Shown here: positions 1 through 64,000 of the stretch, piece after piece
How the letters are laid out: each line of letters opens with the position of its first letter
How positions within the stretch are numbered: position 1 is the first letter of the stretch
Origin: Candidatus Saccharimonadales bacterium
GTDB taxonomy: Bacteria; Patescibacteriota; Saccharimonadia; Saccharimonadales; DATKHC01
Length of the DNA stretch: 64,000 nucleotides
Assembly (NCBI GenBank): GCA_035510465.1
Contig: DATKHC010000001.1
Location: forward strand, 70,799 to 134,798
Direction of reading: 5' to 3'
Program-made: the position numbers and the translations under genes
The notes under the pieces: model-generated
Seen by the model: the letters and a program-made list of their open reading frames with translations, nothing else
Database searches by the model: none
Told to the model about the DNA's origin: nothing

Positions 1-2
1 CA

Positions 3-284
3 AGCTATATAGTGCTAACTGGTGTCTTCTATTTACAGCCAGGGGCGTCTGCAAACCAGTTTACGTTGAATAATTTGAGCTGTACTCTATATGGCCCTGA
101 GGATACGATGGTCATTAACAGAGCACAGGTAGACTTCTGGGAGAACATCACTAGCGGTAGTCAAGTTGCTAAGAATATTAACACTTGGAATTCAGACAAA
201 CTACAGTGTTCCTCAACGACTGGTTCACAGACACCCGTAACAAGTGGGACTGACAATAGTAGTACGTCAACTACGACCAAATAA
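3..284 (+). CDS. hypothetical protein, probably the 3' end of a CDS truncated by the window edge; Ser/Thr-rich C-terminus
   Basis: The frame is open from the window edge (codons at 3, 6, 9 are sense) to TAA at 282-284. The first possible start is GTG at 12. No recognisable motif. Confidence 0.3.
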   Translation, partial: SYIVLTGVFYLQPGASANQFTLNNLSCTLYGPEDTMVINRAQVDFWENITSGSQVAKNINTWNSDKLQCSSTTGSQTPVTSGTDNSSTSTTTK

Positions 285-323
285 ATTTTAGGTAGTTATC
301 CAATAAATTTAGGTAGAGAAAAT

Positions 324-938
324 TTAGCTGTGGCTCTTGAGCCTTTGTTTCAGCCAAATTTGAAGCACAAATCTAACTACGAATAGCACCAGAAAAGCTA
401 TACTTGCTAAAATACTCCACCCCGCTAAATCAGGGGACCAAAACGGTGATACAAAATCGAACTCATAAAGAGCAGCCGGTATAGGTTGAACTTGGACGCC
501 ATGCTCTGTTATATAGCTTTCAATGCAACTTATTCTGTAGCGACCTGAAAAACCCGTTGGAATGGTGGCTTGGCAGTAGTTTTCAGCGGCCGTGTAAAGC
601 TGAGAGTTAACTGTACTGACTTGATTTATCTCGGCTTGTTCAAGCCTTTGATAGGTATATTTCAGCTGTATTGGAGGATAAATAGTACCCGTTCCACTAG
701 ATAAGTTAGTGTTCATGTGACTATAGATATAGGTTCTGAGCTGATTTAGGACCCCTGCGACATTACCATCCTGCTGGTCAACGTTAAGTAATTGATTTCT
801 CAAGTTAACGGCAGTTAGGTTGTTATGTCTTAGAGCTCCGACTGCAACTGAAGCGCTGATAATAAAAGCAACCAAAAAGTACCAGTAGCTTACGCTTCTA
901 AGTTTGGTTAGGAGATGATGAGCTTGTCGTTTGTTCAT
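324..938 (-). CDS. hypothetical membrane protein with N- and C-terminal TM helices
   Basis: 204-aa ORF. Hydrophobic segments are YWYFLVAFIISASVAVGAL and WSILASIAFLVLFVVRFVL. No catalytic motif recognised. Confidence 0.5.
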   Translation of the reverse strand: MNKRQAHHLLTKLRSVSYWYFLVAFIISASVAVGALRHNNLTAVNLRNQLLNVDQQDGNVAGVLNQLRTYIYSHMNTNLSSGTGTIYPPIQLKYTYQRLEQAEINQVSTVNSQLYTAAENYCQATIPTGFSGRYRISCIESYITEHGVQVQPIPAALYEFDFVSPFWSPDLAGWSILASIAFLVLFVVRFVLQIWLKQRLKSHS

Positions 939-1018
939 TGAACTAATAATGCTTAATTATAAGCTCTAAGTTTAACGACCGCATAGCGCTTAATTATCTC
1001 CATGCTAGACTAGTCTTA

Positions 1019-2314
1019 ATGAATGTGTTTTTTCTGGCTATCGGGGGAGCTGGCTTAAGCCCGCTGGCATTAATTGCCCAGGAAGCTGGTTTTCATGTAT
1101 CCGGCTCGAATAGGGAATCGTACAGTTCTATTGAAGAGCTAAAGAAGCGTGGTATAACCGATATTTATATAGGTAGCAGCAAAGAACAGATAGCTCGGAT
1201 ACACGAGAAAAACCCAATTGATTGGTTGATTTACTCTTCAGCTATACCTTTAGAAGACCCGAATTCTGTGGAGCTCAAGTTTGCCAGAGACATGAATATA
1301 AAGACTTCAAAAAGGGATGAATTTATTAATTTCTTAGTTCAAGATAAAAAACTCCAAATAGTTGCTATTTCTGGTACGCACGGCAAAACAACCACCACAT
1401 CTATGGTCGTTTGGCTATTTAAGCAGCTAGGAATAAAAGTTAGTTACTTAATCGGAGGTAAGATCGAGTTTGGGCCATCTGGTCAATATCAACCAGGGTC
1501 TTCCTATTTCGTAATTGAAGCTGACGAGTTTGATCGCAATTTTTTGAGCTTTGAACCATATTTAAGCCTGATCAGCGGAGTAAGTTGGGATCACCATGAG
1601 ATATTCCCAACCCGAGAAGATTATCAGCAAGCTTTTCGAGAATTTATTGAACAGTCAAAACACACCTTTATATGGGAAGAAGATTCCAGTTATCTAGGAC
1701 TTGATTCCAGCTCGGCTGTGTCTACGCTAAAACCCGATGACCCGTTAATTAACTCAATTAAACTAAACGGCAAATACAACCGACAGAACGCATATCTAGC
1801 GATTAAGGCAGTTGCGAAACTTACAGATTCGCCAACCAGCGCATTAGTAACCCAAATGGACAAGTTTCCTGGCCTAGGCAGAAGGATGGAAGAAATAGTC
1901 CCTAATCTATACTCTGATTATGCACATACTCCTGAGAAAATAAGGGCAGCTATGAACGCAGCTCTTGAATTGGCTTCAAAAAAATCGACTGATGTGGTGG
2001 TTGTTTATGAGCCACTTACCAATCGAAGGCAACACTACATAAAAGATCTATACCAAGACAGTTTTAAAGGAGTTAAGGCTATTTATTGGGTTCCGAGTTA
2101 CCTAGCTCGTGAAGATCCAGATCTTGAAATTATTGAATCTAAGGAATTAATCGCTAGGCTCAGCGACCCCAGCGTAGCGAAACCAGCCCTTCTTGACGCT
2201 GAGCTTAAAGAAAGGATTAAATCGTATCTGAGTTCGGGCGACATGGTCGTTGCGATGTCCGGTGGAGGACCGGGTGGTTTAGATGAATGGTTAAGACGAG
2301 AATTCAGTTACTAG
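1019..2314 (+). CDS. murC: Mur ligase family protein, MurC-like (UDP-N-acetylmuramate--L-alanine ligase) or Mpl-like
   Basis: N-terminal Rossmann-like FLAIGGAGLSPLALIAQEAGFHVSGSN matches the MurC/Mpl N-domain pattern. Mur ligase P-loop ISGTHGKTTTTSM is present. 431 aa. Confidence 0.7.
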   Translation: MNVFFLAIGGAGLSPLALIAQEAGFHVSGSNRESYSSIEELKKRGITDIYIGSSKEQIARIHEKNPIDWLIYSSAIPLEDPNSVELKFARDMNIKTSKRDEFINFLVQDKKLQIVAISGTHGKTTTTSMVVWLFKQLGIKVSYLIGGKIEFGPSGQYQPGSSYFVIEADEFDRNFLSFEPYLSLISGVSWDHHEIFPTREDYQQAFREFIEQSKHTFIWEEDSSYLGLDSSSAVSTLKPDDPLINSIKLNGKYNRQNAYLAIKAVAKLTDSPTSALVTQMDKFPGLGRRMEEIVPNLYSDYAHTPEKIRAAMNAALELASKKSTDVVVVYEPLTNRRQHYIKDLYQDSFKGVKAIYWVPSYLAREDPDLEIIESKELIARLSDPSVAKPALLDAELKERIKSYLSSGDMVVAMSGGGPGGLDEWLRREFSY

Positions 2315-2322
2315 GTTAACGG

Positions 2323-3636
2323 TTAGGGAGACAATCGGTTTATATCTCTCGGAAAGAGGATTGCTTCTTTAACGTTTGCTAGCCCAACCACTTTCTCGAC
2401 TAAACGATCAATACCAAAACCACAGCCACCGTGAGGCGGTAAACCATATTTGAATGCTTGCAAGTAATAAGAATAGCCAGGGTGTTTGGGATCAAGTCCG
2501 GCTTTTTTCATCTGTTTAACCAAGGTGTCGTAATGATACTCACGGACTGGGCAGGTAGCAATTTCTACACCCCTAAATAGGAGATCGCCCCAGAGAACCG
2601 TTTCTGGGTCATCTGGATCAACCTGATGATAAAATTTCATGATAGCAACCGGGAAGTGAGTCACGAAAACTGCTTCACTGCCTTCTTTGTCTCTTGCGTA
2701 GTTACAAATCCAGCGCTCTTCATCTGGCTTCAAATCGGTCTCGGCTGTTGTGTCAATACCGGTCGCTTCGCTATAGAGTTTGTGGACTTGTTTAACCGTG
2801 TACCGAGGAAACTGCTTTTTGATCTTTAATTCAGGGGCTTTGAGTTCTTCTAGGTCTTTGGAGTTAGTGTCGTATATCCTGGCCAAAACTGCGTACGTCA
2901 TGTCTTGAACTAGGTTTAGCACATCTTCAAGACCATCAATAAAAGCCATTTCAATATCTAGCATCGTAACTTCACTTACATGACGGGTGGTTGCACTTAA
3001 CTCAGCTCTGAAAGCAGGTCCTATTTCAAATACTCTTTCAAAAGCTGCAACAAGTATTTGCTTATAGAACTGGGGGCTTTGAGCAAGCGTTGCTTGTCTT
3101 CCAAAATAATCAACGGAGAAAACCTCAGCACCACCCTCAGTTGCTCCGGCTAAAAGCTTTGGTGTCTGTATTTCAACAAAGTCGTGCCCAAGTAGAAACT
3201 CTCGAATGTATTGGTTAAGGTTTGATCGTATCTTAAAGATCTTTTGTTCAGACAAATTTCTAAGTCCGACTACTCGGTTATCGAATAACGTATCTAGATT
3301 TTCCGGTTTGTGAGAAAGTGGCTTATCGATTTCGATAGGTAGCTCATCCTCCACAGGCACTAAGACCTCAATTTTAGGGTCATGGAGTTCAACTCCACCA
3401 ACAGCTCGCTCCTCAGACACTAATTTACCTTTTATCTTAACCACCGTACCGATCTGCAAACCTCGTAGTTTTTCGACTTCATCTTTGTCTTGGACAACTA
3501 CTTGAACTAGACCATAGCCATCACGCACATTTAAAAACGTAAGGCCACCCAGCAGCCGCTTTTTATGTAACCATCCAGCTATTTGAACTTCCTTATTGAG
3601 GTGGTCTTTTAAGTCTTTACTTAGAATTCTGCTCAT
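2323..3636 (-). CDS. aspS: aspartate--tRNA ligase, archaeal/type-2 class IIb, possibly non-discriminating
   Basis: 437 aa. It has an N-terminal OB-fold anticodon-binding pattern, LAQSPQFYKQ, FRAE (motif 2), YLQAFKYGLPPHGG and a C-terminal ILFPRDINRLSP, all typical of archaeal-type AspRS. Confidence 0.88.
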   Translation of the reverse strand: MSRILSKDLKDHLNKEVQIAGWLHKKRLLGGLTFLNVRDGYGLVQVVVQDKDEVEKLRGLQIGTVVKIKGKLVSEERAVGGVELHDPKIEVLVPVEDELPIEIDKPLSHKPENLDTLFDNRVVGLRNLSEQKIFKIRSNLNQYIREFLLGHDFVEIQTPKLLAGATEGGAEVFSVDYFGRQATLAQSPQFYKQILVAAFERVFEIGPAFRAELSATTRHVSEVTMLDIEMAFIDGLEDVLNLVQDMTYAVLARIYDTNSKDLEELKAPELKIKKQFPRYTVKQVHKLYSEATGIDTTAETDLKPDEERWICNYARDKEGSEAVFVTHFPVAIMKFYHQVDPDDPETVLWGDLLFRGVEIATCPVREYHYDTLVKQMKKAGLDPKHPGYSYYLQAFKYGLPPHGGCGFGIDRLVEKVVGLANVKEAILFPRDINRLSP

Positions 3637-3641
3637 TTGAC

Positions 3642-4676
3642 TTATTCTATCACCTCTGGCTCTTCTGTGATTTCTTCCTTATCGGAATCTTTTGGTTTAA
3701 TGCGCCGGTTTACCACTGCTTGTTTGTCATCGTATAAGTCAAAATCATCTGCTATAACGTCCCCGACTAGCTCGTCCAATACTTGTGCTGCCGAGATCAC
3801 CCCGACGTAATCTTCAAAACTGTTAATAACTATCATTAATTTAGCTTTTGTTTTGGATATCGCTTGAAGGACTTCTGTAAGGGGCTGTTCTTCGTGTACG
3901 AATGTCAGTTTAGGATTCATTACCTCACCCACAGTTGGGCTTTCTGAACTACTGATTACTTCATCTAATTCGAGTGTGCCGACGATATTAATATGTTTTT
4001 TTTGGTAAACCGGAAAGGATCTCTGGCCAGACTTGTGAAGCTCAGCTAGAACTATTGGCCCCAACCTGTCGTCACTGGAGACCTCTTTAACCTTTGTAGA
4101 AGACATCATAATGTCAGCTACCAACTTATCATTGAATTTAAGAACATGGCTCAACATATTTATCTCAATGGTACTGATACGGTTGCCTGGTTGATCTGGC
4201 TGCCTGGTTAACAAATTTAGTAAGTCGGTTTTTTCATAAATTTTGGCATGTTTCACTCGGTAGTGATGTTCAGCTGATCCAAAATGTTTTGTTAAACCGT
4301 GTACATAATGAGCCAACGAACCAATTAAGGGGGCTACAAGTTCCGTAATATAAGAATTAATGGCTCTGGCACCACTTCTAGGTATCCAAATAAATCCAAT
4401 CCAGATCAAAGCGATCGAGGCGCCAAATGCCACCCAAAGAGGTGAGTGTTTAGAAACAAGTGTGAAGAAAAATGAGCTTGAAACGATTATCAAAAACCAA
4501 AGAAGCCACTGCGTTGCAAGTCCCCAGCGAGCAGCTTTGTAAAGACGGGTTGCAGCCTTGTCGCCGTAACGAGCCCGCCGTTTTAATTCGATTGCGGGAA
4601 CCGTTTCAAATACCTCCGCAATAGCTGAAAGCAATAAGACTAATAAGCCGAGGGTTATGACTACAAAGCTCATCAT
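3642..4676 (-). CDS. CNNM/DUF21 transmembrane domain plus CBS-pair protein (CorC/HlyC-type putative divalent-cation transporter)
   Basis: The N-terminal part has about 4 TM helices. It is followed by two CBS-like repeats (DIMMSSTKVKEV...VGTLELDEV and VGEVMNPKLTFV...VGVISAAQVLDELVG). Confidence 0.78.
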   Translation of the reverse strand: MMSFVVITLGLLVLLLSAIAEVFETVPAIELKRRARYGDKAATRLYKAARWGLATQWLLWFLIIVSSSFFFTLVSKHSPLWVAFGASIALIWIGFIWIPRSGARAINSYITELVAPLIGSLAHYVHGLTKHFGSAEHHYRVKHAKIYEKTDLLNLLTRQPDQPGNRISTIEINMLSHVLKFNDKLVADIMMSSTKVKEVSSDDRLGPIVLAELHKSGQRSFPVYQKKHINIVGTLELDEVISSSESPTVGEVMNPKLTFVHEEQPLTEVLQAISKTKAKLMIVINSFEDYVGVISAAQVLDELVGDVIADDFDLYDDKQAVVNRRIKPKDSDKEEITEEPEVIE

Positions 4677-5072
4677 AAATACAGTCTAGCACGGCACTTT
4701 GACGGGCAATTTATAAATAGTTCTCTCTTGAAGAGATTCGTTAATACCTAATGAATTGCTGCCAGGAGGGTCGTCTGACTTTTACTTCCACTTTATAACC
4801 TTTTGATTGAATGATTTTTATTTTAATAGACACCTTAGCACCTCCCAACTTGAACTAAGCTCACACAAGAATAATTCAAGTTTTTATTTTTGGTTGTTTT
4901 TGTCTTCAAGCAAGGAGTAATTTTTCTCCTTATCTAACGAAGTAATCTAATACTTACATAACCGTCTTGCTTGTGTCAACTTTTTTTGAGATTAAATATC
5001 TTGGGTTTTTAAACTGATTTCCGCCTGTATTTAAACTGGTATAAAATAACGCTAGTGTTAAAAAACTAAAAA

Positions 5073-6770
5073 ATGCAGGAATCAATTTTCTCTGGGCTAA
5101 GCATAGTTATTGTCATAGCGACTGGCATGGCTCTTTTGATGCGCCTGATTAAGCAACCCTTGATAATCGGCCATATCTTAACTGGTATATTGGTCGGTCC
5201 GACAGTCTTCCATTTGCTTAAATCACCAACAACCATCCAAACCTTTTCTAACATCGGGATTGCCCTTCTACTGTTTATCATTGGCCTGGGGTTGAACCTA
5301 AAAGTTATTAAAGAAATTGGGCGAATAGCAGCTTTAGTTGGCTTAATACAGGTTGGCTTAATAGCAGTTCTTGGTTGGTTAGTCGGGAATGCTTTTGGTC
5401 TAAGTTACAGACAAAGTGTGTTTTTGGGCGTAGCTTTATCTTTTAGCAGTACTATTATTATTCTTAAGCTGTTAAACGATAAAAAAGAAACTTCTAGACT
5501 CTACGGCAAAATAACAATAGGCGTGCTAATTATCCAAGACGTGCTAGCAGCAATCGCTCTCCTGTTCGTGACGTCTCAGGGTAATAACAGTTCAATTTCG
5601 TTAGATCAACTTGGCTCACTCGCTGCTAAGGGGCTACTTGCAACTGCAGCTTTGTTTATTGTCGGTAATCTGGTTTTACCCAGAATGCAAAAACTTATTT
5701 CAACTAACTCTGAGTTTCTTTTTTTGTTTGCCATCGGCTGGGGATTTGGAAGCGCAGCCTTGTTTGAGGGTATTGGTTTCTCACTTGAGATAGGTGCTTT
5801 GCTCGGTGGAATAGCGTTGGCTTCCCTACCTTTTGTTCAAGAAATAAGTGCGCGATTGAGACCCTTGAGAGATTTCTTCATTGTGGTCTTTTTCATTTCC
5901 CTTGGCAGTCGTCTGACTTTCTCGTCACTCGGTTCACAACTCGGGCTTATTCTAGTTGCCGGCTTAATTGTCGTGGTTATAAAACCACTGGTTGTACTGC
6001 TAGTGATGTCAGCTCTGGGCTATACCAAACAAACTTCGTTCAAAACCGCTATAAGCCTGGGACAAATTAGCGAATTCTCATTAGTTTTAATATTACTCGG
6101 AAATAGCATCGGGATAATACCAGCCAGTCTTGTTAACGTCGTGACTATCTTGGCGCTTGGTTCGATAGCCATATCTACATATGCGATTAATTATTCTGAC
6201 CCGCTTTTCCGCTTGCTTGAAAGACAGCTAGCCTTTCTTGAAAGAGCTAAAGCCAAAACTACTCACGAAGCCAGACGACACCATTACGAACTTGTACTAC
6301 TTGGCTACAAACAAGGTGGTCAGGAATTTCTGAAACTTTTCCAAGACTTAAAAAAAGATTTCATAGTTGTCGATTATGACCCTGAGGTTATTGAGATTAT
6401 GGAACGTGAGCACGTTAACTGTATTTACGGAGATGCTACGGATGTTGAGTTGTTAGAAGAAATAGGAATTGAACATTCAAAATTAATCGTATCTACGGTA
6501 CCTGACCACGACACTAATGTTTTCTTGATAAAGTTACTTGAAAAAATTAATCCTTCAGCTATCGTCATCGTTCACGCAGAGACCATTAAACTTGCTACTG
6601 AACTTTATGCCCTGGGGGCTAGCTACGTTGTCATTCCACATTACATAGGCAACGAAAAAATTGGGGCTTTTATAAAGAATAGTTCGCTCAAAAAAAGTGA
6701 GTTTGATAAATATCAGCAAAAGCACTTAGCCTATTTGCAAACTCACTATGCCTTAGCGTCTGAAACATAA
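5073..6770 (+). CDS. cation:proton antiporter (CPA2/Kef-type) with C-terminal RCK/TrkA-N-like domain
   Basis: 565 aa. The N-terminal KQPLIIGHILTGILVGP motif and more than 10 TM helices fit a Na_H_exchanger fold. The C-terminal 150 aa form a Rossmann-like RCK domain (ELVLLGYKQGG...). Confidence 0.85.
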   Translation: MQESIFSGLSIVIVIATGMALLMRLIKQPLIIGHILTGILVGPTVFHLLKSPTTIQTFSNIGIALLLFIIGLGLNLKVIKEIGRIAALVGLIQVGLIAVLGWLVGNAFGLSYRQSVFLGVALSFSSTIIILKLLNDKKETSRLYGKITIGVLIIQDVLAAIALLFVTSQGNNSSISLDQLGSLAAKGLLATAALFIVGNLVLPRMQKLISTNSEFLFLFAIGWGFGSAALFEGIGFSLEIGALLGGIALASLPFVQEISARLRPLRDFFIVVFFISLGSRLTFSSLGSQLGLILVAGLIVVVIKPLVVLLVMSALGYTKQTSFKTAISLGQISEFSLVLILLGNSIGIIPASLVNVVTILALGSIAISTYAINYSDPLFRLLERQLAFLERAKAKTTHEARRHHYELVLLGYKQGGQEFLKLFQDLKKDFIVVDYDPEVIEIMEREHVNCIYGDATDVELLEEIGIEHSKLIVSTVPDHDTNVFLIKLLEKINPSAIVIVHAETIKLATELYALGASYVVIPHYIGNEKIGAFIKNSSLKKSEFDKYQQKHLAYLQTHYALASET

Positions 6771-7354
6771 AGACGCTTTTCGGTTATATAGTTGTAGACT
6801 GGTCGCGGGAGAATACTTGGCCTGCTACCCGACTTTAGTTGCTGTTTAACAAGAAAGTTTCTGGGTAAGTCTACGCTTGTTTTAAAGGTTTTGACTTTAA
6901 TCTTTATGCCTGTTAGATCTTTGAGTAGCTGAACTTGCTCTTGTACCGATTTGGCGGTTTGTTTTCTCAAGCCAACAACCAGACTAAAGCTTTGGTCACT
7001 AAATTTTAGCCACGGCCATTTAACAACTTCCGCTATGCTATCTTCGCTTAAAAGTACGTTTAAACAATCTGGTCCAAAGCGCGTTGACAGAGCAGGAAGA
7101 ACATCTTCAAAATCAAAACTGCCTTGTCTAATCACAATTACACCCAGTCGATCTTCCTTTTCTATAGCTATGCTGGCCATATTAATTCGGTGGTCAAATG
7201 CCTTTACTCCCTGTTCAGTGCGAGGTCTAGGCTCTACTAGAAAATAGACCTTATCTAGACCGACTAGTTCTACAGCTGTTTTAGCAAACTCGATGTGTCC
7301 AGCATGAATAGGATCAAATGCACCTATGTAAACGGCAATGTTAATCTTTCCCAT
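6746..7354 (-). CDS. nadD: nicotinate/nicotinamide-nucleotide adenylyltransferase-like cytidylyltransferase
   Basis: N-terminal GAFDPIHAGH matches the (T/H)xGH nucleotidyltransferase signature of the NadD family. 202 aa. Its 3' end overlaps the convergent antiporter gene by 25 nt. Confidence 0.62.
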   Translation of the reverse strand: MGKINIAVYIGAFDPIHAGHIEFAKTAVELVGLDKVYFLVEPRPRTEQGVKAFDHRINMASIAIEKEDRLGVIVIRQGSFDFEDVLPALSTRFGPDCLNVLLSEDSIAEVVKWPWLKFSDQSFSLVVGLRKQTAKSVQEQVQLLKDLTGIKIKVKTFKTSVDLPRNFLVKQQLKSGSRPSILPRPVYNYITEKRLYVSDAKA

Positions 7355-7362
7355 TACTTTAA

Positions 7363-8877
7363 TTATCCCTTAGCTGGCCTAGCTTTAACAAGTAAGTTCT
7401 GTGATTTTAGCTCATTCTTTTGATTCCCAGAACCATAACTTATTTTTCCGTCTATTTGTTTTGAGTGACAGCCGGTGCAAACTTTATTACCTTTTTTTGT
7501 TTCATAAATTACCTTTTTAGCAGAGCATATTTTACAGGCTCTTTCTGTATCGTGGAGTAATTCCCCATCAAGACCTAAGGACTTAGCTAATATTGCGTCA
7601 GGACTTATGGGGTTGACTGCCTCTAAACCACAGCTTCCGGCCCCACAAAAAGAGGGGGCTGGAGCATTTCGTTCTACTTCAATTAACATTAACTCGGCTT
7701 CTAATTCTTGTCCGTTGGCCCTTAACCAGGCAACCTCCGCTAAACCGTCGGCAGTTTCCTTGTCAAACATCGTCTCAGCCTCTTCGGGATGATATTTAAG
7801 TACATCTAGCATTACCTGCTTTAAGTAGTTGTTTACTAGACCTTCGGCTGCTCCTCTATCTGTGCCATTTTCAACCAGTGAAACTAGATAGTTAGCCATT
7901 TCAAGTGGTTTGGGAACAAGTTTTTGCCTTCGGGCTTCAGCTTGGTCGGCAATACTGTCATAGTCGGCCACCTGACCTTCCTGCAGAAGCTCGCCCATGA
8001 ATATTGGCACACCCCAAAACTCACTGGCTTTTTTATCAAGAGCTTTGGCCAGATCAATGACGCTGCCACCCTCTAAGTCAATAATCTGTTTCCCTTGAAT
8101 ACCGGTTTTGCCGATATCCTCTGAGTCTTTCAGTAATCCCATGTCAGCAAACGTTGCAGTGACCACTTCGTGGGTGATGTAAGTTCCCGAAAGAGCAATT
8201 TGTTCCTCGAACCTGTTACCTCCAGGGATAAATCTAACTCCTCTGCCCATCAGTTTATTGATACCTGGTGCGTATCCCCCGTGAGAAGCCTTTTTGTCTC
8301 TTTTGAATGCCGCATGAGCCCAATCCGTGCATTGCGAAACCGTCTGGACACTTACTGTTTCGCTAAGTCCTAGGTGACCTATGGTCTTATAGGTTACTTC
8401 TTCCACGAATTCATTACTTCTTCTGTCTTGCTCTTCAGGTTCAGCAACTGGACTCAAGCCATCTTCTGTGATTGCAGATAGGTTAAACCCGTGAGCAAAA
8501 TAATCACCAGAAACAGGATCTAGGATCTGCTCCACCTCCGAAAAGTATTCCCAGGTGTTTTTCCTAAATGCTTCCCCAAACAATCGTTCGCAGTCCAGCA
8601 ATAAACCCTGCTTCGCCTCCAGGTGTTCGGGGCTAAACTCCCCATAGATAATCCTAGTCTCAACTACTCTCTGGGCAGTCCCAAGCACATCCATAGGTAG
8701 TGGCACTTGCTCGAATCGGCCCTCTACAAGTAGTTGAAAATTGTAATCAAGTTTTTCGGCTGCATAGTGCCTGGCCTCTGACCGAAGCGGCTGCAGCAAC
8801 GGAACTGTATCTGAGTCAACAAACCTAGAGGGCTCTTGCCCTCCGGGCGGCGAAAATATTTCAAATTTGTTTGCCAT
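7363..8877 (-). CDS. hypothetical cytoplasmic protein with C-terminal Cys4 zinc-ribbon
   Basis: The long ORF runs to 9018, but the ATG at 8877 (MANKFEIF...) is the more plausible start. The C-terminus carries CKIC...14 aa...CTGC plus FCGAGSC. No family recognised. Confidence 0.5.
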   Translation of the reverse strand: MANKFEIFSPPGGQEPSRFVDSDTVPLLQPLRSEARHYAAEKLDYNFQLLVEGRFEQVPLPMDVLGTAQRVVETRIIYGEFSPEHLEAKQGLLLDCERLFGEAFRKNTWEYFSEVEQILDPVSGDYFAHGFNLSAITEDGLSPVAEPEEQDRRSNEFVEEVTYKTIGHLGLSETVSVQTVSQCTDWAHAAFKRDKKASHGGYAPGINKLMGRGVRFIPGGNRFEEQIALSGTYITHEVVTATFADMGLLKDSEDIGKTGIQGKQIIDLEGGSVIDLAKALDKKASEFWGVPIFMGELLQEGQVADYDSIADQAEARRQKLVPKPLEMANYLVSLVENGTDRGAAEGLVNNYLKQVMLDVLKYHPEEAETMFDKETADGLAEVAWLRANGQELEAELMLIEVERNAPAPSFCGAGSCGLEAVNPISPDAILAKSLGLDGELLHDTERACKICSAKKVIYETKKGNKVCTGCHSKQIDGKISYGSGNQKNELKSQNLLVKARPAKG

Positions 8878-9083
8878 TAAAAAACCTACTTCTTTGTTTG
8901 AAACAACTCCGAAGCAGGTCTTAAATTTGCTCCTGCTCGGGAGACTTAAAACTTGCTGTATCGGACTTATCCAAAGCTTGCTTTGGCTTACCGTTGCGGC
9001 ACAGTGCAGGCTTCTCACCTGACTTCCAGCAATTAGATTTTAAGCTACTTTTGTTTTGCTAATCATAGCATATGTTGGCAGTC

Positions 9084-9776
9084 TTATTTAGCACTAAAAC
9101 TATTTAAAATGTCATAAAGTGTCGAGTAATCTGGCTCCGCGCTATGATCAACGTACAAGATGAAATACTTGTGAGTACTTTCCCTCGGTCCCGCAATAGA
9201 TACTGAGTTTTGACTGCCTACTGAACCAGTCCCAATCTTGTTATCAAACCTGTCAGGATAGTTACATAAAAATGGTACCCCCTGCCAATTAGCAGCTACA
9301 GGGACGGTGCTGCCTGGCGGCGAAGACGTAAAGTCAGTGCAATCATCTGATAGACTCCCCCAAGACATACCACTACCGTGCGGTTGAACAGGCAGTTCAA
9401 GGTTAACTGCTTGGGTTACGGGGATGGTATCGGTGTAGATCGTCATAGAAATACTGGCTTCGCCAGAGTTTATGGCCCAAGTTACACTATTTTGATCTGG
9501 AGTATCGACTTTGGCAGTTTGAGCCCAACCACTGGGAAGACTTAAGCTAAAAGTAGGCTGATTAATAGTTTCGCTAAGCGCTGTCGTATTATCTCCCAAA
9601 ACTTTACCAACAACCTGAGCAGCTCCGCTTACCTCAACCGGTTGATTATTAATTAGGCTGTTCTTCACTGCCAGCCCTATGCCGAATAAAATCGCAGACA
9701 AAACAGCTACTACCAGAAAGCCATGCCAAGTTTTACGCCAATGAGACCGATGGCCGTACCGATATCTAGAGCTCAT
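9084..9776 (-). CDS. hypothetical membrane-anchored extracytoplasmic protein
   Basis: 230 aa. A basic N-terminus is followed by a single TM (GFLVVAVLSAILFGIGLAV). The rest is polar with 2 Cys. Confidence 0.5.
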   Translation of the reverse strand: MSSRYRYGHRSHWRKTWHGFLVVAVLSAILFGIGLAVKNSLINNQPVEVSGAAQVVGKVLGDNTTALSETINQPTFSLSLPSGWAQTAKVDTPDQNSVTWAINSGEASISMTIYTDTIPVTQAVNLELPVQPHGSGMSWGSLSDDCTDFTSSPPGSTVPVAANWQGVPFLCNYPDRFDNKIGTGSVGSQNSVSIAGPRESTHKYFILYVDHSAEPDYSTLYDILNSFSAK

Positions 9777-9818
9777 ATTTATTTTTTATCCTTAACTTAT
9801 TATATCTTAAGCAATTTC

Positions 9819-10274
9819 CTAGCCCGGTTGAGATTGTTGCTTCAACTTAGACAACCTTGGCATAAAACTTTGAGCGGCTGATGATAATCCAAGAACTTTT
9901 AGTGCGCCCAGCAATACATACAGTTCATCAATTGCGCTACTCTCAACCGTGCCACCAGATTCCAAACGACTAAAATAATACTCGACTTTATCAACTAGCC
10001 ATTTTTCTTGAGAGGGCTTCACTTCGTTTGTTTTTATGGTTAGCAAGCTAGAATGTTTGACTGGCTCCAGTGAGCGAGCCGAATGATCTCGTTTTTTTAG
10101 GTGCCCACGGTTAATTAAGCTATCAATATGAAGCGCTACGGTTGCAAGCGAGCTATAGTCGAGACCGTTTTTTACCTCACGGTAGCTAGGACTATAACCG
10201 TTGATACTAATAAACTGATCTATAAAGTCTAGTATGCGTTTTTGCTTTTTGGTGGGTCTAATATCCGTACTCAT
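9819..10274 (-). CDS. LexA-type winged-helix DNA-binding domain protein lacking the S24 peptidase domain
   Basis: The N-terminal KKQKRILDFIDQFISINGYSPSYREVKNGL...VALHIDSLINRGHLKK matches the LexA_DNA_bind pattern. The protein is only 151 aa and has no Ser/Lys peptidase motifs. Confidence 0.6.
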   Translation of the reverse strand: MSTDIRPTKKQKRILDFIDQFISINGYSPSYREVKNGLDYSSLATVALHIDSLINRGHLKKRDHSARSLEPVKHSSLLTIKTNEVKPSQEKWLVDKVEYYFSRLESGGTVESSAIDELYVLLGALKVLGLSSAAQSFMPRLSKLKQQSQPG

Positions 10275-10723
10275 GCTGATTTCCGTCTTGGGTATTTACT
10301 TGGGAAAACCCAGAACCTGTACCAAAAATAATTCCAAAATGTGAAGAACCCAGCAGAAACGAATTGGCCCAAATACGGAGTTATTCCTGCACTCTTTAAG
10401 CCTCGCACAATTAGATAATCAATCGCGAAATCAACTAAGGTTATAAATAGATATCGGCCGGTGACTTCTGTTCGGTGTTTAGCTAGTTTAGGATTATTAA
10501 ATACCCAGAAACGCTGGAGAGCGTAATTCACTATCCAACCAACAACATCGGCACCTAGCTTAGCTGGTAATAACGTAAGGTGAAGTGGTCTATAAAGTAT
10601 AAAGAAGACTAGGTAACCAGTCCAAAAGTATGCACCGCCACTAACTAAATATTCTGTTATCCGCTTAACTTCTCTGCGGTTCTTTTTTCTACCTAGCCCG
10701 AAGGGCAGTTTTTGACTTTTCAC
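10271..10723 (-). CDS. GtrA-family membrane protein (polyprenyl-phosphate-sugar flippase-like)
   Basis: 150 aa with 4 TM helices. It has the GtrA-like pattern (..YALQRFWVF.. and ..FFTFWNYFWYRFWVF). Its stop overlaps the LexA-like start (ATGA). Confidence 0.7.
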   Translation of the reverse strand: MKSQKLPFGLGRKKNRREVKRITEYLVSGGAYFWTGYLVFFILYRPLHLTLLPAKLGADVVGWIVNYALQRFWVFNNPKLAKHRTEVTGRYLFITLVDFAIDYLIVRGLKSAGITPYLGQFVSAGFFTFWNYFWYRFWVFPSKYPRRKSA

Positions 10724-12038
10724 GGGAGTTTTTTATTTGAGTTTTTTCCTCCTTTAGTATAACAGGTGAGAGAGCAATTCCTGCAAGCCCCCACCAAAGT
10801 AGGCTTAAGGTATCATCAGCCCAAGCATGAGAAACCATATTTACAAGACTAATGCCTATAAAAGTTGCAAATAAAAAGGCTGAAAGATTATCTGATCTTT
10901 TTTGCCAAAGCCTATAAGCAACAATTACATTTACGCTTAAAAACAAGACGAGACCTGCTATACCGAGCTCCTGGCCTATTTGTATATAGAAGTTTTCAGC
11001 TATCCTTGGCGGATGGTCGTTATGCTCTGAGGCAGGTCCAGCTGTCCCTGGTCCTTCGCCTAGGGGATGATCAATCACACTTTCAGCAGAGCTTTTAAGT
11101 GCATTTAACCGTTCAGAGTTAGAACTTATAGATGACCGCGAAGAACTTGACGTATGGAAGAAAACGTCCTCGGCCGTCAGGTTATGGCGTAACCCAACCA
11201 CTACCGCACCACCAACTAATACAGCGGCTACTAGGCAAGTTAAGAAAGCCTTGCGCCACTGGGGTTTTAGCCAAGATATATAAAATAGAACCGCCAAACT
11301 GACAACGACCCCAACATAGCCACTACGTGAATAGGTAAAGAACAGAGCAACTAAGCTAATAACGATTAATGCAGCTCTTAGCAACTTACTAGATTTAAGC
11401 TTAAGAGCCAGACCAGTAATCACGAGTATCAAATAAGCCCCAAATGGATCTGCACCTCTTAGGGTAGATTGAATTCTTCTATATGCATTGTTTTGATCTA
11501 CCGTGCTGTAGGCAGGTATTGTTTTAGGCCCGTAACCAAAGTGCCTTAAGAAATCAAGCGGGAGAACCAACTGCAAAAGGCCTAAGAATACTGTCACTAA
11601 TCCTGGGTAAATTATTATCTTATACCAATTTTTCCGAAGAAAATTAGTGAAGTAAGACAGTACCAAAACAACAAATAGAAAAGCGAAAAACCTGAGATCA
11701 ATTATCCAACCATCAGCGAGAGCTGAGTTATTCACTCGATCTGTCAATCTAGCCCACACCCCCAACCCTATGGTTAGTAAAGAGAACACAGCTATTAGTT
11801 GAATTAATCGGTCGCTAACTAGCCATTTTTTTAGTTTAGGTGTTTTATGAATCAGATAAAGTATAGAGGGCAACGTTAGTACAATCAAAGCTTCTTTCCA
11901 GGCTCGCCAAACATCTAGATGACCGAAGTTACTGCCAAGCCAGGTAGTTAAAAACTCGTGGAACGGTAATGCTACTAAAATAACCGCTACTAAGCCAGTT
12001 AGAATGTTTACAAGTGCTTTAGTTTTTGATTGTTCCAT
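10689..12038 (-). CDS. O-antigen ligase/polymerase-like (Wzy_C domain) polytopic membrane protein
   Basis: 449 aa with about 11 TM helices. It carries the FTYSRSGYVGVVV motif and an extracytoplasmic loop with conserved His/Arg, typical of the Wzy_C/WaaL family. Confidence 0.72.
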   Translation of the reverse strand: MEQSKTKALVNILTGLVAVILVALPFHEFLTTWLGSNFGHLDVWRAWKEALIVLTLPSILYLIHKTPKLKKWLVSDRLIQLIAVFSLLTIGLGVWARLTDRVNNSALADGWIIDLRFFAFLFVVLVLSYFTNFLRKNWYKIIIYPGLVTVFLGLLQLVLPLDFLRHFGYGPKTIPAYSTVDQNNAYRRIQSTLRGADPFGAYLILVITGLALKLKSSKLLRAALIVISLVALFFTYSRSGYVGVVVSLAVLFYISWLKPQWRKAFLTCLVAAVLVGGAVVVGLRHNLTAEDVFFHTSSSSRSSISSNSERLNALKSSAESVIDHPLGEGPGTAGPASEHNDHPPRIAENFYIQIGQELGIAGLVLFLSVNVIVAYRLWQKRSDNLSAFLFATFIGISLVNMVSHAWADDTLSLLWWGLAGIALSPVILKEEKTQIKNSREKSKTALRAR

Positions 12039-12062
12039 AAGTGTTACAATCTAGTATAGCTG

Positions 12063-13505
12063 ATGAAAAGTAATGCTTCTTTGCTTTATGATTGTATTTT
12101 AGTAATTGGCGATTTCTTATCGTTAGTCCTGGCTTTTGCCGTAGCCTATGTTCTAAGGGTTTCTCTGTCGCATCAGCACTTAGCATCACCTATTAAGTCT
12201 AGTAGTTATATAGAAGTCTTTTTACTCCTGCTTCCTTTTTGGATCCTAATTTTCGCCCTGCTTGGACTTTACAATAACAGTATTTACGAAAAACGTTTTT
12301 CCGAAGGAGGACGGCTAGCAATTGGGTCTCTAATTGGTCTTATGTTTGTTATTAGCTTTAGTTATGGTTTTAACAAACCTATTTTTCCTGCTCACTTAGT
12401 CGCAGTTTATGGCTTACTGTTGACGTTTCTCTTCTTAATTATATTCCGCAATCTGGCTCGCTATATACGGGGGACGTTATTCTCTTACGGTTTTGGGATC
12501 ACTAATGTTCTAATCGTTGGTGACACAAGCCTAACACATGAGCTAGTTGATTCGCTGTTTGATTATCGTCTATCTGGTTATCGGATCATTGGAATAGTTG
12601 GACCTAAAGAACACAGACATGAAAAATTTGGGCCTGTACCGCTCTTTGAATCATTTGAATTCGCCATAAATAAGCTTGGTCCCAATGTAATTCACAGCAT
12701 CGTCCAAACTCAGCTTTATTCGCAAACTAAAGACAATAACGAAATATTAAATTACGCTCAGTCAAACCACGTTGCCTACCGTTTTATTCCAGGTAATGGG
12801 GAATTGTTTGTAGGTAACATCAAAGTTGAGTTATTTCGCTCAACCATACCAGTTATAGCAGTTCATCAGACCCCTTTGGTCGGATGGGGTAGGATAGTTA
12901 AACGTCTGTTTGATGTGATCTTTTCTGTTCTAGCAATTTTAATTCTATCTCCAGTCTTTGTGTTAATTGCTCTTCTGATTTTTATAATTAGTCCTGGGCC
13001 AGTTATATTCAGCGATACTCGAGTAACCAGATTTAATAATCGAGTTAAGGTATACAAATTCAGATCCATGTGGCGTAAATTTAGCGGACGAGATCCCGTT
13101 GAATCCTTCCATAAACTGGCACGGCCTGACTTGGCAAAAAAATATGAACTAGCTCAGAAAATAGATAAAGATCCAAGAATCACTCCAATTGGTAAAATTC
13201 TTAGAAGATTTAGTCTTGATGAATTGCCACAGTTATTTAATGTTTTGAAAGGCGACATCAGCCTTGTAGGGCCCAGAGCGGTGATTGAAAGAGAGTTAAA
13301 ATACTACGAAGATAAAAGCTCCATGCTACTGAGTGTCAAAACGGGAATTACCGGATTGGCTCAAGTAAGCGGAAGAAGTAATTTAGATTACTGGGAACGA
13401 GCCAGGATTGATTTGTACTATGTCCAAAACTGGAGCTTTTGGATGGACATTACGATACTTTTCAAGACAATTCGAGTTATCTTTAACCGTAGTGGAGCCA
13501 GATGA
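12063..13505 (+). CDS. polyprenyl glycosylphosphotransferase (WbaP/CpsE-type initiating sugar transferase)
   Basis: 480 aa. An N-terminal 4-TM region is followed by a C-terminal Bac_transf domain (KRLFDVIFS..., VYKFRSM, DELPQLFNVLKGDISLVGPR). Confidence 0.9.
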   Translation: MKSNASLLYDCILVIGDFLSLVLAFAVAYVLRVSLSHQHLASPIKSSSYIEVFLLLLPFWILIFALLGLYNNSIYEKRFSEGGRLAIGSLIGLMFVISFSYGFNKPIFPAHLVAVYGLLLTFLFLIIFRNLARYIRGTLFSYGFGITNVLIVGDTSLTHELVDSLFDYRLSGYRIIGIVGPKEHRHEKFGPVPLFESFEFAINKLGPNVIHSIVQTQLYSQTKDNNEILNYAQSNHVAYRFIPGNGELFVGNIKVELFRSTIPVIAVHQTPLVGWGRIVKRLFDVIFSVLAILILSPVFVLIALLIFIISPGPVIFSDTRVTRFNNRVKVYKFRSMWRKFSGRDPVESFHKLARPDLAKKYELAQKIDKDPRITPIGKILRRFSLDELPQLFNVLKGDISLVGPRAVIERELKYYEDKSSMLLSVKTGITGLAQVSGRSNLDYWERARIDLYYVQNWSFWMDITILFKTIRVIFNRSGAR

Positions 13506-14623
13506 ACCGGGAACTAGGTAAGCTTAATGTCGCTATCGTCTGTGACTGGCTAACTAGCATAGGTGGAGCAGAGAGAGTAGTTTTTGCTCTTCACCAAATG
13601 TTTCCAACGGCTCCTATCTATACCTCTCAATACAATCCAAAAGCTATCAACTGGTCAAGTAATGCAGATGTTAGAATGTCAGGTTTTTTGCAGCGATTGC
13701 CTGTTGTACTCCGAAAATTCTTGCCAGCCTTCAGGGCTTGGTACTTTTCTCATTTAGATCTTTCTAGCTACGATTTGGTCATATCTTCGAGTGGAGCAGA
13801 GGCAAAGTCTGTCAGAACCGGCCCTCTAACTATCCATGTATGTTACTGCCACGCACCGACACATTATTACTGGATGCGTTATGAGTCATATATCAAGAAT
13901 CCTGGTTTTCAGAAATTTGATTGGTTAGCTAAATTTGGACTCAGGCTTTTGGTAAAACCAATGCGTCGATGGGATAAAAAAGTTGCTCAGAGACCCGACT
14001 ACATGATTGCCAACTCATCTTTTACACGATCAGAAATTAAAAAATATTATGGCAGAGACTCGGTGATCATCCATCCGCCAATTGATATTGACCGCTTTAG
14101 CCCGAAGGTTGAAAAAAAACGGTTCGGGTTTTTGGTCGTTGGGAGACAAACACCCTACAAACGTATAGATTTAGCTGTCCTGGCTTGTACTCAGCTCAAC
14201 TTGCCACTTACGGTTGTCGGGGATGGACCAGAAAACCATGCACTTCATAATTTAGCAGGTCCAACTGTCAAATTTGTAAGCGGAGCAGACGATGAGCGTG
14301 TTGCTGAACATATGCAATCTGCTGAGGCATTAATTTTCCCAACTGACCGAGAAGACTTTGGAATTACACCAGTTGAGGCATTAGCTGCAGGTACTCCAGT
14401 AATAGCATACGGTGGAGGGGGTGTGCTTGACTATCTAGTTGACGGAAAAACCGGCAGCTTGTTTCAAGACCTGAGCGTGGCTTCGTTGGCAAATTGTCTA
14501 GAAACATTTAATCCTGGACTTTTCAAAGTCCAGGATCTGAAAGATACAGCCGCGAAATTCTCTGCTCAAAAATTCGAAAAGAGGATGAGTGATTTCGTAA
14601 ACAATGTTATTTCAAAAACGTAA
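13502..14623 (+). CDS. glycosyltransferase family 4 (GT-B)
   Basis: The C-terminal EDFGITPVEALAAGTPVIAYGGGG...DGKTG motif matches the GT4/GT1 E-x7-E region. 4-nt overlap with the upstream gene. Confidence 0.85.
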   Translation: MNRELGKLNVAIVCDWLTSIGGAERVVFALHQMFPTAPIYTSQYNPKAINWSSNADVRMSGFLQRLPVVLRKFLPAFRAWYFSHLDLSSYDLVISSSGAEAKSVRTGPLTIHVCYCHAPTHYYWMRYESYIKNPGFQKFDWLAKFGLRLLVKPMRRWDKKVAQRPDYMIANSSFTRSEIKKYYGRDSVIIHPPIDIDRFSPKVEKKRFGFLVVGRQTPYKRIDLAVLACTQLNLPLTVVGDGPENHALHNLAGPTVKFVSGADDERVAEHMQSAEALIFPTDREDFGITPVEALAAGTPVIAYGGGGVLDYLVDGKTGSLFQDLSVASLANCLETFNPGLFKVQDLKDTAAKFSAQKFEKRMSDFVNNVISKT

Positions 14624-14689
14624 AATTTTAGAGTTTAGCTTAGAGGAGTTAACTTAATCAATTAATGATTATTGTTTATACTTGATTGG

Positions 14690-15685
14690 ATGAAGGTCTT
14701 GATTACCGGAGGAGCAGGTTTTATTGGCTCAAATTTTGTCCATTACATAGCCAAACATAGACCAAGTTGGCAGATAACAGTCTTTGATAATCTGACTTAC
14801 GCCGGAAATCTAAGTAACTTGATTGGTTTAGGTAAAAGTAAATACACATTTATTAAAGGTGATATTTGTGATGAAGAGTCAATAAATAATGCTGTTGGAT
14901 CGAATGATCTAGTTGTTCACTTTGCTGCTGAATCGCACGTCGATAACTCAATTAACTCACCTTGGCCATTTGCTAACACTAACTTGATTGGAACTTATTG
15001 GGTCTTGGAAGCAGTACGCAAAAATAAAAAACGTCTTCATCATATATCTACAGATGAAGTCTTTGGAGATTTGAGACCGAATGACCCTAAATTTAGCGAG
15101 AATAGTCCGTACAAACCATCTAGCCCTTACTCTGCTACAAAAGCCGGTTCTGACCATCTTGTTCGTGCCTGGACTAAAAGTTTTAATATTACCGCAACCA
15201 TTAGCAATTGTTCGAATAACTATGGCCCCCGACAACATCCTGAAAAGTTAATCCCAAGACATGTAACTGAAATCATCGAAGGCAGAGAACCGAAACTTTA
15301 CGGCGAAGGAACTAACATAAGAGACTGGATACATGTCGATGATCATAATTCTGCAGTTTTAGCCATAATTGAAAAAGGCAAGAATGGCGAGACTTACTTA
15401 ATTGGCAATAATCAAGAACAAACCAACAAACAAGTACTTGATGCGATTTTAGATATTATGGGCAACGACGCAAATTACTTTGAGTTCGTAGAAGACAGGC
15501 CCGGACACGACCGACGTTATGCAATTGATTCAAGTAAAATTAAAGAGGAATTAGATTGGGAGCCAAAGTACAAAAACTTCAGAGACGGATTAGTGGACAC
15601 TATTAATTGGTACAAGGATAATGAACAGTGGTGGAAACCTCAAAAAGCTAATACCGAAGAGAAATATAAAAAACTGGGCAGATAA
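14690..15685 (+). CDS. rfbB: dTDP-glucose 4,6-dehydratase
   Basis: MKVLITGGAGFIGSNF, the catalytic YSATKAGSDHL (YxxxK) and near full-length RmlB-like sequence. The ATG at 14690 is preferred over the TTG at 14672. Confidence 0.95.
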   Translation: MKVLITGGAGFIGSNFVHYIAKHRPSWQITVFDNLTYAGNLSNLIGLGKSKYTFIKGDICDEESINNAVGSNDLVVHFAAESHVDNSINSPWPFANTNLIGTYWVLEAVRKNKKRLHHISTDEVFGDLRPNDPKFSENSPYKPSSPYSATKAGSDHLVRAWTKSFNITATISNCSNNYGPRQHPEKLIPRHVTEIIEGREPKLYGEGTNIRDWIHVDDHNSAVLAIIEKGKNGETYLIGNNQEQTNKQVLDAILDIMGNDANYFEFVEDRPGHDRRYAIDSSKIKEELDWEPKYKNFRDGLVDTINWYKDNEQWWKPQKANTEEKYKKLGR

Positions 15686-15686
15686 T

Positions 15687-16262
15687 ATGGCAACTTTACC
15701 AACAACTGAATTTATAAAAAATGAGACGGCTATACAGGACTTGATTATTTTTGATGTTAATTTTGTGGGTGATGAACGTGGCTATTATCAAGAAAACTAT
15801 CAAAAAGCGAAATTAGTAAAAGCTGGTATGTCTGACAGCTTTAATGTAGTTCAAAACAATATATCCTATAACAAGTTGAGTGGAGTAACTAGAGGATTCC
15901 ATGCAGAACCATGGGATAAATACATTTCTGTTATAACAGGTAAGGTATTTGCGGCATATGTTGACTTAAGAAAAGGCAAAACTTTTGGCAAAGTTATAAC
16001 TATAGAGATTACACCAAATAAATCAGTCTTTTTACCAAAGGGAGTAGCGAATTCATTTCAAACTCTAGTTCCTGATACATATTATCTATATAGCGTTAAT
16101 GATTTTTGGAGTAGTGAGAGTTACGAGAAATACATTTTCGTAAATCTAGCTGACACCGACTTAAGTGTAGCTTGGCCAATACCTTTAAGTAAGGCCATAC
16201 TAAGTGATCGAGACAAAAAGCACCCTAACCTTTCAACAATATCACCTATGGAGAGCCTATGA
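15687..16262 (+). CDS. rfbC: dTDP-4-dehydrorhamnose 3,5-epimerase-like cupin
   Basis: RGFHAEPWDKY...GKVFAAYVDLRKG matches the RmlC core. The ATG at 15687 lies 1 nt after the rfbB stop. It is embedded in the rfbB-C-D-A operon. Confidence 0.85.
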   Translation: MATLPTTEFIKNETAIQDLIIFDVNFVGDERGYYQENYQKAKLVKAGMSDSFNVVQNNISYNKLSGVTRGFHAEPWDKYISVITGKVFAAYVDLRKGKTFGKVITIEITPNKSVFLPKGVANSFQTLVPDTYYLYSVNDFWSSESYEKYIFVNLADTDLSVAWPIPLSKAILSDRDKKHPNLSTISPMESL

Positions 16263-17110
16263 AGGAATCGGAAATATTAGTAATTGGCGCCGGTGGCCAA
16301 CTTGGTAGCGTCTTAACTACTAAATATCCAAACGCGCGGTCAGTCGATATTCAACAGCTAAATATATCTGATTTTGAAAGTATCTCTTCATACAATTGGA
16401 AAAACTCAAAAATAGTTATTAATGCTGCCGCATATACTAATGTTGACGGCGCAGAGACAGAAGATGGACGAATAGTCGCCTGGCAATCAAATGCGGTAGC
16501 CATTGCTAATCTCGTAATGATATGTGAAGAAAATGATTTAACATTGGTACATATTTCTACCGATTATGTATTTGACGGTAAGAGAAAAGTTCACGATGAA
16601 GAAGAGCCATTTAGCCCCCTAGGTGTATACGGGCAAACAAAAGCTGCTGGTGATATTGTTCTAAGCACGCACAAAAAAAAATATATTTTGCGAACATCTT
16701 GGGTTATAGGTGAGGGCAACAATTTTATAAGAACTATGATAAATATAGGAAAGAAAGGTATCGATCCCGTGGTTGTATCAGATCAAATAGGCCGACTCAC
16801 ATTTACTGACGAATTAGTAAGGGCAATAGATTATTTATTATCGAATGAATGCCCGTATGGTACTTATAATGTAACTAATGACGGCGAATCTGTTTCTTGG
16901 GCTGAAATAACAACTCAGGTGTTCAAGTTGGCCAATCTTAAGAACAAAGTAAAGGAAATATCGACTCACGATTACTATAAAGATAAGCCTGAAGCAGCTA
17001 AGCGCCCATTAAATAGCACGCTTGACTTAACTAAGCTTCACTCAACCGGTTTTAAGTCTAAATCATGGTCAACTAGCTTAGAAAGCTATGTAGAAAAGGA
17101 ACTACAATGA
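16259..17110 (+). CDS. rfbD: dTDP-4-dehydrorhamnose reductase
   Basis: VIGAGGQLG Rossmann motif, YGQTKAAGD (YxxxK) and RmlD-like length of 283 aa. ATGA overlap with rfbC. Confidence 0.9.
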   Translation: MKESEILVIGAGGQLGSVLTTKYPNARSVDIQQLNISDFESISSYNWKNSKIVINAAAYTNVDGAETEDGRIVAWQSNAVAIANLVMICEENDLTLVHISTDYVFDGKRKVHDEEEPFSPLGVYGQTKAAGDIVLSTHKKKYILRTSWVIGEGNNFIRTMINIGKKGIDPVVVSDQIGRLTFTDELVRAIDYLLSNECPYGTYNVTNDGESVSWAEITTQVFKLANLKNKVKEISTHDYYKDKPEAAKRPLNSTLDLTKLHSTGFKSKSWSTSLESYVEKELQ

Positions 17111-17970
17111 GAGGAATCATACTTGCTGGTGGTTCGGGTACTAGACTATATCCAATTACATTAGCGATCAGTAAACAACTTGCTCCAATTTACGATAAGC
17201 CGATGATTTATTATCCCTTAAGCACCCTCTTAAGTGCAGGAATACGTGAAATACTAATAATCTCCACTCCGCTGGATTTACCGAGATTCGAGCAATTGTT
17301 GGGAGACGGAAGTCAAATTGGATGTAAGTTTAGCTATATAGAACAAGATAAGCCAAGAGGTCTAGCAGAAGCATTTATACTTGGAGCTGACTTTATTGAG
17401 AACGATAGCGTAGCCATGATATTAGGCGATAATATTTTTTACGGTTCGAGCTTTAATCAAAAATTAAAACAATACACAAACCCCAGCGGAGGAATAATTT
17501 TTGGTTATCAGGTAGAGGACCCTAAACGTTATGGAGTAGTAGAGTTTGATAAAAATAATGATGTAGTATCAATAGAAGAGAAACCAAGTAAACCTAAATC
17601 AAATTACGCAATACCTGGCCTTTACTTTTTTGATAATGATGTAGTGAGCATAGCAAAAACGGTAAAACCAAGCGTTCGCGGAGAAACTGAAATCACTGAT
17701 ATCCACAATTTTTACTTGGCAAACGGCAGGCTCAAAGTAGCACTGCTTGACAGAGGCGTAGCCTGGCTTGATACGGGTACCTTTGAGTCAATGAATCAAG
17801 CATCACAATTTGTGTCAATTATTGAAGCAAGACAAGGATTAAAAATCGGTTGTATTGAAGAGGTAGCGTGGCAACAAGGATTTATCAATAACGACCAGCT
17901 CGAAAAGCTAGCGCTAAAGCACAATAAATCTGGGTATGGACAATACTTATTAGGGATACTGAGCGCTTAG
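17107..17970 (+). CDS. rfbA: glucose-1-phosphate thymidylyltransferase
   Basis: MRGIILAGGSGTRLYPIT, with the RmlA signature conserved throughout. 287 aa. Confidence 0.95.
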   Translation: MRGIILAGGSGTRLYPITLAISKQLAPIYDKPMIYYPLSTLLSAGIREILIISTPLDLPRFEQLLGDGSQIGCKFSYIEQDKPRGLAEAFILGADFIENDSVAMILGDNIFYGSSFNQKLKQYTNPSGGIIFGYQVEDPKRYGVVEFDKNNDVVSIEEKPSKPKSNYAIPGLYFFDNDVVSIAKTVKPSVRGETEITDIHNFYLANGRLKVALLDRGVAWLDTGTFESMNQASQFVSIIEARQGLKIGCIEEVAWQQGFINNDQLEKLALKHNKSGYGQYLLGILSA

Positions 17971-17987
17971 ATTATTTATGTAATAAA

Positions 17988-19985
17988 CTAGTCACTGCAC
18001 GCTAATTGTGTCAACTTGAAACTTGTTTTACTATTATCGCTTGATGATATCTCAAATTTGGTTGGACTGAAATTCTGAGTGCTATTGTCTGTTAGAAAAG
18101 GTAGCCACGGTTTTATATAAAGTCCATCCGATAACGAAGACGGAATAGATCTAAAACTTTCGGTCTGTTGACCGTCTATAGTTTCCGTTGTATAGACCGG
18201 GTCTTTATATATAAAATACTTTATCTTATATAAAGTAGGTATCTGTATATTTACTCTTAGCTCTGTCGTATTCGGTAGAATGCTTACTACTTGGCCTAGA
18301 CTATTCTCACTACTCGTTGACGTACATTCACTTTTTGGGACTAAATGCTTATTGATGCCGAGTATATATAGACCTTGTGCTGAATCACTGGCAACTATTG
18401 AATAATTTTGCTGTATATATCTATATGTCATGGGTAAATCTTCGAATGGTAATCTACCATCAATACTAGCAACCGAGGTATCCCAGAATATAAAGTAGTT
18501 TGGATGACGCTCAATATAATTTAGGTCATATTTGTCATATAACTCAGTAGGTTGAGCATCAAAAATTTGTAACGAGGGTGAGTATAAGTATTTAACAGGG
18601 TTAAATGTCAGTAAGTAATATATATTGTTATTAAGTCCCAATACATATTGTTCGCTAGGGTTTATATGATTTCTCACTAGGTAGGAAATGAAGTTTGCTC
18701 TGAGGGGTGCAGTTTGTTTAATCAATTCATTTGTAACATCCTGGCTTTGTTCTTTTGAGTATAGAAAAGTATTGTAGTTATAGTAGTTAATGACATCGAT
18801 CAAGCTTACCTGTTTTACTATAGCGTCCCGGTTAAAATATTTGCCAGTACCTAAATTTCCAAGAATTGATATTGTGTATCCTGTTCCTATGACAACTACA
18901 ACGAACACTATAAAACCAATTAGTACTGTTGCTCTTTTTGATATTTTCGAAAATAGTCGGGATTGTAAGATAAGATTCGTAACCACCCAAAATACAAATG
19001 GCAAGAACACCATTAAATGTTGGTCTGAACGAGTAATAGCTTCTTTAAGAGCAATAAATATAACCCAAAGTTCACCCAATACAATACTAAGATTGAGTAA
19101 AGACGGTTTAAGCCAAACAAACTTTAACCTTTTCTTGTTATTTATTAGAAGTCTATATAGTTTTGTGATCGCATAGACAATGAACAATGCAAAAAAAGTT
19201 GCAACAATCTTCGGGTGTAGGGTGTTATTCATAAACTGGCTATAAGCCAAACTATTAATTAGTGAAATCCAAAGATATCTAGGTAAGCCTACTGGAGAAA
19301 TTCCGTCAAATAAAAGAACTATCAATGGTAATAGTAATAGAAATAAAATCCCAAGAATTTTTTTATATAATTTTGTTGTTGAATAGCTTAGGCCAACTAT
19401 AAAAAGTATTGGAAATAAGACTATTAGGTAGTTGTTTTTATATGTAGAAAGTATTATTAAACCCAAGCTGGCTAGTAGTTTATATTTGAATTCTTTTTCT
19501 TTAACAAGATAGTAGTATGTTGCGATTAATGTAGTGTAAAAAAGAATATCAACACCAAGATCTATTGGCAGAGCACAAATAATGGCGACCGCAAAAACCC
19601 CCAGACATAAAATTTTTGATTTAATATCATAATATTTAAATGAACGAAGCAGGCCAAATAAACACAGAGCTAAAATTACAGTAATTATGAATATACCAAC
19701 AATAAAGTTATGAGCGGTGTCTAGATTATCAACAATTGAAATAATATGGTGTGAGAGAGGGCCATACGTATAGTAAACTCCGTTCCCAAATGACTGATAA
19801 GAGTGATGTCTGAATGATGCAATCGCGTACTCCCAGCCCTGCTCAATATTTGGCGACAATGAGAAATATGCAAACGTGCCAAAGAACAACATCACGTAAA
19901 GAAAAAGACAAACAACAGCAAGGACCCAAGATATTTTATGTCCCGATATTTTAACTATTTTTTTTAATTTACTTAACAAAATCAA
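17988..19985 (-). CDS. large polytopic membrane protein of unknown family (candidate GT-C-like glycan-processing enzyme) with C-terminal soluble domain
   Basis: 665 aa. About 12 TM helices occupy the first 400 aa, followed by a 250-aa extracytoplasmic-looking domain. Very AT-rich. It lies inside the glycan locus. Confidence 0.5.
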   Translation of the reverse strand: MILLSKLKKIVKISGHKISWVLAVVCLFLYVMLFFGTFAYFSLSPNIEQGWEYAIASFRHHSYQSFGNGVYYTYGPLSHHIISIVDNLDTAHNFIVGIFIITVILALCLFGLLRSFKYYDIKSKILCLGVFAVAIICALPIDLGVDILFYTTLIATYYYLVKEKEFKYKLLASLGLIILSTYKNNYLIVLFPILFIVGLSYSTTKLYKKILGILFLLLLPLIVLLFDGISPVGLPRYLWISLINSLAYSQFMNNTLHPKIVATFFALFIVYAITKLYRLLINNKKRLKFVWLKPSLLNLSIVLGELWVIFIALKEAITRSDQHLMVFLPFVFWVVTNLILQSRLFSKISKRATVLIGFIVFVVVVIGTGYTISILGNLGTGKYFNRDAIVKQVSLIDVINYYNYNTFLYSKEQSQDVTNELIKQTAPLRANFISYLVRNHINPSEQYVLGLNNNIYYLLTFNPVKYLYSPSLQIFDAQPTELYDKYDLNYIERHPNYFIFWDTSVASIDGRLPFEDLPMTYRYIQQNYSIVASDSAQGLYILGINKHLVPKSECTSTSSENSLGQVVSILPNTTELRVNIQIPTLYKIKYFIYKDPVYTTETIDGQQTESFRSIPSSLSDGLYIKPWLPFLTDNSTQNFSPTKFEISSSDNSKTSFKLTQLACSD

Positions 19986-20021
19986 TCCTTGATGAGCTTG
20001 GCAAATTTATATATCCTGGTT

Positions 20022-21056
20022 TCAGTTATTATTACTGTTTCCGAATATTCTTTCCCAACCGGTCCTTAATCTTCTGAGTTTTAGCGCATTAGGTGGTAAG
20101 TCATGGTAAATTATCCCCCATATATAGGCACTTGTTACTTGTTTGTTTCTCTGTATCCGTCTGCGTTGTAATAGTTTCTTCGGCAATAAAAAGACTGATA
20201 CAAAAATACCTTTGGTAGCAAACCAACTTTGGTGTCTTCTTATTGCACTTAGATAAAAACTTAGGTATGCAACATTAAATCTTGGCAATACTTTCCATAG
20301 TTGCGAACCAGGGACATTCTTCAATAATAACCAAGGCAAATTCTTCATTGTTTGATAAGTGGTAAAGCCTTTTATTTTGGTACTTGTTGCTCCTATTCTG
20401 TGATAAGCAATCGATTCGGACACATACTTAACTTTCCAGCCTGACAATTGGGCACGAAAACTTATGTCAACATCCTCATAGTAAGCAAAAAAATCCTCAT
20501 CAAATAACCCAATTTGATTTAGCATACTAACTCTATACAAACTCGCTCCCCCACTTGCTGCAAAAATATCCGTAGATAAGTTTTTAGAGTCATCGACTTT
20601 CTCTCCTCGACTTCTGGGAAATGGTAAGCCCCAAACAGAGTAAAAGTCGCCAGTACTATCAATTCGCTTGCCATCAATATCAATAAATTTGCATGTAGTG
20701 ATACCAACCTTTTCATCGGCGACTATTTGCAACACAAGACACTTCAGCCAATCTTTATCTGCTACCGCGTCATTATTAAGTAGCGCTACGAATTGCGTTC
20801 CTTCGTTAATAGCTTTCCTAATTCCAGAGTTAACACCACCGGCAAAACCGAGGTTTGTTTTGTTAATTACCAAACCCAACTCAGGATATTTCGTTTTTAT
20901 CAACTCCAACGAACCGTCTCTTGAGCCATTCTCAACGATTGTAATACTTGGCTTAAGAGTTTGATTAATTAACGAGTTGATGCACTCAGTAAGATATTGT
21001 TCGCCGTTCCAGTTTGGCACTACAACTGTAACCTTAATGTCGACTAGACTACTCAT
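20022..21056 (-). CDS. glycosyltransferase family 2 (rhamnosyltransferase-like)
   Basis: VTVVVPNWNG...C..SL..QT, LLNNDAV and the acidic YYEDVD motif indicate a GT-A fold GT2. Confidence 0.85.
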   Translation of the reverse strand: MSSLVDIKVTVVVPNWNGEQYLTECINSLINQTLKPSITIVENGSRDGSLELIKTKYPELGLVINKTNLGFAGGVNSGIRKAINEGTQFVALLNNDAVADKDWLKCLVLQIVADEKVGITTCKFIDIDGKRIDSTGDFYSVWGLPFPRSRGEKVDDSKNLSTDIFAASGGASLYRVSMLNQIGLFDEDFFAYYEDVDISFRAQLSGWKVKYVSESIAYHRIGATSTKIKGFTTYQTMKNLPWLLLKNVPGSQLWKVLPRFNVAYLSFYLSAIRRHQSWFATKGIFVSVFLLPKKLLQRRRIQRNKQVTSAYIWGIIYHDLPPNALKLRRLRTGWERIFGNSNNN

Positions 21057-21080
21057 TTAAATTATAATACCCCATATCTA

Positions 21081-21884
21081 ATGATCCGTCGTATCTTATC
21101 TAAGCGAAATAGAGCTTTACTTTCTGAACTTGTTCGAACGGACTTCAAATTAAGATACCAAGGATCGATCTTAGGCTATACATGGTCCCTGCTTCGACCT
21201 CTTTTAATATTTGTAATTCTGTATGTTGTTTTCGTTAAGTTCTTGAAAGTTGGCGCAGGCACTCCACACTACCCTGTTTACTTGCTATTTGGAATTGTAG
21301 TATGGAACTTCTTTGTCGAGATGACTATGCAAAGCTTGGGGTCAATCGTAGGTAGGGGAGATTTAATTAGAAAAATCCGGATACCGCGCTGGATCATAGT
21401 ATTTAGTAGTAGCCTATCAGCAGTTATTAATTTGCTCCTTAACTTAGTAATTATCGGTGTATTTATGGTACTTGGTCATGTTGTTCCATCAAACAAGTTC
21501 ATTTTGGTTCCGTTGCTTTTGGGTGAGGTCTATTTATTTGCTCTAGGAGTATCTTTTTACTTGTCAGCCGCTTTTGTGAAATATAGGGACATTAGTTATA
21601 TTTGGGAAGTTTTATTACAAGCTGGGTTCTACTTAACGCCTATACTTTATCCCCTTTCTAGGATCACAAATATTAATTTTCAAAAAATTATTCTATTAAG
21701 CCCGATGGCTCAAGCTCTTCAAGATGCTCGATACGCTTTAATAACTAAAAAAACCACAATACCAAGTCATGTATTTAATGGAGGTTGGTATCAGTATATA
21801 CCCCTCTTTATTGTTGTATTGGCTCTGCTAATTGGCGTCTTTTACTTTAAGAAAGAATCAAAACAATTCGCGGAGAACATTTAG
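21081..21884 (+). CDS. wzm: ABC-2 type polysaccharide export permease (Wzm/TagG-like)
   Basis: 267 aa with 6 TM helices. The N-terminal LVRTDFKLRYQGSILGYTWSLLRPL matches the ABC2_membrane signature. It sits directly upstream of the ATPase. Confidence 0.85.
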   Translation: MIRRILSKRNRALLSELVRTDFKLRYQGSILGYTWSLLRPLLIFVILYVVFVKFLKVGAGTPHYPVYLLFGIVVWNFFVEMTMQSLGSIVGRGDLIRKIRIPRWIIVFSSSLSAVINLLLNLVIIGVFMVLGHVVPSNKFILVPLLLGEVYLFALGVSFYLSAAFVKYRDISYIWEVLLQAGFYLTPILYPLSRITNINFQKIILLSPMAQALQDARYALITKKTTIPSHVFNGGWYQYIPLFIVVLALLIGVFYFKKESKQFAENI

Positions 21885-21886
21885 TT

Positions 21887-23071
21887 ATGACAGAGAATAT
21901 AGCTATCAAGGTTGAGAATGTTAGCAAAACATTCAAGTTGCCACACGAAAAATATAATTCGATAAAAAGTATACTTATCAATTTCTACAAAAGAAATAAG
22001 TCTTTTGAACTTCAAAAAGCACTTAGCGACATTTCATTTGAAGTTAAAGAGGGAGAATTTTTCGGTATAGTTGGACGAAACGGAAGCGGTAAAAGTACAT
22101 TACTGAAACTGTTAGCCGGTATTTATGCGCCTGACTCTGGAAATATTGATATAAGCGGTAATCTAACTCCCTTTATCGAGCTTGGTGTTGGTTTCAGCCC
22201 AGAACTTACAGGTAGAGAAAATGTATTTTTAAACGGAGCTTTGTTTGGCTTTAATAGAAAAGAAGTAGCTGCAATGTACGATGACATTGTCGAATTTGCT
22301 GAGATCGAACGTTTTATGGATCAAAAGCTAAAGAACTACTCTTCGGGCATGCAAGTACGCTTGGCGTTTTCAATCGCAATTCGCGCACAAAGCGATATTC
22401 TTGTTCTTGACGAGGTCTTGGCTGTTGGTGATATGGATTTTCAACAAAAGTGTTTTGATTATTTTAGTACTCTTAAGAAAGGCCCCCGTACTGTTATATT
22501 GGTTACCCACGATATGGGTGCTGTTCTTAAATTTTGCGACCGAGCAATGTTAATCAACAACGGCAAGATCGTTAAAATCGCTCGTCCCAAAGATATTGCA
22601 GACCATTATATAGAAATGAATTTTGAAAAGAAACAGGCTGATACAACTTCAGCTAAACCAGATACTCAAAAACATAACAAGGCTTATATTAAAAACGTCG
22701 AGATATCTCAAGCAGATAAATTAAAAAATAAATTTGAAACCGGGGAAACATGCGACATCCAGATTAATTTTATAAATCCCCAAGATGAAGCAATCCACCT
22801 TGGACTACAAATTTTCAGCGCAGAAGGTGTTTACTGTTATGGCACGAACACCAAAATTAACGGCGTTGAACCTATTAGAAAATCTGACGGTTCAGCAACT
22901 ATGACTATAAAATTAGATCTTGTTCCAGGTAGATATACCCTAACTGGCGCTACGATGAGTGACGATGGAATAAATGTTTACGACTATAAACCTAATTCTG
23001 CCTCTTTTCTTATAAAAAAGACCAATGAAACAGAGGGTGTTGCTAATTTAAAGAATTCTTGGAGAGTCTGA
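21887..23071 (+). CDS. wzt: polysaccharide ABC exporter ATP-binding protein (Wzt/TagH-like) with about 150-aa C-terminal extension (candidate glycan-terminus-binding domain)
   Basis: Walker A GRNGSGKST, signature YSSGMQVRLAF and Walker B ILVLDEVLAVGD. Residues from about 245 to 394 form an extra beta-rich domain. Confidence 0.9.
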   Translation: MTENIAIKVENVSKTFKLPHEKYNSIKSILINFYKRNKSFELQKALSDISFEVKEGEFFGIVGRNGSGKSTLLKLLAGIYAPDSGNIDISGNLTPFIELGVGFSPELTGRENVFLNGALFGFNRKEVAAMYDDIVEFAEIERFMDQKLKNYSSGMQVRLAFSIAIRAQSDILVLDEVLAVGDMDFQQKCFDYFSTLKKGPRTVILVTHDMGAVLKFCDRAMLINNGKIVKIARPKDIADHYIEMNFEKKQADTTSAKPDTQKHNKAYIKNVEISQADKLKNKFETGETCDIQINFINPQDEAIHLGLQIFSAEGVYCYGTNTKINGVEPIRKSDGSATMTIKLDLVPGRYTLTGATMSDDGINVYDYKPNSASFLIKKTNETEGVANLKNSWRV

Positions 23072-23075
23072 ATAT

Positions 23076-24023
23076 ATGTCTTACTACGCAGATAGCAAAT
23101 ATGTCGATGACCCTAATACACCTTGGTATAAAGCTCTTCAGTTAATACCCGATAAAGGTAAAATTCTTGATGTTGGGTGTAGTAGTGGTAACTTTGGGCA
23201 GATTCTAATCGACAGAAAGAATGCAATTGTAGACGGTATTGAACTTGACAAAAAAGATGCCGAAATTGCACGGAAAAAACTTCGTAAGGTTTTCACTCTC
23301 AATGTAGAAACAGATAGCTTGGATACATTAGATAAAGACTACGACATTATATATTTTGGCGATGTTATTGAACATCTGTTGCATCCTAGTCACGCTTTAA
23401 CTAGAATAAAACCTTTTCTAAAAAAGAATGGTGCAGTTGTGTTTTCAATACCAAACATGGCCCATATAAGCGTTTGCATGATGTTATTAAATGGCTCTTT
23501 TGGTTATGGAGAGACTGGGCTACTCGACAAGACACACCTTCATTATTACGACAAATCTGAGGTTGAAAGAGTATTTGCTCAAGCAAACTATGTTATAGAT
23601 CAGATCGATTGGGCAAGAGGAGATGTACCGGGCGAAATGCTTAAACAAGAACTTAGTAAAATTGGCTTAATCCCAACTAAAAAATTCTACCAAGCAGCCA
23701 AGACTGTTGAGTATTCAGCCTACCAATTTATTGGGCGAGCCATACCTTCAAAAAAAGTAATAGAGTTACCAGCCAGAAAAATTGTAAGTCCACCCATAGA
23801 CAGGTACGAGAAGCACCTGCTATCAGTTAGAAAAGGTTATGAAAAAGGTATTGCGAATCTGCAAAATACAATCGCTAGTTTACAAGCCGAATACCCGAAA
23901 AAAAATAGGGCAGAGAGAAAAGTATTTGAAGATTTAATCAGTAAATATGAAAATTCATTATCTTGGAGAATTACAAAGCCACTGCGAAGCATTAATAAGA
24001 AAATTGGAAAAGCTAAGAAATGA
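23076..24023 (+). CDS. class I SAM-dependent methyltransferase with C-terminal coiled-coil-like tail (WbdD-like chain-terminator candidate)
   Basis: Motif I ILDVGCSSGNFG and motif II/III (IIYFGDVIEHL). The C-terminal 90 aa are heptad-like and charged (IANLQNTIASLQAEY...). Confidence 0.75.
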   Translation: MSYYADSKYVDDPNTPWYKALQLIPDKGKILDVGCSSGNFGQILIDRKNAIVDGIELDKKDAEIARKKLRKVFTLNVETDSLDTLDKDYDIIYFGDVIEHLLHPSHALTRIKPFLKKNGAVVFSIPNMAHISVCMMLLNGSFGYGETGLLDKTHLHYYDKSEVERVFAQANYVIDQIDWARGDVPGEMLKQELSKIGLIPTKKFYQAAKTVEYSAYQFIGRAIPSKKVIELPARKIVSPPIDRYEKHLLSVRKGYEKGIANLQNTIASLQAEYPKKNRAERKVFEDLISKYENSLSWRITKPLRSINKKIGKAKK

Positions 24024-25726
24024 TCAAAAAGTTAGCTAAGAAGATAATGCCGGTTGGTAGTTTTAGAAGAAAGCTAGCAAAAAAAATCCTAGTTAAGCTC
24101 CATTTAAGCTCAGGATTAATTATCGGTTACTATAACACCTGGTCTCAACAACATAGAGAGAGCACACCTTTAGAAATTCTTGAAAATATTCAAAACGGAC
24201 CACTAATATCTATAGTGGTGCCAGCATTTAATACACCTCAGAGGCACTTAGATGCTCTTCTATATTCAATAGTTTCACAAGCATATCCAAATTGGGAGTT
24301 AATTCTCGTAAATGCCTCAGACGACCCTAAGTATAAAAAATTGATTGATGAATGCACGAGCAAGGACACAAGGATCAAATTAATTGATGTTAAAAACGAA
24401 GGTATATCTGAAAATACTAACGTAGGCATCAAGAAGTCTAGTGGATCATATATTGCTTTCGTCGATCATGATGACACTTTGGATCCTTTTGCGCTTTACG
24501 AAGTTGCACTCAGAATCACTAAGGAAGGCGCTGAGTTAATTTATAGTGATGAAGATAAAATTTCAGATGACGGTGAGATTTTCTTTGACCCACATTTCAA
24601 GCCAGACTGGTCACCAGATCTTCTTACTCACGTAAACTATATAAATCATCTAACCGTAATCAAAAAAGAACTACTACTCAAAGTAGGCTTACTAAACCCA
24701 GAACGAGATGGTGCTCAGGATTATGATCTTGTATTAAGAATTACGGATCTAAATCCCGTAATAAGACACGTCTCAAAAACTTTATACCACTGGAGAGCAG
24801 CAACAGGTTCCACGGCATATGATTTTTCGTCAAAAAAGAAAGTTACCGATGTAGCTAAAGTATCTCTCGAAGAACATTTCATGAGACATAATGTAAAAGT
24901 TAAAGTCACTCCTAAAGAAAATAGGCCTGGTTTTTATAGTTTACGATTTAATAAGCCCAGTGAGATTTCGGTGGTTATCACACCTTTTGCAAGCGATGCA
25001 CTTCTTAGACAATTTACCGAATTACTAGTAAAAAGGAGTATGGTTAATAGTGTAAAGATTGAATTAATCCTCCCTGACGGTACTCAACCCCGCTTCGAGT
25101 CAGAGGGACTAAACGTTAAGTCAATTGCGAGTGATGAGCATTTCCTACGTAACGCTATCCAAGTAACGAGCTACCCTATTACGGTAATTATCAATCAAAT
25201 AGTATTACCAATATCCGCAGAGTGGCTGACCCAATTGTGTGGCCCATTAAGCATGGAGCACGTAGGAGCAATAAGTCCGTTAATAGTGAGAGACGGTTCT
25301 ATAATAGAAGACTGCGGAGTGGTTCTAGATTCAACCGGAAAGTTGGTACCCCTGTTCAAGGACGAGCCTGCATTTGGTAACCAAACCTTTTTTGGAAACA
25401 CTGACTGGGTCCGCGACGTTGATACATTGACGGGTGGTGTAACCGTAATTCGCACTGAATACCTCAAGTCTGTTAAAGAAATATCTCACACTATACCAAG
25501 ATTCATTAGCGACATCTGCTCAGACAATAAATTGAACGGCAAATTTAATATGATACTAACTGATGTCGTGTTGGATAACTACTCCATCCGTCTAAAGCCG
25601 TATTTTATTAAAGATACTTTCTTTAATAGTAATTTACTAGTTACAGGAAGAGACTACGAGCCCTATACACCTGAGTCAGCTGCAATTAATATACTGACAA
25701 AAAAATTTGATCGGGAGTTAGTGTGA
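24020..25726 (+). CDS. glycosyltransferase family 2, two-domain
   Basis: ISIVVPAFNT...SI..Q.Y.NWELILVNASDD and FVDHDD (DxD), followed by a second 250-aa domain. 568 aa. Confidence 0.8.
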   Translation: MIKKLAKKIMPVGSFRRKLAKKILVKLHLSSGLIIGYYNTWSQQHRESTPLEILENIQNGPLISIVVPAFNTPQRHLDALLYSIVSQAYPNWELILVNASDDPKYKKLIDECTSKDTRIKLIDVKNEGISENTNVGIKKSSGSYIAFVDHDDTLDPFALYEVALRITKEGAELIYSDEDKISDDGEIFFDPHFKPDWSPDLLTHVNYINHLTVIKKELLLKVGLLNPERDGAQDYDLVLRITDLNPVIRHVSKTLYHWRAATGSTAYDFSSKKKVTDVAKVSLEEHFMRHNVKVKVTPKENRPGFYSLRFNKPSEISVVITPFASDALLRQFTELLVKRSMVNSVKIELILPDGTQPRFESEGLNVKSIASDEHFLRNAIQVTSYPITVIINQIVLPISAEWLTQLCGPLSMEHVGAISPLIVRDGSIIEDCGVVLDSTGKLVPLFKDEPAFGNQTFFGNTDWVRDVDTLTGGVTVIRTEYLKSVKEISHTIPRFISDICSDNKLNGKFNMILTDVVLDNYSIRLKPYFIKDTFFNSNLLVTGRDYEPYTPESAAINILTKKFDRELV

Positions 25727-26742
25727 ATAACGAGCCCTTAGGTGTCTTAAATAAGCCCAAAGACGGCGTGGCTTATATTGTAGTATCTTGGAATAATCAA
25801 ACTATTATTGGGGATTGTCTGAAATCAATTCAATTACAAGATTATAAAAATAAAAAGAAAGTGTTGGTGATTGATAATTCATCTAGCGACAAGACTCTAG
25901 AGTATTTAAAAGATAGTTTCCCAGAGGTTGAAGTTCTTGCCCAAAGCGAAAATTTAGGTTTTGCTAAAGGGAATAATTTAGGCATTGTTAAAGCACTTGA
26001 AGATCCGGATATAGAATACGTAGTGCTTCTGAATACAGACGCCCGGCTTGACAAGAATTGGACAACTACTCTGGTTGAGTCATCTAAACTTCGACCACTA
26101 ACAGCCACTATGCAAAGTATTACGCTTGATTACTATGACCCAAGCATTATTGACTCAACTCACATATATATATCTAGAAATGGACAAGGCACCCAAGGCT
26201 CCTGGAGACAGCCTATAGCCACCAAAGCCGATGTTCCCCCGCAAAAAGTTTTTGGTTGTAATGCGGCGGCAATGTTAATTACGCGTAAGTTTATTGAAGC
26301 TCAGCCTTTTAAAAACTTTCTTGATCAAACAATGTTTATGTATCTAGAAGACGTTGATGTTGCGGCTCGTGCATCCGTTATGGGCTGGGATAACTTCGTT
26401 ATACCTGGAACACGAGCTTATCATATGGGGTCAGTGAGTTCGGCGAAGAAAGATCCTAGCTTCTCAATTTACATGACTTTTAGGAATAACACTGGTTTGT
26501 TAATTAAAAATTTACCCGCTGCGATATTAGTAAGAATTCTCGTAAGCTTACCTAAGGCAGATAGGGCGGCAATAAAACATCTGAAAAGAATCGGTAAGCC
26601 TCAAGCCATACCTGCGTTAATTAAAGGTAGGGTAGTTAGTATTGGATTTATTCCAATCTTTTTATGGAAGAGACACCAGCTTAAAAATTACAGAAAAGTT
26701 AACAAATACTATCTTTGGCAGTTAATGCGCCGCGGCTATTAA
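25723..26742 (+). CDS. glycosyltransferase family 2
   Basis: AYIVVSWNN...C..S...Q, VIDNSSSD, LLNTDA and YLEDVD. Confidence 0.85.
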   Translation: MNNEPLGVLNKPKDGVAYIVVSWNNQTIIGDCLKSIQLQDYKNKKKVLVIDNSSSDKTLEYLKDSFPEVEVLAQSENLGFAKGNNLGIVKALEDPDIEYVVLLNTDARLDKNWTTTLVESSKLRPLTATMQSITLDYYDPSIIDSTHIYISRNGQGTQGSWRQPIATKADVPPQKVFGCNAAAMLITRKFIEAQPFKNFLDQTMFMYLEDVDVAARASVMGWDNFVIPGTRAYHMGSVSSAKKDPSFSIYMTFRNNTGLLIKNLPAAILVRILVSLPKADRAAIKHLKRIGKPQAIPALIKGRVVSIGFIPIFLWKRHQLKNYRKVNKYYLWQLMRRGY

Positions 26743-28400
26743 TTACTAAACTCTCCGACGTTGGTAACAAAATCATTTGCAAAACTCTGATAACCTGGAT
26801 TCCACACATGGATTTCAACATTACCTGAGCCGCTGCCGTCAAGAAGAGCATAGATAAGGTAAGCTTTGCCATTAGTATTAATATTTGCCCCCAAGACTTG
26901 GCCTATATTTGGCGGATTCTCAGACACATTAGTAACGTAATCATTCATAAAACTTTGGAAGCCCGGTTTCCATATATGGAGTTCGAGCTTACCGCTGCCG
27001 GTATCTTGGTAAATAACGTAAATGAAACTATTGGCTCCTCCTCCGTTAAGATTAGCCGCTATTACTTGTCCGGTCGTAGGAGGATTCTCAGCTACATTGG
27101 TTACATAATCATTTAAGAAACCAGTGAAGTTAGAATTCCACACGTGGATTTCGATATTACCAGATCCAGTATCTTGATACTTAACATAAGCCAGTTCGTC
27201 CTCTCCGTTACCGTAAAAGTCTCCAGCAATAACTTGGCCCTGGGACGGAGGAGCGCTAGGTAAATCAGTTACATAGTCGTTATCAAAAGTTTGGTAATTA
27301 GGATCCCATACATGAATCTCGATATTTCCACTAGCAGTATTAGTGTAGTTGACATAAATTAACTTATTTTGCCCGCTACCATTTAAGTCTGCGCTAATCA
27401 TTTGACCATCGGCCGGGTTAAAGACAGGCAAGTTAGTCGCATAATTATTTATAAGACTATTGAAGCTAGAATTCCATATATGTACTTCTGCACAAGTTGA
27501 GCCAGTGTTATTTGCAATAGTTAGAGCTAAGTTGTCTGGTTGAGTCCCGCTGAGCTGGTCTGGAACTACTGATGCACCACTTGGGTCAGATAAATTACTT
27601 GTGGTAGTGCAGGGGCCATACACTGTCCCAAACCACTCTTCAAAGTACACTACAAAGTTATAGCTACCGGAGTAACCTGTTAGAGAATAAGGACCTACGT
27701 AGGGAGTATAACAATACAAAGCTGCAGTAGAAGCATCGGCTAGTGTGATGGTTTCTGCAGTACCTCCTGGGTCAGCGAAAGTAACAGTTCTGCCTGGGTA
27801 TAGTCCTGTAGAGTATAGACTAGATCCATTAGCACAAACATACTGGGAAGGCGAGTGACCCCACCAACCCTGACCATTCATCAATTGAATATACGTTCTC
27901 AGCTGCCAAGTTCCATTATCTACTTGATTAAAAAAACCTACATACCCGCCGCAAGAATTGTATCCCATAGCACAATTTATTTGACTTTGGGTGGGGTCTG
28001 GGGTTGTTACTAAAGACTGCTCTTTTTCTAGAGTCGCAAGAATAACTCTAGGACTAATGCCGTATGCTTGACTAGCCTCATATATAATTTGGGCTGCTGA
28101 GACTGAAGCTCCGCAATTATTATAGTAAGAAGCTGAATATGGATCCGGCGCAGTTGGCGTAGTGGGATTACAATTTATCACGTCGGAATAATTAGCCAAT
28201 CCGCTACCCTCGCTTACAAGAAAGCTTTGTATACTTGCTGTGCTCATGACTGTTGTATTATCAAAAATTGAGTCGCTAATTAAATAATTAGGGTTGTAGG
28301 GTTCAGCATGTACTTTCGGAGTATTAAAGAGTAGAACAGCTAACATTACTGCTAGACCAGTAAAAATCGTGGGACATAAAAATCGTAGCTGCTTTCTCAT
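26739..28400 (-). CDS. secreted protein: N-terminal Cys-rich domain plus C-terminal FG-GAP/propeller-like repeats
   Basis: Signal peptide ending VHA-EP. Four exact 56-aa periods plus a partial one carry (E)(I/V/L)H(V/I)W..., NDYVTN and a D/N-x-N/Y-G-x-G Ca-loop-like motif (GDFYGNGEDEL). Confidence 0.6.
   Translation of the reverse strand: MRKQLRFLCPTIFTGLAVMLAVLLFNTPKVHAEPYNPNYLISDSIFDNTTVMSTASIQSFLVSEGSGLANYSDVINCNPTTPTAPDPYSASYYNNCGASVSAAQIIYEASQAYGISPRVILATLEKEQSLVTTPDPTQSQINCAMGYNSCGGYVGFFNQVDNGTWQLRTYIQLMNGQGWWGHSPSQYVCANGSSLYSTGLYPGRTVTFADPGGTAETITLADASTAALYCYTPYVGPYSLTGYSGSYNFVVYFEEWFGTVYGPCTTTSNLSDPSGASVVPDQLSGTQPDNLALTIANNTGSTCAEVHIWNSSFNSLINNYATNLPVFNPADGQMISADLNGSGQNKLIYVNYTNTASGNIEIHVWDPNYQTFDNDYVTDLPSAPPSQGQVIAGDFYGNGEDELAYVKYQDTGSGNIEIHVWNSNFTGFLNDYVTNVAENPPTTGQVIAANLNGGGANSFIYVIYQDTGSGKLELHIWKPGFQSFMNDYVTNVSENPPNIGQVLGANINTNGKAYLIYALLDGSGSGNVEIHVWNPGYQSFANDFVTNVGEFSN
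26742..27488 (-). repeat. intragenic tandem repeat, 168-nt (56-aa) period, about 4.5 copies
   Basis: The repeat units begin EVHIW, EIHVW, EIHVW, ELHIW and EIHVW, spaced exactly 56 aa apart. Nucleotide-level similarity is visible, for example ttccacacatggatttc / ttccacacgtggatttc. Confidence 0.8.
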
Positions 28401-28402
28401 TT

Positions 28403-28993
28403 TTAAAAGTTTACAGATATCTGCACCTGGTTATATTCAACCCCTAAAGAGTTTGTACTATATACATCTAGTCTTCCACTGCTTGCCTTAGGCATGAATT
28501 GTAGAGTCCCGGAAAAATTTCCATTAATAACATTGAGTGTTCCTTGTGCTATTACTCCAACATCATTGTCGATAAGAGTGAAACTGACTTGACTAACTGT
28601 TGCTGAACCACTTAAAACATCACCAGTTTGCAATGTACCGTTGGCAATAGGTTGCTTAACAGTTATTGCCCCAGATTGGGATGTTGTCCACTGAGAAGGA
28701 CTGGTCTCCGCACCTGCCTGTCCATTAGTATCAATTGCTCCACCCCCAGGAGAGCTGTTAGTGCTAGTAGAAATTTTTTGGTTAGTCGTTGGTTGAGTTC
28801 CCGATACATCTGCATTGGGGGCTGGTGTCGGTGTACCTACTTTAACTATAGCCTTTGATGGTGGCAGCGATTTACTAAAAAAATGTGTAGTGCGCGTGAG
28901 CTGTAAGACTACAAAAACCAATACTAAGATTACTAACGCAGCGATAGTCTTAAGCAATTTTTTAGATTTATGACGAGTTTTTGATTTAGCCAT
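28403..28993 (-). CDS. hypothetical membrane-anchored or secreted protein with Ser/Thr/Pro-rich linker and beta-rich C-terminal domain
   Basis: 196 aa. Basic N-terminus plus TM (IAALVILVLVFVVLQL). It lies 2 nt upstream of the FG-GAP gene and is probably co-transcribed. Confidence 0.5.
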   Translation of the reverse strand: MAKSKTRHKSKKLLKTIAALVILVLVFVVLQLTRTTHFFSKSLPPSKAIVKVGTPTPAPNADVSGTQPTTNQKISTSTNSSPGGGAIDTNGQAGAETSPSQWTTSQSGAITVKQPIANGTLQTGDVLSGSATVSQVSFTLIDNDVGVIAQGTLNVINGNFSGTLQFMPKASSGRLDVYSTNSLGVEYNQVQISVNF

Positions 28994-29219
28994 TCTTATG
29001 TACTATTTTAACTATCCGTTTTTATTTGAGATTTCTTTTATAACGTAATCTATCAATTATGTTTATAAACCTAGTGCTTGTCAAGGAAAGACTCTCTATT
29101 AACAAGAAGTAATTGAATCTTTTTCTAAGCAAATTTTGCCAAACATTTACAGTAACTTGATATGCTGAATATTTTAGGTGCTAGAATATACCTTAATGGT
29201 AACGACTGACAAGGGTCGA

Positions 29220-30518
29220 ATGAACAGTAAAAACTGGAAATATCTGCTAGTCTTAGCTCCTATTTTGGTATTAGCGGTCTTTTTAATTGTAAAGTCGGTT
29301 AACGTGCCAAACTGGGATGAGTGGGAATTAGTTCCAATTCTTCAACATATACATTCTGGACATATTTACTGGACAGATTTCTGGCATCAACATAACGAGC
29401 ATAGGCTACTAATTCCAAATATTATTCTAGTAACTGTCGCCGAGTTTACTCGCTGGAATTTACGTTTAGAAGACTATATGAACATCGTTGTTGCGATATT
29501 GTCTTTTTATATTATCTACAAGATCCTTAAAAACACCGTCCTCTCCAAAAAACAAAAAAATCTACCGGTTACTTTATTGTTTTTGCTTAGCCTGATATGG
29601 TTTTCATTCGTTCAAGCCGATAATTGGTTGTGGGGTTGGCAGATTGAGTGGTTTCTTAGCGTCCTTGGAACAACTATAGTTGCCTATTTACTAACAAAAA
29701 TTAATAGAAACAATTTTTCAATTGGACAAGTAGGCTTGTTAATAGCTGGGGGTTTATTCGCTCAATATTCACTTGGTAACGGAACTTTGGTGTGGCCAAT
29801 TTTAGTTATTGCGCTTCTATACATAAGAGTACCTCTTAAAAAAGTACTTATAGTTGCATCGTCTGGGATACTCTCGACCATCCTTTACTATACGAATTAT
29901 CAAAATCAGGATAAGAATGCTCTGTCCGTGCTCGCCAAACATCCGGTGACTTTCGTGAAATATTTTCTCATCTACGTAGGAAGACCGCTAAGTTATCTTC
30001 ATAAAGGCGCACCAATTATAGGTGTAATTTTATTAGTCAGCTTTGTGGCTATTAACGTTTACCTTTTCATCCGTAATAAAGCACTCTTTAACAAACTTAT
30101 TCCGTGGATATTTATTGGTCTCTATGCCATTAGTAGTGCAATTATTACCGGTTTAGCGCGGCTTAGTTTTGGGACTGGAGAGGCCTACGTTAGCAGATAT
30201 ACAACTATATCTATGCTTCTTGTGGTTAGCACTATTGTTATCTTCTACCAAAGTCGAGAAGATCTGTCTAAGCTAGTCGGCAAAAGTTTTAAGTTTCTTT
30301 CCTTAGTTACTATATGTATAGTTTTTGTATTGGTTTTAATAAACGACGCCTGGGGTTTTCATGACAGCCTAGAGCATAATCGTAGCTTGACCGCCGAAAT
30401 GATATGTACCCGACTACCTAATCCTTCAAATGCTTGTTTGCTGACGGCCTACCCAAGTGCTCCCGTCGTTTCAACAAGACTTAATTATTTAAAACAAGTT
30501 CACTGGGGTGGGTATTAA
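29220..30518 (+). CDS. polytopic membrane protein, GT-C-like candidate
   Basis: About 11 TM helices. The first loop has acidic and His motifs (NWDEWELVP...HQHNEHR). The ATG at 29220, with AAGGG 5 nt upstream, is preferred over the alternative start at 29178. Confidence 0.5.
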   Translation: MNSKNWKYLLVLAPILVLAVFLIVKSVNVPNWDEWELVPILQHIHSGHIYWTDFWHQHNEHRLLIPNIILVTVAEFTRWNLRLEDYMNIVVAILSFYIIYKILKNTVLSKKQKNLPVTLLFLLSLIWFSFVQADNWLWGWQIEWFLSVLGTTIVAYLLTKINRNNFSIGQVGLLIAGGLFAQYSLGNGTLVWPILVIALLYIRVPLKKVLIVASSGILSTILYYTNYQNQDKNALSVLAKHPVTFVKYFLIYVGRPLSYLHKGAPIIGVILLVSFVAINVYLFIRNKALFNKLIPWIFIGLYAISSAIITGLARLSFGTGEAYVSRYTTISMLLVVSTIVIFYQSREDLSKLVGKSFKFLSLVTICIVFVLVLINDAWGFHDSLEHNRSLTAEMICTRLPNPSNACLLTAYPSAPVVSTRLNYLKQVHWGGY

Positions 30519-30522
30519 TTTA

Positions 30523-31974
30523 ATGCGCTACTGTATGGACGTTATCGCTAACATTAAAAACAGATTAAATGCAGCTAATACCTTTGCGATAATCGCTATA
30601 GTTTTTGGTATCCTTTTTGTATTTACAACTCCCCTTTTGTGGGGTGCAGACGAAACCACCCATTTTGGTAGGGTATATCAAATTACTCAAGGTCATATTA
30701 GATCTGTGTACATTGGGGATGTGTGGGGTACAGGATATGGAGGATATATACCAGCGAATTTATTTTCTTTTATAAAAGCCGTTGATGCTGACCTACTGCA
30801 TCCTAATACCACTATATTAGATACCAGGAGAGTAGGTACGCCAAATATTTATAACCAGTTTGGAGACCAAAAGTTTTCAAAACAAAAAGTCATATATAGC
30901 TTCCCCAATACTGCGACGTACTCACCAGTGGCCTACGCACCAAGCGTGGTTGGTGTGTTTATAACAGAGAAGTTAAATCTTAACATTGCCTCTATGATCT
31001 ATGCTGGCAGGCTTTGTGATTTAGCTTTTTATATATTGTGCGTATACTTTGCGCTTAAAATTTTGAGGTTTACTAGAACAAAATGGATTATTTTTACAGT
31101 AGCTCTATTGCCTATGGCTCTTTTTCAGGCATCAATAATAACTGCTGATACGACGACTAATGCAGTAGCAATTCTATTCGCAGCACTTATTATTAAATCT
31201 CTGATATACAAAAAACCTCTTAGTAAGCTTGAAAGTATTTTATTGTTACTACTGGCAATTGTGTTACCGCTAGTTAAGCCCATATATGTTTTCTTTGATT
31301 TTTTGATTTTATTTATTCCAAAACAATTACTAAGAATAAGTCGCGGAACAATCTTAAAAATACTAGCTCTTGTCGTAGGCTTGATTGGTTTTGTTGTATG
31401 GTCATATATAACTAGGAATGTTACTGACGCAGTTAGGCTGATGAGAGGCGATTTCTGGCAATCAATTAGCCCCCCGGCTCAAATTAAATATGCTGAGCAT
31501 CACATAATAACCGCTGGTGTGATAGTTGTCCGAACGGTGTTCTTGCAAGACAATACTTACCTAAGTCAATTAATTGGATGGTTGGGTTTCGATTACGTTC
31601 CGGCACCTGCAATGGCAATTATTTCTAGTTTGGGTGCAATGGGACTAGCATTCCTAATTATCGATAAAGCTAAACTTAGTAAAAAACATGCGTATGCGAT
31701 ATTGGCAGTCATACTGGCCTGTTTCGTTACTTTGTTCGCTACACTCTATATAACTTTTACAAGGGTTAAGTACCCAGAAGTTGAAGGGGTTCAGGGTAGA
31801 TATTTCATTCCTTTGTTGCCATTACTCTTAGTTGTACCCGGAGTATATATTAGTAATAAGATTATAAGTGGCACCTCGGTAAAATATAGATTTATTTGCC
31901 AATTGATAGTGTGCTTAGTTTTATTTAGCTTAACTGTGTCGGCTCTTAAATTTATATACGTTACCTGGTACTAA
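30523..31974 (+). CDS. polytopic membrane protein, DUF2142-like (GT-C-like candidate)
   Basis: More than 10 TM helices. The first loop GADETTHFGRVYQITQGH resembles the DUF2142 D-E-x-x-H pattern. The start is ambiguous (30508, 30523 or 30535). Confidence 0.5.
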   Translation: MRYCMDVIANIKNRLNAANTFAIIAIVFGILFVFTTPLLWGADETTHFGRVYQITQGHIRSVYIGDVWGTGYGGYIPANLFSFIKAVDADLLHPNTTILDTRRVGTPNIYNQFGDQKFSKQKVIYSFPNTATYSPVAYAPSVVGVFITEKLNLNIASMIYAGRLCDLAFYILCVYFALKILRFTRTKWIIFTVALLPMALFQASIITADTTTNAVAILFAALIIKSLIYKKPLSKLESILLLLLAIVLPLVKPIYVFFDFLILFIPKQLLRISRGTILKILALVVGLIGFVVWSYITRNVTDAVRLMRGDFWQSISPPAQIKYAEHHIITAGVIVVRTVFLQDNTYLSQLIGWLGFDYVPAPAMAIISSLGAMGLAFLIIDKAKLSKKHAYAILAVILACFVTLFATLYITFTRVKYPEVEGVQGRYFIPLLPLLLVVPGVYISNKIISGTSVKYRFICQLIVCLVLFSLTVSALKFIYVTWY

Positions 31975-33761
31975 ATATTCAGTTTTTGAACATATGGTTT
32001 TAATTTGTTCTGTAATTTACTGGGAGTGTTTCTTTGCTTCTGATCAGGTAACGATACATTACCTGATGCTTCACAGATTAGAATAAAAAATGCTGCCACG
32101 ATAACACTGGATATTACGCCAATAAGGGATTTTCGCAGACTCAAGTTGTAAATTGGGTAATTCCCAATGATCCAAAATAAGTTAAAAAGTAAGAATTGAA
32201 TAAAGAATAGTGCGTATAAAACTTTGGTTCGCGCTAACCAAGTACCAAGCAAGCCAAACAATAAAAGCAGCGTCGCATACGAGCCAACGTGAATTATAGT
32301 TAGACCAGGTATAAAAATTAATACCACCCAAAACACTAAACCAATTAGCGATACTTCCAATAAGTGTTTCTGTAATTGAGACAGTTTAATAGGATTTTTC
32401 TTAAAAAGTAGCGCAATCCAGCCCAGATTAAAAAAGCCAAAAGTGAACAACAATACATAAAAATCGTTAACTTGAAACCATGCTGAAAAATTACTCAGGG
32501 TAGATCGTAATGAGCTCTTAGAAAAACCAAAAGATTTAACGCCGTTTACTATGTTTTTATTTAGTTCTGGGACTATCATGGTTTTTGTATTAATCTCTCG
32601 GGTCTTGAGCCAAGTATTTATAGATATAGATTCATAGGAGTTTATTATTGTACTTAGGGTAGGTTTATTGTTGGGTACAACCACGCCGGCAAACTCCCAT
32701 TTTGTTAATCGATCAGATGTACTATTCCTGTCTTTATATATCATCCAGGGAGTAAGAATAATTACTGAGATTAAACAACCCATTATTATTGGCTTCAAAG
32801 GTAATTTTTTAACAAGTTTTTTAGGGTTGGATATTTTATTTTTAACATATATATAAATAAGTACCGCGGCTAAGCCAAGGATCGTAAATATAACAGCGTC
32901 ATGGATAAGAAGAGAAATCACGATAAAGATCATTGAGCTTATTATGGTTTTAGCTCGATTCTTATTTGCAAAATCGAGCAGTAGTACACATCCTACTAGG
33001 GCTAAACTTCCTGCAAATAATTTAGGCCAAACGAATATTGAATTTATAAAAAGAACGCCAGTAAAAATCATTGTCCCTGTAATCAGTAGTGTGTCCCTTA
33101 ACCGAAGTCCAAGTGTTATTAGTAATCCAAATATCGCCGCAATCCAACTCAACTGTAAGTAGGTAGCAATAACTTGATAGCTTTCAGTGATAGCAGGCAA
33201 TTTACCGCTAAGCTGCAAAACCCCCAAGCCCACGCCGATTTGAATGGGTGGCCTGTCAACTAGATTCCACCCCCCAACCAGTGACTTGGGTGTTCTTTCT
33301 TCAATGTTCTGAGCAAATATTAACGGTAAACTGTTGTCTCCAGGAAGTTTAGATAAATAACAGTATGCACTATTACTGTAATCTAGACCGCTGACAGTTG
33401 GTATTTGGCAATTCTTTAGCAAAACAGTGTAATAACTTAACGCAACCACTATTACTGTGAGCGGCAACAATATGAATATTTTAAAATTTTTATTCTTTAA
33501 TAAGTATTTTAGCTTGAATAGTCCATATACTATTAGCACACCACCGACTAGATAAATTATAGTGTTTAGGCTTTTACCGTGACCAGGATTACGTAAAGAT
33601 ACAAAGAATACAATATAGTAAATCAGGCCTATGAAAGCAAAGGCAGAAGCTAGCGCAAATTCTTTAGGGATATAACGGTGTTTAACAGCTAGAGAACTTA
33701 AAAATAGTCCAATGGCTAGGTATGCACCGATTTGGAGCATGACAATTGATATAAATGACAT
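31971..33761 (-). CDS. polytopic membrane protein, GT-C-like candidate (PMT_2/ArnT-like pattern)
   Basis: 596 aa with about 14 TM helices. An extracytoplasmic loop carries WNLVDRPPIQIG, resembling the D/E-x-PP loop of GT-C enzymes. Confidence 0.5.
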   Translation of the reverse strand: MSFISIVMLQIGAYLAIGLFLSSLAVKHRYIPKEFALASAFAFIGLIYYIVFFVSLRNPGHGKSLNTIIYLVGGVLIVYGLFKLKYLLKNKNFKIFILLPLTVIVVALSYYTVLLKNCQIPTVSGLDYSNSAYCYLSKLPGDNSLPLIFAQNIEERTPKSLVGGWNLVDRPPIQIGVGLGVLQLSGKLPAITESYQVIATYLQLSWIAAIFGLLITLGLRLRDTLLITGTMIFTGVLFINSIFVWPKLFAGSLALVGCVLLLDFANKNRAKTIISSMIFIVISLLIHDAVIFTILGLAAVLIYIYVKNKISNPKKLVKKLPLKPIIMGCLISVIILTPWMIYKDRNSTSDRLTKWEFAGVVVPNNKPTLSTIINSYESISINTWLKTREINTKTMIVPELNKNIVNGVKSFGFSKSSLRSTLSNFSAWFQVNDFYVLLFTFGFFNLGWIALLFKKNPIKLSQLQKHLLEVSLIGLVFWVVLIFIPGLTIIHVGSYATLLLLFGLLGTWLARTKVLYALFFIQFLLFNLFWIIGNYPIYNLSLRKSLIGVISSVIVAAFFILICEASGNVSLPDQKQRNTPSKLQNKLKPYVQKLNI

Positions 33762-33827
33762 GTTTAGTTAATAGTATTTAATCGTTTGCTGAGTTTCAAG
33801 CGTTTATTTATTACCATACACTAGATT

Positions 33828-34541
33828 CTACTTATCAATCTTTGGGAATTTTCTTATACCCAACCTATTAGTAAATAACCATGTTAAATGTGAAACTCCG
33901 GTAACAAAATAATGCTGCTTGGTTGTACCTTGTCTTGTGTGTTGAACTATACTAAATTCTGAATACTTTACTGTTGGATTTAGGGCTGCGTTTATCTTAA
34001 TTTGTGGGCTAAGGTTCCAATCACCCATAGTAAGTTTAAGTTGGTTTTTTACTTCTTTCTTAAATACCCACATCCCAGATAATATGTCTTTTACTTTTAT
34101 TCCATATAATAGTCTCGTCTCTATATTTAATGCTTTTACGCCAGTTTTTAGCTTCAGCGATATTTTGGATCCGTCCTGCATTGGATATCTATTACAAGAT
34201 ACGAAGTCTAAATTATTCTCATCAATGTAATTAATAATTGAAGCAAGCTTCTCGATTGGATAAGTGGCGTCACCGTCAATACCAACAATAATGTCGCCTG
34301 TTGCATTTTCAATACCAGTTATGTGAGCAAAGCCATAGCCAATGCCATTTATAGCCCTATTGTCTTCGTAAACCTTTAGTCCAAGTTTTTTAGCAACCTT
34401 AACCGTGTCGTCGGTTGATTTATTACTAACTACAATTATCTCATCTACAAAAGCAGGTATTCTCTTAATTACTTCTGGTAAATGGCTTCCTTCATTACGA
34501 CATGGCAAAATTACGGAAATTTTCTTTTTCCTATAAACCAT
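33828..34541 (-). CDS. glycosyltransferase family 2, short polyprenyl-phosphate sugar synthase-like (DPM1/GtrB-type catalytic domain)
   Basis: ISVILPCRNE...IIVVSNKSTDDT and GIDGDATYP (DxD). 237 aa. Confidence 0.78.
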   Translation of the reverse strand: MVYRKKKISVILPCRNEGSHLPEVIKRIPAFVDEIIVVSNKSTDDTVKVAKKLGLKVYEDNRAINGIGYGFAHITGIENATGDIIVGIDGDATYPIEKLASIINYIDENNLDFVSCNRYPMQDGSKISLKLKTGVKALNIETRLLYGIKVKDILSGMWVFKKEVKNQLKLTMGDWNLSPQIKINAALNPTVKYSEFSIVQHTRQGTTKQHYFVTGVSHLTWLFTNRLGIRKFPKIDK

Positions 34542-34585
34542 TGAGGTTTCCGATCTGTCTAATGTATATCTTAAAGACCTCTCGT

Positions 34586-35284
34586 CTATTGTCTGGCAAA
34601 AACTCCTAGAACGTTTTTACCAAACATTTTCTTAAATATACGCTCCGATAGTGCACTGACAGGAAATAAGTATTTATCAAATATACCTATGGTTTTCGGG
34701 TTCAGGTTACCGCTTCCACCAATAATCCGATAGACTATTGCCAACATGAAACCCACTGGGTCACAGTATTTTATACGCTTGAGCTCCAGGTTTGTTTGGT
34801 TGGCTAGTTTTTTTAGGTCTTTTATTCGATATCTTCGAAAATGCTCGGCCTTTACGTCTAGGTTTGAAAAAATACTCATAAATGCAGGTACGTAAATAAT
34901 TATCACGCCTTCTTTACTTAAACAATCTTTTAATGAAGCAAGAATTTTTTTATCATCTTTTATGTGCTCTAGCACGTTTAAGGAATAGATAACATCGTAT
35001 TTTGTCTTTACGTGCTTTATATCCTCATGTGTCTTGTATTTCTTTTGTCTCAATATTTTTGCTTGAACTTTACCTTTCTCAACGCAATCAATTTTATGGC
35101 CAAGTTCTCTAAGCATATCTGCGTATGTTCCAATGCCGGCTCCAAAATCTAAAATCTTAACCTTTTTATTTTTTAACTTACTAATTTCTCGTTGAATAAA
35201 ATCTCGTTGATAACGATTATAGTTAACCGCATCTTTCATGGTTTCGAGATTATCTTGCGCGGTGTAGAAGTATTCTTTAGCCAA
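34586..35284 (-). CDS. class I SAM-dependent methyltransferase
   Basis: Motif I ILDFGAGIGTYAD and post-I/II motifs (VIYSLNVLEHI). 232 aa. Confidence 0.8.
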   Translation of the reverse strand: MAKEYFYTAQDNLETMKDAVNYNRYQRDFIQREISKLKNKKVKILDFGAGIGTYADMLRELGHKIDCVEKGKVQAKILRQKKYKTHEDIKHVKTKYDVIYSLNVLEHIKDDKKILASLKDCLSKEGVIIIYVPAFMSIFSNLDVKAEHFRRYRIKDLKKLANQTNLELKRIKYCDPVGFMLAIVYRIIGGSGNLNPKTIGIFDKYLFPVSALSERIFKKMFGKNVLGVFARQ

Positions 35285-35548
35285 AATTCTTCCTTATAAT
35301 ATTCTTTGTTTACGCTTAGTACTTTTAAATTTAACTCTTTGGCTTAAACATGCTTTTTCCAATTACTGTATCCCTAAGGTTTACTTGAGAGTGTATCATC
35401 TTTGATGCGTCTGTTAAATAATATTCATCAGTGTTTCTTGTTTCAGATTTTGTCTTGTTTAAGAAAATATATTAGTGCTTATGATTGAGCTATTGGACCA
35501 TACTTAGTACTATGATGCAAAGACGATAATTGATAAAAGGAGGACTTA

Positions 35549-36766
35549 GTGGCTACAGGTTCTGTTAACACCAAAGACGAGCTTTTTGATATTTGTATTG
35601 TGGGTGGTTGTGGGCATGTGGGACTTCCACTGGGATTAGCTTTTGCTGGTCAAAGTAAAAATGTAGTCCTTTATGACATAAACGAAAAAAGCATTTATGA
35701 AGTTAATTCGGGTAAAATGCCCTTTAAAGAAGAAGATTCCGAGCCAATATTAAACAAAGTTTTAAAATTAGGTAAACTAAAAGCTACGAACGCACCACAA
35801 GTAATTAGTGACTCCAGGATTGTTATATTAGTTATAGGAACTCCCGTAGACGAACACCTGAATCCGAAAGTAAGCGAAATTATTCATGCAATTAAAGAAA
35901 TTGAAGATTATTTAACCGATGATCAGCTTCTCGTAATGAGAAGCACGCTATATCCGGGAGTTACTGATAAAGTTAAGGCATATCTCACTAAGATTGGCAA
36001 GAATATCTCTGTGGCTTTTTGCCCAGAACGAATTATAGAAGGTAAGGCATTAACTGAATTGTATGAGCTTCCTCAAATAGTTGCCGGCTGTACTCCAAAG
36101 GCTACCGAAAAAGCTTCAGATCTTTTCAAGGTTTTAACTAATAAAATAATAGTCACTGAACCAATTGAGGCAGAATTAGCCAAGCTATTTACTAATACTT
36201 GGCGTTATATTAACTTTGCCATATCTAACCAGTTTTACATGATAGCCAATAGTCATGGGTTAGACTTTTACAATATCTATAATGCCATGACTGAAGATTA
36301 TCCTAGACTAAAAGCATTCGCAAAAGCCGGGTTAGCAGCTGGTCCTTGTTTATTCAAAGACACCATGCAGTTGTCTTCATTTAGTGGTAATAACTTCTTT
36401 TTAGGCCATTCTGCTATGTTGGTAAATGAAGGTTTGCCAGATTTTATCGTGAGCTCAATGAAAAAAAATCATGATTTAAGTAAAAGCACAGTAGCTATTC
36501 TTGGGATGGCTTTTAAGGGTAATAATGACGATCCACGTGAATCCCTTTCGTACAAACTAAAGAAAAAACTAGAAGTTGAAGCAGATGTTGTTCTTTGTCA
36601 CGATCCATATATAAACGACTCGAGATTTTCAACCATGGAAGAAATAAGAGAAAAAGCCGATATTATTGTGCTTGCTACTCCGCACACTGAATACAACACC
36701 GAGAACTGGGACGATAGAGTGTTAGTAGATATGTGGAATTTCTATGGCCAAGGGGGGCTGGTATAG
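35549..36766 (+). CDS. nucleotide-sugar 6-dehydrogenase (UDP-glucose/GDP-mannose dehydrogenase family)
   Basis: Rossmann motif ICIVGGCGHVGLPLG, catalytic Cys context AGPCLFKDT and a C-terminal UDP-binding domain. GTG start with AAAGGAGGA 6 nt upstream. Confidence 0.85.
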   Translation: MATGSVNTKDELFDICIVGGCGHVGLPLGLAFAGQSKNVVLYDINEKSIYEVNSGKMPFKEEDSEPILNKVLKLGKLKATNAPQVISDSRIVILVIGTPVDEHLNPKVSEIIHAIKEIEDYLTDDQLLVMRSTLYPGVTDKVKAYLTKIGKNISVAFCPERIIEGKALTELYELPQIVAGCTPKATEKASDLFKVLTNKIIVTEPIEAELAKLFTNTWRYINFAISNQFYMIANSHGLDFYNIYNAMTEDYPRLKAFAKAGLAAGPCLFKDTMQLSSFSGNNFFLGHSAMLVNEGLPDFIVSSMKKNHDLSKSTVAILGMAFKGNNDDPRESLSYKLKKKLEVEADVVLCHDPYINDSRFSTMEEIREKADIIVLATPHTEYNTENWDDRVLVDMWNFYGQGGLV

Positions 36767-36767
36767 G

Positions 36768-37445
36768 TTATTTTCGTAATGGATTCTGTTTGGTCTTTTG
36801 TCCGATTACAAAAGTTTGCTTACCCATTAAGAACTGGATGGGCGCCAGTTTCAAATATAATTTTATAAAAATTGGTATTGCAGGTATTTTTGAATTAGTA
36901 GTATATGGTAAAAACCTGACTTTCTTGTAGTTAATCTTAAAGTTAGTCAAGGAGAAAGCTTCGTATAAACTTTTTTCGGTTAGCGGTAGTGTGTGGTCAA
37001 TATAGTCCCAGTACTTATTGCCAACAAGTCTTATATTTGGTTGCAAAATAAGAACTTTTCCGCCAGGTTTAAGCACTCGTCGTATTTCTTTCAGTGTTTC
37101 AATGAGTTCGTCTTTACTTTCCAGGTGTTCAAAAAAATTACTTACAAAGATTTTATCGACAGAATCAGTCAGTGACTTCGGTAAAGCCGTGCTTAATGTT
37201 TTATAAACTATTACGTCTTTATTTGCGATTTTTTTTGTATATGCATTTATGTCTACTGCGATTTTCGTCTTACATTTTATGTTATTAATAAATTCACAGT
37301 AGCCCGCTCCTAAATCAAGTACAGTGTCTTTTTTGTCTATATACTTTTGGAAATAGTCGTGACAGAGTATCTTCCACATAATATTTCTGTTTTGTATATT
37401 TTTGTCAAAACGATCAGCATATATAGATAAAACGTAGTCTCTCAT
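36768..37445 (-). CDS. class I SAM-dependent methyltransferase
   Basis: Motif I VLDLGAGYCEF, then KIFVSNFFEHL and LKPGGKVLI. Confidence 0.75.
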   Translation of the reverse strand: MRDYVLSIYADRFDKNIQNRNIMWKILCHDYFQKYIDKKDTVLDLGAGYCEFINNIKCKTKIAVDINAYTKKIANKDVIVYKTLSTALPKSLTDSVDKIFVSNFFEHLESKDELIETLKEIRRVLKPGGKVLILQPNIRLVGNKYWDYIDHTLPLTEKSLYEAFSLTNFKINYKKVRFLPYTTNSKIPAIPIFIKLYLKLAPIQFLMGKQTFVIGQKTKQNPLRK

Positions 37446-37696
37446 ATTATTTCTTCCAAAGTTGACCTAATACTATCACGGAATATCTAATTTATTGATC
37501 AAAAAGCATAATACACAACATTCGTGAGACTTTGTATAATTCCAGTTTTAATATCTGTTCCAAGCTTTATGATAAAATCAAACTAAGTTAAGTCTGAAAA
37601 AGGGGTCAATAGATGTCTAAGAGGGTATTCATTCGTGAAACTAGTACAATTAGCCTAGTTAGCACTCATCAACTTTAGAAAGGGCGGTATAGTATT

Positions 37697-38716
37697 GTGA
37701 AAATTTTATGGACAGGTGCTGCTGGATTCATTGCAGGATATACGATCGAGGAATTGCTAAATCATGGCCATGAAGTTGTTGGTATAGATAACTTTTCAAA
37801 GTACGGAAAAGTTGAAAAAAGCTATGACAATCATCCAAACTATAAGTTTATTGAAGGGGATGCAAAAGACGTAGAGCTAATGAAAAAAGCTGTCGAGGAC
37901 GTTGATGTCATTGTGTCTGGAGCAGCTATGATTGGCGGCATATCCTACTTTCATGAGTTTGCCTACGAATTACTTGCTGAGAACGAGCGCATAACCGCCG
38001 CTGCGTTTGATGCTGCTATTTGGGCATTTAAAAATAAGAAGCTTAAGAAAATTGTCGTGATGTCATCGTCGATGGTATATGAATCGACTGATCAATTCCC
38101 TAGCCCCGAAACAGCGATTAAAACATCCCCGCCTCCAATCTCAACCTATGGTTTCCAAAAGCTGGCATGTGAGTATTTCGCTAGAGGGGGATGGGAGCAG
38201 TATCAGCTGCCCTATACTATAATTCGACCCTTTAACTGTGTTGGCATTGGCGAAAAGCGAGCTCTAAGTGATAAAGAAATCTACTCCGGAAACGTTAAAT
38301 TAGCTATGAGCCACGTAGTGCCCGATTTAGTGCAGAAAATTGTTAAGAAGCAAGACCCACTTCATATTCTTGGTAAAGGTAATCAAGTCCGTCACTATAC
38401 CTATGGGGGTGATTTAGCACGAGGGATTAGGCTTTGCATCGAGAAAAAAGAAGCATTGAACGAAGATTTTAATATTTCAACCGCTCAATCAACCAGTGTA
38501 ATAGAGTTAGCTGAAGTAATTTGGGAAAAACTAAACGGCGATAAACCATTTCGATTTGTTTCCGATAAACCGTTTGAGCATGACGTTCAAAAAAGAGTTC
38601 CAGATACTACAAAAGCAAAGAAGATGTTGGGTTATGAAACAACTACATCCCTGGACAAGATGCTAGACGAAGTAATCCCTTGGATCGTAGAACAAGTTAA
38701 ACATGGTAATATCTAA
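37697..38716 (+). CDS. NAD-dependent nucleotide-sugar epimerase/dehydratase (extended SDR)
   Basis: TGAAGFIAGY glycine motif and catalytic YGFQK (YxxxK). 339 aa. GTG start. Confidence 0.85.
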   Translation: MKILWTGAAGFIAGYTIEELLNHGHEVVGIDNFSKYGKVEKSYDNHPNYKFIEGDAKDVELMKKAVEDVDVIVSGAAMIGGISYFHEFAYELLAENERITAAAFDAAIWAFKNKKLKKIVVMSSSMVYESTDQFPSPETAIKTSPPPISTYGFQKLACEYFARGGWEQYQLPYTIIRPFNCVGIGEKRALSDKEIYSGNVKLAMSHVVPDLVQKIVKKQDPLHILGKGNQVRHYTYGGDLARGIRLCIEKKEALNEDFNISTAQSTSVIELAEVIWEKLNGDKPFRFVSDKPFEHDVQKRVPDTTKAKKMLGYETTTSLDKMLDEVIPWIVEQVKHGNI

Positions 38717-39413
38717 AAAATCCTCAGATTTACTCCATATTGTTATACCGGTTTACAACGAAGGAGATAACTTTCCGGCGCTATATAAGGAAATAAAGAA
38801 CAGTATTAAAACTCCGTCTGAGTTAATTGTGATTTATGACTTTGATGAAGACACGACTATCCCTGTGGTAAAAAAATTTCAGAAGAAGGATAAAACTATA
38901 GTTCTGCACAAAAATAATATTGGAAGAGGCGCACTAAACGCTATACTAAGTGGTTTTGACTATGTTAAAAGTGGGCCAGTATTAGTTACTATGGCAGACC
39001 TCTCAGATGATTTGAGCATTGTAGATAACATGGTCCGAGAATACCAAAAGGGTGCATCTGTAGTATGCGGAAGTCGTTATATGAAGGGGGGCAAACAGAT
39101 TGGTGGACCATTAATAAAACGAACTCTGTCTAGACTTGCAGGAACATCTCTATACTGGGTAAAGCGATTCCCAACACATGATGTCACAAATAACTTTAAG
39201 CTTTATGACAAGGCATTACTGGACTCTATAACCATAGAAAGCAAGGGTGGTTTTGAGATAGGAATGGAAATAACTGTTAAAGCTTTTAAGCTTAAGAAAA
39301 CCATTAAAGAGCTCCCTTCAACCTGGAGAGACAGAACAGCCGGCGAAACTAACTTTAAACTTTTGGAGTGGTTACCTCACTATATCCACTGGTACTTTTA
39401 TGCTCTTTTTTAA
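38703..39413 (+). CDS. glycosyltransferase family 2, short polyprenyl-phosphate sugar synthase-like
   Basis: LHIVIPVYNEGDN, IVIYDFDEDTT and MADLSDD. 236 aa. Convergent with, and overlapping, the GtrA-like gene. Confidence 0.78.
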   Translation: MVISKKSSDLLHIVIPVYNEGDNFPALYKEIKNSIKTPSELIVIYDFDEDTTIPVVKKFQKKDKTIVLHKNNIGRGALNAILSGFDYVKSGPVLVTMADLSDDLSIVDNMVREYQKGASVVCGSRYMKGGKQIGGPLIKRTLSRLAGTSLYWVKRFPTHDVTNNFKLYDKALLDSITIESKGGFEIGMEITVKAFKLKKTIKELPSTWRDRTAGETNFKLLEWLPHYIHWYFYALF

Positions 39414-39837
39414 CGAAAATATATTTTCTATATATGAAAAAATTCCATGTGGTTTGAATTGCCACAGCCGATACTTTAGCGATAACTAAAGACTTTGTTG
39501 AACTTATGCTCGTTAGTGCACCAGTGACTACTCTTATATATATAACCGTAAAGGTATAATTAAATGCTAGAAGTACTGCATAAGCTAGTGCGTGTTTATG
39601 TAAGCTTTTGATGTCCTTGTTGTCGAAGCTCCAAAATCTATTCAGTGTAAAATTAAATATAACTGAGGTCCAATAACCTATGCTGGTAGCCAGTGTTAGT
39701 CCTGTGTTAAGTTTTATTCTGAAAAAGAACAGTAAGCCAAAATCAATAATGAACGTAAATACTCCGACAATTAAATATCTAATAAATCGTTGTTTAAGTA
39801 ATTCTTTAACTATTGACGTCATTTTATTCATAGTCAT
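39355..39837 (-). CDS. GtrA-family membrane protein
   Basis: 160 aa with 4 TM helices and GtrA-like motifs (FIRYLIVGVFTFIIDF, LNRFWSF, WNFFIYRKYIF). Confidence 0.75.
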   Translation of the reverse strand: MTMNKMTSIVKELLKQRFIRYLIVGVFTFIIDFGLLFFFRIKLNTGLTLATSIGYWTSVIFNFTLNRFWSFDNKDIKSLHKHALAYAVLLAFNYTFTVIYIRVVTGALTSISSTKSLVIAKVSAVAIQTTWNFFIYRKYIFVKKEHKSTSGYSEVTTPKV

Positions 39838-39914
39838 TTCTTAATAGAATTTGCAAACAATATAGAGCCCCAACCGCTTAATGAACTTTTGAAAAAAACT
39901 TCTTTGATTGTAAC

Positions 39915-41021
39915 ATGAGGACTATGATGATTGTTGTTGATGCTAGAGAGCTAAGAACTAGTTCGGGTAGGTATATTGAACGATTGCTTAACTATCTACA
40001 AGACATAGATAAGACAAATGACTATCGCGTTCTCTTAAAACCTGCTGATATGGATGGTTGGAACCCTAAAAACCCAAAATTCACCAAATTATTTTGCCAT
40101 TTTAAAGAGTTTACTTTTTCCGAACAAATAGGTTTATTGGCGCAGATTAAAAGGATTAAGCCTGATTTAGTTCATTTTGCCTTTGTCCAGCAACCAATTT
40201 TATACCGGGGTAAGGTGGTAACCACGATGCATGATCTGACTACTGCACGTTTCCGTAATCCATCAAAAAACTTCTTGGTTTTTGCATTTAAACAACTGGT
40301 CTATAGACGTGTTAATAAAATAGTTGCGAGAAAATCGGACGCAATTATAACGCCTACTCAGTACACGAAAGAGGATGTAGCTAAATTTGCTCGCATAAAT
40401 AGTAGAAAGATAACCGTGACTTACGAAGCTGCGGACAGAATCGAAGGCATACCAAAACCAATTGAACAATTAGTTAATCAATCTTTTATCTTGTACATTG
40501 GGCGATCCGTGCCCCATAAAAACCTGGTACGTTTAATGGCCTCTTTTGTTCTACTTAAACAGAAACACCCTGAACTTAAACTGGTTCTAGCAGGGAAAAA
40601 AGACGCGCTCTACAGACGCCTAGAAAAAAGGGCTGAAGATATGGGCGCAGGCGACACTGTCTTTACGGGTTTTGTTTCTGAGGAAGAACTTAAGTGGTTA
40701 TACAAAAACACTGAGGCTTACGTTTTCCCGAGTTTATCCGAAGGCTTTGGTTTGCCCGGTTTGGAAGCTATGATCGAAGGCGCACCAGTGGTTTCAAGCC
40801 ACGCCACGTCTCTCCCAGAAGTATACGGTGAGGCAGCTATATATTTTGATCCTTACGACATAACTGATATGGCAGCTAAAATTAACCAAGTATTAACAAA
40901 TAAGAAGCTGAGAAGCCAGTTAGTCAAAAACGGTCGCAAACAAGCGGCTAAGTATTCCTGGCGAAGAACAGCTGAGCAAACCTTATCTGTCTATAATTCT
41001 GTTCTTGAGCAACAAGACTAG
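39915..41021 (+). CDS. glycosyltransferase family 4 (GT-B)
   Basis: SLSEGFGLPGLEAMIEGAPVVSS...LPEVYGEAAIYFDP matches the GT4 signature. Confidence 0.85.
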   Translation: MRTMMIVVDARELRTSSGRYIERLLNYLQDIDKTNDYRVLLKPADMDGWNPKNPKFTKLFCHFKEFTFSEQIGLLAQIKRIKPDLVHFAFVQQPILYRGKVVTTMHDLTTARFRNPSKNFLVFAFKQLVYRRVNKIVARKSDAIITPTQYTKEDVAKFARINSRKITVTYEAADRIEGIPKPIEQLVNQSFILYIGRSVPHKNLVRLMASFVLLKQKHPELKLVLAGKKDALYRRLEKRAEDMGAGDTVFTGFVSEEELKWLYKNTEAYVFPSLSEGFGLPGLEAMIEGAPVVSSHATSLPEVYGEAAIYFDPYDITDMAAKINQVLTNKKLRSQLVKNGRKQAAKYSWRRTAEQTLSVYNSVLEQQD

Positions 41022-41473
41022 TCTTCAGTTGGATTTAAAACTACGTGACGTTCCCGACCTTCACCTACAGATTCAGTGGTCAAACCGTAATCCGAAGCAG
41101 TTTTGTGGACTATTCTACGATCAGCTGCATTCATTGGCCTTAGATGCATTGGTTCCTTTGATTCTTTTACAGAGGCTGCCCACTCAGTTGCTCGACTGGC
41201 TAGTTGTTCAGCCCTAGCTTTTTTGTAGTCCGCTATATCCACGTTCACTCTATTTATCTCGAAACCGCCGTTTCTGAGCGCACTAACTACTAAAAACTGC
41301 ATCGCTCGCATGGTATCACCGCGCTGACCGATTAAAAACCCGTTTAGATGTGTTGAGGGAACCGACAACTCAATCACCTCGTCATCGTATGTAGCGTAGA
41401 CGTCTGTATTAAGCCCAAAAAAAGATAGGATATCTTCTAAGTACTTTTTAGCAAATTGGATTGAGTCTTCCAT
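41018..41473 (-). CDS. jag: Jag/SpoIIIJ-associated RNA-binding protein (KH plus R3H domains)
   Basis: KH-like GQRGDTMRAMQFLV and R3H MNAADRRIVHKTASDYGLTTESVGEG. It lies directly downstream of yidC (TAATG overlap). Confidence 0.85.
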   Translation of the reverse strand: MEDSIQFAKKYLEDILSFFGLNTDVYATYDDEVIELSVPSTHLNGFLIGQRGDTMRAMQFLVVSALRNGGFEINRVNVDIADYKKARAEQLASRATEWAASVKESKEPMHLRPMNAADRRIVHKTASDYGLTTESVGEGRERHVVLNPTED

Positions 41474-42435
41474 TATTTTTTCCTCCGTTTAGATCTAGAG
41501 GAGTTCTTTTTGTTCTTCTTACTTTGAGATGGCTTTGGTTTTGTGGCTGACACAACCTCGCTAGCCACTACAGTCCTGTCTGTGCTACCCGACGAAGTTG
41601 ATACACTCTTCTCCATTTCAGACTCGTCTCGGCGCAAAATGTAACCTTGTTGAAGAAATGCTATGAGTCCACCAACAAACCAGTAAAGTGATAGAGCTGA
41701 GGCAATACTAACCGTAAAGAAGAAGATTAAAACCGGTATGAAGTAGCGGGTTGATCTACCGACAGCAGCACTAACTTCTGTTTGGTCTGCTTGTTTACCC
41801 TTACCTGCGTCCTTTAAGATGCCTTTCAGCCCTTTGGAGTCTTTGGATGAGGGTAGTAACTGTTTAGATGAGAAATACTGAGTTATGGCCGAAGCAACCA
41901 CAATAACCATGGCTGGCCAGTATATGCCGCCTTTGGCTTTCAAAGCAGCTTTAGTTAAGTCCACTAAACCTAGAAGAGATGCATCAAATCGGTGGATATT
42001 TGAAGCTAACTCCTTCATCCAGCTGAAGTTTCTTATCCAAGAATAGGAGTTGGTGATTATGGCTTCTGGGTGAGCTACCACGCTTCTTAGGCCGGAATAT
42101 AGGCCTATCAAGATGATGAATTGGATGATTAGCGTACCGATTGAGCCAAAAGGATTAATCTCTTTTTCTTTGTAGAGCTCCATGAGCAGTTGTGATTCTT
42201 TTTGACGGTTACCAGCTGCGGCTTGTTTAACCTTTTTTATCTCTGGTTGCAAATCCCGCATGGCTTTGGCTTGATGAAGCTGTTTCTTGATCAGTGGCCA
42301 CATAAGTAACCTGATTACGATGGTAAAGATAATTAGGGCCAGACCAAAGTTATGCCCAGGTAAAATGGCATAAATAAACACCAAGAGGTTGAAAATTGGT
42401 TTTACGATAATAATTTGAAAAATGGACGCAAACAT
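41473..42435 (-). CDS. yidC: membrane protein insertase YidC (short, Gram-positive-like, Lys-rich C-tail)
   Basis: GLALIIFTIVIRLLMWPL...KQ...M..LQPE..K...KY and 5 TM helices. The C-terminal KKNKKNSSRSKRRKK tail is present. Confidence 0.9.
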   Translation of the reverse strand: MFASIFQIIIVKPIFNLLVFIYAILPGHNFGLALIIFTIVIRLLMWPLIKKQLHQAKAMRDLQPEIKKVKQAAAGNRQKESQLLMELYKEKEINPFGSIGTLIIQFIILIGLYSGLRSVVAHPEAIITNSYSWIRNFSWMKELASNIHRFDASLLGLVDLTKAALKAKGGIYWPAMVIVVASAITQYFSSKQLLPSSKDSKGLKGILKDAGKGKQADQTEVSAAVGRSTRYFIPVLIFFFTVSIASALSLYWFVGGLIAFLQQGYILRRDESEMEKSVSTSSGSTDRTVVASEVVSATKPKPSQSKKNKKNSSRSKRRKK

Positions 42436-42539
42436 ACAGGATCCTATCTGTGACTTATCCTATGATATCATGTCGGGTTCTCTATCTGTTGGGGCAAAAA
42501 CACGTAAAGCTAAGTGTTTCTAATAAGTTTCGTGGGATT

Positions 42540-43523
42540 TTAATCAATTTCATCCATTTCCTTGATCCCAGCAGATTTTTTGTAGTCAATGATGTATAAC
42601 GGACGATCTTTCGTTTGAGTTTGAATACTAGAAATGTATAGCGATAAAACAGCTTGTGACATTAATACGATCCCCACTAAAAAGGTAATAAAAATGCCAA
42701 GCATAGCAGTACCAGTGAATTTCCACCTAAGTGGGTCGGATAATATTAGCTGTTCAATAATTACACTTAGACCAAGAAAAAAGGCTAGAAGAGTAATGGC
42801 AACACCCAATATACCAAATATATATAGTGGTTTAGGGGTTAGTGATATGAAACTATTTTTAGCCAGCTGAACGAGTTTTCGATAAGAATAATTTGGCTCA
42901 CCGTCAACTCTTTGCTTAGGTTCAAAATAAATATAGCTTCTTTTAAAACCTAGCCAGTCGATTAAGCCCCGAGTTAGTCGATCGTTTTCATGCAGCTTAA
43001 TAAACTCTTTTTGAACCACTCTGTCGATTAAACGAAAGTCAGTAGAGCCGGGCAAAAGCTGCTGATATGTCATCTTGTTAAATAGCGTATAAAAAATTCC
43101 AGAATTCATTTTTTTTAGGACACTTGGGTGTCCATTGTTAGTTCTAACCCCAACTACAACCTGAGAGCCTGCTCTCCAAGCTTTAAGGAAGTTGTCTATT
43201 AGACCTACTGGATGTTGGCCATCGCCATCAATAGATAAAATAGCCTGTCCGCTAGCCCGGGCTATGCCAGCCGAAAGGGCGTACTCTTTGCCAAAGTTGC
43301 GTGAAAAAGCAACTAATTTAACCCTTGGGTCTTGCTTATTCCATCTTTTGACTAATCCCGGTGTTTCATCAGTACTACCATCGTCGCAGTAGATAATTTC
43401 GTATGAATTGCTAACTGATTTTTGAAGTGAGACTACCAGGCTTTTGTGAAATTGCTCAAGCCCAGTACTCTCATTAAATACCGGTACTACTACGGATAAA
43501 ACTGTGTCTGATGATTTGGCCAT
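42540..43523 (-). CDS. GtrB/ArnC-like GT2: polyprenyl-phosphate glycosyltransferase with two C-terminal TM helices
   Basis: LSVVVPVFNE...IYCDDGSTDET and SIDGDGQHP (DxD), plus C-terminal TMs (LYIFGILGVAITLLAFFLGL and GTAMLGIFITFLVGIVLM). 327 aa. Confidence 0.8.
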   Translation of the reverse strand: MAKSSDTVLSVVVPVFNESTGLEQFHKSLVVSLQKSVSNSYEIIYCDDGSTDETPGLVKRWNKQDPRVKLVAFSRNFGKEYALSAGIARASGQAILSIDGDGQHPVGLIDNFLKAWRAGSQVVVGVRTNNGHPSVLKKMNSGIFYTLFNKMTYQQLLPGSTDFRLIDRVVQKEFIKLHENDRLTRGLIDWLGFKRSYIYFEPKQRVDGEPNYSYRKLVQLAKNSFISLTPKPLYIFGILGVAITLLAFFLGLSVIIEQLILSDPLRWKFTGTAMLGIFITFLVGIVLMSQAVLSLYISSIQTQTKDRPLYIIDYKKSAGIKEMDEID

Positions 43524-43608
43524 AATATTTGAAACAAGTATAGCATGACGACCCCTTGAGTAACTGAGCTCGAATGCTTACCAATTTAGTCTGCATCCCA
43601 GGGATTTT

Positions 43609-43959
43609 TCAGGTGTTAATAATCCCTGTCTTTGTTAGGGCCTCGTCTGTTTTTTGCTTTATTGCTTCAAACGGCATATCGGCAAACTGATTACTGAAGA
43701 CACTGAGTATTAAATCGTAGGGTTTATTTATTTGGTTTTCTTGAGATCGAAATACCTCATATAGGCGTCGTCTAATCCGGTTTCTGACCACAGCTGATGG
43801 GCTAACTTTCTTGGAAACCACAACTGACAGCCGGTATCGTTTGCGTCTTTCGTTTATGGCATATTTTAAAGTGAAGTCTTCGGAACGATAGGTTCGGCCG
43901 TGCTTATATGTGAAGTTGAGCGAGCCGTAACCATGAAACCGGTTTTTTTGGGAGATCAT
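43609..43959 (-). CDS. rnpA: ribonuclease P protein component
   Basis: 116 aa and basic. It carries the RNR motif SAVVRNRIRRRLYE and sits immediately downstream of rpmH. Confidence 0.85.
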   Translation of the reverse strand: MISQKNRFHGYGSLNFTYKHGRTYRSEDFTLKYAINERRKRYRLSVVVSKKVSPSAVVRNRIRRRLYEVFRSQENQINKPYDLILSVFSNQFADMPFEAIKQKTDEALTKTGIINT

Positions 43960-43973
43960 GGGGATTGGTTAGT

Positions 43974-44111
43974 TTAGTGCGTAAGTCTTGTTCGACCTTT
44001 TGATCTGCGACGAGCTATGATCGATCGGCCGGCTTTAGTAGACATGCGTTTCATAAACCCGTGTTCTTTTGAACGTTGGCGTTTTTTGGGTTGGTAGGTT
44101 CTCTTTGGCAT
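43974..44111 (-). CDS. rpmH: 50S ribosomal protein L34
   Basis: Hand translation of the minus strand gives [45 protein letters not shown] (45 aa), a canonical L34 sequence. It is too short for the supplied ORF track. Confidence 0.92.
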
Positions 44112-44391
44112 AGCAGTTTATAACTGTAGATAGGTTGTTGTGCCTAGGTCAAGGATAAAATTTAGGTCACGTGAAATTAACAATATTTACCCACCAATCT
44201 TAGCAACTTTTCCACCTCTGACCAAACCTTTTCCACTATTTTACAGATAGCCGCACAACGTGTGTATAAGTTTCATCTGGGGCAAGTTGCTTTTTTAGTT
44301 TATGGATTGTCGCTTAATTCACTGTGGAAAAGTAACCTTGGACACGTTATAGTTAGTGGATAAAATCTGTGATTGGGGGAGATTAACAAAC
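44112..44391. other. candidate oriC segment (DnaA-box cluster) between rpmH and dnaA
   Basis: Five 9-mers lie within 2 mismatches of TTATCCACA or its complement: 44208-44216 and 44229-44237 (TTTTCCACC/T), 44261-44269 (TGTGTATAA), 44323-44331 (TGTGGAAAA) and 44355-44363 (AGTGGATAA). Confidence 0.55.
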
Positions 44392-45750
44392 ATGCAGGAT
44401 GGCCTGTGGCAAGCTGTGCTTGGCGAGATTGAATTGTCTATTAGCCGAGCAAGCTACTTAACTTGGTTTAAAAACACAAGGTTACTAAGACAAAAAGACA
44501 ATGTACTGGTTGTTGGGGTTCCCAATGTCTTTATTAAGCACCAGTTGGAGAGTAAATATAGCCAACTAGTTGTTGATGTTCTTTCTAAAAACGGCGTAAA
44601 CCCTGAGAAAGTTGAGTATAAGATCCATTCTTTCACACCCATACCAGACAACGAGGTAGATGACGGGCCTTTAGTGAACTTAACTAATCAGGCCGTGAGA
44701 ACACAGACAACGACTGGAGGCCTCACACATACTTACCGCCAGGGTTTAAATGAACGCTATACTTTCGAGAATTTTGTAGTTGGATCTGGTAACGAACTGG
44801 CTTATGCCGCTTGCCAGGCTATTACTCAGCTACCCGGGGACAAATATAACCCTCTTTATTTATATGGTGGTGTTGGGATTGGCAAAACTCATTTAATCCA
44901 AGCGGTAGGGAATTCTTTCAAAAACGCTGATCCAAATCTTGGCGTGGTTTACATTTCTACCGAACAATTTGTACAAGAGTTTGTGGATGCGCTAAGGTTC
45001 AAAAAAACTAGTGAGTTTAGTAAGCACTACCGCAGTGCAGATGTCCTAATTGTGGACGACATTCAATTTATTGCGGGTAAGGAGAAGATGCAAGAGGAGT
45101 TCTTTCACACCTTTAATGCCTTATATCAAGCTAATAAACAAATTATTGTCAGTAGCGACCGGACACCAGGTGAGATACCAACTTTAGAGGATAGATTACG
45201 TAGTAGGTTTGCTTGGGGTATGACTATTGATATGCAGACCCCAGATTTTGAGACCCGTTGCGCAATTGTGCAAACCAAGTCTCTTTCGCATGGTGTGAGT
45301 CTTCCTATTGATGTAGTCGAGTTTTTATCTGGCCTTGTTCAGTCAAATGTCAGAGAGCTTGAGGGTGTTTTAAACCAACTACTCGCTTTTTGTGAAATGA
45401 GAGAACTTGACCCGAGTTTAGCTGTTGCTACATCACTACTTAATAGCAAGTCTCAACCCAGGCACGTTAGTCCTAGGCAGGTGGTTGATCGTACAGCCCG
45501 ACATTTCCAGATATCTGTTGATGAGATTTTGGGACCTAAAAGAGATAAGGATATTGTGGTCCCTAGACAAGTAGCTATGTATATTTTACGGAGTGAGCTT
45601 CATTTATCTTTCCCTAAAATTGCTAGAGAGCTTGGTAGAAAAGACCATACGACGGCAATTCACTCAATTGACAAAATAGAGAAGGAACTAGCCTTCGATA
45701 ATATTATTAAGTCAGCTGTAACGGAAATAAAAGAACGTCTATATGCCTGA
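44392..45750 (+). CDS. dnaA: chromosomal replication initiator protein DnaA
   Basis: AAA+ Walker A GGVGIGKTHL, Walker B VLIVDDIQF and a C-terminal HTH domain (RQVAMYILR...S...IARELGRKDHTTAIHS). The ATG at 44392 is preferred over the GTG at 44356. Confidence 0.95.
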   Translation: MQDGLWQAVLGEIELSISRASYLTWFKNTRLLRQKDNVLVVGVPNVFIKHQLESKYSQLVVDVLSKNGVNPEKVEYKIHSFTPIPDNEVDDGPLVNLTNQAVRTQTTTGGLTHTYRQGLNERYTFENFVVGSGNELAYAACQAITQLPGDKYNPLYLYGGVGIGKTHLIQAVGNSFKNADPNLGVVYISTEQFVQEFVDALRFKKTSEFSKHYRSADVLIVDDIQFIAGKEKMQEEFFHTFNALYQANKQIIVSSDRTPGEIPTLEDRLRSRFAWGMTIDMQTPDFETRCAIVQTKSLSHGVSLPIDVVEFLSGLVQSNVRELEGVLNQLLAFCEMRELDPSLAVATSLLNSKSQPRHVSPRQVVDRTARHFQISVDEILGPKRDKDIVVPRQVAMYILRSELHLSFPKIARELGRKDHTTAIHSIDKIEKELAFDNIIKSAVTEIKERLYA

Positions 45751-45839
45751 GTACAAGAATTGGTTTTACTTGTTTATAAGTCTGGTTGCTTGTGGGTACT
45801 TAGCTTACTTATACACGTGTGTTGTTTTTAGTTTTTATA

Positions 45840-45876
45840 GGTTGTTTATACAAAGGTTGTTTATACAAAGGTTGTT
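45840..45876. repeat. 15-bp direct tandem repeat GGTTGTTTATACAAA, 2.5 copies, in the dnaA-dnaN spacer
   Basis: Read directly: ggttgtttatacaaa ggttgtttatacaaa ggttgtt. Each unit contains TTATACAAA (2 mismatches to a DnaA box). AT-rich tracts follow at about 45900-46000. Confidence 0.85.
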
Positions 45877-46021
45877 CTTTATTTTTCCTAAACTTATACC
45901 ACCCCCAAATAATTATAATAACAGTTTAATTAGTGTCTTTGTTCACATTAAACACAGGCCTATTAATAACAACTATGAAGTTTAATAATTTAATTACTTA
46001 TTGGTGGGGTTAGGAAAAAAC

Positions 46022-47116
46022 ATGAAACTACAGGTCACCCAAGAAAACTTAAATAAAGCTATTTCTAGTGTCGCTAAAACTGCCTCGAGTAGATCAACCC
46101 TACCAATTCTATCTAATCTACTACTTAAAACCACAAACAACAGACTAAGTGTTATAGCCACCAACCTGGATATTGCAATAACTCATTTTGTTGGTGCGAA
46201 AGTCCAAAAAGAGGGGTCAATAACAGTTCCTGCTAGGTTAACTCAAGATTTTATTTCAAACTTACCAAATGATGTAGTTGAACTTGAATTAGAAGACAAA
46301 AAACTACACATAAACTCCAAAATGTATCAATCGGTTATAAACGGCATAAGTTCATCCGAATTCCCTGTTATGCCAGCGATTAATAAAGGCCAAAGCCTAT
46401 CAATTAACTCAAAAAAACTAAAAACTGGTTTAAGCCAAGTGGTTGTGGCAGCATCAAACGACGACGCAAGACCTGTTTTAACAGGTGTTTATATAAATGG
46501 TTTCAATGGAAAAATATATCTAGTTTCAACTGATAGTTACAGGTTAGCAGAAAAAAACCTGGCACCAGCAAAAACAGACTTTAGCTTGCTAATACCCGCA
46601 TCTGCGATTAATGAGTTGCTGCGAGTCATGGGAGACGCAGAGGGGAACACCACTATAACTTATGATGACCAGCAGGTACTTTTCAAAGTTGATGAAATTG
46701 AACTAGTCGCAAGATTAATAGATGGAAAATATCCAAACTACCGTGACCTTATCCCAAAACAGTTTGAAACAACCATAACTCTACCAAAATCTGAACTAAC
46801 TAATATAACCAAAATCTCAGCTTTATTCGCACGGGAGAGCGCGGGTTCCATAACAATCAACGTAGACGAGAAAAAACAAGAAATTAGTATTCATTCAGTA
46901 GCATCGCAGTTAGGAGAAAACACTTCTAGCGCCAAAGCTGAAGTTAAAGGCGGTGGAGTTGTAACTATGAATTCCCGCTACCTACTTGATGCACTACATG
47001 TAATACCCGAAGAACAAGTTGTTTGTAAATTTAATGGGAAACTTGACCCAATAGTTATCGCTTCGGCCTCAAAAAACCCGGACTATACCCACATAATAAT
47101 GCCACTAAAAAGTTAA
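46022..47116 (+). CDS. dnaN: DNA polymerase III beta sliding clamp
   Basis: MKLQVTQENLNKAIS...A..R.TLPILSN.LL and three-domain length (364 aa). The ATG at 46022 is preferred. Confidence 0.95.
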   Translation: MKLQVTQENLNKAISSVAKTASSRSTLPILSNLLLKTTNNRLSVIATNLDIAITHFVGAKVQKEGSITVPARLTQDFISNLPNDVVELELEDKKLHINSKMYQSVINGISSSEFPVMPAINKGQSLSINSKKLKTGLSQVVVAASNDDARPVLTGVYINGFNGKIYLVSTDSYRLAEKNLAPAKTDFSLLIPASAINELLRVMGDAEGNTTITYDDQQVLFKVDEIELVARLIDGKYPNYRDLIPKQFETTITLPKSELTNITKISALFARESAGSITINVDEKKQEISIHSVASQLGENTSSAKAEVKGGGVVTMNSRYLLDALHVIPEEQVVCKFNGKLDPIVIASASKNPDYTHIIMPLKS

Positions 47117-47142
47117 ACAAATATAAGAGGTGGTAAAACTCA

Positions 47143-48201
47143 ATGATTGTTGATATCCACCTCCAAAATTTCAGATCATATATAGACGACTCTTTTGAAT
47201 TTTCAGACAAAGTTAACATTATTGTTGGGCCTAACGCCAGTGGTAAAACAAACCTACTAGAAGCTTTAATCACCGTCACTTCTGGGTCTTCCTATAAAGC
47301 CCAGGACAAAGAGCTGATAAATTTCAAAAGTGACTGGACCAGACTCGAATCACGTACGGAAAACCAAGAAAGGATTGTTAAAATTAGCTTAGACAACGAG
47401 AAACGAGCCACAAAAACCTACGAAATAAATAATCAACCATACAAGCGACTAGTACTTGGTAAGACAATACCAATAGTGCTATTTGAGCCTAATCATCTAC
47501 TCTTATTAAATGGCCCCCCAGAGCTTCGTCGCAACTTCATTGATGCGGTTTTGGAGCAAACTAAAGCTGGGTTTAAGACATTAAAACTTAAATATAAAAG
47601 AGCTTTAAGGCAACGGAACAGTTTACTAAAAAGAGGCATTATCACAAACAACCAACTTTTTCCTTGGAACTTAAGGTTGAGTGAATTAGGTGGCCAATTA
47701 GTAGCTGAACGGCTCAATGTTACTAGTGTTTTTTCAGATCAAATATCCGATAACTATAAAGCAATTTCAAAGACCAAAGACAAGATCAGTTTGAGATATC
47801 ATTCTGGGTGCAACCTAGCTAATTACGAAAGCGACCTTCTTGATAAATTGGAGGGATCAATTCAAACTGACTACGAAAGAGGTTTCACCTCGTTTGGCCC
47901 TCACCGCGATGACCTTGAAATCTCAATCAACAATCACCCAGGATCAGAAACCGCTTCGAGAGGTGAAGTCAGAACAATCATACTAAGCCTGAAAACCACC
48001 GAAGCCCAAATTATCGAATCAGCAAGAGAGCAAAAACCAATCCTGTTATTTGATGATGTTTTCAGTGAGCTCGACGGAGCCAGAAGATTGTCTTTAGTTG
48101 AATTCCTGAGTAATAATCAGTCATTTGTGACAACCACAGATGCTGATATAGTGGTACAGCACTTTATGGGGTCAAACTTCATAATTCCCCTTAACGCCTA
48201 G
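47143..48201 (+). CDS. recF: DNA replication/repair protein RecF
   Basis: Walker A GPNASGKTNLLEAL, SMC-like signature SRGEVRT and Walker B LLFDDVFSELD. dnaA-dnaN-recF synteny. Confidence 0.9.
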   Translation: MIVDIHLQNFRSYIDDSFEFSDKVNIIVGPNASGKTNLLEALITVTSGSSYKAQDKELINFKSDWTRLESRTENQERIVKISLDNEKRATKTYEINNQPYKRLVLGKTIPIVLFEPNHLLLLNGPPELRRNFIDAVLEQTKAGFKTLKLKYKRALRQRNSLLKRGIITNNQLFPWNLRLSELGGQLVAERLNVTSVFSDQISDNYKAISKTKDKISLRYHSGCNLANYESDLLDKLEGSIQTDYERGFTSFGPHRDDLEISINNHPGSETASRGEVRTIILSLKTTEAQIIESAREQKPILLFDDVFSELDGARRLSLVEFLSNNQSFVTTTDADIVVQHFMGSNFIIPLNA

Positions 48202-48211
48202 ACCCTGAATC

Positions 48212-48985
48212 CTAACTTCCAACACTAAGTATGCCTGAATCGAAAACTTGACTCCCTGAGGATGTATTGTGCAAGAACAATTCACCTGAATTTAAGCCAC
48301 TATACTGGAAGCTTGCGTTATAAACTGTCTCGTTAATCGAAACGGAAAAGTTTATAACAAAAATACCATCAGGGTTGATTGGGCCAGTAGTAATGCTACT
48401 TTGGTTAATAATAGCGCTACTGAGTTTTATGTTTGTAGTTTGGGCAAAAGCAGTCACCCCCTGTTCATAGTCTTGTACTTGCTGGGTTGATAGACCTTGG
48501 TTGATTAAGCCACTGGTATCACCAAAATCTGGCGGCTGGTCACTGGCAGTGGGTGGCTGCTGAAAAATGGTTTTTTGTTGACTAACAGGCAAGTTAGCAT
48601 ACGGTACGTATTTTGGTGTAAATGTGAAAACGAGGTTTTTTAGTTGTTTCCCAAGATTGTCCGTTACTGAGACAACAGTTAACGTATACCTAGTACTTTG
48701 GTTTAGGGGGTAACTTAAGCTCAAGACCAACGCTTTATAACTGACTTTTGTTGAAGTCACTATCGAAGGATTCGAAACAACAATCAAATTACTACTTGAA
48801 ATTGGTCGATTGAAACTAATCTTTATAGAAGAACTGTCTGTGGCAACATTACTCATGCCCGGATTAGTGCTAACTACATGAAAAGTTGAGGCGTAGTAAA
48901 TTAACCAAATTACCCAGAATACAACAAGTACGGCAGCCAACACGAAGACTATTCTTGTTCTTTTTTGAAATATCGAATGATTCAT
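48212..48985 (-). CDS. membrane-anchored protein with Ig-like (SbsA/Big_5-type) domain; last gene of the T4SS-like operon
   Basis: N-terminal TM (IVFVLAAVLVVFWVIWLIYY). This is followed by VVSTNPGMSNV...IKISFNRPI...YTLTVVSVTDNLGKQL, a typical bacterial Ig-like pattern. Confidence 0.5.
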   Translation of the reverse strand: MNHSIFQKRTRIVFVLAAVLVVFWVIWLIYYASTFHVVSTNPGMSNVATDSSSIKISFNRPISSSNLIVVSNPSIVTSTKVSYKALVLSLSYPLNQSTRYTLTVVSVTDNLGKQLKNLVFTFTPKYVPYANLPVSQQKTIFQQPPTASDQPPDFGDTSGLINQGLSTQQVQDYEQGVTAFAQTTNIKLSSAIINQSSITTGPINPDGIFVINFSVSINETVYNASFQYSGLNSGELFLHNTSSGSQVFDSGILSVGS

Positions 48986-48993
48986 AAGCCTCC

Positions 48994-50352
48994 TTAATCT
49001 GGCGACACATACCCAACAATGTTATCTGAATAATACCCCGAAAAAGTATCTAAAGACACCACAGAACCGCTAGCTGGGTGCTGTGAGCCGTATGCATAAT
49101 CCGGTGTACCATTTCCACCTTGATCACCACCAATATAATTCGATTCACCACCACTTGACGAAACAAAGATATTGATGTGATACCAAGGATTTGCCTGAGA
49201 GGGGTCGTAGTGTAGGGCTAAGTCGCCAGGTTGAGGAGTATAACCACTGCTCTCAGGATGCCAGTGGAAATTTTGATTTTGTTGACCAAGCACTTGAATA
49301 GAAACTACTGATGGTTGTCTCCAACCACCATCTAACCCGCCAGAAAATGGGTAGCCCGCTTGGTTATATATCCAACTCACGAAATCGGCGCACCATTCTT
49401 CATAATTATTATCGGTATATTTCAAAAACCCAGTAGCTGCGTAGATGAAGTCTGGATATGGTGAGTTATAATTAGGCTCGGCTTTCCATGTGGCGAGCTC
49501 TTTCTGGGCGTTGCAGACGATATTTTGGCGAGTTTGGCTTAAATTGGATGACGAAACAGAACTAGTAGTGCTAGTGGCCGTTGAGCTAGAGCAGTTGACA
49601 GTACTGCTGCTGCAATTCGAACTAGAACTAGTGGTTGATCCACTATTTCCCGATGCTCCACCGTATTTCGACAAAACTGACTGAGCATCACCTTCACGGT
49701 TCAGTAAGTATCCATCGTCTTGAGGAGGGTTGGTTACGCCTGAATTGGCAATGCCCCCTTCTTCTAACTCGGCTTCGACAAACTGAGTTGCTTGGTTTAA
49801 GTCGGTCATCCCCTGCAAGGATTTAACCCAGTCTTGTACTCCAGTAAGGCCAGTACCACCCATTTCACCCCAGACCATGGCTAGTTGGGTAGAAAGTTCG
49901 TAAATGGGGGAGGTAATCTTAAGACTTTGAGCAATTTGTATGGCCTTGCCGCCTGGCGTCCATTGGGCAATACCCCAACCTCCGCTACCAGCGTCATTTG
50001 GGTTGTTGCTATCGCCACCTATCTGCATTTCGGTTGGGTCTACGTGGGATTCATCCATAAGGTTGCCAACCACAGCCGACGCTTGAATCGGGCTTAAACC
50101 GTTTTGTATGAAAAAGTTATATGCTTGTTGTTCGTTATCATTGCCGGTTAGCGCTGTAACAGTAGCGCCTCCTGCACAGACAGCAGCAACAGCGGCGTCT
50201 GGGTCATAAAACGGAGTCTTTCCGAGGAATGAATTGTAATCAGTGCCCGTATAAGCAAGGGCTTGGCTAGAGGGTAAAATAATCAAACAAACAGCCACTA
50301 ACAATAGCAACACAGCACGTTGATAACGGTTAATTTGTCGCAGGCGATGCAC
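48994..50352 (-). CDS. secreted bifunctional peptidoglycan hydrolase: lysozyme-like (phage-tail-lysozyme-type) N-domain plus CHAP C-domain (VirB1 functional analogue)
   Basis: Signal peptide ending ALA-YTG. The N-domain has VVGNLMDESHVDP...GWGIAQWT. A Ser/Thr-rich linker follows. The CHAP Cys context is EWCADFVSWIYNQAGYPF, with a later His (GDLALHY). Confidence 0.72.
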   Translation of the reverse strand: MHRLRQINRYQRAVLLLLVAVCLIILPSSQALAYTGTDYNSFLGKTPFYDPDAAVAAVCAGGATVTALTGNDNEQQAYNFFIQNGLSPIQASAVVGNLMDESHVDPTEMQIGGDSNNPNDAGSGGWGIAQWTPGGKAIQIAQSLKITSPIYELSTQLAMVWGEMGGTGLTGVQDWVKSLQGMTDLNQATQFVEAELEEGGIANSGVTNPPQDDGYLLNREGDAQSVLSKYGGASGNSGSTTSSSSNCSSSTVNCSSSTATSTTSSVSSSNLSQTRQNIVCNAQKELATWKAEPNYNSPYPDFIYAATGFLKYTDNNYEEWCADFVSWIYNQAGYPFSGGLDGGWRQPSVVSIQVLGQQNQNFHWHPESSGYTPQPGDLALHYDPSQANPWYHINIFVSSSGGESNYIGGDQGGNGTPDYAYGSQHPASGSVVSLDTFSGYYSDNIVGYVSPD

Positions 50353-53011
50353 CGTTTTGTATGTCCGTTAATTGTTGAATTGTTGTGTCGTAGGCCTGTG
50401 CAACTCTCCACCTAAATACCAAATTACCAGGGTCATTATCGGGTGGACACACCGTGTCTATGGGGTCGTTGGTAGTTAAATTACACGGTGAACAAAGTCC
50501 AGTAGCTGCAGGTATTACATCTCCGTTTGAGTCTCGCTGAATTTGACCACTAGATAATAGGTCTCCCATTGTTTTGTTTATACTGTAACAAGTACTAGCA
50601 TATTTACCTGCTATAGAACTCTCTTGCCCGCTTTTGTCTAGAATCATTTGATTCTCAAGCGGTTGATAGCTTGGGTCAGTCTTTATTAGACTTTCCTCCG
50701 GAGCACTCCACCCCCACTGCACGATCCCATAGTCTTGATTGTCGATATTGGTGGAAGCTACTGCGTTTGCTCGTCCAACAAAAGGTAGTTTTGAAATCCA
50801 ACTCAGTGGCTGTAGGATATCTCCGATTTTTGAAAACATCGAACTAAAAAACGATTTAACGGGGATTGATGCAATGGTTGACACTACATGAGAAGTGAGT
50901 GAACTAGGATTACTTAGCGCAAAATACCTCTGGTAAGCGTTTTTCTTAGAGTTGAGAGAGGCAAGGTATGATGTGTCTTGTGAGCTTGTAGCTGCAACTT
51001 CCGAATTTGTGAGAGGCCTACCATAAAACTGCAATTGCTCTAATTGGTTAGCACTTAAATTATTACCAGCATCAGCATCATCAGCAAACTCAGCATTAGT
51101 AGATAGACCACTGTCTGTGGCACCCATTGATGAAACCACTATAAGCTTTGACAGCAAGGTTGCCCCGGCTATGGTAGCAGCCTTACCCAAAGTTTCCTTA
51201 GAAAAAGTACTGGTGAAGATATCCTTTAGAGCATCTTTATTTATTAATTGTTCGGAGAGCTCTGAGGCTATCTGAGATATTACTTCCTGGACACTTAATT
51301 CTGCGCCTTCTTCAGCAGTAGTTGCTCCACCACCAGTGAAGACGTCGGCTATGGCATTTCCCAGAACATTAACTGTAGCCACGGTTATAACTCCCTCAGG
51401 ACTAGTTATGGCTTGGCAGGACGGTTTTATGGCACTGTTAAATGAGCTGGCGATCCAACCAGGCAAACCAACTGAATTAAGGACTACATTGAATAAGCTA
51501 TATGTACCTGATGCGCCAGTTTGTGGACTTAATACTGAAGTGGTATCGATCGTTTGGCCACTGGCTCTCTCTTCCGGTATTGATTGATCTATATTGCCCA
51601 ATTTCCAATTAAAGGCACCTACAGCCTGAGCATTGGTATCACCAGCTTTTTGCTGATCACCGGCGCTATCCACTAAATAACCGGTTTTTTCCATTTCGGC
51701 ATCTTGAGCATCTATAGTTGAGCCAGAGTTATCGATTGAACCATCGTAAATAATGCATAGTGGCAGTGCGACAGCTTGGGCAGGCGATATTGCTCCGAGA
51801 ATATCATTCCACCAACTACTGGCCGTGTCGTTTGCTAAATCGGTGGCTACAACAGCAGGTTCCTCGCCGTCGTTGCTAACTATCGTTTCCAGACACTGCG
51901 CATTCTCCACGCAATTGGTTTCGTCAGCTGCGGCAGCTTTAGCGTCGCTGTTGTCTTGACTAACAGTTGAGCTACCATCAGCAGCTTGATCATCTATGGC
52001 TTTATAGGCGTCTTGTTCTAATTCCGCCTCAGCTTGGGTAGGAGTGTCTTTTGTGTAATCAGCTAGTTCTTGGGGCGTCCAGGCCTCTAGTTCTATACCT
52101 AGGCTCGGCAAAATCTCATCAACGTTGATCGGCCCTCTTATGACTGTGCTAATCCCATCGGTATTTGTAGATAGATCACTTTCAAAAGCTGACTGAGCTG
52201 AGCTTGGATTGCCTGTAAAATCAGCTGCTCCGTGCTCTTGTTGGGCAAAAGCGGCTGGGGTTTTTGCGGTGTCAGTAATAGCATCAGCCTGTCCATCTTG
52301 GGTAATCCCATTTAATTGGCCAGATGGACTATAGTCCAATTGCAATAAACCTTCATCAGGGTTGCTAACGCTGTCTGTTAGAGCGTTTTCAGTTGTTTGA
52401 GGATTGTAGGTTTCAATTTCTTTAAGTGTAGTGTCGCTTTGAGAATCAATTTCATTTTCAAGAGCAGCTTTTTCTTCAGGGCTGGCAGCTTCTATTGCCA
52501 GCTTCTCTTCAGTTATTTCGGCTGAGTCATCCGCAAAGCTTCTGGCGACTCTAGCGAATTGCCAATCGATGATATTTTGCTCAAACCCTGGTATTAAAAG
52601 TGAAGCCGCAAATATTAGGAGAATTGCAATTACCATAAGACCCCCTCCACCCCCTCCACCTATTAACAACAACTTGGTTTTCTTTGAACCGGTTTTTTTG
52701 ATCTTTGACTTCAACGCATTTTTTGCCTTTGATGAGTTATAAAGACCCCCACTAGTTGATGTACCAGATCCTTCTCCGTCCTCATCCTCAGACGAGGAGG
52801 TAAAAATTGCAGGCTCACCACCACCGGTTGTTGGCTTGTAGAAATTTGGGGAACCTACACCCTCTGTTTGGTTATCACTACCTTCGCCTGTTGCACTTGT
52901 TCTGTTTCCCTGGGGAGCCTCACCAGTTGCACTTGTTCTGTTTCCCGGGGAAGTTTCGTATTGCCTAATTTTATCTAGACCTACAGATTTTTTGTCTTCA
53001 TCATCATCCAT
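50330..53011 (-). CDS. large acidic single-pass membrane protein of unknown family, T4SS-locus associated
   Basis: 893 aa. The acidic low-complexity N-terminus has a 12-aa tandem duplication (GNRTSATGE x2). A Gly7 run and TM (LMVIAILLIFAASLLIPG) follow, then a 750-aa D/E/S/T/A-rich ectodomain. It overlaps the hydrolase gene by 23 nt. Confidence 0.5.
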   Translation of the reverse strand: MDDDEDKKSVGLDKIRQYETSPGNRTSATGEAPQGNRTSATGEGSDNQTEGVGSPNFYKPTTGGGEPAIFTSSSEDEDGEGSGTSTSGGLYNSSKAKNALKSKIKKTGSKKTKLLLIGGGGGGGLMVIAILLIFAASLLIPGFEQNIIDWQFARVARSFADDSAEITEEKLAIEAASPEEKAALENEIDSQSDTTLKEIETYNPQTTENALTDSVSNPDEGLLQLDYSPSGQLNGITQDGQADAITDTAKTPAAFAQQEHGAADFTGNPSSAQSAFESDLSTNTDGISTVIRGPINVDEILPSLGIELEAWTPQELADYTKDTPTQAEAELEQDAYKAIDDQAADGSSTVSQDNSDAKAAAADETNCVENAQCLETIVSNDGEEPAVVATDLANDTASSWWNDILGAISPAQAVALPLCIIYDGSIDNSGSTIDAQDAEMEKTGYLVDSAGDQQKAGDTNAQAVGAFNWKLGNIDQSIPEERASGQTIDTTSVLSPQTGASGTYSLFNVVLNSVGLPGWIASSFNSAIKPSCQAITSPEGVITVATVNVLGNAIADVFTGGGATTAEEGAELSVQEVISQIASELSEQLINKDALKDIFTSTFSKETLGKAATIAGATLLSKLIVVSSMGATDSGLSTNAEFADDADAGNNLSANQLEQLQFYGRPLTNSEVAATSSQDTSYLASLNSKKNAYQRYFALSNPSSLTSHVVSTIASIPVKSFFSSMFSKIGDILQPLSWISKLPFVGRANAVASTNIDNQDYGIVQWGWSAPEESLIKTDPSYQPLENQMILDKSGQESSIAGKYASTCYSINKTMGDLLSSGQIQRDSNGDVIPAATGLCSPCNLTTNDPIDTVCPPDNDPGNLVFRWRVAQAYDTTIQQLTDIQNGASPATN

Positions 53012-53069
53012 AAGTGGCCTTAGTTTTTTTGGCTATCATCGATCATTATTTTACTATAGGCCCCGGTCT

Positions 53070-54974
53070 TCACTGACGAAGCTCAATATCGCCGGATGGT
53101 TGGTTGAGCTCACCTTGTTCTGGAGCAGCTCCCTGGTTGACTGGGCCAGGAGTAGTACTAATTAGACCGGCCTCAGTCTGGCTGGCTACCACTTGGATAT
53201 GAACATGGTTCTGTCCAGCGAAAAACAAACCCTGGCCGATAGGGAACTGACTTAAACGTTTTGTTTCCTCTGAAGTTAGCTTAAAAACATTCGACAATAG
53301 ATCAACGGCTGATGGAGACTGTTTAAGCAACAATTGCATTGAAGCGTTGGCTACAATTGCCCGGCCCATTCTCGAGCCGATAAAATCTTCAACATCCTGG
53401 CTAATAGTGGTAATGCCTAAATTATATTTTCTGGCTCGTTTGGCCAGAGAAAACATAAAGTTAGCTGAATCTTCATATTTCATTAACTGCCAGGCCTCGT
53501 CGATTACTAAAAGTCGTTTTTTCTGATCAGTTTTAGTCTTATTCCAGATATAGTTCAACACTATATACATGGCTACAGGCCGCAGTTCATCCTCAAGGTC
53601 TCTAATATTAAAAACTACCATAGGGTTATTTATGTTGATGTTGCTTTGCTGAGAAAATATACCCGCAAATGTCCCCGAGGTATATTTACGTAACCTTTGG
53701 GCGAGTTGTGGCCCAGTGCCTCCCATGTGCAGTAAAACATCGTACAGGTCAGTAATGGTTGGTGGGGTACCCGTATGGGTGAGCGGATCGTTGCTAATGC
53801 CAGCGTTAGAGTAGGTTTGAATTAGGGCACTATCGAGGTCTGATTCCTCAACTGGGGACAAAGCCGGTACTACCGCACTAGTAGTGTTGCCCAACATCTG
53901 AACTTGAGCGCCTCCCATCATTAGCCTAAGTAGTCCATGAAGAGTAATAAGATTACTCCGCAATGCATTGTCAGCTTCTTCGGTGTCAATTACCTGTGGC
54001 AAATCAAACGGATTAATTCTGACACTGGAATTTAGACTAAGACGTACGTAAGCTCCTCCTACCGCCTCAGACATTCTTTGGTACTCATTTTCTGGGTCGA
54101 TGATAAACACCTCAGTCCCAAACATGATACTTCTAAGAGCTTCCAATTTTACGGCAAATGACTTGCCGGCTCCGGATTTGGCAAATACAACTGAGTTGCT
54201 ATTTTCTAAACTGAATCTATCAAACAAGACCAACCCCGAATTATGCATATTAACGCCGTATAAAATACCCTTGTCGTCGCTTAAATTAGCGCTAGTGAAA
54301 GGGAAACTAGTACTCAGTGCGCCAGTCCCGAAGTTACGCCTGATTTGTAGTTCGTCAGTTGCTTGTGGGATTGTGCTATTTAGGCCTTGTTCTTGTTGAG
54401 CGGAGGCGGGTTTAGAATAGATTAATTGCTGGCCGAGTAGTGTTTCGACCTTATGGCCAACAAATTCGAGCTCATCCAAGCTGCCTCCAAAAATAGTGAA
54501 ATAGAAACCGAGCCTGAAGAAATGTTCTTCGCCAACCTGAAGCTTGTCCCTCATTTCCTCAGCATCAGATATAGCGGCTTGTTTACCCGGATCTCTAACA
54601 CGACCTTTTTCGGCGTCAATTTGTAGCCCAGCTTCTAGCTGGCCAACCTTTTTTCTCAAGTTCTCTAAAACGACCTGAGCGTTGACGGGGTATATGAAGT
54701 GGGATATATCTATAACCTCATCTATGTTAATAAGTGGGCTTAACCAGCCAGTAGAAACTTGTCTTGGATACCCATAAACGTAGTAGCTACGGGCATATCG
54801 GGTGCCAATTTGGAAATAGTTGCTTTGAAAGTCTATAAAACTTGGAGCTATGAAATCACGAAGAGCAGTTATGCCTTTTTCAAATGCCTCATTTACCTCT
54901 TGCTGCTCTCTGAGGCGTTGTTCCTGAACAACGGTTACTGGGTCAATTCGCCTTTTTCTCCACCCTAAAGCCAT
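53070..54974 (-). CDS. virB4: type IV secretion VirB4/TrsE/PrgJ-family ATPase
   Basis: Walker A FAKSGAGKSF, IIDPENEY and Walker B RLLVIDEAWQLM. The N-domain pattern YYVYGYPRQVSTGWLSPL...DISHFIYP is typical of Gram-positive-type VirB4. Confidence 0.9.
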   Translation of the reverse strand: MALGWRKRRIDPVTVVQEQRLREQQEVNEAFEKGITALRDFIAPSFIDFQSNYFQIGTRYARSYYVYGYPRQVSTGWLSPLINIDEVIDISHFIYPVNAQVVLENLRKKVGQLEAGLQIDAEKGRVRDPGKQAAISDAEEMRDKLQVGEEHFFRLGFYFTIFGGSLDELEFVGHKVETLLGQQLIYSKPASAQQEQGLNSTIPQATDELQIRRNFGTGALSTSFPFTSANLSDDKGILYGVNMHNSGLVLFDRFSLENSNSVVFAKSGAGKSFAVKLEALRSIMFGTEVFIIDPENEYQRMSEAVGGAYVRLSLNSSVRINPFDLPQVIDTEEADNALRSNLITLHGLLRLMMGGAQVQMLGNTTSAVVPALSPVEESDLDSALIQTYSNAGISNDPLTHTGTPPTITDLYDVLLHMGGTGPQLAQRLRKYTSGTFAGIFSQQSNININNPMVVFNIRDLEDELRPVAMYIVLNYIWNKTKTDQKKRLLVIDEAWQLMKYEDSANFMFSLAKRARKYNLGITTISQDVEDFIGSRMGRAIVANASMQLLLKQSPSAVDLLSNVFKLTSEETKRLSQFPIGQGLFFAGQNHVHIQVVASQTEAGLISTTPGPVNQGAAPEQGELNQPSGDIELRQ

Positions 54975-54977
54975 ATG

Positions 54978-56003
54978 TTATAACCCCTCTACGTCTAAAT
55001 TAGGTTGAGGAGCCAAACCAGGGCCTTTAGTAACTACAGGGGGGTTTAAATCGTTAAAGTTCTTGAGTTGCTGTCTGACAGCTGTATCAGGGTTGTAGGT
55101 GTCATAGTAAAGTTCAATGAGCTCCTGTGTATCCAGAGGCAAGCCTTTGATATTACATTGAGCCAGCCCTCCTAAAATAGCCTCAACACGAGTTCTAAGC
55201 TCGTCCTTAGCCTTGGCTAAATCGGCCTCATTAATGACTACCGTTTTCTCTTTTTTCGAAAACAGAGCTCCAAGTCCTGTAAAAAAGTTCTTACTTTGAG
55301 CAATAGCTTGTTGAATGTTCTCAACAGGTGAGTAAGGAACGATTATATAAAAACCCTTGTCCATTATGTTGGTATGTTGAGACAAATCGACCATAAAATT
55401 AAGATAATCTTCCATTAAAACCGCCAGCAACATGTTGTCTTGTTCTAGTCGCATTTTGTCCAGTTTGTTTATGTACGGAGAAATATCCACACGCTCGGAG
55501 TGAATGAAAATCTGGATAGGGAAATACATTGCGTTCAAAAAACCCTGGTAGGCAAACTCAACAGCCTCTTTTTCGTCCGGGCTCATAAGGTCGAAATTAA
55601 TCGGTTTTACCATGATGACTGATCTATACGTGCCATCGTTTAAAATCACAATCCCATCTCTAATCTCGGCTATTTGTAGAGCATTTTGAGAACTGTTAGG
55701 GTTAACTTTTTTGGGTATTGGGGCAACTCCTTGCTGGGCTGGTGTGGGTGCGGGTGGCAATTGATTAGCAGAGGGTATAAAAGGTGGCTGCCCAGATACA
55801 GGGGGATTAAAGCTAGCACTGCTACCATTGCTAGGCTGATTAAGAATCTGGTTGGCCTGAGCTTGAAAATCAAAAGTTGGAGCTGCTGGTTCGGTTGGGT
55901 TGTTTGTAAAATCCTGCGCAGAATAAGTCCCATCGGCGTTTAGCACCGTTGGGTCTTGACCAGTTGTGTTACTGTTTGGATTTGTTTTAGGCTCAGGATT
56001 CAT
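54978..56003 (-). CDS. hypothetical T4SS-associated protein: Pro/Gln-rich N-terminus plus domain resembling a VirB4 N-terminal (non-ATPase) domain
   Basis: 341 aa. DGIVILNDGTYRSVIMVKPINFDLMSPDEKEAVEFAYQGFLNAMYFPIQIFIHSERVD resembles the N-terminus of Tn916-class VirB4 proteins, from memory. No Walker motifs. It ends 3 nt before virB4. Confidence 0.45.
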   Translation of the reverse strand: MNPEPKTNPNSNTTGQDPTVLNADGTYSAQDFTNNPTEPAAPTFDFQAQANQILNQPSNGSSASFNPPVSGQPPFIPSANQLPPAPTPAQQGVAPIPKKVNPNSSQNALQIAEIRDGIVILNDGTYRSVIMVKPINFDLMSPDEKEAVEFAYQGFLNAMYFPIQIFIHSERVDISPYINKLDKMRLEQDNMLLAVLMEDYLNFMVDLSQHTNIMDKGFYIIVPYSPVENIQQAIAQSKNFFTGLGALFSKKEKTVVINEADLAKAKDELRTRVEAILGGLAQCNIKGLPLDTQELIELYYDTYNPDTAVRQQLKNFNDLNPPVVTKGPGLAPQPNLDVEGL

Positions 56004-56050
56004 TGAGCTTACTATTGCCCCCTAAATGATCAATAACAATTGTAGCCAAA

Positions 56051-57115
56051 TTAGTGCAATGATACTACTACTTCTTCAGGGAGATCATCTTTAGGAGGAC
56101 GTTTCTTCGCTTCGCTTGCTATAGTTGCGACACTTTTATTATTATCAGCAGCTAAAGATGACACTTTTTTACTTTGGGCATCGCTTTGTTTAACCCCACT
56201 TTTTTTCAAGCCCGTATCAGTTTTTGATAGCGGCTCCAAAACATGAGTGTGACCGTAAGCTGGGTTAGGCCCTTGGTGTGCTTTCTTGATTTTTTCTGCT
56301 AACTGAGGAGTTATAGATGCGTTTTGAGTACTTTCGTCATCGTCATCACCCGGACGGTAAACAGTTAAGTCAGAAAAAGTTTGATGTCTAGGGTCAGATG
56401 CCTGTAGGGTAGTCGGTTGATTCATGAACCAATAGTCTTGTTTCGTTTGTTTGTTGTCTTTGGACTCGGGGTGGTCAACCAAAGTTTCATGATATTGCCG
56501 TTGTTCGTGTTCGTTTTGCTCAATAGCTTGAGCTAAATGCTGAGATGTCGGATTGGCGTTATCCAAAATATCGTCTTCTAAAGTCACATCATAGCTAGGG
56601 ACGTCCTGCGGTAGAGTACTTACATTTATTAAACGGTCAGAATCCTCCTCGGTAGACATATAGTCTGGTTGGTTATACATATTGACCCCAACGTTTTTTA
56701 CAGCCCAGCCTCTCGTATCAATTGTGTTTGCAAGCGCCTTTAAGCGGCTTTTCGCCTCTGTTTCCGAAAAGTTTTTAGTCATCTGCCGAGCAACAACAGC
56801 AGGAGCAGTAATCTTGACTAACTCTTGATAACCTCCTTGTTTCCAAATCCGTCTTCTGGGTTTCAGAAAAAACCGTACGCGGGCTAGAAGCCATATTTCG
56901 TTTGGTTGATCCCTGCCAAAGGGAATTGCTAGTGCCCCGAATAGGATAATGGGCAAAAACAGTGGAATGATGGCTACTATGCTGATTGAAGCAAGCTTGT
57001 AGTCTATGAACATCAAAACTACAGTTATGCCTGCGTAAATGAACTGACGCAGGGTCAGGGGCCCGAGTAGCTTATCCTCCGCTTCTATGTCTTGTATTAC
57101 TTTATAAGTTGCCAT
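56051..57115 (-). CDS. PrgI-family (VirB3-like) membrane protein with long C-terminal extension
   Basis: The N-terminal MATYKVIQDIEAEDKLLGPLTLRQFIYAG followed by two TM helices matches the PrgI pattern. The remaining 250 aa or so are polar and charged. Confidence 0.6.
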   Translation of the reverse strand: MATYKVIQDIEAEDKLLGPLTLRQFIYAGITVVLMFIDYKLASISIVAIIPLFLPIILFGALAIPFGRDQPNEIWLLARVRFFLKPRRRIWKQGGYQELVKITAPAVVARQMTKNFSETEAKSRLKALANTIDTRGWAVKNVGVNMYNQPDYMSTEEDSDRLINVSTLPQDVPSYDVTLEDDILDNANPTSQHLAQAIEQNEHEQRQYHETLVDHPESKDNKQTKQDYWFMNQPTTLQASDPRHQTFSDLTVYRPGDDDDESTQNASITPQLAEKIKKAHQGPNPAYGHTHVLEPLSKTDTGLKKSGVKQSDAQSKKVSSLAADNNKSVATIASEAKKRPPKDDLPEEVVVSLH

Positions 57116-57154
57116 TTTTTTAAACTTCTAATTCACGCTTAATTATATATAACC

Positions 57155-60127
57155 CTACGCCGGTGGTTCGGTAGGTGGTCCTTGTGGTTGTCCTGTGCCA
57201 CTGGCTATGTTCTGATCTGTAAACTGACCACCTCTACCTCTTAAGTTCTCTTTCTGATAATCCTCTATTTCCTTGGCCAAACCCATTATCCTATTGACAG
57301 CCTCTTCAGCAAATTGTTTAGTCTTAGGATCAGTATAAGCCCCAGGTGCGTAGGTCATAGCCAATTGTTCCAAAGAAGCTCGTCTTTCTCTGTCGGCTCT
57401 CTGGTTGATAATAACGACTTGATCTTGTGCTTCTTGCTGGGCCTGCGCCTGAACCGCGGGAGGCTGATTTGCAGCAGCAGCAACTATTTGTTGAGCTACT
57501 CGTTGACCCTCAGCAGTAGCATTTGCCTTTACGTTGCCAACGCGTTCGGCAATACCTTCCATGGATTCTGCAACGGCGTCAAATGAAGTACCATCCTTAC
57601 GATATTCAGTGTACGGCTTAAGACTGTTTGTCACGCTTGGGCCTCCTCTAGCCAAATTGGCACCAAGTCTTTGGCGTGCGTCGGTTGGTTTTTTATCATA
57701 TAAGGTTTGGTAACTACTGACGACATTGTTTTTCAGTTCCGAAGTGTAAGTTATGTAGTTTCCAGCGTTCTTTGAGGTGAAGATTAGATCTCCCCAAGCC
57801 GCGGCCTTGGCTGATCTATCTTGCTGCGAGGTTCCGTACATATCATTTAGTTTTTCGAGGGAAGCACCAGATAGTTTACCAAAACTCGCATTTACCTTCA
57901 TGGCACCTAGGATCATATCTTTTCGGCCAGCATATTTAGCATACATGGCTAAACCATCGGCCTTGTCAGTTTCGCCTGCATCTCTCAGCTCTTTAACACG
58001 ATTTTGTAGTGATCCTAGAGTACCGCCGTGATTTATGAACTCATTTCCTGACCCATCGTCTAACAATCCCTCTTGTTGGAGAGTCTTCGCGGCTTCGTTG
58101 ATACTCCCTGCCATACCGGTAGATAAGGCGGACCGACCTTTCAGGGCGTGCTTTCCTGGGAGTAGTGCTGAAGGCTGAGTAACATATGCGAGCCCAGCGT
58201 TTAAACCCCTGTTGTATCTCTCGTTAAATCTCTGACCCCTCTTAAACTTATTAATACCTGGGATCTTGGCTCCAGGGTACCTGTTTTCTCTCTTCATCTT
58301 ACCCCAGTTTTCGGCCAATTTCCTCTTTCTAAAGTTATTAAGTGGCTTATTGGCGGCTCGCTGCAAATGTGTAGCCAGACTACCAGTTGCGGACAATAAA
58401 CCCCCAGCCCACTTAAACGTAAACGGAATCATAAAGTATGGTCCGAAATAGGCGATGATGGCAACCATCTCTTGAACTAGGCCAGTATTACCCCCCGAGG
58501 TAGTTACAGCCGCAAACACTCGACCAATCGCGATTATACCGGAGATGATTGGGAACATTAGAAGGGCTTTGCTTAGATTTTCCCACCACAATTTCCATAC
58601 TCTCTGGGTGCCGGGAAGGATATACATGGCAATAGCAATGGGTGCAAAAATTGCTAGGAATACTACAAGAATCTCTCGAAAGGTTAACAGAACAAAGGCC
58701 AAAATTACCGCTATAGCAGCAGTCAAAACAATGCTCAAGATACCAATAAGACTCAAACCTACCAAACTGGCTGCGCTCAGCAGAACCAGTGCTGTCGAGC
58801 CAGTTTGACCGATTTGTATCGTACCAATGGACGTAAACGGTGTATAAATAAGTGCTCTAATACCTTGCCCCAGTCCATCAGAAACCTGAATCAATACCTG
58901 TATTATTTGCCAGGACAGGGAAATGCCAATAACAGCAATTAACATACGAGGCAGCACTTTTTTAATGGTGTAGGCATCAAAAGCTTCGTAACCCAAAGCC
59001 TGTGATATAACCATTACTAAAGCCGCTATAACGACTATGGCAATTGCGAGAGTTCGTAGACTTTCCCAAGCTTTATAGAAACCGTTACTCCCGGCTTGCT
59101 GGGCAGGTGTGTTTGATTGCCCGGCACAATTTGGGTTCTGTGACCCAGCTATCGTGCCGTTAAAGTACTGACAGCCATTTATATCTAACATACCAACTAT
59201 TGCGCTGTCCAAAGTGCCGATTAACTTAGATGCAGTATCGACGATCGGACAAAACAACCAAGTCAGAGGATTAAAATCAACGACACAATTCAATGCAGGT
59301 CCGGATTCGGCTTGCGCACTGCTTGGAGTACCAGAAGGAGGGCCAGGTGCGGTTAAGGAAGCAAGGGTATAGGCGCCATTTTGAACTGAGCCACCATTTG
59401 GGCAGTTATAGTTGTATTCTGCCGCTACAGTAGCCGTTAGACCACTCGGTAGAGTTCCATATCCATGACCACAATTTTGATAAACCGAGATGCTTGGCGG
59501 AGTATAGTTCTCGTCGGCATTAGAGTTGCTGAAAGTTGGGCTACCCCATTCTTGGGAATCTGAAGGTTCACCCGGATAGCATGGTACGTAGTATGGTCCA
59601 ACTTGACCAATGGTAAAACCACTAGAATCTACAACTGAAAATGTCCAATCGTTTTGGGGTGTGTCTGTACATGCAGCCAGAGATCCAGCCGCAGTGCCAC
59701 TGCCACTGGTGGCTTCATAAAAGGTTCTATCATCCCCCGTAACAATAATCTCGTAGGTATTTGTTAGCGGTTCAGTAACTGGTGTTTCATTACAATGTCC
59801 TTCTTGTTTAGGTGGGCAGGTAGGCGTTACTTGCTGGGTTGTTACTTGGTTGCCGCTTACTGACAGAGTCCCAGTTGAATTACCGCCATCGGGACCAGGG
59901 GAAGGAGCAGCCTGCCGAGTTGCGATTACAGTGACCCCAGAACCGCTGACAGTCGAGGGATTAAGATGAATGAAAAACTCCTCATAGTTAGAAGGAACAC
60001 CTACAGGAGTCTGAACAGGAGTATCACCCAAAACTTTATGATTGCCCAGGAACAAGAAGAACCCCATGGCAACTAATCCAGTCAAGAAGACAATATTTAA
60101 ACTGATTTTCAATTTGTGTTTTAACAT
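57155..60127 (-). CDS. giant polytopic VirB6/TrbL-like channel protein (PrgH/TcpH/ConG analogue) with Cys-containing ectodomain and large C-terminal cytoplasmic domain
   Basis: 990 aa. The signal/anchor is followed by a roughly 320-aa Cys-, Gly-, Pro- and Thr-rich N-domain. A block of 6-7 TM helices (aa 355-590) is Gly/Ala/Ile-rich like TrbL/VirB6. A 400-aa hydrophilic tail ends the protein. It is the first gene of the operon. Confidence 0.55.
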   Translation of the reverse strand: MLKHKLKISLNIVFLTGLVAMGFFLFLGNHKVLGDTPVQTPVGVPSNYEEFFIHLNPSTVSGSGVTVIATRQAAPSPGPDGGNSTGTLSVSGNQVTTQQVTPTCPPKQEGHCNETPVTEPLTNTYEIIVTGDDRTFYEATSGSGTAAGSLAACTDTPQNDWTFSVVDSSGFTIGQVGPYYVPCYPGEPSDSQEWGSPTFSNSNADENYTPPSISVYQNCGHGYGTLPSGLTATVAAEYNYNCPNGGSVQNGAYTLASLTAPGPPSGTPSSAQAESGPALNCVVDFNPLTWLFCPIVDTASKLIGTLDSAIVGMLDINGCQYFNGTIAGSQNPNCAGQSNTPAQQAGSNGFYKAWESLRTLAIAIVVIAALVMVISQALGYEAFDAYTIKKVLPRMLIAVIGISLSWQIIQVLIQVSDGLGQGIRALIYTPFTSIGTIQIGQTGSTALVLLSAASLVGLSLIGILSIVLTAAIAVILAFVLLTFREILVVFLAIFAPIAIAMYILPGTQRVWKLWWENLSKALLMFPIISGIIAIGRVFAAVTTSGGNTGLVQEMVAIIAYFGPYFMIPFTFKWAGGLLSATGSLATHLQRAANKPLNNFRKRKLAENWGKMKRENRYPGAKIPGINKFKRGQRFNERYNRGLNAGLAYVTQPSALLPGKHALKGRSALSTGMAGSINEAAKTLQQEGLLDDGSGNEFINHGGTLGSLQNRVKELRDAGETDKADGLAMYAKYAGRKDMILGAMKVNASFGKLSGASLEKLNDMYGTSQQDRSAKAAAWGDLIFTSKNAGNYITYTSELKNNVVSSYQTLYDKKPTDARQRLGANLARGGPSVTNSLKPYTEYRKDGTSFDAVAESMEGIAERVGNVKANATAEGQRVAQQIVAAAANQPPAVQAQAQQEAQDQVVIINQRADRERRASLEQLAMTYAPGAYTDPKTKQFAEEAVNRIMGLAKEIEDYQKENLRGRGGQFTDQNIASGTGQPQGPPTEPPA

Positions 60128-60307
60128 GAATTGAGGCCCACAACTTTAACTGGTTTAGCCCAGTTAGCACTTTTAGCAGAGGCAGCAAGGCTGTCCCTTA
60201 GCACTTTATTTAATCTCAACGAGCAAATAAATTTATTAACAATTACTTGTTCTTTGCACGGCATTGCTCAAGGTTGTTTATACCATAAAAGTCATCTAAA
60301 CATAAGC

Positions 60308-60336
60308 TTGCTGAAGGCAGTCAAAATCAGTATAGT
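60308..60336 (+). promoter_or_regulatory. candidate sigma-70-type promoter for the pilin array
   Basis: TTGCTG (60308-60313), 17-nt spacer, TATAGT (60331-60336), about 78 nt upstream of the first pilin ATG. Pattern match only. Confidence 0.35.
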
Positions 60337-60413
60337 AATAAAAATAAGGTATCAGAGTATAAAAGTGCTCACTTTTTCTAAATATAAAGAACCTGTAAAA
60401 ACAAAAATCAAGG

Positions 60414-61112
60414 ATGAAAGTTATCAGAAGCACACTAAACTTATTTGCAAAAACCTCTTTTTTGAATTCAATTTCGTTAATCCTGGCCCTAGTTTTTGGG
60501 ATATCGATATTTCAAGGGCATACTTTTGCCGCATCTGGAGGAGTGTGCCATGACAGTTTTTCGAACATTTCCTACAAGTGTGGCACAGCGGGCATTAACC
60601 CCTGTAGTTTTATTCCGATACAGGGGCAAAGTCCAAGCGGTCAGGGTAATTGTGACCCTTCGGCGTGTGCAAGCCAATCATGTCCTTCAGCCTCAATTTG
60701 GACATTTGACCCAACTCAGTGTTATCTTCTGTCCACTGTGCCCAACAGTTCTGCTGAGCAGTGGGTAGGTGGTCAAAATTGCTCAGGCGCAGACTACACA
60801 ACTAATGTTCAATCTACCACCATACCATCCAACGTAACTCCACCGGATGCAGCAGCTAACTGTAGTACTAATTGTAACTTGATAACTGAATACTTAAATC
60901 CAATAATCAATTTCTTGTCTGCGGCAGTTGGCATAGTGGTCGTTATGATGATCGTTGTTGGCGGTATTCAATATTCGTCATCCGGCGGTAACCCGCAATC
61001 CGCAGCAGCCGCTAAGAAAAGAATAGCCAATGCTATTTTAGCCGCTTTTGCCTTTTTGTTTTTGTATGGCTTTCTACAGTTTATAGTTCCCGGGGGACTT
61101 TTTAATGGCTAG
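60414..61112 (+). CDS. VirB2/TrbC-like T4SS pilin paralogue 1, with extended 10-Cys ectodomain
   Basis: Signal peptide ending TFA-AS. A 130-aa head with 10 Cys is followed by a C-terminal TM-loop-TM hairpin (IVVVMMIVVGGIQYSSSGGNPQS...AILAAFAFLFLYGF). Confidence 0.65.
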   Translation: MKVIRSTLNLFAKTSFLNSISLILALVFGISIFQGHTFAASGGVCHDSFSNISYKCGTAGINPCSFIPIQGQSPSGQGNCDPSACASQSCPSASIWTFDPTQCYLLSTVPNSSAEQWVGGQNCSGADYTTNVQSTTIPSNVTPPDAAANCSTNCNLITEYLNPIINFLSAAVGIVVVMMIVVGGIQYSSSGGNPQSAAAAKKRIANAILAAFAFLFLYGFLQFIVPGGLFNG

Positions 61113-61134
61113 GCCAAAGGACTAAGATATAGAC

Positions 61135-61551
61135 GTGGATATTTTTTCTTCAATCGCACCAGCAATTAAACTGTTTGCTGACAGTTGCGGAGGTAGTAGT
61201 ACTACCTTCTTTGGTTTACCAGTTTGGTATAAATACCTAGCGATTAAAGCGAGTTCGACCAGCGCTTGTAACTTCAACGGCTTTAGTTTGTTCAACGGAA
61301 GTAATTTTGCCCCAGATAATATACTGCTAATTCTCTTAGCCGTACTTGACGACCTATTAATTATTGCTGGCATTGTTGCGGTAGTCTTTGTTATATATGG
61401 TGGCGTTCGCTATATCCTAAGTAGCGGAGAGCCAGAGAACGTAAAAGCAGCTCAATCAACTATCCTCAATGCGTTAATAGGGCTAGTAATTAGCGCAGTA
61501 GCTGCTACTCTTGTGAATTACATTGGTTTTGCCTTTGGTGGCGGAAAATAA
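61135..61551 (+). CDS. VirB2/TrbC-like T4SS pilin paralogue 2 (no obvious cleavable signal peptide)
   Basis: GTG start. 2 Cys in the N-terminal part. The motif FFGLPVWYKYL is present. Hairpin IVAVVFVIYGGVRYILSSGEPENVKAAQSTILNALIGLVISAV. Confidence 0.6.
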   Translation: MDIFSSIAPAIKLFADSCGGSSTTFFGLPVWYKYLAIKASSTSACNFNGFSLFNGSNFAPDNILLILLAVLDDLLIIAGIVAVVFVIYGGVRYILSSGEPENVKAAQSTILNALIGLVISAVAATLVNYIGFAFGGGK

Positions 61552-61561
61552 AGGTTGTAAA

Positions 61562-62029
61562 GTGGCTAAATTCAAGACCCAATCACCGAAAAGACGACAC
61601 AAACTACCCGTACTGGTACTGTTATTTATTTTTGGGCTAACGCTGATGTTTGGCCGGGCTGCCTCAACCTCCGCGCAATCACTGTCTCTAGGAGATAAGT
61701 TGCTAAATGTAGCACAAACGAGTCCTCCTTGTTCCTGCTCTTCAAGTTCTACAAGCGTAAACCTCTGCTCATTACCTGGAAGTTGCACGGACCTAAGTAA
61801 CCCATCAAACTCAGCAGCTGCTATAAAAACTGCTCTAAACATACTGTTCTCGATACTTGGAGCCATAGCACTACTTATAGTAACCATAGCTGGTTTCAGG
61901 TATGTAATTTCTAGAGGTGAGCCCCAAGAAGTTTCCAAGGCTAAAGACACCATCCTCTACGCCTTAATTGGGCTGGTGGTCTGCATGGCCGCTCTAGCAA
62001 TAGTTAACTTTGTAGCGGGTAACGTATGA
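61562..62029 (+). CDS. VirB2/TrbC-like T4SS pilin paralogue 3
   Basis: The frame is open from 61523, but the GTG at 61562 gives a proper signal peptide (KRRHKLPVLVLLFIFGLTLMFGRAASTSA-QS). 4-Cys head. Hairpin LLIVTIAGFRYVISRGEPQEVSKAKDTILYALIGLVV. Confidence 0.65.
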   Translation: MAKFKTQSPKRRHKLPVLVLLFIFGLTLMFGRAASTSAQSLSLGDKLLNVAQTSPPCSCSSSSTSVNLCSLPGSCTDLSNPSNSAAAIKTALNILFSILGAIALLIVTIAGFRYVISRGEPQEVSKAKDTILYALIGLVVCMAALAIVNFVAGNV

Positions 62030-62439
62030 AGCGTAGACTAAACAAGTTTTTATCTGCAATAACACTAAGCCTATTTCTTGCGGCTCCCCTTATAGCATTG
62101 CCAGCAAAAATGGCTTTGGCGGACCCAAACGCTCAATTTAATCAAATCTGCTCTGACCCCAACGCCGCTAGTTCACCTATCTGTAAAGATGCACCCAGCA
62201 CTGATCCTCTGACAAACGGGGGCAGTGGCATCCTAGATGACGTTACTAACGTAATCGCCTTAGTTGCAGGTGTAGCAGCCGTTATTATGATCATCGTGGG
62301 CGGGCTAATGTATGTATTGTCTGGCGGTGAGTCCCAAAGGGTAAATTCGGCTAAAAACACTATACTTTTTGCTATCATTGGAATTGTCGTTATAGTTTTA
62401 GCAAGAGCACTAATTGTCTATGTAGTAACACAGGTATAA
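62026..62439 (+). CDS. VirB2/TrbC-like T4SS pilin paralogue 4
   Basis: Signal peptide ending MALA-DP. 2-Cys loop ICSDPNAASSPIC. Hairpin VIMIIVGGLMYVLSGGESQRVNSAKNTILFAIIGIVV. ATGA overlap with paralogue 3. Confidence 0.7.
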   Translation: MKRRLNKFLSAITLSLFLAAPLIALPAKMALADPNAQFNQICSDPNAASSPICKDAPSTDPLTNGGSGILDDVTNVIALVAGVAAVIMIIVGGLMYVLSGGESQRVNSAKNTILFAIIGIVVIVLARALIVYVVTQV

Positions 62440-62441
62440 AA

Positions 62442-62846
62442 ATGAAATTTAAATTAAAAATTTTCCTAGTGGCAGCAGCAGTGAGCGTACTTAGTTTTAT
62501 TGGCTTAAGCCCGTCAGTTGCACATGCAAGTACTTTCACAAGCTCATCAGGTCAGACAATTTGTCAAGGAGTTGGGGAGATTGATAGCTCAGGTAATTGT
62601 GATGCTGCGGGTGGTACATCCGACCTGAGTAAAATTATAGGTACAGTCCTAAATATATTGAGCCTAGTCGTAGGTATAGCAGCGGTTGTGATGATAATTG
62701 TGGCGGGTTTACGATATATATTATCGGGAGGTGAATCACAAAACGTTAACAATGCCAAAAACACTTTAATTTACGCTGTAGTTGGGCTGGTAGTTGTAGC
62801 CCTAGCTCAAATAATCGTTCATTTTGTAATTAATAGCGTGAGTTAA
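62442..62846 (+). CDS. VirB2/TrbC-like T4SS pilin paralogue 5
   Basis: Signal peptide ending VAHA-ST. 2-Cys loop ICQGVGEIDSSGNC. Hairpin VVMIIVAGLRYILSGGESQNVNNAKNTLIYAVVGLVVVALAQIIVHFV. Confidence 0.7.
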   Translation: MKFKLKIFLVAAAVSVLSFIGLSPSVAHASTFTSSSGQTICQGVGEIDSSGNCDAAGGTSDLSKIIGTVLNILSLVVGIAAVVMIIVAGLRYILSGGESQNVNNAKNTLIYAVVGLVVVALAQIIVHFVINSVS

Positions 62847-62958
62847 AGCCACATGATTTTTAATAAACCTACACCTGAGCTTAAGCTTTTTTAACTTGAG
62901 CTTGGCAAGTAGCTATGATATAAGTAATTACGATATCTCAAGAAAGGCTAGCTTAAAA

Positions 62959-63390
62959 ATGATTAAACGAATAAAAGTTTTGTTAACTACAGTAGGTATG
63001 ATAAGTCTGATGCTATCACCTATGGCTATACCAGTTGCTGTACACGCCGATACCATAACACCAGGAAATATAGCTTGTGGCGCTGACGGTAATTTCACCC
63101 CAGGGGCTGATTGTAGTAACGGTAATACCGCAACTAGCTCAATCGACGGAATAATTCAATTTACTCTAAACATCTTTTCGTTAATTGTTGGTATCGTCGC
63201 TGTCATTATGATTATAGTTGGTGGTCTTAAGTACATTCTCTCTGGCGGTGAGTCTTCCAAAACGGCTGGCGCTAAAGATACCATACTATTCGCTATCATC
63301 GGGTTAGTAGTTGTGGCTCTAGCTCAAATAATTGTTCACTTTGTGCTCTCAAATGTGGCTAACGGTACTAATGGCACTGGCGGAAGCTAA
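62959..63390 (+). CDS. VirB2/TrbC-like T4SS pilin paralogue 6
   Basis: The ATG at 62959 (AGAAAGG upstream) gives a signal peptide ending AVHA-DT. 2-Cys loop ACGADGNFTPGADC. Hairpin VIMIIVGGLKYILSGGESSKTAGAKDTILFAIIGLVVVALAQIIVHFV. Confidence 0.7.
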   Translation: MIKRIKVLLTTVGMISLMLSPMAIPVAVHADTITPGNIACGADGNFTPGADCSNGNTATSSIDGIIQFTLNIFSLIVGIVAVIMIIVGGLKYILSGGESSKTAGAKDTILFAIIGLVVVALAQIIVHFVLSNVANGTNGTGGS

Positions 63391-63422
63391 ACAAAATCTT
63401 TTAGAACGAAGGCTAATTTAAT

Positions 63423-63456
63423 AAGCCCCTTGGAAATCAAGGGGCTTAATTTATTT
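63423..63456. terminator. bidirectional rho-independent terminator between the pilin array and hsp20
   Basis: Perfect 9-bp stem AAGCCCCTT (63423-63431) / AAGGGGCTT (63439-63447) with a 7-nt loop, followed by the T-rich AATTTATTTGTCTTTT. It lies between convergent genes. Confidence 0.8.
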
Positions 63457-63468
63457 GTCTTTTAGTGT

Positions 63469-63945
63469 TTATAGAACCTGGATCTTCTTAACAGTTTCTT
63501 GCTTAACTTTAGTAAAGCTGATGGTGAGAACGCCGTCTTTTAGAACTGCTTCAACCTCATCTTCTTTAACTGGGACTGGTAGGGCAATGCTACGAGAGAA
63601 TTCACCCCAGTAACATTCCTGGACAAAATAGTTCTCTACGTCTTCCTCGTTTCCAGCCGAAAGCGTACCTCTGATACTTAGAGTGTTATCTGCAATCGAA
63701 ATATCCAAATCACTCTTGTTAACCCCAGCAGTTCTGGCTTTAACAACTAGCTTTTCTCTAGTCTCGTAAACGTCTACCGCTAACTGACCAGGCACAGTAT
63801 CGTCCTCTTCCCACTCTTCAGCAGCTACAGCAGTAGTTTCTTCTTCACTACCCTCTGGAGCTAAATCCTCATCTCCCAGGAAAGCAGCCGTTAATTCGTC
63901 TTCTTCCATTAGTAGGTCATCATCGTCACGGCTCTTGCGTGCCAT
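63469..63945 (-). CDS. hsp20: small heat-shock protein (Hsp20/alpha-crystallin family) with acidic N-terminal extension
   Basis: Alpha-crystallin domain (LAVDVYETREKLVVKARTAGV...LSIRG...FSRSIALPVPV...AVLKDGVLTISFTK). The ATG at 63945 is preceded by GGAGGG. Confidence 0.88.
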   Translation of the reverse strand: MARKSRDDDDLLMEEDELTAAFLGDEDLAPEGSEEETTAVAAEEWEEDDTVPGQLAVDVYETREKLVVKARTAGVNKSDLDISIADNTLSIRGTLSAGNEEDVENYFVQECYWGEFSRSIALPVPVKEDEVEAVLKDGVLTISFTKVKQETVKKIQVL

Positions 63946-64000
63946 AAGTGCTACCCTCCGCAAATATCAAATAAATTTTAGAATTTGCAATTTTTGTTAC

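Follow-up and report, generated by a model that had tools for sequence, protein, structure and literature searches.

A predicted rhamnose-containing surface-glycan locus in a Candidatus Saccharimonadales genome and its candidate new families of membrane glycosyltransferases

The slg cluster of Geobacillus stearothermophilus NRS 2004/3a encodes WsaP, WsaC-F, Wzm/Wzt, RmlABCD and WsaB, and the S-layer glycan is made by a single ABC-dependent pathway in which WsaP is a WbaP homologue, WsaE provides the methyl cap and WsaB is a Wzy_C protein (PMC2943079). The rgp, gac, cwps and epa loci for the cell-wall polysaccharides rich in rhamnose (Rha-CWPS) of streptococci, lactococci and enterococci contain rml genes, an ABC exporter, mosaic variable regions and multicomponent decoration systems (GT-A enzyme, small membrane protein and GT-C enzyme), and tagO and lcp commonly lie outside them (PMC9574508). 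In ABC-dependent O-antigen export of the E. coli O8/O9a and Aquifex type, where WbdD supplies the cap, modified chain termini are recognised by the carbohydrate-binding domain of Wzt, as described in PMC9445017. In lipid-phosphate-sugar glycosylation systems of three or four components (GtrA/B/V, ArnC/ArnT, mycobacterial PpgS/Rv3632/Rv3779 and lactococcal WpsA/B/J), the genes for short GT2 polyprenyl-phosphate-sugar synthases, GtrA proteins and GT-C enzymes are grouped, and the same grouping occurs at the locus described here. Our analysis suggests that the locus belongs to a system type that is already known and that it includes several undescribed families of predicted membrane glycosyltransferases.

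The window (the whole 64-kb stretch that was analysed) comes from a Candidatus Saccharimonadales MAG, and each ORF was scanned with Pfam and NCBIfam (Table 1). A preliminary description had proposed one large envelope-glycan locus at 10271-43523. The scans confirmed that this surface-glycan locus is real, with a predicted rhamnose-containing product, and recovered its named components at their coordinates. Glycan genes that pass HMM checks make up 24 of the 31 consecutive ORFs, far above the chance expectation: a WbaP-type phosphoglycosyltransferase (PGT), Wzy_C, rmlBCDA (listed earlier as rfbBCDA), Wzm, Wzt, six GT2 (starts 20022, 24020, 25723, 33828, 38703 and 42540), two GT4 (13502 and 39915), three methyltransferases (23076, 34586 and 36768), a sugar 6-dehydrogenase, an epimerase, two GtrA proteins and a DUF2142 protein. 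The failure of glycosyltransferase and transporter calls that had been considered did not occur. Some counts changed: GT2/GT4 enzymes and SAM methyltransferases are present, but eight and three are backed by HMMs instead of nine and four. Among the four to five large polytopic proteins proposed, four stand besides Wzy_C (proteins A, D, E and F; starts 17988, 29178, 30508 and 31971). The 553-aa protein B (26739-28400) does not, since it has only an N-terminal signal/anchor segment and is predicted to be secreted.

Table 1 Features of the glycan locus and adjoining genes (positions in the window).
Feature	Position	Strand	Basis
LexA-type HTH protein (DNA-binding domain only)	9819..10274	-	PF01726, 45.7 bits
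GtrA-family small membrane protein	10271..10723	-	PF04138, 56.6 bits
Wzy_C (O-antigen-ligase / O-oligosaccharyltransferase family), about 10 TM	10689..12038	-	PF04932, 68 bits (cutoff 31.7)
Large WbaP/WcaJ-architecture polyprenyl-phosphate hexose-1-phosphate transferase (PGT)	12063..13505	+	Bac_transf (204 bits), CoA_binding_3
GT4 glycosyltransferase	13502..14623	+	Glycos_transf_1, Glyco_transf_4
rmlB, rmlC, rmlD, rmlA (dTDP-L-rhamnose synthesis)	14672..17970	+	Pfam, NCBIfam
Protein A, 665 aa, ~9 N-terminal TM and ~290-aa C-terminal domain	17988..19985	-	
GT2, weakly rhamnosyltransferase-like	20022..21056	-	PF00535
Wzm permease	21081-21884	+	ABC2_membrane
Wzt ATPase with C-terminal carbohydrate-binding domain	21887-23071	+	ABC_tran; Wzt_C, 64 bits (cutoff 30)
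SAM methyltransferase	23076..24023	+	Methyltransf_23 and related models
Two GT2s, one of 568 aa (GT2 domain at the N-terminus, C-terminal half unassigned) and one of 339 aa	24020..26742	+	PF00535
Proteins B and C	26739..28993	-	
Protein D, predicted GT-C-fold glycosyltransferase	29178..30518	+	AF2, Foldseek
Protein E, DUF2142 polytopic membrane protein	30508..31974	+	PF09913, 195 bits
Protein F, 596 aa, ~13 TM	31971..33761	-	
Short soluble GT2 (33828) and SAM methyltransferase (34586)	33828..35284	-	Variable module
NDP-sugar 6-dehydrogenase	35549..36766	+	TIGR03026, 289 bits (cutoff 190)
SAM methyltransferase	36768..37445	-	Methyltransf_11, Methyltransf_23
SDR 4-epimerase-like enzyme	37697-38716	+	Pfam/NCBIfam
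GT2, short soluble polyprenyl-phosphate sugar synthase	start 38703	+	HMM
GtrA	39355-39837	-	HMM
GT4 glycosyltransferase	39915..41021	+	Glycos_transf_1, 121 bits
GtrB/ArnC/PgfS-type polyprenyl-phosphate glycosyltransferase	42540..43523	-	PF00535, 96 bits

Two housekeeping genes, jag/khpB (41018-41473) and yidC (41473-42435), fall within the proposed region. Setting them aside leaves an uninterrupted glycan block at 10271-41021 (~30.8 kb), 97% of which is coding when its ORF lengths are added up, with the GtrB-like GT2 at 42540-43523 as an outlier. This ~31-kb locus lies beside the replication origin of a Saccharibacterium with a small genome. Since the closed chromosome of a relative is 1.10 Mb, it would occupy ~3% of such a genome, in agreement with the reduced-genome host assumed earlier. 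Two assemblies made independently match the window at 100% identity (7107-27970 and 10656-27970). Among relatives, the locus is mosaic in composition.

The likeness of the locus to the slg cluster is one of part list: both have a WbaP-homologous initiator together with Wzm/Wzt, rmlABCD and a Wzy_C-family transferase, a methyltransferase positioned for terminal capping, and a GC content below that of the flanks (here 0.373 versus 0.423). Unlike the slg cluster, the methyltransferase is a separate protein and not a domain of the trifunctional WsaE, an S-layer target gene was not identified at the locus, many more extracytoplasmic decoration components are present, and the host is a Patescibacterium. 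The earlier likening to Rha-CWPS loci holds for the rml/ABC/GtrA/GT-A/GT-C layout, the DUF2142 (WpsI/WpsJ family) protein and the mosaic variable regions; an RgpF-domain protein occurs in one relative (L009), and no RgpF domain was found in the present window. The likeness fails for the initiator, which is a hexose-1-phosphate transferase of the WbaP type and not TagO/RgpG (PMC9574508), and for the transfer step: no transfer enzyme other than Wzy_C is encoded in the window, and HMM scans of all ORFs in its 64 kb detected no LCP protein, Wzx/MOP flippase or Wzz/PCP protein. Features shared with O8/O9a and Aquifex-type export (PMC9445017) are the C-terminal carbohydrate-binding domain of Wzt, a neighbouring methyltransferase whose C-terminus is extended by a helical segment, and a Wzy_C (WaaL-family) enzyme for a later step. 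Unlike those systems, the locus has no kinase domain, its capping enzyme is a candidate, initiation is not by WecA, and the host is presumably a monoderm with no lipid A-core acceptor.

The PGT scored 367 bits with TIGR03025 (cutoff 295.6) and 320 bits with the WbaP model, below its cutoff of 403, and five TM segments are predicted. The gene of the adjacent GT4, a candidate adaptor-sugar transferase, shares 4 bp with the PGT gene, and relatives keep this pair. RmlB (460 bits, cutoff 365) and RmlA (454, cutoff 361) exceed the NCBIfam equivalog cutoffs; RmlD (203, cutoff 224) and RmlC (102, cutoff 156) fall just under them and passed Pfam. Residues 338-362 of the Wzy_C protein form the motif EHNDHPPRIAENFYIQIGQELGIAG, and a sequence search found no relative of solved structure; Wzy_C ligase and Wzy polymerase functions are not separated by sequence alone. 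Its gene overlaps that of GtrA, and in relatives too the two genes are neighbours. Wzy_C-GtrA is also divergent from WbaP-GT4 in metagenomic relatives (39-52% identity), with rml beyond in L093.

The best PDB match of Wzt is the Aquifex Wzt (8dku, E 1.9e-66), and it covers residues 7-374, including the carbohydrate-binding domain. The methyltransferase gene separated from wzt by a 4-bp gap encodes a protein whose C-terminus is a helical tail that closes with SWRITKPLR and a basic tail. An SW[RK]xTxPLR tail recurs on Wzt-adjacent methyltransferases of relatives, one of which (in L003) is fused to a GT4. Gene position and analogy suggest the methyltransferase at 23076 as a candidate chain-terminating capping enzyme. 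The GT2 at 20022 also adjoins Wzm in L006 (59% identity) and matched the TIGR01556 rhamnosyltransferase model at 73 bits, below the cutoff. The 568-aa and 339-aa GT2s are candidate chain-elongating transferases and are kept as a pair in L003, L006 and L009; the 339-aa protein has two predicted C-terminal TM segments and a weak TIGR01556 match. All rhamnosyltransferase assignments in the locus are sub-threshold.

Protein D has no Pfam hit, and none of at least 196 homologues carries a Pfam domain; at least 536 relatives were found in genomes. D47, N73-E74-H75-R76, W150 and R328 are invariant. The AF2 model (pLDDT 95.1, pTM 0.92) gave a Foldseek search of the PDB in which the top 25 matches were all GT-C enzymes (probability 0.99-1.0), both protein glycosyltransferases (AglB, STT3, PglB, DPY19 and PMT) and lipid/glycan-directed enzymes (ArnT, AftA/B, EmbB and ALG12). 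On this model, protein D is a GT-C enzyme of an undescribed family. It forms a conserved cassette with the dehydrogenase, epimerase, GT2 (38703) and GtrA (39355). These four genes are linked to D in Planctomycete loci and, among 26 loci of the Saccharibacteria type, in 15-18, and the order D-dehydrogenase-epimerase-GT2-GtrA recurs among relatives. A dehydrogenase and an epimerase supply the modified sugar in the Arn pathway and in Rhizobium Und-P-GalA systems, and such a pair would do so here too. The nearest relatives of the dehydrogenase are UDP-ManNAc/HexNAc dehydrogenases (best PDB matches 4r16, E 2.9e-56, and Cap5O), and it shows 69-78% identity in orthologous Saccharibacteria loci. Identities in L003 and L009 are 89-90% for the epimerase, 71-73% for the GT2 and 43-47% for GtrA.

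Unlike in the known lipid-phosphate-sugar systems, the families of proteins D, A and F have no Pfam model or detectable sequence similarity to known GT-C partners. Protein A, without a sequence match in Pfam, NCBIfam, PHROGs or the PDB, belongs to a family of 434 cluster representatives, one of which (P0137) is a GtrA-A fusion; it adjoins the ABC module in L006 and is a candidate GT-C-like transferase. Protein F has 10 homologues only, two with a weak DUF6541 match. Its AF2 model (pLDDT 72) gave AftA as the best Foldseek match, with a probability of 0.94-0.97 but E 0.085-0.14 and a TM-score of 0.28-0.35, versus a probability of only 0.03-0.06 for MOP/MATE transporters, and we tentatively regard it as GT-C-like. 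DUF2142 is the Pfam family of the lactococcal GT-C enzymes WpsI/WpsJ; protein E of this family has no orthologue in L003, L006 or L009, and ~29% identical matches only were found, in 3 of 79 D-family loci. Proteins B (N-terminal domain containing Cys; several ~60-aa repeats that are FG-GAP-like) and C (196 aa; TM anchor, S/T-rich linker and beta-rich domain) had no match in family searches. The pair adjoins D in relatives, the L006 homologue of B has FG-GAP hits, and the two are possibly acceptor or glycan-binding proteins. The GT2 at 33828 resembles AglJ, dolichyl-P-hexose and PpgS polyprenyl-phosphate sugar synthases, and its module with a methyltransferase has no orthologue in L003, L006 or L009. 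A methyltransferase like that at 36768 is near D in 11 of 79 loci. NCBIfam matches of the GT4 at 39915 are sub-threshold (e.g. MSMEG_0565, glycolipid-anchor GT4s). The GT2 at 42540, located between rnpA and yidC, has two predicted C-terminal TM segments and matches PgfS (214 bits) and ArnC (121 bits) over its full length, both under equivalog cutoffs.

With modest confidence, we favour a single coherent system whose core is most simply one ABC-dependent pathway. RmlABCD, assigned at the family level, would provide dTDP-L-rhamnose, and the sole WbaP-type PGT would prime polyprenyl phosphate with a hexose-1-phosphate, the sugar being predicted. The adjacent GT4 would add an adaptor sugar, and cytoplasmic elongation of a rhamnose-containing chain may fall to the GT2s at 20022, 24020 and 25723. 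If E. coli O8/O9a and the S-layer glycan of Geobacillus are a guide, the non-reducing end is probably capped by the methyltransferase whose gene comes right after wzt, and the capped chain would be bound by the Wzt carbohydrate-binding domain and exported via Wzm/Wzt. Wzy_C could then take the chain off its lipid carrier and attach it to an acceptor, which could be a surface protein (as with WsaB and PglL) or a membrane glycolipid. Outside the membrane, several polyprenyl-phosphate-sugar systems may decorate the glycan or a surface protein. In one, the dehydrogenase and epimerase would form a hexuronic or N-acetylhexosaminuronic nucleotide sugar, GT2 38703 with GtrA would load the uronic sugar on polyprenyl phosphate, and D would transfer it. 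GT2 33828 may pair with the DUF2142 (WpsI/WpsJ-type) enzyme and GT2 42540 with protein F and/or protein A, and the other two methyltransferases may supply O-methyl groups.

The preliminary description had read the mixture of parts as two assembly logics. In such a case WbaP, GT4, Wzy_C and GtrA would make a short lipid-linked unit and polymerise or transfer it, in a Wzy-like route or as protein O-glycosylation. For an ABC-exported rhamnan, a TagO/WecA-type enzyme would do the priming and LCP would attach the polymer to peptidoglycan, with both genes elsewhere, as in streptococcal/lactococcal Rha-CWPS, where this placement is common (PMC9574508). The two gene sets do sit apart, each in its own block of divergent operons (12038/12063 and 21056/21081), and Wzy_C-GtrA-LexA is kept as a unit with WbaP-GT4, and the ABC module has other partners in L003 and L006. 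However, the argument from hallmarks is weak: a WbaP-type PGT with Wzy_C does not mark a separate Wzy route, Wzx/MOP and Wzz are absent from the window, and the polytopic proteins of undescribed families look more like GT-C enzymes than like flippases or polymerases. A PGT, a Wzm/Wzt pair and a Wzy_C each occur exactly once in the window; rml shares an operon with WbaP-GT4, so that the supply of rhamnose is tied to the WbaP-type initiator, and Geobacillus runs the same mixture as one pathway (PMC2943079). Two separate glycans are unlikely in our estimation.

A system mainly for protein glycosylation appears improbable. In it, Wzy_C would O-link the exported rhamnan to a surface/S-layer-like protein or pilins, and the secreted proteins B and C encoded nearby would be direct targets of GT-C enzymes, D above all, in the manner of PMT and AglB with theirs. 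The part list is that of an S-layer glycan cluster, and there is a prediction of pilin O-glycosylation in Saccharibacteria; among 26 loci of the Saccharibacteria type, B adjoins D in 11, with a C-like gene next in L003 and L009. No S-layer protein or recognised target adjoins the locus, however. The resemblance of D to AglB, STT3, PglB, DPY19 and PMT is offset by its lipid/glycan-directed matches, and a target role for B and C, despite the S/T-rich linker of C, is speculation because neither has a detectable family. GT2 42540 is closest to PgfS, from a protein-glycosylation system, but this match is not specific because GtrB-like enzymes are all mutually similar. A pathway for teichoic acid only, or another unrelated pathway, is highly improbable: the Wzt ATPase domain is also TagH/TarH-like, but HMM scans of the locus found no CDP-glycerol/CDP-ribitol synthesis genes or TagB/TagF-type polymerase, the Wzt carbohydrate-binding domain is of the O-antigen type, and a full rml operon accompanies many GT2/GT4 genes.

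The LexA-type HTH gene is the last of the Wzy_C-GtrA operon and overlaps the GtrA gene by 4 bp. Its product is a candidate regulator, and the arrangement downstream of Wzy_C-GtrA is kept in six metagenomic relatives.

The ORFs of the window were listed, and each ORF between 9.8 and 45.7 kb was scanned against Pfam and NCBIfam. The scans bear out the preliminary description of this region as an envelope-glycan gene cluster, most of which was accurate. The parts it named are present, with eight GT2/GT4 glycosyltransferases instead of nine and three methyltransferases instead of four, and protein B does not belong among the large polytopic proteins, its sole hydrophobic segment being N-terminal. 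The span originally assigned, 10271-43523, takes in the housekeeping genes jag and yidC; in the block 10271-41021, coding sequence makes up 97% (from summed ORF lengths) and the GC content is 0.373, versus 0.423 in the rest of the window. As the right-hand genes are jag, yidC, rnpA, and dnaA, the locus abuts the replication-origin gene set. A full-length GtrB/ArnC/PgfS-type GT2 (327 aa, two C-terminal TM segments) is inserted between rnpA and yidC, within an otherwise housekeeping rnpA-yidC-jag string. The proposal of a reduced genome agrees with the closed chromosome of a relative (1,099,440 bp), and the locus of ~31 kb corresponds to close to 3% of such a ~1 Mb genome.

Layout of the surface-glycan block and its flanking genes (window positions).
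Feature	Position	Strand	Remark
LexA-type HTH protein	9819-10274	minus	
GtrA	10271-10723	minus	
Wzy_C protein	10689-12038	minus	ligase/polymerase family
Large WbaP/WcaJ-architecture phosphoglycosyltransferase	12063-13505	plus	TIGR03025 above cutoff, WbaP model below cutoff
GT4, then rmlB, rmlC, rmlD, rmlA	13502-17970	plus	
A	17988-19985	minus	665-aa membrane protein without annotation
GT2	20022-21056	minus	
Wzm, Wzt with Wzt_C domain, methyltransferase, 568-aa GT2, 339-aa GT2	21081-26742		divergent from the GT2 at 20022
B and C	26739-28993	minus	B, 553 aa, secreted; C, 196 aa, anchored
D	29178-30518		446-aa membrane protein without annotation
E	30508-31974		DUF2142 protein, 195 bits (Pfam)
F	31971-33761	minus	596-aa membrane protein without annotation
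Short GT2 and methyltransferase	33828-35284	minus	
NDP-sugar dehydrogenase	35549-36766		
Methyltransferase	36768-37445	minus	
Epimerase and short GT2	37697-39413		
GtrA	39355-39837	minus	
GT4	39915-41021		
jag, yidC, GtrB-like GT2 (42540-43523), rnpA, then divergent dnaA	right of the GT4		

Over 7107-27970 and 10656-27970, the window is matched at 100% identity by two independent public assemblies. Both independent Logan contigs carrying the left half stop at exactly 27970, within gene B; heterogeneity among strains or a break in the assembly may account for this shared end. Three window proteins are deposited as exact copies under the name hypothetical protein (VMR34_00545, VMR34_00590, and VMR34_00600), and public gene calls shorten A to 634 aa, rmlB to 331 aa, and rmlC to 191 aa. 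When the longest ORFs are used, the divergent operon junctions at 12038-12063 and 21056-21081 comprise only 24 bp each, which means that the promoters sit within coding sequence or that the actual start codons are located further downstream. Rfam and tRNA scans of the window returned nothing, and a search of genome contigs with the DUF2142 protein E found no relative in a collection that holds no representative of this species.

The export machinery is that of the ABC-dependent pathway, consisting of Wzm (ABC2_membrane, 59 bits) and Wzt (ABC_tran, 80 bits) with a C-terminal carbohydrate-binding domain (Wzt_C, 64 bits against a cutoff of 30.4). Wzt aligns to Aquifex Wzt (PDB 8dku) over residues 7-374, including the carbohydrate-binding domain, with an E-value of 1.9e-66. 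A methyltransferase gene follows directly 3' of wzt after a 4-bp gap, and its product has a C-terminal tail of ~75 residues, probably helical and charged as judged from its sequence, that ends in SWRITKPLR and basic residues. The motif S-W-[RK]-x-T-x-P-L-R is also found at the C-terminus of methyltransferases adjoining Wzt in relatives, one of which is a methyltransferase-GT4 fusion. The module as a whole (23900-24020 in the window; also in loci L003, L006, L025, L038, L060, and L070) consists of a heptad-like helix, this motif, and a basic tail. Its carriers are methyltransferases and glycosyltransferases beside Wzt, in Saccharibacteria as well as in alphaproteobacterial loci.

The preliminary description had read the WbaP-type phosphoglycosyltransferase and the Wzy_C protein, placed beside the ABC exporter, as two assembly logics. 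The same components occur in the S-layer glycan cluster of Geobacillus stearothermophilus, which contains the WbaP homologue WsaP, Wzm/Wzt, rmlABCD, and the Wzy_C-domain transferase WsaB (PMC2943079). There they constitute one ABC-dependent pathway, in which the WbaP homologue beside Wzm/Wzt was called "rather unexpected", and a methyltransferase adds a 2-O-methyl cap that Wzt is believed to recognise (PMC2943079). Given this precedent, finding a phosphoglycosyltransferase and Wzy_C next to an ABC exporter is not in itself a sign of two assembly routes. The window likewise unites a WbaP-homologous initiator, Wzm/Wzt, rml genes, and a single Wzy_C protein, a class in which ligase and polymerase are not separable by sequence; sequence searches of solved structures with this protein gave no significant match. 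No Polysacc_synt/MOP match indicative of a Wzx flippase was found among the window ORFs of at least 400 aa, and the window contains no match to Wzz/PCP chain-length regulators or to LCP proteins (LytR_cpsA_psr).

The locus resembles the Geobacillus pathway in its initiator and in Wzy_C transfer, and differs from it in that no S-layer-type protein was recognised nearby. The proposed resemblance to loci for cell-wall polysaccharides rich in rhamnose (Rha-CWPS) holds for rmlABCD with an RgpC/D-type ABC exporter, for decoration by GT-A, GtrA, and GT-C proteins, and for DUF2142; it does not extend to TagO initiation and LCP proteins within the window. The sole phosphoglycosyltransferase in the window is of the WbaP type and not of the TagO/RgpG type that initiates with GlcNAc-1-P. 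For rhamnosyltransferases of the RgpA/B/F kind, the window offers sub-threshold TIGR01556 matches only, and an RgpF domain, absent from the window, was found in one relative (L009). The locus thus appears to work like a hybrid of the two systems. Since these Rha-CWPS features are missing from the window and no glycoprotein target was identified, it is counted as a member of neither. A teichoic-acid-only reading was rejected, the locus having no polyol-phosphate genes.

The membrane proteins A, D, E, and F were examined because these polytopic unknowns were the sole possible hiding places for Wzx or Wzy. Profile-profile comparisons found no mutual relationship, so they form four separate families. 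Homologues of protein D number at least 196, all lacking a Pfam domain, and sequence searches of solved structures with D gave no significant match. In an alignment of 94 sequences, D47, N73-E74-H75-R76, W150, and R328 are invariant, and the motifs are [FL]WxQHNEHR and Qx[ED]NWxWGW. The conserved acidic residue D47 sits eight residues past TM1 (helix 19-39), in what would be the first extracytoplasmic loop if the basic N-terminus sets the orientation. AlphaFold2 on this alignment predicted a polytopic fold with a pLDDT of 95.1 and a pTM of 0.92. When the PDB was searched with Foldseek, the top 25 matches were all GT-C proteins (probability 0.99-1.0, E-value 2e-4 to 3e-2, TMq 0.30-0.51), with AglB, ArnT, STT3, DPY19, ALG12, AftA/B, PglB, and EmbB among them. 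On the predicted model, D is a GT-C enzyme and neither a polymerase nor a flippase, and its candidacy as the missing Wzy or Wzx was rejected on these fold matches.

The other three proteins are assigned with varying firmness. For F, only 10 homologues were found and the predicted model is of medium quality (pLDDT 72). Its best fold matches are to the GT-C enzyme AftA (probability 0.94-0.97), but with E-values of 0.085-0.14 and low TM-scores; the probability for MOP/MATE transporters is only 0.03-0.06. F is therefore tentatively assigned to GT-C, and its identity as the missing Wzx or Wzy is disfavoured. Protein E belongs to DUF2142, where Pfam also places the lactococcal GT-C enzymes WpsI and WpsJ as well as polytopic proteins encoded in S. 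thermophilus rgp loci. Protein A matches no family library; a full HMMER scan gave 434 cluster representatives, and a Pfam domain was detected in one of 56 scanned members. In this member, P0137, a GtrA domain (6-138) is naturally fused to the N-terminus of the A domain (152-786), which connects A with lipid-phosphate-sugar glycosylation. Searches of solved structures by sequence gave no significant match to A, B, or F.

The genes around D were counted within 10 kb of it in 79 genome loci with a D homologue, 26 of which are of the Saccharibacteria type. In these 26 loci, D is accompanied by the dehydrogenase (17/26), the epimerase (17/26), a short GT2 of the type at 38703 (18/26), GtrA (15/26), and rmlA (11/26). 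The usual order is D-dehydrogenase-epimerase-GT2-GtrA-rmlA, with the dehydrogenase start ~100 bp from D. Planctomycete loci retain D-GT2-epimerase-dehydrogenase at 50-73% identity, and the epimerase is 89-90% identical between the window and two relatives. The nearest proteins to the dehydrogenase are UDP-ManNAc/HexNAc dehydrogenases, those to the epimerase are UDP-hexose and UDP-GlcA 4-epimerases, and both short GT2s match polyprenyl-/dolichyl-phosphate sugar synthases (AglJ, PpgS, ArnC, and PgfS). With three GT2s resembling polyprenyl-phosphate-sugar synthases, two GtrA proteins, DUF2142, and the GT-C-fold D, the window has the complement of a side-chain system of GT-A, small membrane protein, and GT-C. 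Relatives of D number at least 536 in species-representative genomes of many phyla, with Saccharibacteria, Solirubrobacteraceae, Planctomycetes, Verrucomicrobia, Nitrospirota, Rhizobium, and Paenibacillus among the taxa. A distant D-like domain in Rhizobium tumorigenes adjoins GtrA and a UbiA/DprE1/DprE2-like set, which we take to be a lipid-sugar pathway of the decaprenyl-phospho-arabinose type. This context, together with the linkage to the GT2 synthase and GtrA, suggests that D may use a lipid-phosphate-linked sugar donor.

Protein B is representative of secreted proteins of ~550-630 aa with FG-GAP-like repeats, and adjoins D in 11 of the 26 Saccharibacteria-type loci. In the window, L003, and L009 its neighbour is C, a small, S/T-rich, anchored protein; in L006 that position is taken by a 190-aa gene. 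Neither B nor C matched any family library searched, and A, B, and C had no match in PHROGs. A resemblance of B to the neighbouring lysozyme/CHAP protein was not supported by BLASTP.

Other parts of the locus are conserved to different degrees. The divergent arrangement of GT4-WbaP and Wzy_C-GtrA-LexA-like genes is kept in metagenomic relatives (Wzy_C 39-52% identical) wherever the contigs reach, adjoins the same housekeeping genes, and in L093 has rml genes beyond the GT4. In L006 the core GT2-Wzm-Wzt-methyltransferase-GT2-GT2 reappears, accompanied by A, and L003 repeats the run GT2-GT2-B-C-D-F. No orthologue of E, the GT2 at 33828, or the methyltransferase at 34586 was present in L003, L006, or L009, and in the rest of the 79 D-family loci their matches are only distant (25-29% identity), so that one module of the locus is variable.

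The most economical reading, to which we give somewhat better than an even chance, is a single ABC-dependent assembly line with Wzy_C transfer and extracytoplasmic decoration. A cytoplasmic chain would be built by RmlABCD, the phosphoglycosyltransferase, a GT4, and three GT2s, capped by the methyltransferase in a presumed capping role, exported by Wzm/Wzt, and moved by Wzy_C to an acceptor. Two or three extracytoplasmic decoration systems would act on top; among these, the dehydrogenase-epimerase-GT2-GtrA-D cassette has the best support and would attach an acidic sugar. What is established for the parts of this line is family or fold membership and conserved linkage; the sugars, the order of the glycosyltransferases, methyltransferase capping, the acceptor, and the pairing of synthases with GT-C enzymes are putative assignments. 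The main alternative is that two glycans are made, in line with the two logics first proposed, with TagO, LCP, and the flippase encoded outside the 64-kb window. These genes do often lie outside the locus in Rha-CWPS organisms (PMC9574508), and the window itself, with a single phosphoglycosyltransferase, exporter, and Wzy_C protein, shows no Pfam-recognisable Wzx/MOP, Wzz, or LCP; we consider two glycans unlikely, and the two assembly logics are probably a misreading of a known single-pathway architecture. Less probable still is a variant centred on protein glycosylation, which is compatible with the S-layer glycan precedent, the similarity of D to oligosaccharyltransferases, and the conserved secreted proteins B and C adjoining D.

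A further-reaching reading is possible although doubtful as a whole. Saccharimonadales, presumed to be monoderm, would carry an O-antigen-like glycan that is WbaP-primed, methyl-capped, ABC-exported, and ligated by a WaaL/PglL-family protein to a non-LPS acceptor such as a surface protein or membrane glycolipid. Its diversification would come from at least three undescribed GT-C-type families. Among them, D would define a cross-phylum cassette, made up of NDP-sugar dehydrogenase, 4-epimerase, polyprenyl-phosphate-sugar synthase, GtrA, and GT-C, through which an acidic sugar would be attached on the outer side of the membrane.

To our knowledge, almost nothing is known of the surface chemistry of Saccharibacteria, which live attached to host bacteria. 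The literature searched yielded no description of their glycan loci, and glycosylation in this group is described there as unexplored. In Southlakia, Tn-seq indicated that predicted EPS/polysaccharide-synthesis genes are important for growth on the host (PMC10633639). The present locus provides an inventory of parts, concrete and testable, for a surface glycan of Saccharimonadales, and its conserved core with variable GT-C modules would fit a role in host or phage recognition. What it adds is the set of previously undescribed families, A, D, and F, above all the cross-phylum D cassette; D represents a widespread GT-C family lacking a Pfam model, has a conserved sugar-supply cassette, and could be annotated across hundreds of genomes. 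We regard the locus as useful groundwork for CPR surface biology and for annotation of a new GT-C family, and not as a categorically new system.

Further genes stand out on both flanks. On the left, the neighbours at 7363-9776 encode a soluble protein of 551 aa, whose C-terminus is Cys-rich and zinc-ribbon-like, and a 230-aa anchored Ser-rich protein, the latter with no match in PHROGs. Both are conserved, have no family assignment, and in some relatives keep synteny with the Wzy_C operon. Within 44356-60127, on the right of dnaA, a probable dnaN (46001-47116), and recF, a Gram-positive-type type IV secretion-like cluster occupies the minus strand. It encodes a Big_5 protein, a wall hydrolase (Phage_lysozyme2+CHAP), a TraG/VirB4-like ATPase, a PrgI-like protein, and two large proteins (893 and 990 aa) without a Pfam match. 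In Southlakia, the origin-proximal type IV secretion genes (SEML1_0006-0019) are essential (PMC10633639).

Follow-up and report, generated by a model that had tools for sequence, protein, structure and literature searches.

The closest described systems to the locus considered here are VirB4 ATPases in which the N-terminal domain (NTD) and the motor form one polypeptide, and small TrsD/TraD proteins that are encoded beside a short VirB4. In R388, the NTD of VirB4 (TrwK) comprises residues 15-400, VirB3 wraps around the NTD of the central VirB4 and the central-outside VirB4 dimer interface is made of NTDs entirely (PMC9259494), and the tails of VirB8 bind the NTD of the outer VirB4 (PMC9259494; PMC12624023). 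TrsD of pSK41 and pGO1 and TraD of pIP501 are small proteins lacking a P-loop, encoded between a VirB3-like gene and a short VirB4 of ~670 aa (trsC-trsD-trsE). Of the T4SS components of Patescibacteria, TrsD is reported to be the commonest, with 2,272 homologues, 1,664 of them VirB4-associated (Quinonero-Coronel et al. 2025, PMC12102498). The same study lists the TrsD homologue of Ca. Southlakia epibionticum as essential, describes Gracilibacteria homologues that are not VirB4-associated, and states of TrsD that "no function has been assigned" (PMC12102498). Epibiotic growth was shown to require the Saccharibacteria T4SS cluster SEML1_0006-0019 (Wang et al. 2023, PMC10633639). For TrsD/TraD of pSK41/pIP501, a search of the available literature yielded no relevant functional data, and TrsD is not mentioned in the main text of Guglielmini 2014.

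A gene of this kind lies in the window, by which we mean the whole 64,000-nucleotide stretch of Candidatus Saccharimonadales DNA that was analysed. A sequence-only reading of the window knew of no described equivalent of its product, and on this point it has to be corrected, as the family is NF041427 TrsD/TraD or PF26593 TraC-like and has been described in Patescibacteria (PMC12102498). The gene is already known in the sense that its family is in Pfam and NCBIfam and that both its homology to the VirB4 N-terminus and its association with virB4 are published. The contribution of the present analysis is to show explicitly that the TrsD-like protein and the short VirB4 tile a full VirB4, that split and fused forms coexist within Patescibacteria, and that the junction between the two genes is a conserved coupling site. 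Very probably, VirB4 is here divided between two genes: the ORF encodes its N-terminal module and, together with the adjacent 634-aa protein, makes one canonical VirB4.

The TrsD/TraC-like gene and its product

The features of the gene pair are as follows.

54978..56003, minus strand: TrsD / TraC-like gene (341 aa), 100% identical to P0001 (PF26593), with matches to N-terminal parts of VirB4 profiles and to TrsD
55680..56003, minus strand: codons 1-108, P/N/A/Q-rich N-terminal extension, presumably disordered judging by its composition, with no sequence conserved in homologues
55032..55679, minus strand: codons 109-324, folded alpha/beta core, corresponding to the initial half of the VirB4 NTD according to the AF2 model, Foldseek and alignments to P0214 and the Anaerococcus VirB4
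53070..54974, minus strand: VirB4 with its first ~200 residues missing (634 aa), matched by VirB4 profiles from 179/752, 282/894 and 239/792 only
54972..54989, minus strand: junction, with a Shine-Dalgarno (SD)-like GAGGGG (54989-54984), TAA (54980-54978), CAT and the virB4 ATG (54974-54972)

The minus-strand ORF at 54978..56003 is real, with an ATG start, 341 codons and a TAA stop at 54980-54978, and its product is 100% identical to a protein of a Candidatus Saccharimonadales MAG (P0001). With 6,491 homologue clusters at E<=1e-3, and with no fewer than 544 species-level genomes containing relatives, the ORF is a gene far beyond chance. The best 120 of the 6,491 clusters are 247-364 aa in length and 71-77% identical to the folded part, and PF26593 (TraC-like) is a precomputed annotation on P0001 and on all 119 other homologues listed. 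This domain is common to the window protein and to the N-terminus of fused VirB4s of ~900 aa in Patescibacteria, with no difference at the domain level.

The protein consists of an N-terminal tail and a folded core of ~216 aa. Residues 1-108 are of low complexity (P 19%, N 14%, A 11%, Q 10%, S 9%, T 8%), and a scan of the whole ORF for Walker A or GK[ST] found neither, and hence no P-loop. The earlier reading had described a first ~110 aa of low complexity, an absence of Walker motifs and a remainder resembling the non-ATPase N-terminus of VirB4, and all three descriptions stand, the last for residues ~109-324, by the profile and fold matches given below. Among 119 close homologues the tail varies from 16 to 133 aa (median 79), is rich in P, Q, A, N and G, and is unalignable, and sequence conservation begins abruptly at NPNSTQNxLQIAEIRDG. 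Fused forms are without the tail, the module beginning at about residue 13 in P0214, the 898-aa fused protein used for comparison below. The tail can be regarded as a flexible extension without sequence constraint, located where the module would face the membrane.

The position occupied by the tail is filled differently in split homologues elsewhere. In those encoded by plasmids of C. botulinum, B. thuringiensis and Pontibacillus (L003:4827-5612, L004:4872-5858, L001:5884-6708) there is one N-terminal TM helix (KD19 2.1-3.1), which suggests that the tail end of the module faces the membrane. The TrsD of pSK41, very remote in sequence from the window protein, has a short basic stretch ahead of the fold in place of the 108-aa, TM-less P/N/A/Q-rich tail at window positions 55680-56003.

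Homology to the VirB4 N-terminus

The 341-aa ORF and the neighbouring VirB4 were searched against NCBIfam profiles and the profile coordinates were compared. The ORF matches four VirB4-type profiles, in each case at the N-terminal end only: residues 113-223 align to positions 9-120/752 of CD1110, residues 115-239 to positions 19-134/792 of TIGR00929, residues 101-244 to positions 100-255/894 of the Mbov_0397 VirB4 profile (VirB4_plasma), and the match to TraC-F covers positions 98-183/800. The neighbouring VirB4 matches CD1110, TIGR00929 and VirB4_plasma only from 179, 239 and 282 onward, respectively. The coordinates of the two proteins are consecutive and the genes are therefore complementary.

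The same division is seen against individual proteins. ORF residues 104-324 align to residues 13-228 of P0214 (36% identity, E 7e-46) and residues 16-609 of the neighbouring VirB4 to residues 309-886 of the same protein (48% identity), and in P0214-type fusions a Pro-rich linker of ~80 aa joins the two modules at the position of the split. The VirB4 of Anaerococcus pAPRE01 (807 aa, CD1110-family) accommodates the ORF on residues 64-221 and the neighbouring VirB4 on residues 232-783, and an hhalign comparison of a 100-sequence ORF family profile with the Anaerococcus CD1110-family VirB4 placed the match at residues 59-227 (94.9% probability, E 4.5e-8).

The 634-aa VirB4 carries Walker A AKSGAGKS (residues 265-272) and Walker B LLVIDE (residues 488-493), and is laid out as the second half of an NTD (residues ~16-226) followed by an ATPase C-terminal domain (CTD, residues 227-601), the latter aligning to the crystallised C-terminal ATPase domain 4AG5 (chain residues 1-383). 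Some 226 residues precede the motor in the window VirB4 versus ~400 in R388 TrwK, and the shortfall equals the ~216-residue core of the ORF. TrwK maps 1:1 onto TIGR00929 (TrwK residues 11-815 on positions 3-791), and the ORF therefore corresponds approximately to TrwK residues 30-220, the first half of the NTD.

With respect to the VirB4 ATPase family (TIGR00929 / CD1110) and its P-loop CTD, the 341-aa ORF scores far below the cutoffs, and alone it is not a VirB4. Homology to the VirB4 NTD holds for the first half only, the second half being in the neighbouring gene, and the tiling, the conserved split and the existence of fused orthologues identify the two as a split gene pair. The full-length VirB4s, that is, R388 TrwK (PDB 7O41/8RTB) and the CD1110-family VirB4 of Firmicutes ICEs and plasmids, share with the window protein the first half of the NTD by sequence profile and fold, and differ in that this half is here a separate polypeptide with a presumably disordered N-terminal extension of 108 aa.

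The relationship to TrsD was assessed in two ways. On the NCBIfam profile NF041427 (TrsD/TraD) the ORF scores 23.5 bits (E 4.2e-5, positions 21-143/201), below the 200-bit cutoff, versus 227.6 bits for pSK41 TrsD. The alignment of the ORF family profile to pSK41 TrsD by hhalign (91%, E 1e-6) covers TrsD residues 30-216, which is nearly the whole length. By these profile comparisons the window protein is a remote homologue of TrsD outside the narrow staphylococcal/enterococcal subfamily. It belongs to TrsD/TraD in the broad sense of MacSyFinder/CONJScan (PMC12102498), namely a small P-loop-less VirB4-N homologue whose gene sits between a VirB3-like gene and a short VirB4, immediately before the latter. 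The likeness extends to the partner gene, as the match of pSK41 TrsE to VirB4 profiles, like that of the window VirB4, starts only at about position 180-265.

Predicted structure

An AF2 model of residues 100-341 was of good confidence, with a pLDDT of 86.4 and a pTM of 0.74. When it was compared with the PDB by Foldseek, the top 14 matches were all R388 TrwK/VirB4 chains (probability 0.98-1.00, E 5e-4 to 1.6e-2), followed by unrelated proteins with a probability of 0.18 or below. The TM-scores, which are normalised to the query, were modest (0.29-0.47), and the results list no target residue ranges, so that the fold search of the predicted model supports the assignment to VirB4 and does not by itself give the location of the match within VirB4. 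It was the fold search only that found VirB4 in the PDB, as searches of PDB chain sequences with the ORF and with the family profile yielded no meaningful match, and an hhalign comparison of the family profile with TrwK as a single sequence fell short of significance (0.8%); its top local alignment, at TrwK residues 93-140, carries no weight as evidence. A model of fused P0214, built with 62 fused homologues to examine the packing of the two modules, was too poor to be informative (pLDDT 60.5, pTM 0.43), with the middle of the NTD below 50.

The junction with virB4

The stop codon of the 341-aa ORF and the ATG of virB4 are separated by a spacer of 3 nt (CAT), and the last codons of the 341-aa ORF contain the SD-like GAGGGG (54989-54984), 9 nt ahead of the virB4 ATG. 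The conservation of this arrangement was surveyed in 80 loci from species-representative genomes, almost all of them Saccharibacteria. In 77 of the 80 the next gene downstream, on the same strand, encodes a VirB4, and the three loci without a scored downstream VirB4 comprise two that are cut by contig ends and one in which no start codon was found by the script. The stop-to-start gap is between -8 and +4 nt in 66 of these 77 loci, the mode being an overlap of 1 nt (-1, 41 loci). A PrgI-like gene is upstream in 65 of the 66 loci that could be scored for it. Two separate polypeptides are the rule in these loci. The end of the ORF 3 nt before the virB4 start (TAA, CAT, ATG), noted in the earlier reading, was confirmed, the tight spacing that would couple it to virB4 is conserved, and co-occurrence with virB4, which that reading had proposed as a check in related genomes, was found in 77 of 80 loci.

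Split and fused forms

All but one of the best 150 cluster representatives (149) stand alone as proteins of 125-478 aa, the exception being the fused P0214. The split arrangement of PrgI, small protein and a VirB4 of ~620-670 aa also occurs on plasmids of Firmicutes, namely those of Pontibacillus, C. botulinum pRSJ20_1, B. thuringiensis Bt407 and pSK41 (trsC-trsD-trsE), and the tiling is exact in C. botulinum, where the small protein covers positions 48-282 of VirB4_plasma and the ATPase positions 281-875.

A search with P0214 retrieved ~65-70 clusters of fused proteins of 860-910 aa that contain PF26593 and the ATPase domains, originate from Berkelbacteria and other Patescibacteria, and occupy the PrgI-VirB4 operon position. 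Fused VirB4s of the Berkelbacteria type (P0214, 898 aa; L089 4029-6749, 906 aa) thus resemble the window pair in having both modules in the same order and operon position, with 36% identity in the N-module and 48% in the rest, and differ in that the modules are covalently joined via the Pro-rich linker and there is no N-terminal tail. A 582-aa "split" VirB4 that is 83% identical to P0214 (P0336) was considered as a recent fission and was rejected as a gene-calling artefact, the true ORF being a 906-aa fusion. In the complete genome of Ca. Berkelbacteria (CP066695.1) this 906-aa open frame, at L089 4029-6749, starts with the TraC-like module, and the deposited P0336 is truncated, leaving ~955 nt "unannotated."

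Fusion proteins of VirB3 and VirB4 exist (cited in PMC12624023 and PMC12102498). They resemble the present case in showing that gene boundaries near the VirB4 N-terminus shift readily in evolution and that this N-terminus adjoins VirB3, and differ from it in direction, being a fusion rather than a fission. The survey of Patescibacteria in PMC12102498 found none.

Weak tblastn matches of the TrsD-like core were obtained on haloarchaeal plasmids of Halorientalis marina (H21, NZ_CP095490.1, E 3e-4) and Haloprofundus halobius (H30, NZ_CP083668.1, E 0.1), with 23-24% identity over 86-96% of the query, at genes annotated "hypothetical protein." These two proteins may be archaeal relatives of the module.

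A proposed model for a two-gene VirB4

At the level of sequence, the homology, the complementarity, the conserved split with its tight junction and the natural Pro-linked fused orthologues are established. In the proposed scheme the 341-aa protein would supply the first half of the membrane-proximal NTD, and the 634-aa protein the second half together with the P-loop motor. The two would be co-produced by translational coupling of the termination-reinitiation type, and the 341-aa protein would pack non-covalently on the residual NTD of the ATPase, rebuilding a complete VirB4-like NTD. By analogy with R388, the reconstituted NTD may then bind the PrgI/VirB3 membrane protein encoded upstream and may mediate dimerisation of VirB4, docking the ATPase beneath the membrane channel and the site of pilus assembly. 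In that case a large part of the surface by which the motor docks, on PrgI/VirB3 as well as on a second VirB4, would come from the 341-aa protein. The TM helices that replace the tail in the Bacillus and Clostridium homologues suggest that the N-terminal end of the module is directed to the membrane.

This two-gene reading refines existing knowledge and is not a discovery. If TrsD and the short VirB4 are one split VirB4, TrsD acquires a testable structural role, namely that of a VirB3-binding, dimerising half of the NTD, and surveys of VirB4 length and domains that score the ATPase gene only under-describe these systems.

Alternative explanations

The fission may have been more than neutral. 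It is conceivable, if improbable, that the freed N-module and its lineage-specific appendage (P/Q-rich tail or TM helix) form an independently assembling platform at the membrane side, which could, for instance, bind PrgI/VirB3 in advance and then bring in or swap ATPase subunits. If this were true, pilus-bearing monoderm T4SSs would gain a step of assembly or regulation that is absent from systems with a fused VirB4.

Distinctly improbable in our estimation is a module of VirB4-N descent that is no longer docked in the NTD and has an independent role, for example as an assembly or regulatory factor or an adaptor for substrate or pilin, with a stoichiometry of its own and with the tail or TM anchor serving a new interaction. 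The lineage-specific N-terminal additions, which fused forms lack, would fit such a role, as would the Gracilibacteria homologues that are not VirB4-associated (PMC12102498) and the lack of an experimentally assigned function. However, the tight translational coupling favours co-production with the ATPase, the operon position shared by fused and split forms argues for an equivalent function, and neither the sequence nor the length of the tail is conserved, which makes a specific binding role for it unlikely.

It is very improbable that the window encodes a single protein, whether a fused virB4 that has suffered a recent nonsense mutation or a VirB4 of ~976 aa that is produced by programmed readthrough of the TAA. 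The two ORFs of the window are in one frame, with one stop codon and one further codon (CAT) between them, the in-frame TAA-CAT at 54972-54980 resembles a readthrough site, and fused orthologues exist. Yet the frame relation of the small gene to virB4 is distributed 53/13/11 among the 77 loci, the two being in frame in 13 and most commonly overlapping by 1 nt in another frame. The in-frame arrangement in the window is incidental because the frame relation varies among relatives, and for the same reason readthrough across the stop was rejected. Also against a single protein are the split in 77 of 80 related genomes and also in Firmicutes plasmids, the high conservation of both parts (71-77% identity), and the ATG and SD-like motif that virB4 has of its own.

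Equally improbable is the alternative that the sequence-only reading had raised, a free paralogue, a duplicated N-domain acting as an adaptor or stator beside a VirB4 with a complete N-domain; the 341-aa protein is a separate polypeptide with VirB4-N-like fold and sequence, but, contrary to that reading, the adjacent VirB4 lacks the corresponding segment and has the second half of the NTD only, fused and full-length VirB4s are covered by the two proteins in successive stretches, and the likeness to some part of the neighbour that a paralogue should show was found neither by BLASTP of the ORF versus the adjacent 634-aa VirB4 (E >= 1.9) nor by hhalign of the ORF family profile versus the same protein (no match, 0.1%), on which grounds it was rejected. 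Among the options of that reading, a remnant of a split VirB4 is the correct one.

The surrounding T4SS gene cluster

The gene pair lies in a T4SS cluster with the following further members.

56051..57115, minus strand: PrgI/VirB3-like membrane protein, 354 aa, with a PrgI domain at residues 5-90 (PF12666, E 1.3e-9), 47 nt upstream of the 341-aa ORF
57155..60127, minus strand: 990-aa protein in the VirB6/PrgH position, placed by position only, with no family match and with a 943-aa counterpart at that position in L006
50330..53011, minus strand: 893-aa conserved cluster protein downstream of virB4, with no Pfam match and with a 903-aa counterpart at that position in L006
48994..50352, minus strand: cell-wall hydrolase (lysozyme + CHAP) with a VirB1/PrgK-like role (PF18013, 4.8e-20; PF05257 (CHAP), 3.1e-5)
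60414..63390, plus strand: six tandem VirB2-like T4SS pilin genes, divergent from the operon, with PF18895 on all six and an arrangement shared with L006

The synteny of the whole cluster is identical in L006, another Saccharibacteria genome, which has HSP20, six pilins, a ~950-aa protein, PrgI, the TraC-like protein, VirB4 and a ~900-aa protein. The six pilin genes are divergent in sequence and are followed in the window by an HSP20 gene at 63469-63963 (minus strand), as they are in L006, and the six-pilin cluster matches that reported for Ca. Southlakia. The hydrolase gene (48994-50352) shares 23 nt with the end of the 893-aa gene, and its PF05257 (CHAP) score is just under the cutoff (24.8 versus 26 bits). 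At this position L006 has a different protein of 732 aa, and the hydrolase slot therefore appears to be variable between genomes. Neither the 893-aa nor the 990-aa protein gave a significant family match, the former having only a weak one (E 0.009) to an Mbov_0395 pilin-like conjugal transfer protein.

Beyond its PrgI domain, the PrgI/VirB3-like protein at 56051-57115 has a charged, low-complexity C-terminal tail of ~260 residues, and long low-complexity extensions are also found at the N-terminus of the 893-aa protein and at the C-terminus of VirB4. Such extensions appear to be a general trait of the T4SS cluster in the window.

Follow-up and report, generated by a model that had tools for sequence, protein, structure and literature searches.

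A probable extended VirB6-type subunit in the oriC-proximal T4SS locus of a Candidatus Saccharimonadales bacterium

Essentiality of a T4SS for its own carrier bacterium was first demonstrated in Saccharibacteria (Wang et al. 2023, PMC10633639). In the naturally competent Southlakia epibionticum ML1, SEML1_0011, annotated from structure as a T4SS/VirB6 protein of 998 amino acids with an ARM-like C-domain, is classed as essential (PMC10633639). Published surveys of Patescibacteria place VirB6 homologues beside virB4 near dnaA (PMC12102498), and most of these homologues were found to hit the VirB6 profile of the MPF_T type and not PrgH. According to published work a T4CP and a relaxase are generally missing from Patescibacteria T4SS loci, and monoderm T4SSs are normally without VirB7/9/10 (PMC12102498). 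VirB6 proteins with at least five hydrophobic helices and one or more large hydrophilic domains have been termed 'extended VirB6' (Alvarez-Martinez and Christie 2009, as cited in PMC12857230).

We analysed a 64,000-nucleotide stretch of a Candidatus Saccharimonadales genome (hereafter the window), in which an ORF at 57155..60127 on the minus strand is complete from ATG to stop (stop codon 57155-57157). Its translation confirmed the 990 amino acids and the three regions read in the initial annotation, and the protein is identical to a 990-aa product in NCBI (hypothetical protein VMR34_00715, Candidatus Saccharimonadales MAG). The gene had also been taken as the first of an operon, which was borne out by downstream gaps of 3-58 bp or overlap and by a 286-bp spacer upstream that separates it from a divergent pilin array; the operon begins in this way in almost every one of 80 related genome loci. 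Downstream on the minus strand are the genes for a PrgI/VirB3-like protein of 354 aa (56051..57115; PrgI match 1.3e-9), a TrsD/TraC-like protein of 341 aa that resembles the VirB4 N-terminal region (54978..56003), a VirB4 ATPase of the CD1110 family (53070..54974; 634 aa, 3e-101), a conserved membrane-anchored protein of 893 aa with no assigned function, the positional equivalent of SEML1_0007 (50330..53011), and a VirB1/PrgK-like cell-wall hydrolase with Phage_lysozyme2 and CHAP (48994..50352). On the other side, the AT-rich spacer (60128..60413), in which a promoter and terminator scan found no sigma-70 consensus and no terminator, leads to six divergent VirB2-like T4SS pilin genes (PF18895; 60414..63390, plus strand). 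The genes recF-dnaN-dnaA adjoin the T4SS locus, and the large ORFs of the window yielded neither a T4CP nor a relaxase. The gene order of the locus is kept in nearly all of the 80 Saccharibacteria genome loci sampled. The locus is the published oriC-proximal Patescibacteria T4SS with a pilin array (Wang et al. 2023; Quinonero-Coronel 2025; PMC10633639, PMC12102498). This already described system went unrecognised in the initial annotation.

The protein begins with a Lys-rich start and a hydrophobic stretch ending ...VLG/DT (residues 1-30; 60038..60127, minus strand), recognised by composition and the family survey, and 157 of the 168 family members starting with Met have a comparable segment. 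It is a Sec signal peptide, presumably cleaved, or an N-in membrane anchor. Residues 31-278 (59294..60037, minus strand) form a G/T/S/P-rich, acidic, Cys-bearing region, predicted to be extracytoplasmic, and residues 279-352 (59072..59293, minus strand) a conserved juxtamembrane segment, probably also outside the membrane, with the pattern C281-x4-NPLTW-x2-C293-P and a helix at 289-314. Over residues 31-350, G, T, S and P amount to 11.6, 11.3, 10.3 and 9.7%, respectively, with 5 K+R against 25 D+E. All 10 Cys of the protein are within this range (104, 112, 153, 183, 219, 242, 281, 293, 319 and 334), as are the Cys motifs quoted previously. The first part, residues 31-278, is a hypervariable orphan, for which BLASTP against 252 family members, the neighbouring window proteins and itself brought up neither relatives nor internal repeats, and AF2 gave no confident fold (pLDDT <50 across the whole part). 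Consequently, the results support an exposed region but not a folded domain in place of the Cys-bearing surface domain of the initial annotation. The outer region varies from 2 to 578 aa across the family and is absent (<=80 aa) in 17 of 172 members; by this measure it is dispensable in evolution, and it is orphan-like. The C281/C293 pair is present in 45 of 47 members and both residues are gone in the remaining 2; this co-variation and the Cys pattern point to an outside location for the N-region.

The polytopic membrane core (residues 353-590; 58358..59071, minus strand) has approximately seven hydrophobic helices according to hydropathy, AF2 and the alignment. Hydropathy gave blocks at 353-383, 391-416, 442-508 and 517-545, the third of which is long enough for 2-3 helices, and sequence and AF2 helices together indicate a further hydrophobic segment at about 553-575; the helix number within 442-505 is ambiguous by hydropathy and AF2. 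In the AF2 model the membrane region is a bundle of helices of high confidence (pLDDT 85-97), and the family alignment has invariant core residues at R358, Y386, P393, R484, P496, P505, W514 and P563. In the 65 residues past the last TM (576-640), the family mean of K+R is about 11 (net +7.6), a positive-inside charge distribution that would place the tail in the cytoplasm. Hydropathy, AF2 helices, charge and the Cys pattern together suggest a polytopic protein with at least five TM helices, the N-region outside and the C-terminus inside. The same orientation had been proposed previously, and the signal-like N-terminus, the confinement of Cys to the N part and the basic stretch after the last TM are consistent with it.

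Beyond the core, a strongly basic linker of low pLDDT (residues 591-657; 58157..58357, minus strand) is followed by a Cys-free, all-helical tail of the helical-repeat type with a Pro-rich end (residues 658-990; 57158..58156, minus strand; AF2 and family survey), predicted to be cytoplasmic. Residues 601-990 are hydrophilic (A 13, G 10, K 7, Q 7 and R 6%), all-helical in AF2, and contain no Walker A or B motif; composition and motif check thus agree with the hydrophilic C-terminal part of about 400 aa without an NTPase motif that had been described. Each of the 172 family members examined has a tail (288-518 aa). When a tail-only AF2 model was searched with Foldseek, the matches were solely generic helical repeats and designed proteins (best E 0.06), and we rejected a specific tail fold or a likeness to coupling proteins on this result. 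We also considered whether its lack of Cys marks the tail as exported or translocated, and rejected this: a low Cys content is general among the cytoplasmic proteins of the organism (VirB4 and PrgI have zero Cys), and the basic linker speaks for the cytoplasm.

A precomputed Pfam match to TrbL_3 (PF19590) is recorded for the exact product (E<=1e-5) and for 45 of 47 relatives; the query had no TrbL/VirB6 match when scanned locally against Pfam and NCBIfam, and the family label comes solely from the precomputed annotations. Among the relatives, too, the local Pfam scan did not return TrbL_3, and the commonest sub-threshold match was Pfam TrbL (PF04610; 13 of 47, best E 0.0019). Using hhalign, we compared a profile of the core (47 or 172 sequences) with a profile of TrwI relatives and ten diverse plasmid VirB6 sequences, and obtained a probability of 77-82%, which is below the usual 95% level, with P of 1e-5 to 2e-5 over about 90 columns (reversed-profile controls; P = 0.04-0.2). 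The alignment paired residues 456-547 (58487..58762, minus strand) with residues 142-236 of R388 TrwI/VirB6 through the shared motif [AG]P...P.T.+..W, in which the invariant P496, T507 and W514 correspond to the conserved P181, T and W199. In a Foldseek search of the PDB, TrwI/VirB6 chains were the top matches and made up 6 of the best 19 (probability 0.69-0.99, target TM-score 0.36-0.48); these matches were restricted to the membrane core and non-significant by E value (0.17-1.3). A profile search of PDB sequences returned solely coiled-coil noise from the tail. The family comprises 11,410 representative clusters at E<=1e-3. A repeated word-indexed search for homologues, run with the alignment, added no members. 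The membrane core had no tblastn match in 72,556 plasmids, which argues against a recent plasmid origin.

The TrbL_3 match, the hhalign result with TrwI and the gene position upstream of PrgI/VirB3 and VirB4 support the VirB6/TrbL-like channel protein named in the initial annotation, and neither of the two findings that it had listed as refutations, a TM block unrelated to VirB6/TrbL/ConG-type proteins and a cytoplasmic N-region, was obtained. We conclude that the product of the 990-aa gene is very probably the VirB6-type polytopic membrane subunit of the Saccharibacteria T4SS, a chromosomal system close to oriC. With an outer region of about 320 aa and a C-terminal tail of about 400 aa beside the TM block, the protein fits the definition of an extended VirB6.

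The KEGG-style labels of the S. epibionticum counterparts (K01992) and the name 'ABC transporter permease' that one tool gave to SEML1_0013 (score 0.575) would suggest instead a transporter permease, of the ABC-2 kind for example, which happens to be encoded next to the T4SS and is not a channel or platform subunit, and the core is indeed a generic helical bundle, for which Foldseek also lists MATE and ZnT transporters (probability 0.05-0.2). However, no ABC ATPase is adjacent, and the TrbL_3 assignment, the hhalign result with VirB6 and the strictly conserved neighbourhood of PrgI, VirB4 and pilins across 80 genomes favour a T4SS component. No ABC2_membrane or transporter family occurs among the recurrent Pfam matches of the 47 members, and on this survey and the conserved synteny we rejected the ABC-2 permease derived from the KEGG-type labels; a permease of any such kind is extremely unlikely. 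Descent from the Gram-positive TcpH/ConG/Orf15 lineage (MPF_FA type), rather than from the TrbL/VirB6 lineage proper, would agree with the layout of TcpH (832 aa) and Tn916 Orf15 (725 aa), in which the chain runs from an N-terminal anchor through an outside segment and the TM block to a long hydrophilic C-tail, and with a monoderm host whose VirB4 is of the CD1110/MPF_FATA-like type (PMC12102498). Nevertheless, the detectable sequence link is to TrwI/VirB6, and a search for QQPW found the VQQPW motif common to TcpH and Orf15 in 0 of 173 members examined. The family core also gave no hhalign signal with TcpH, Tn916 Orf15 or PrgH (P = 0.04-0.15, probability <2%), a weak negative as these were single sequences and not profiles. 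We regard this lineage as very unlikely.

The initial annotation had speculated that the outer region and the tail functionally replace VirB8/9/10-type scaffold parts and the coupling protein, combining three functions in one polypeptide. The lack of a T4CP and a relaxase, both among the large ORFs of the window and in published accounts of such loci, and the universal presence of the tail (172/172) are in line with this speculation, as is the lack of an NTF2/VirB8-like gene between the 990-aa gene and the pilins, where S. epibionticum has SEML1_0012. On the other hand, monoderm T4SSs normally do without VirB7/9/10, so nothing needs replacing, and other uncharacterised conserved proteins of the locus (the 893-aa protein and a Big_5 protein) could fill scaffold roles. 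Moreover, an NTPase motif is missing from the tail, whose only likeness is to generic helical repeats, and the outer region, reduced to 80 aa or less in 17 members, is dispensable in evolution. Such a replacement is thus unlikely.

For the extended VirB6 subunit that we favour, the following model can be proposed. The N-terminus would be exported, leaving the variable acidic Cys-bearing region and then the conserved, putatively disulfide-stapled helix outside; the chain would next cross the membrane about seven times, and the basic linker and the helical-repeat tail of about 330 aa would end in the cytoplasm. If R388 TrwI/VirB6 is taken as a guide, oligomers of the membrane core most likely form a central platform, on which VirB2-like pilins of the divergent array would be drawn out of the membrane for assembly, or substrates would be moved through, with the split VirB4 ATPase (TrsD-like and VirB4), anchored by PrgI, as the driving force. 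The TrsD-like/VirB4 cytoplasmic partners most likely dock on the tail, and the variable outer region is most likely a cell-wall-spanning or host-facing module. The ORF, its three-part layout, the family membership, the synteny and the topology indicators are shown by the present analysis, and the oligomeric state and the parts that core, tail and outer region play are inferred. A further reading, which we regard as unlikely, is that the hypervariable, putatively disulfide-bearing outer region takes the place of the missing VirB5, as a lineage-specific adaptor at the foot of a Gram-positive-type T4SS pilus, or acts as a module for host contact, and that the universally conserved helical-repeat tail is a cytoplasmic receptor by which the split VirB4 ATPase is coupled to substrates where no coupling protein exists; if it were so, the specificity of an essential conduit between epibiont and host would be determined within one polypeptide.

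The T4SS of Saccharibacteria may be a conduit to the host bacterium, and the VirB6-like subunit is the likely hub where pilins, the ATPase and any substrate meet. The present copy adds nothing fundamentally new, as the family, the Pfam assignment, the locus and the essentiality are all published; it is an ordinary family member, whose outer region evolves fast and whose inner helical tail is long. The additions are modest, namely the orphan outer region, the Cys pair kept or lost jointly and the generic helical-repeat nature of the tail. The dispensable outer region, the co-varying Cys pair and the universal Cys-free tail offer handles for domain-deletion and topology work in a genetically tractable relative.

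Among Gram-positive systems, TcpH (pCW3) and Orf15/ConG (Tn916/ICEBs1) are, like the 990-aa protein, large, anchored at the N-terminus and built with a TM block ahead of a long hydrophilic cytoplasmic C-region, and they are encoded near a VirB4 ATPase and a cell-wall hydrolase; unlike the present locus, their systems are conjugative, with T4CP and relaxase present and pilins absent. The gene order prgH-prgI-prgJ(VirB4)-prgK(hydrolase) of pCF10 equals the order here, but PrgH, the MPF_FATA VirB6 analogue, has only 266 aa and neither extension, and hhalign with the single PrgH sequence gave P = 0.11 and a probability of 0.5%. R388 TrwI/VirB6 (PDB 7O3V, 8RT9 and 8RTD) shares the polytopic core and the motif block [AG]P, P-x-T and W, and is likewise encoded with VirB3, VirB4 and VirB2-like pilins. 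The likeness is at the profile level (P ~1e-5), and TrwI, of 342 aa, is without a large outer region or a long cytoplasmic tail and partners VirB5, VirB8 and the outer-membrane core complex in a diderm. In S. epibionticum, SEML1_0011 (998 aa versus 990 aa here) also has a helical C-terminal domain and occupies the same position, directly upstream of PrgI, TrsD-like and VirB4, with a divergent pilin array and recF-dnaN-dnaA adjacent; this likeness is one of position, size and structure-based annotation. S. epibionticum carries 0011, 0012 and the paralogue 0013, whereas the window has one copy without the NTF2-like gene. SEML1_0001-0019, which include the essential T4SS cluster SEML1_0004-0019, are syntenic gene by gene with the present locus.

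The minus-strand open reading frame at 57155-60127 is complete from its ATG to the stop codon and encodes 990 amino acids, as the initial annotation had it. An identical protein, from a Candidatus Saccharimonadales MAG, is deposited in NCBI as VMR34_00715 (hypothetical protein), and a second public copy lies on a 19-kb Logan contig. All three regions claimed for this protein were recovered from composition, hydropathy and AF2 modeling. Residues 31-350 are rich in G, T, S and P (43 % together), and are acidic (25 D+E versus 5 K+R); every one of the ten cysteines lies here, among them those of the motifs quoted previously. The core (residues 353-590) has about seven hydrophobic segments (four blocks by hydropathy, and one at about 553-575 read off the sequence and AF2 helices), and AF2 modeled it with confidence (pLDDT 85-97) as a bundle of helices. 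Residues 601-990 are hydrophilic and all-helical by composition and AF2, and Walker A and B motifs were absent from them, in agreement with the reported lack of an NTPase motif in the tail.

The relation of the core to VirB6/TrbL proteins, proposed in the initial annotation, was not visible in direct Pfam and NCBIfam scans or in a profile search against PDB sequences, whereas the precomputed annotation of the exact product gives PF19590 (TrbL_3; E<=1e-5), as it does for 45 of 47 relatives. PF19590 and PF26593 (TraC-like) are both precomputed for these same proteins but never appear in scans with our local Pfam copy, so local Pfam negatives for this locus need caution. TrbL was also the commonest sub-threshold Pfam match among the relatives (13/47, best 0.0019) and covered positions 21-205 of the 215 in the profile. 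When the family core was aligned by hhalign with a profile of TrwI (VirB6 of plasmid R388), its relatives and ten diverse plasmid VirB6 genes, the probability was 77-82 % (P 1e-5 to 2e-5; 0.04-0.2 for controls with reversed profiles). The match pairs residues 456-547 with TrwI 142-236 and brings the invariant P496, T507 and W514 into line with the conserved P181, T and W199 of TrwI. When PDB was searched with the AF2 model in Foldseek, TrwI/VirB6 chains made up six of the top 19 matches (probability 0.69-0.99, target TM-score 0.36-0.48; E<0.1 for none of the hits), and the gene order is that of pCF10 prgH-prgI-prgJ-prgK. Comparison of the family with single PrgH, Tn916 Orf15 and TcpH sequences gave no signal, and the VQQPW motif of TcpH and Orf15 is absent from all 173 family members examined. 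Because the TrbL_3 annotation, the sub-threshold TrbL matches, hhalign, Foldseek and gene order agree, we concluded that the protein is a member of the VirB6/TrbL superfamily.

The protein starts with a Lys-rich segment and then a hydrophobic stretch that ends in VLG/DT; segments of this kind were found in 157 of 168 members. No cysteine lies beyond the start of the first core helix. Over the 172 members compared, Cys makes up 2.0 % of the N-region (an even number in 132), and the tail is Cys-free in 171. C281 and C293 occur together in 45 of 47 members and are jointly missing from the other two, the signature of a disulfide. Family-wide, the segment ahead of TM1 has a net charge of -3.9, and the 65 residues past the last TM have about 11 K+R (net +7.6). 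Exported proteins of the locus contain Cys, and VirB4 and PrgI have none. Taken together, the signal-like N-terminus, Cys pattern, C281/C293 pair and charges indicate that residues 31-352 are probably outside and the tail inside, as initially predicted, with one or three crossings between residues 442 and 505. Cys usage in proteins across the window tells the compartments of this organism apart: the exported or ecto-domains (VirB6-like N-part, 893-aa protein, hydrolase and pilins) bear cysteines, often in near pairs; none occurs in VirB4, PrgI, YidC or Jag, and other cytoplasmic proteins have 0.3-0.9 %.

The outer region (residues 31-278) has strand-like aromatic patterns and an AF2 pLDDT below 50. 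Family members differ in its length (2 to 578 aa), and it is essentially missing from 17 of the 172; for the present protein, BLASTP of this region against 252 other members found no relative, and it showed neither internal repeats nor any similarity to neighboring window proteins. From the low pLDDT, variable length, losses and lack of relatives, this exposed region is fast-evolving and evolutionarily dispensable. Thus, the 'surface domain' of the initial annotation is exposed and Cys-bearing, but no confident fold is predicted for it. The juxtamembrane segment that holds the Cys pair and a predicted helix (279-352) is conserved. The tail is present in every one of 172 members (288-518 aa) and moderately conserved at 637-836 and around 917-936. 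That of the 990-aa protein is divergent (about 15 % identity to most members; BLAST matches to two members only), and its separate model (pLDDT 62.5) matched only generic helical repeats in Foldseek.

The gene is the first of a closely packed minus-strand operon, followed by genes for a PrgI/VirB3-like protein (56051-57115; Pfam 1.3e-9), a 341-aa TrsD/TraC-like protein resembling the VirB4 N-terminal part (54978-56003), a 634-aa VirB4 ATPase of the CD1110 family (53070-54974; 3e-101), an 893-aa conserved protein (50330-53011), a Phage_lysozyme2 and CHAP hydrolase (48994-50352) and a Big_5 protein (48212-48985). VirB4 is thus split (53070-56003), with the ATPase gene 3 bp downstream of the TrsD/TraC-like gene, and nearly all of 80 related loci keep this arrangement. 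The 893-aa protein matched no Pfam or NCBIfam family; it has a single N-proximal hydrophobic segment and 8 Cys, four of them clustered at 808-855. A 286-bp spacer separates the 990-aa gene from a divergent array of six tandem VirB2-like pilin genes (60414-63390, plus strand; PF18895, E 1e-9 to 3e-15, all above threshold). The first gene (60414-61112) encodes 232 aa, of which about 150 ahead of the pilin hairpin form a Cys-rich ectodomain; the first pilin in related loci is often longer (160-330 aa, one of 714 aa). At 61483-62029, the public annotation of the Logan contig lacks a pilin and instead has a 156-aa minus-strand ORF (61483-61953) without a Pfam match. Since the plus-strand ORF 61523-62029 matches T4SS_pilin at 1.7e-14, the public call at 61483-62029 is probably on the wrong strand. 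As recF, dnaN and dnaA adjoin the operon (44356-50352), it lies beside the replication origin, as published for Patescibacteria. The remaining window carries housekeeping and polysaccharide biosynthesis genes. A big cell-surface polysaccharide cluster (about 10000-43500) includes Wzy_C, Bac_transf, several GT2/GT4 glycosyltransferases, Wzt-type ABC components, a GDP-mannose dehydratase-like gene, UDP-glucose dehydrogenase and DUF2142; its large ORFs at 7363-9018, 17988-19985, 26739-28400, 29178-30518 and 31971-33761 matched no family.

From the layout, family, topology indicators and synteny, we infer the following arrangement. In the best-supported reading, by analogy with TrwI/VirB6 in R388, the core would form the central inner-membrane platform of the T4SS. 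The conserved outer helix may project into the wall, with the variable outer region turned toward the wall or host. On the cytoplasmic side, the PrgI-anchored TrsD/VirB4 ATPase or substrates could dock on the basic linker and helical tail. The initial annotation had further suggested that the protein may make up for missing VirB8/9/10-type or coupling components. Indeed, neither a coupling protein nor a relaxase was found among the 20 large ORFs scanned; however, VirB7/9/10 are normally missing from monoderm T4SSs (PMC12102498), many lineages dispense with the outer region, and the tail has no likeness to coupling proteins by motif scan or Foldseek. The VirB6 identity and topology are supported, and component replacement, for which no positive evidence was found, is unlikely.

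At E<=1e-3, a family profile search matched 11,410 representative clusters; at 1e-30, it matched 7,318. Among the 80 loci, from species-representative genomes of almost exclusively Saccharibacteria, the order of about six divergent pilins, VirB6-like, PrgI, TrsD and VirB4 is near-universal where the contig is long enough, often followed by the 893-aa protein and hydrolase. Genome OY969576.1 (1.9 Mb) has two members, one in a complete T4SS (L073) and one solitary (L055), where no pilin, PrgI or VirB4 neighbors were detected. This T4SS is topical, but the identity of this gene is already in the literature and Pfam, and the details added here are incremental. A phylum survey (Quinonero-Coronel et al. 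2025; PMC12102498) located VirB4, TrsD, PrgI/VirB3, VirB6 and VirB2-like pilins in the vicinity of dnaA and found that the VirB6 homologues mostly fit the MPF_T VirB6 profile rather than PrgH, and a 2025 review treats 'extended VirB6' as an established, functionally unexplained class (PMC12857230). In Southlakia epibionticum, SEML1_0006-0019 constitute a T4SS that is essential, has a pilin array and lacks a recognizable coupling protein or relaxase (Wang et al. 2023; PMC10633639). According to the tables of that study, the gene-by-gene order from dnaA is the same as here: SEML1_0007, the counterpart of the 893-aa protein, is essential and has a C-terminal Hedgehog/DD-peptidase-like domain, and SEML1_0011 (998 aa, essential class) has PrgI directly downstream and is annotated from structure as a T4SS protein whose C-terminal domain is ARM-like, in agreement with the helical-repeat tail found here. 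The 990-aa protein is the extended VirB6 (TrbL_3) of this described Patescibacteria T4SS.
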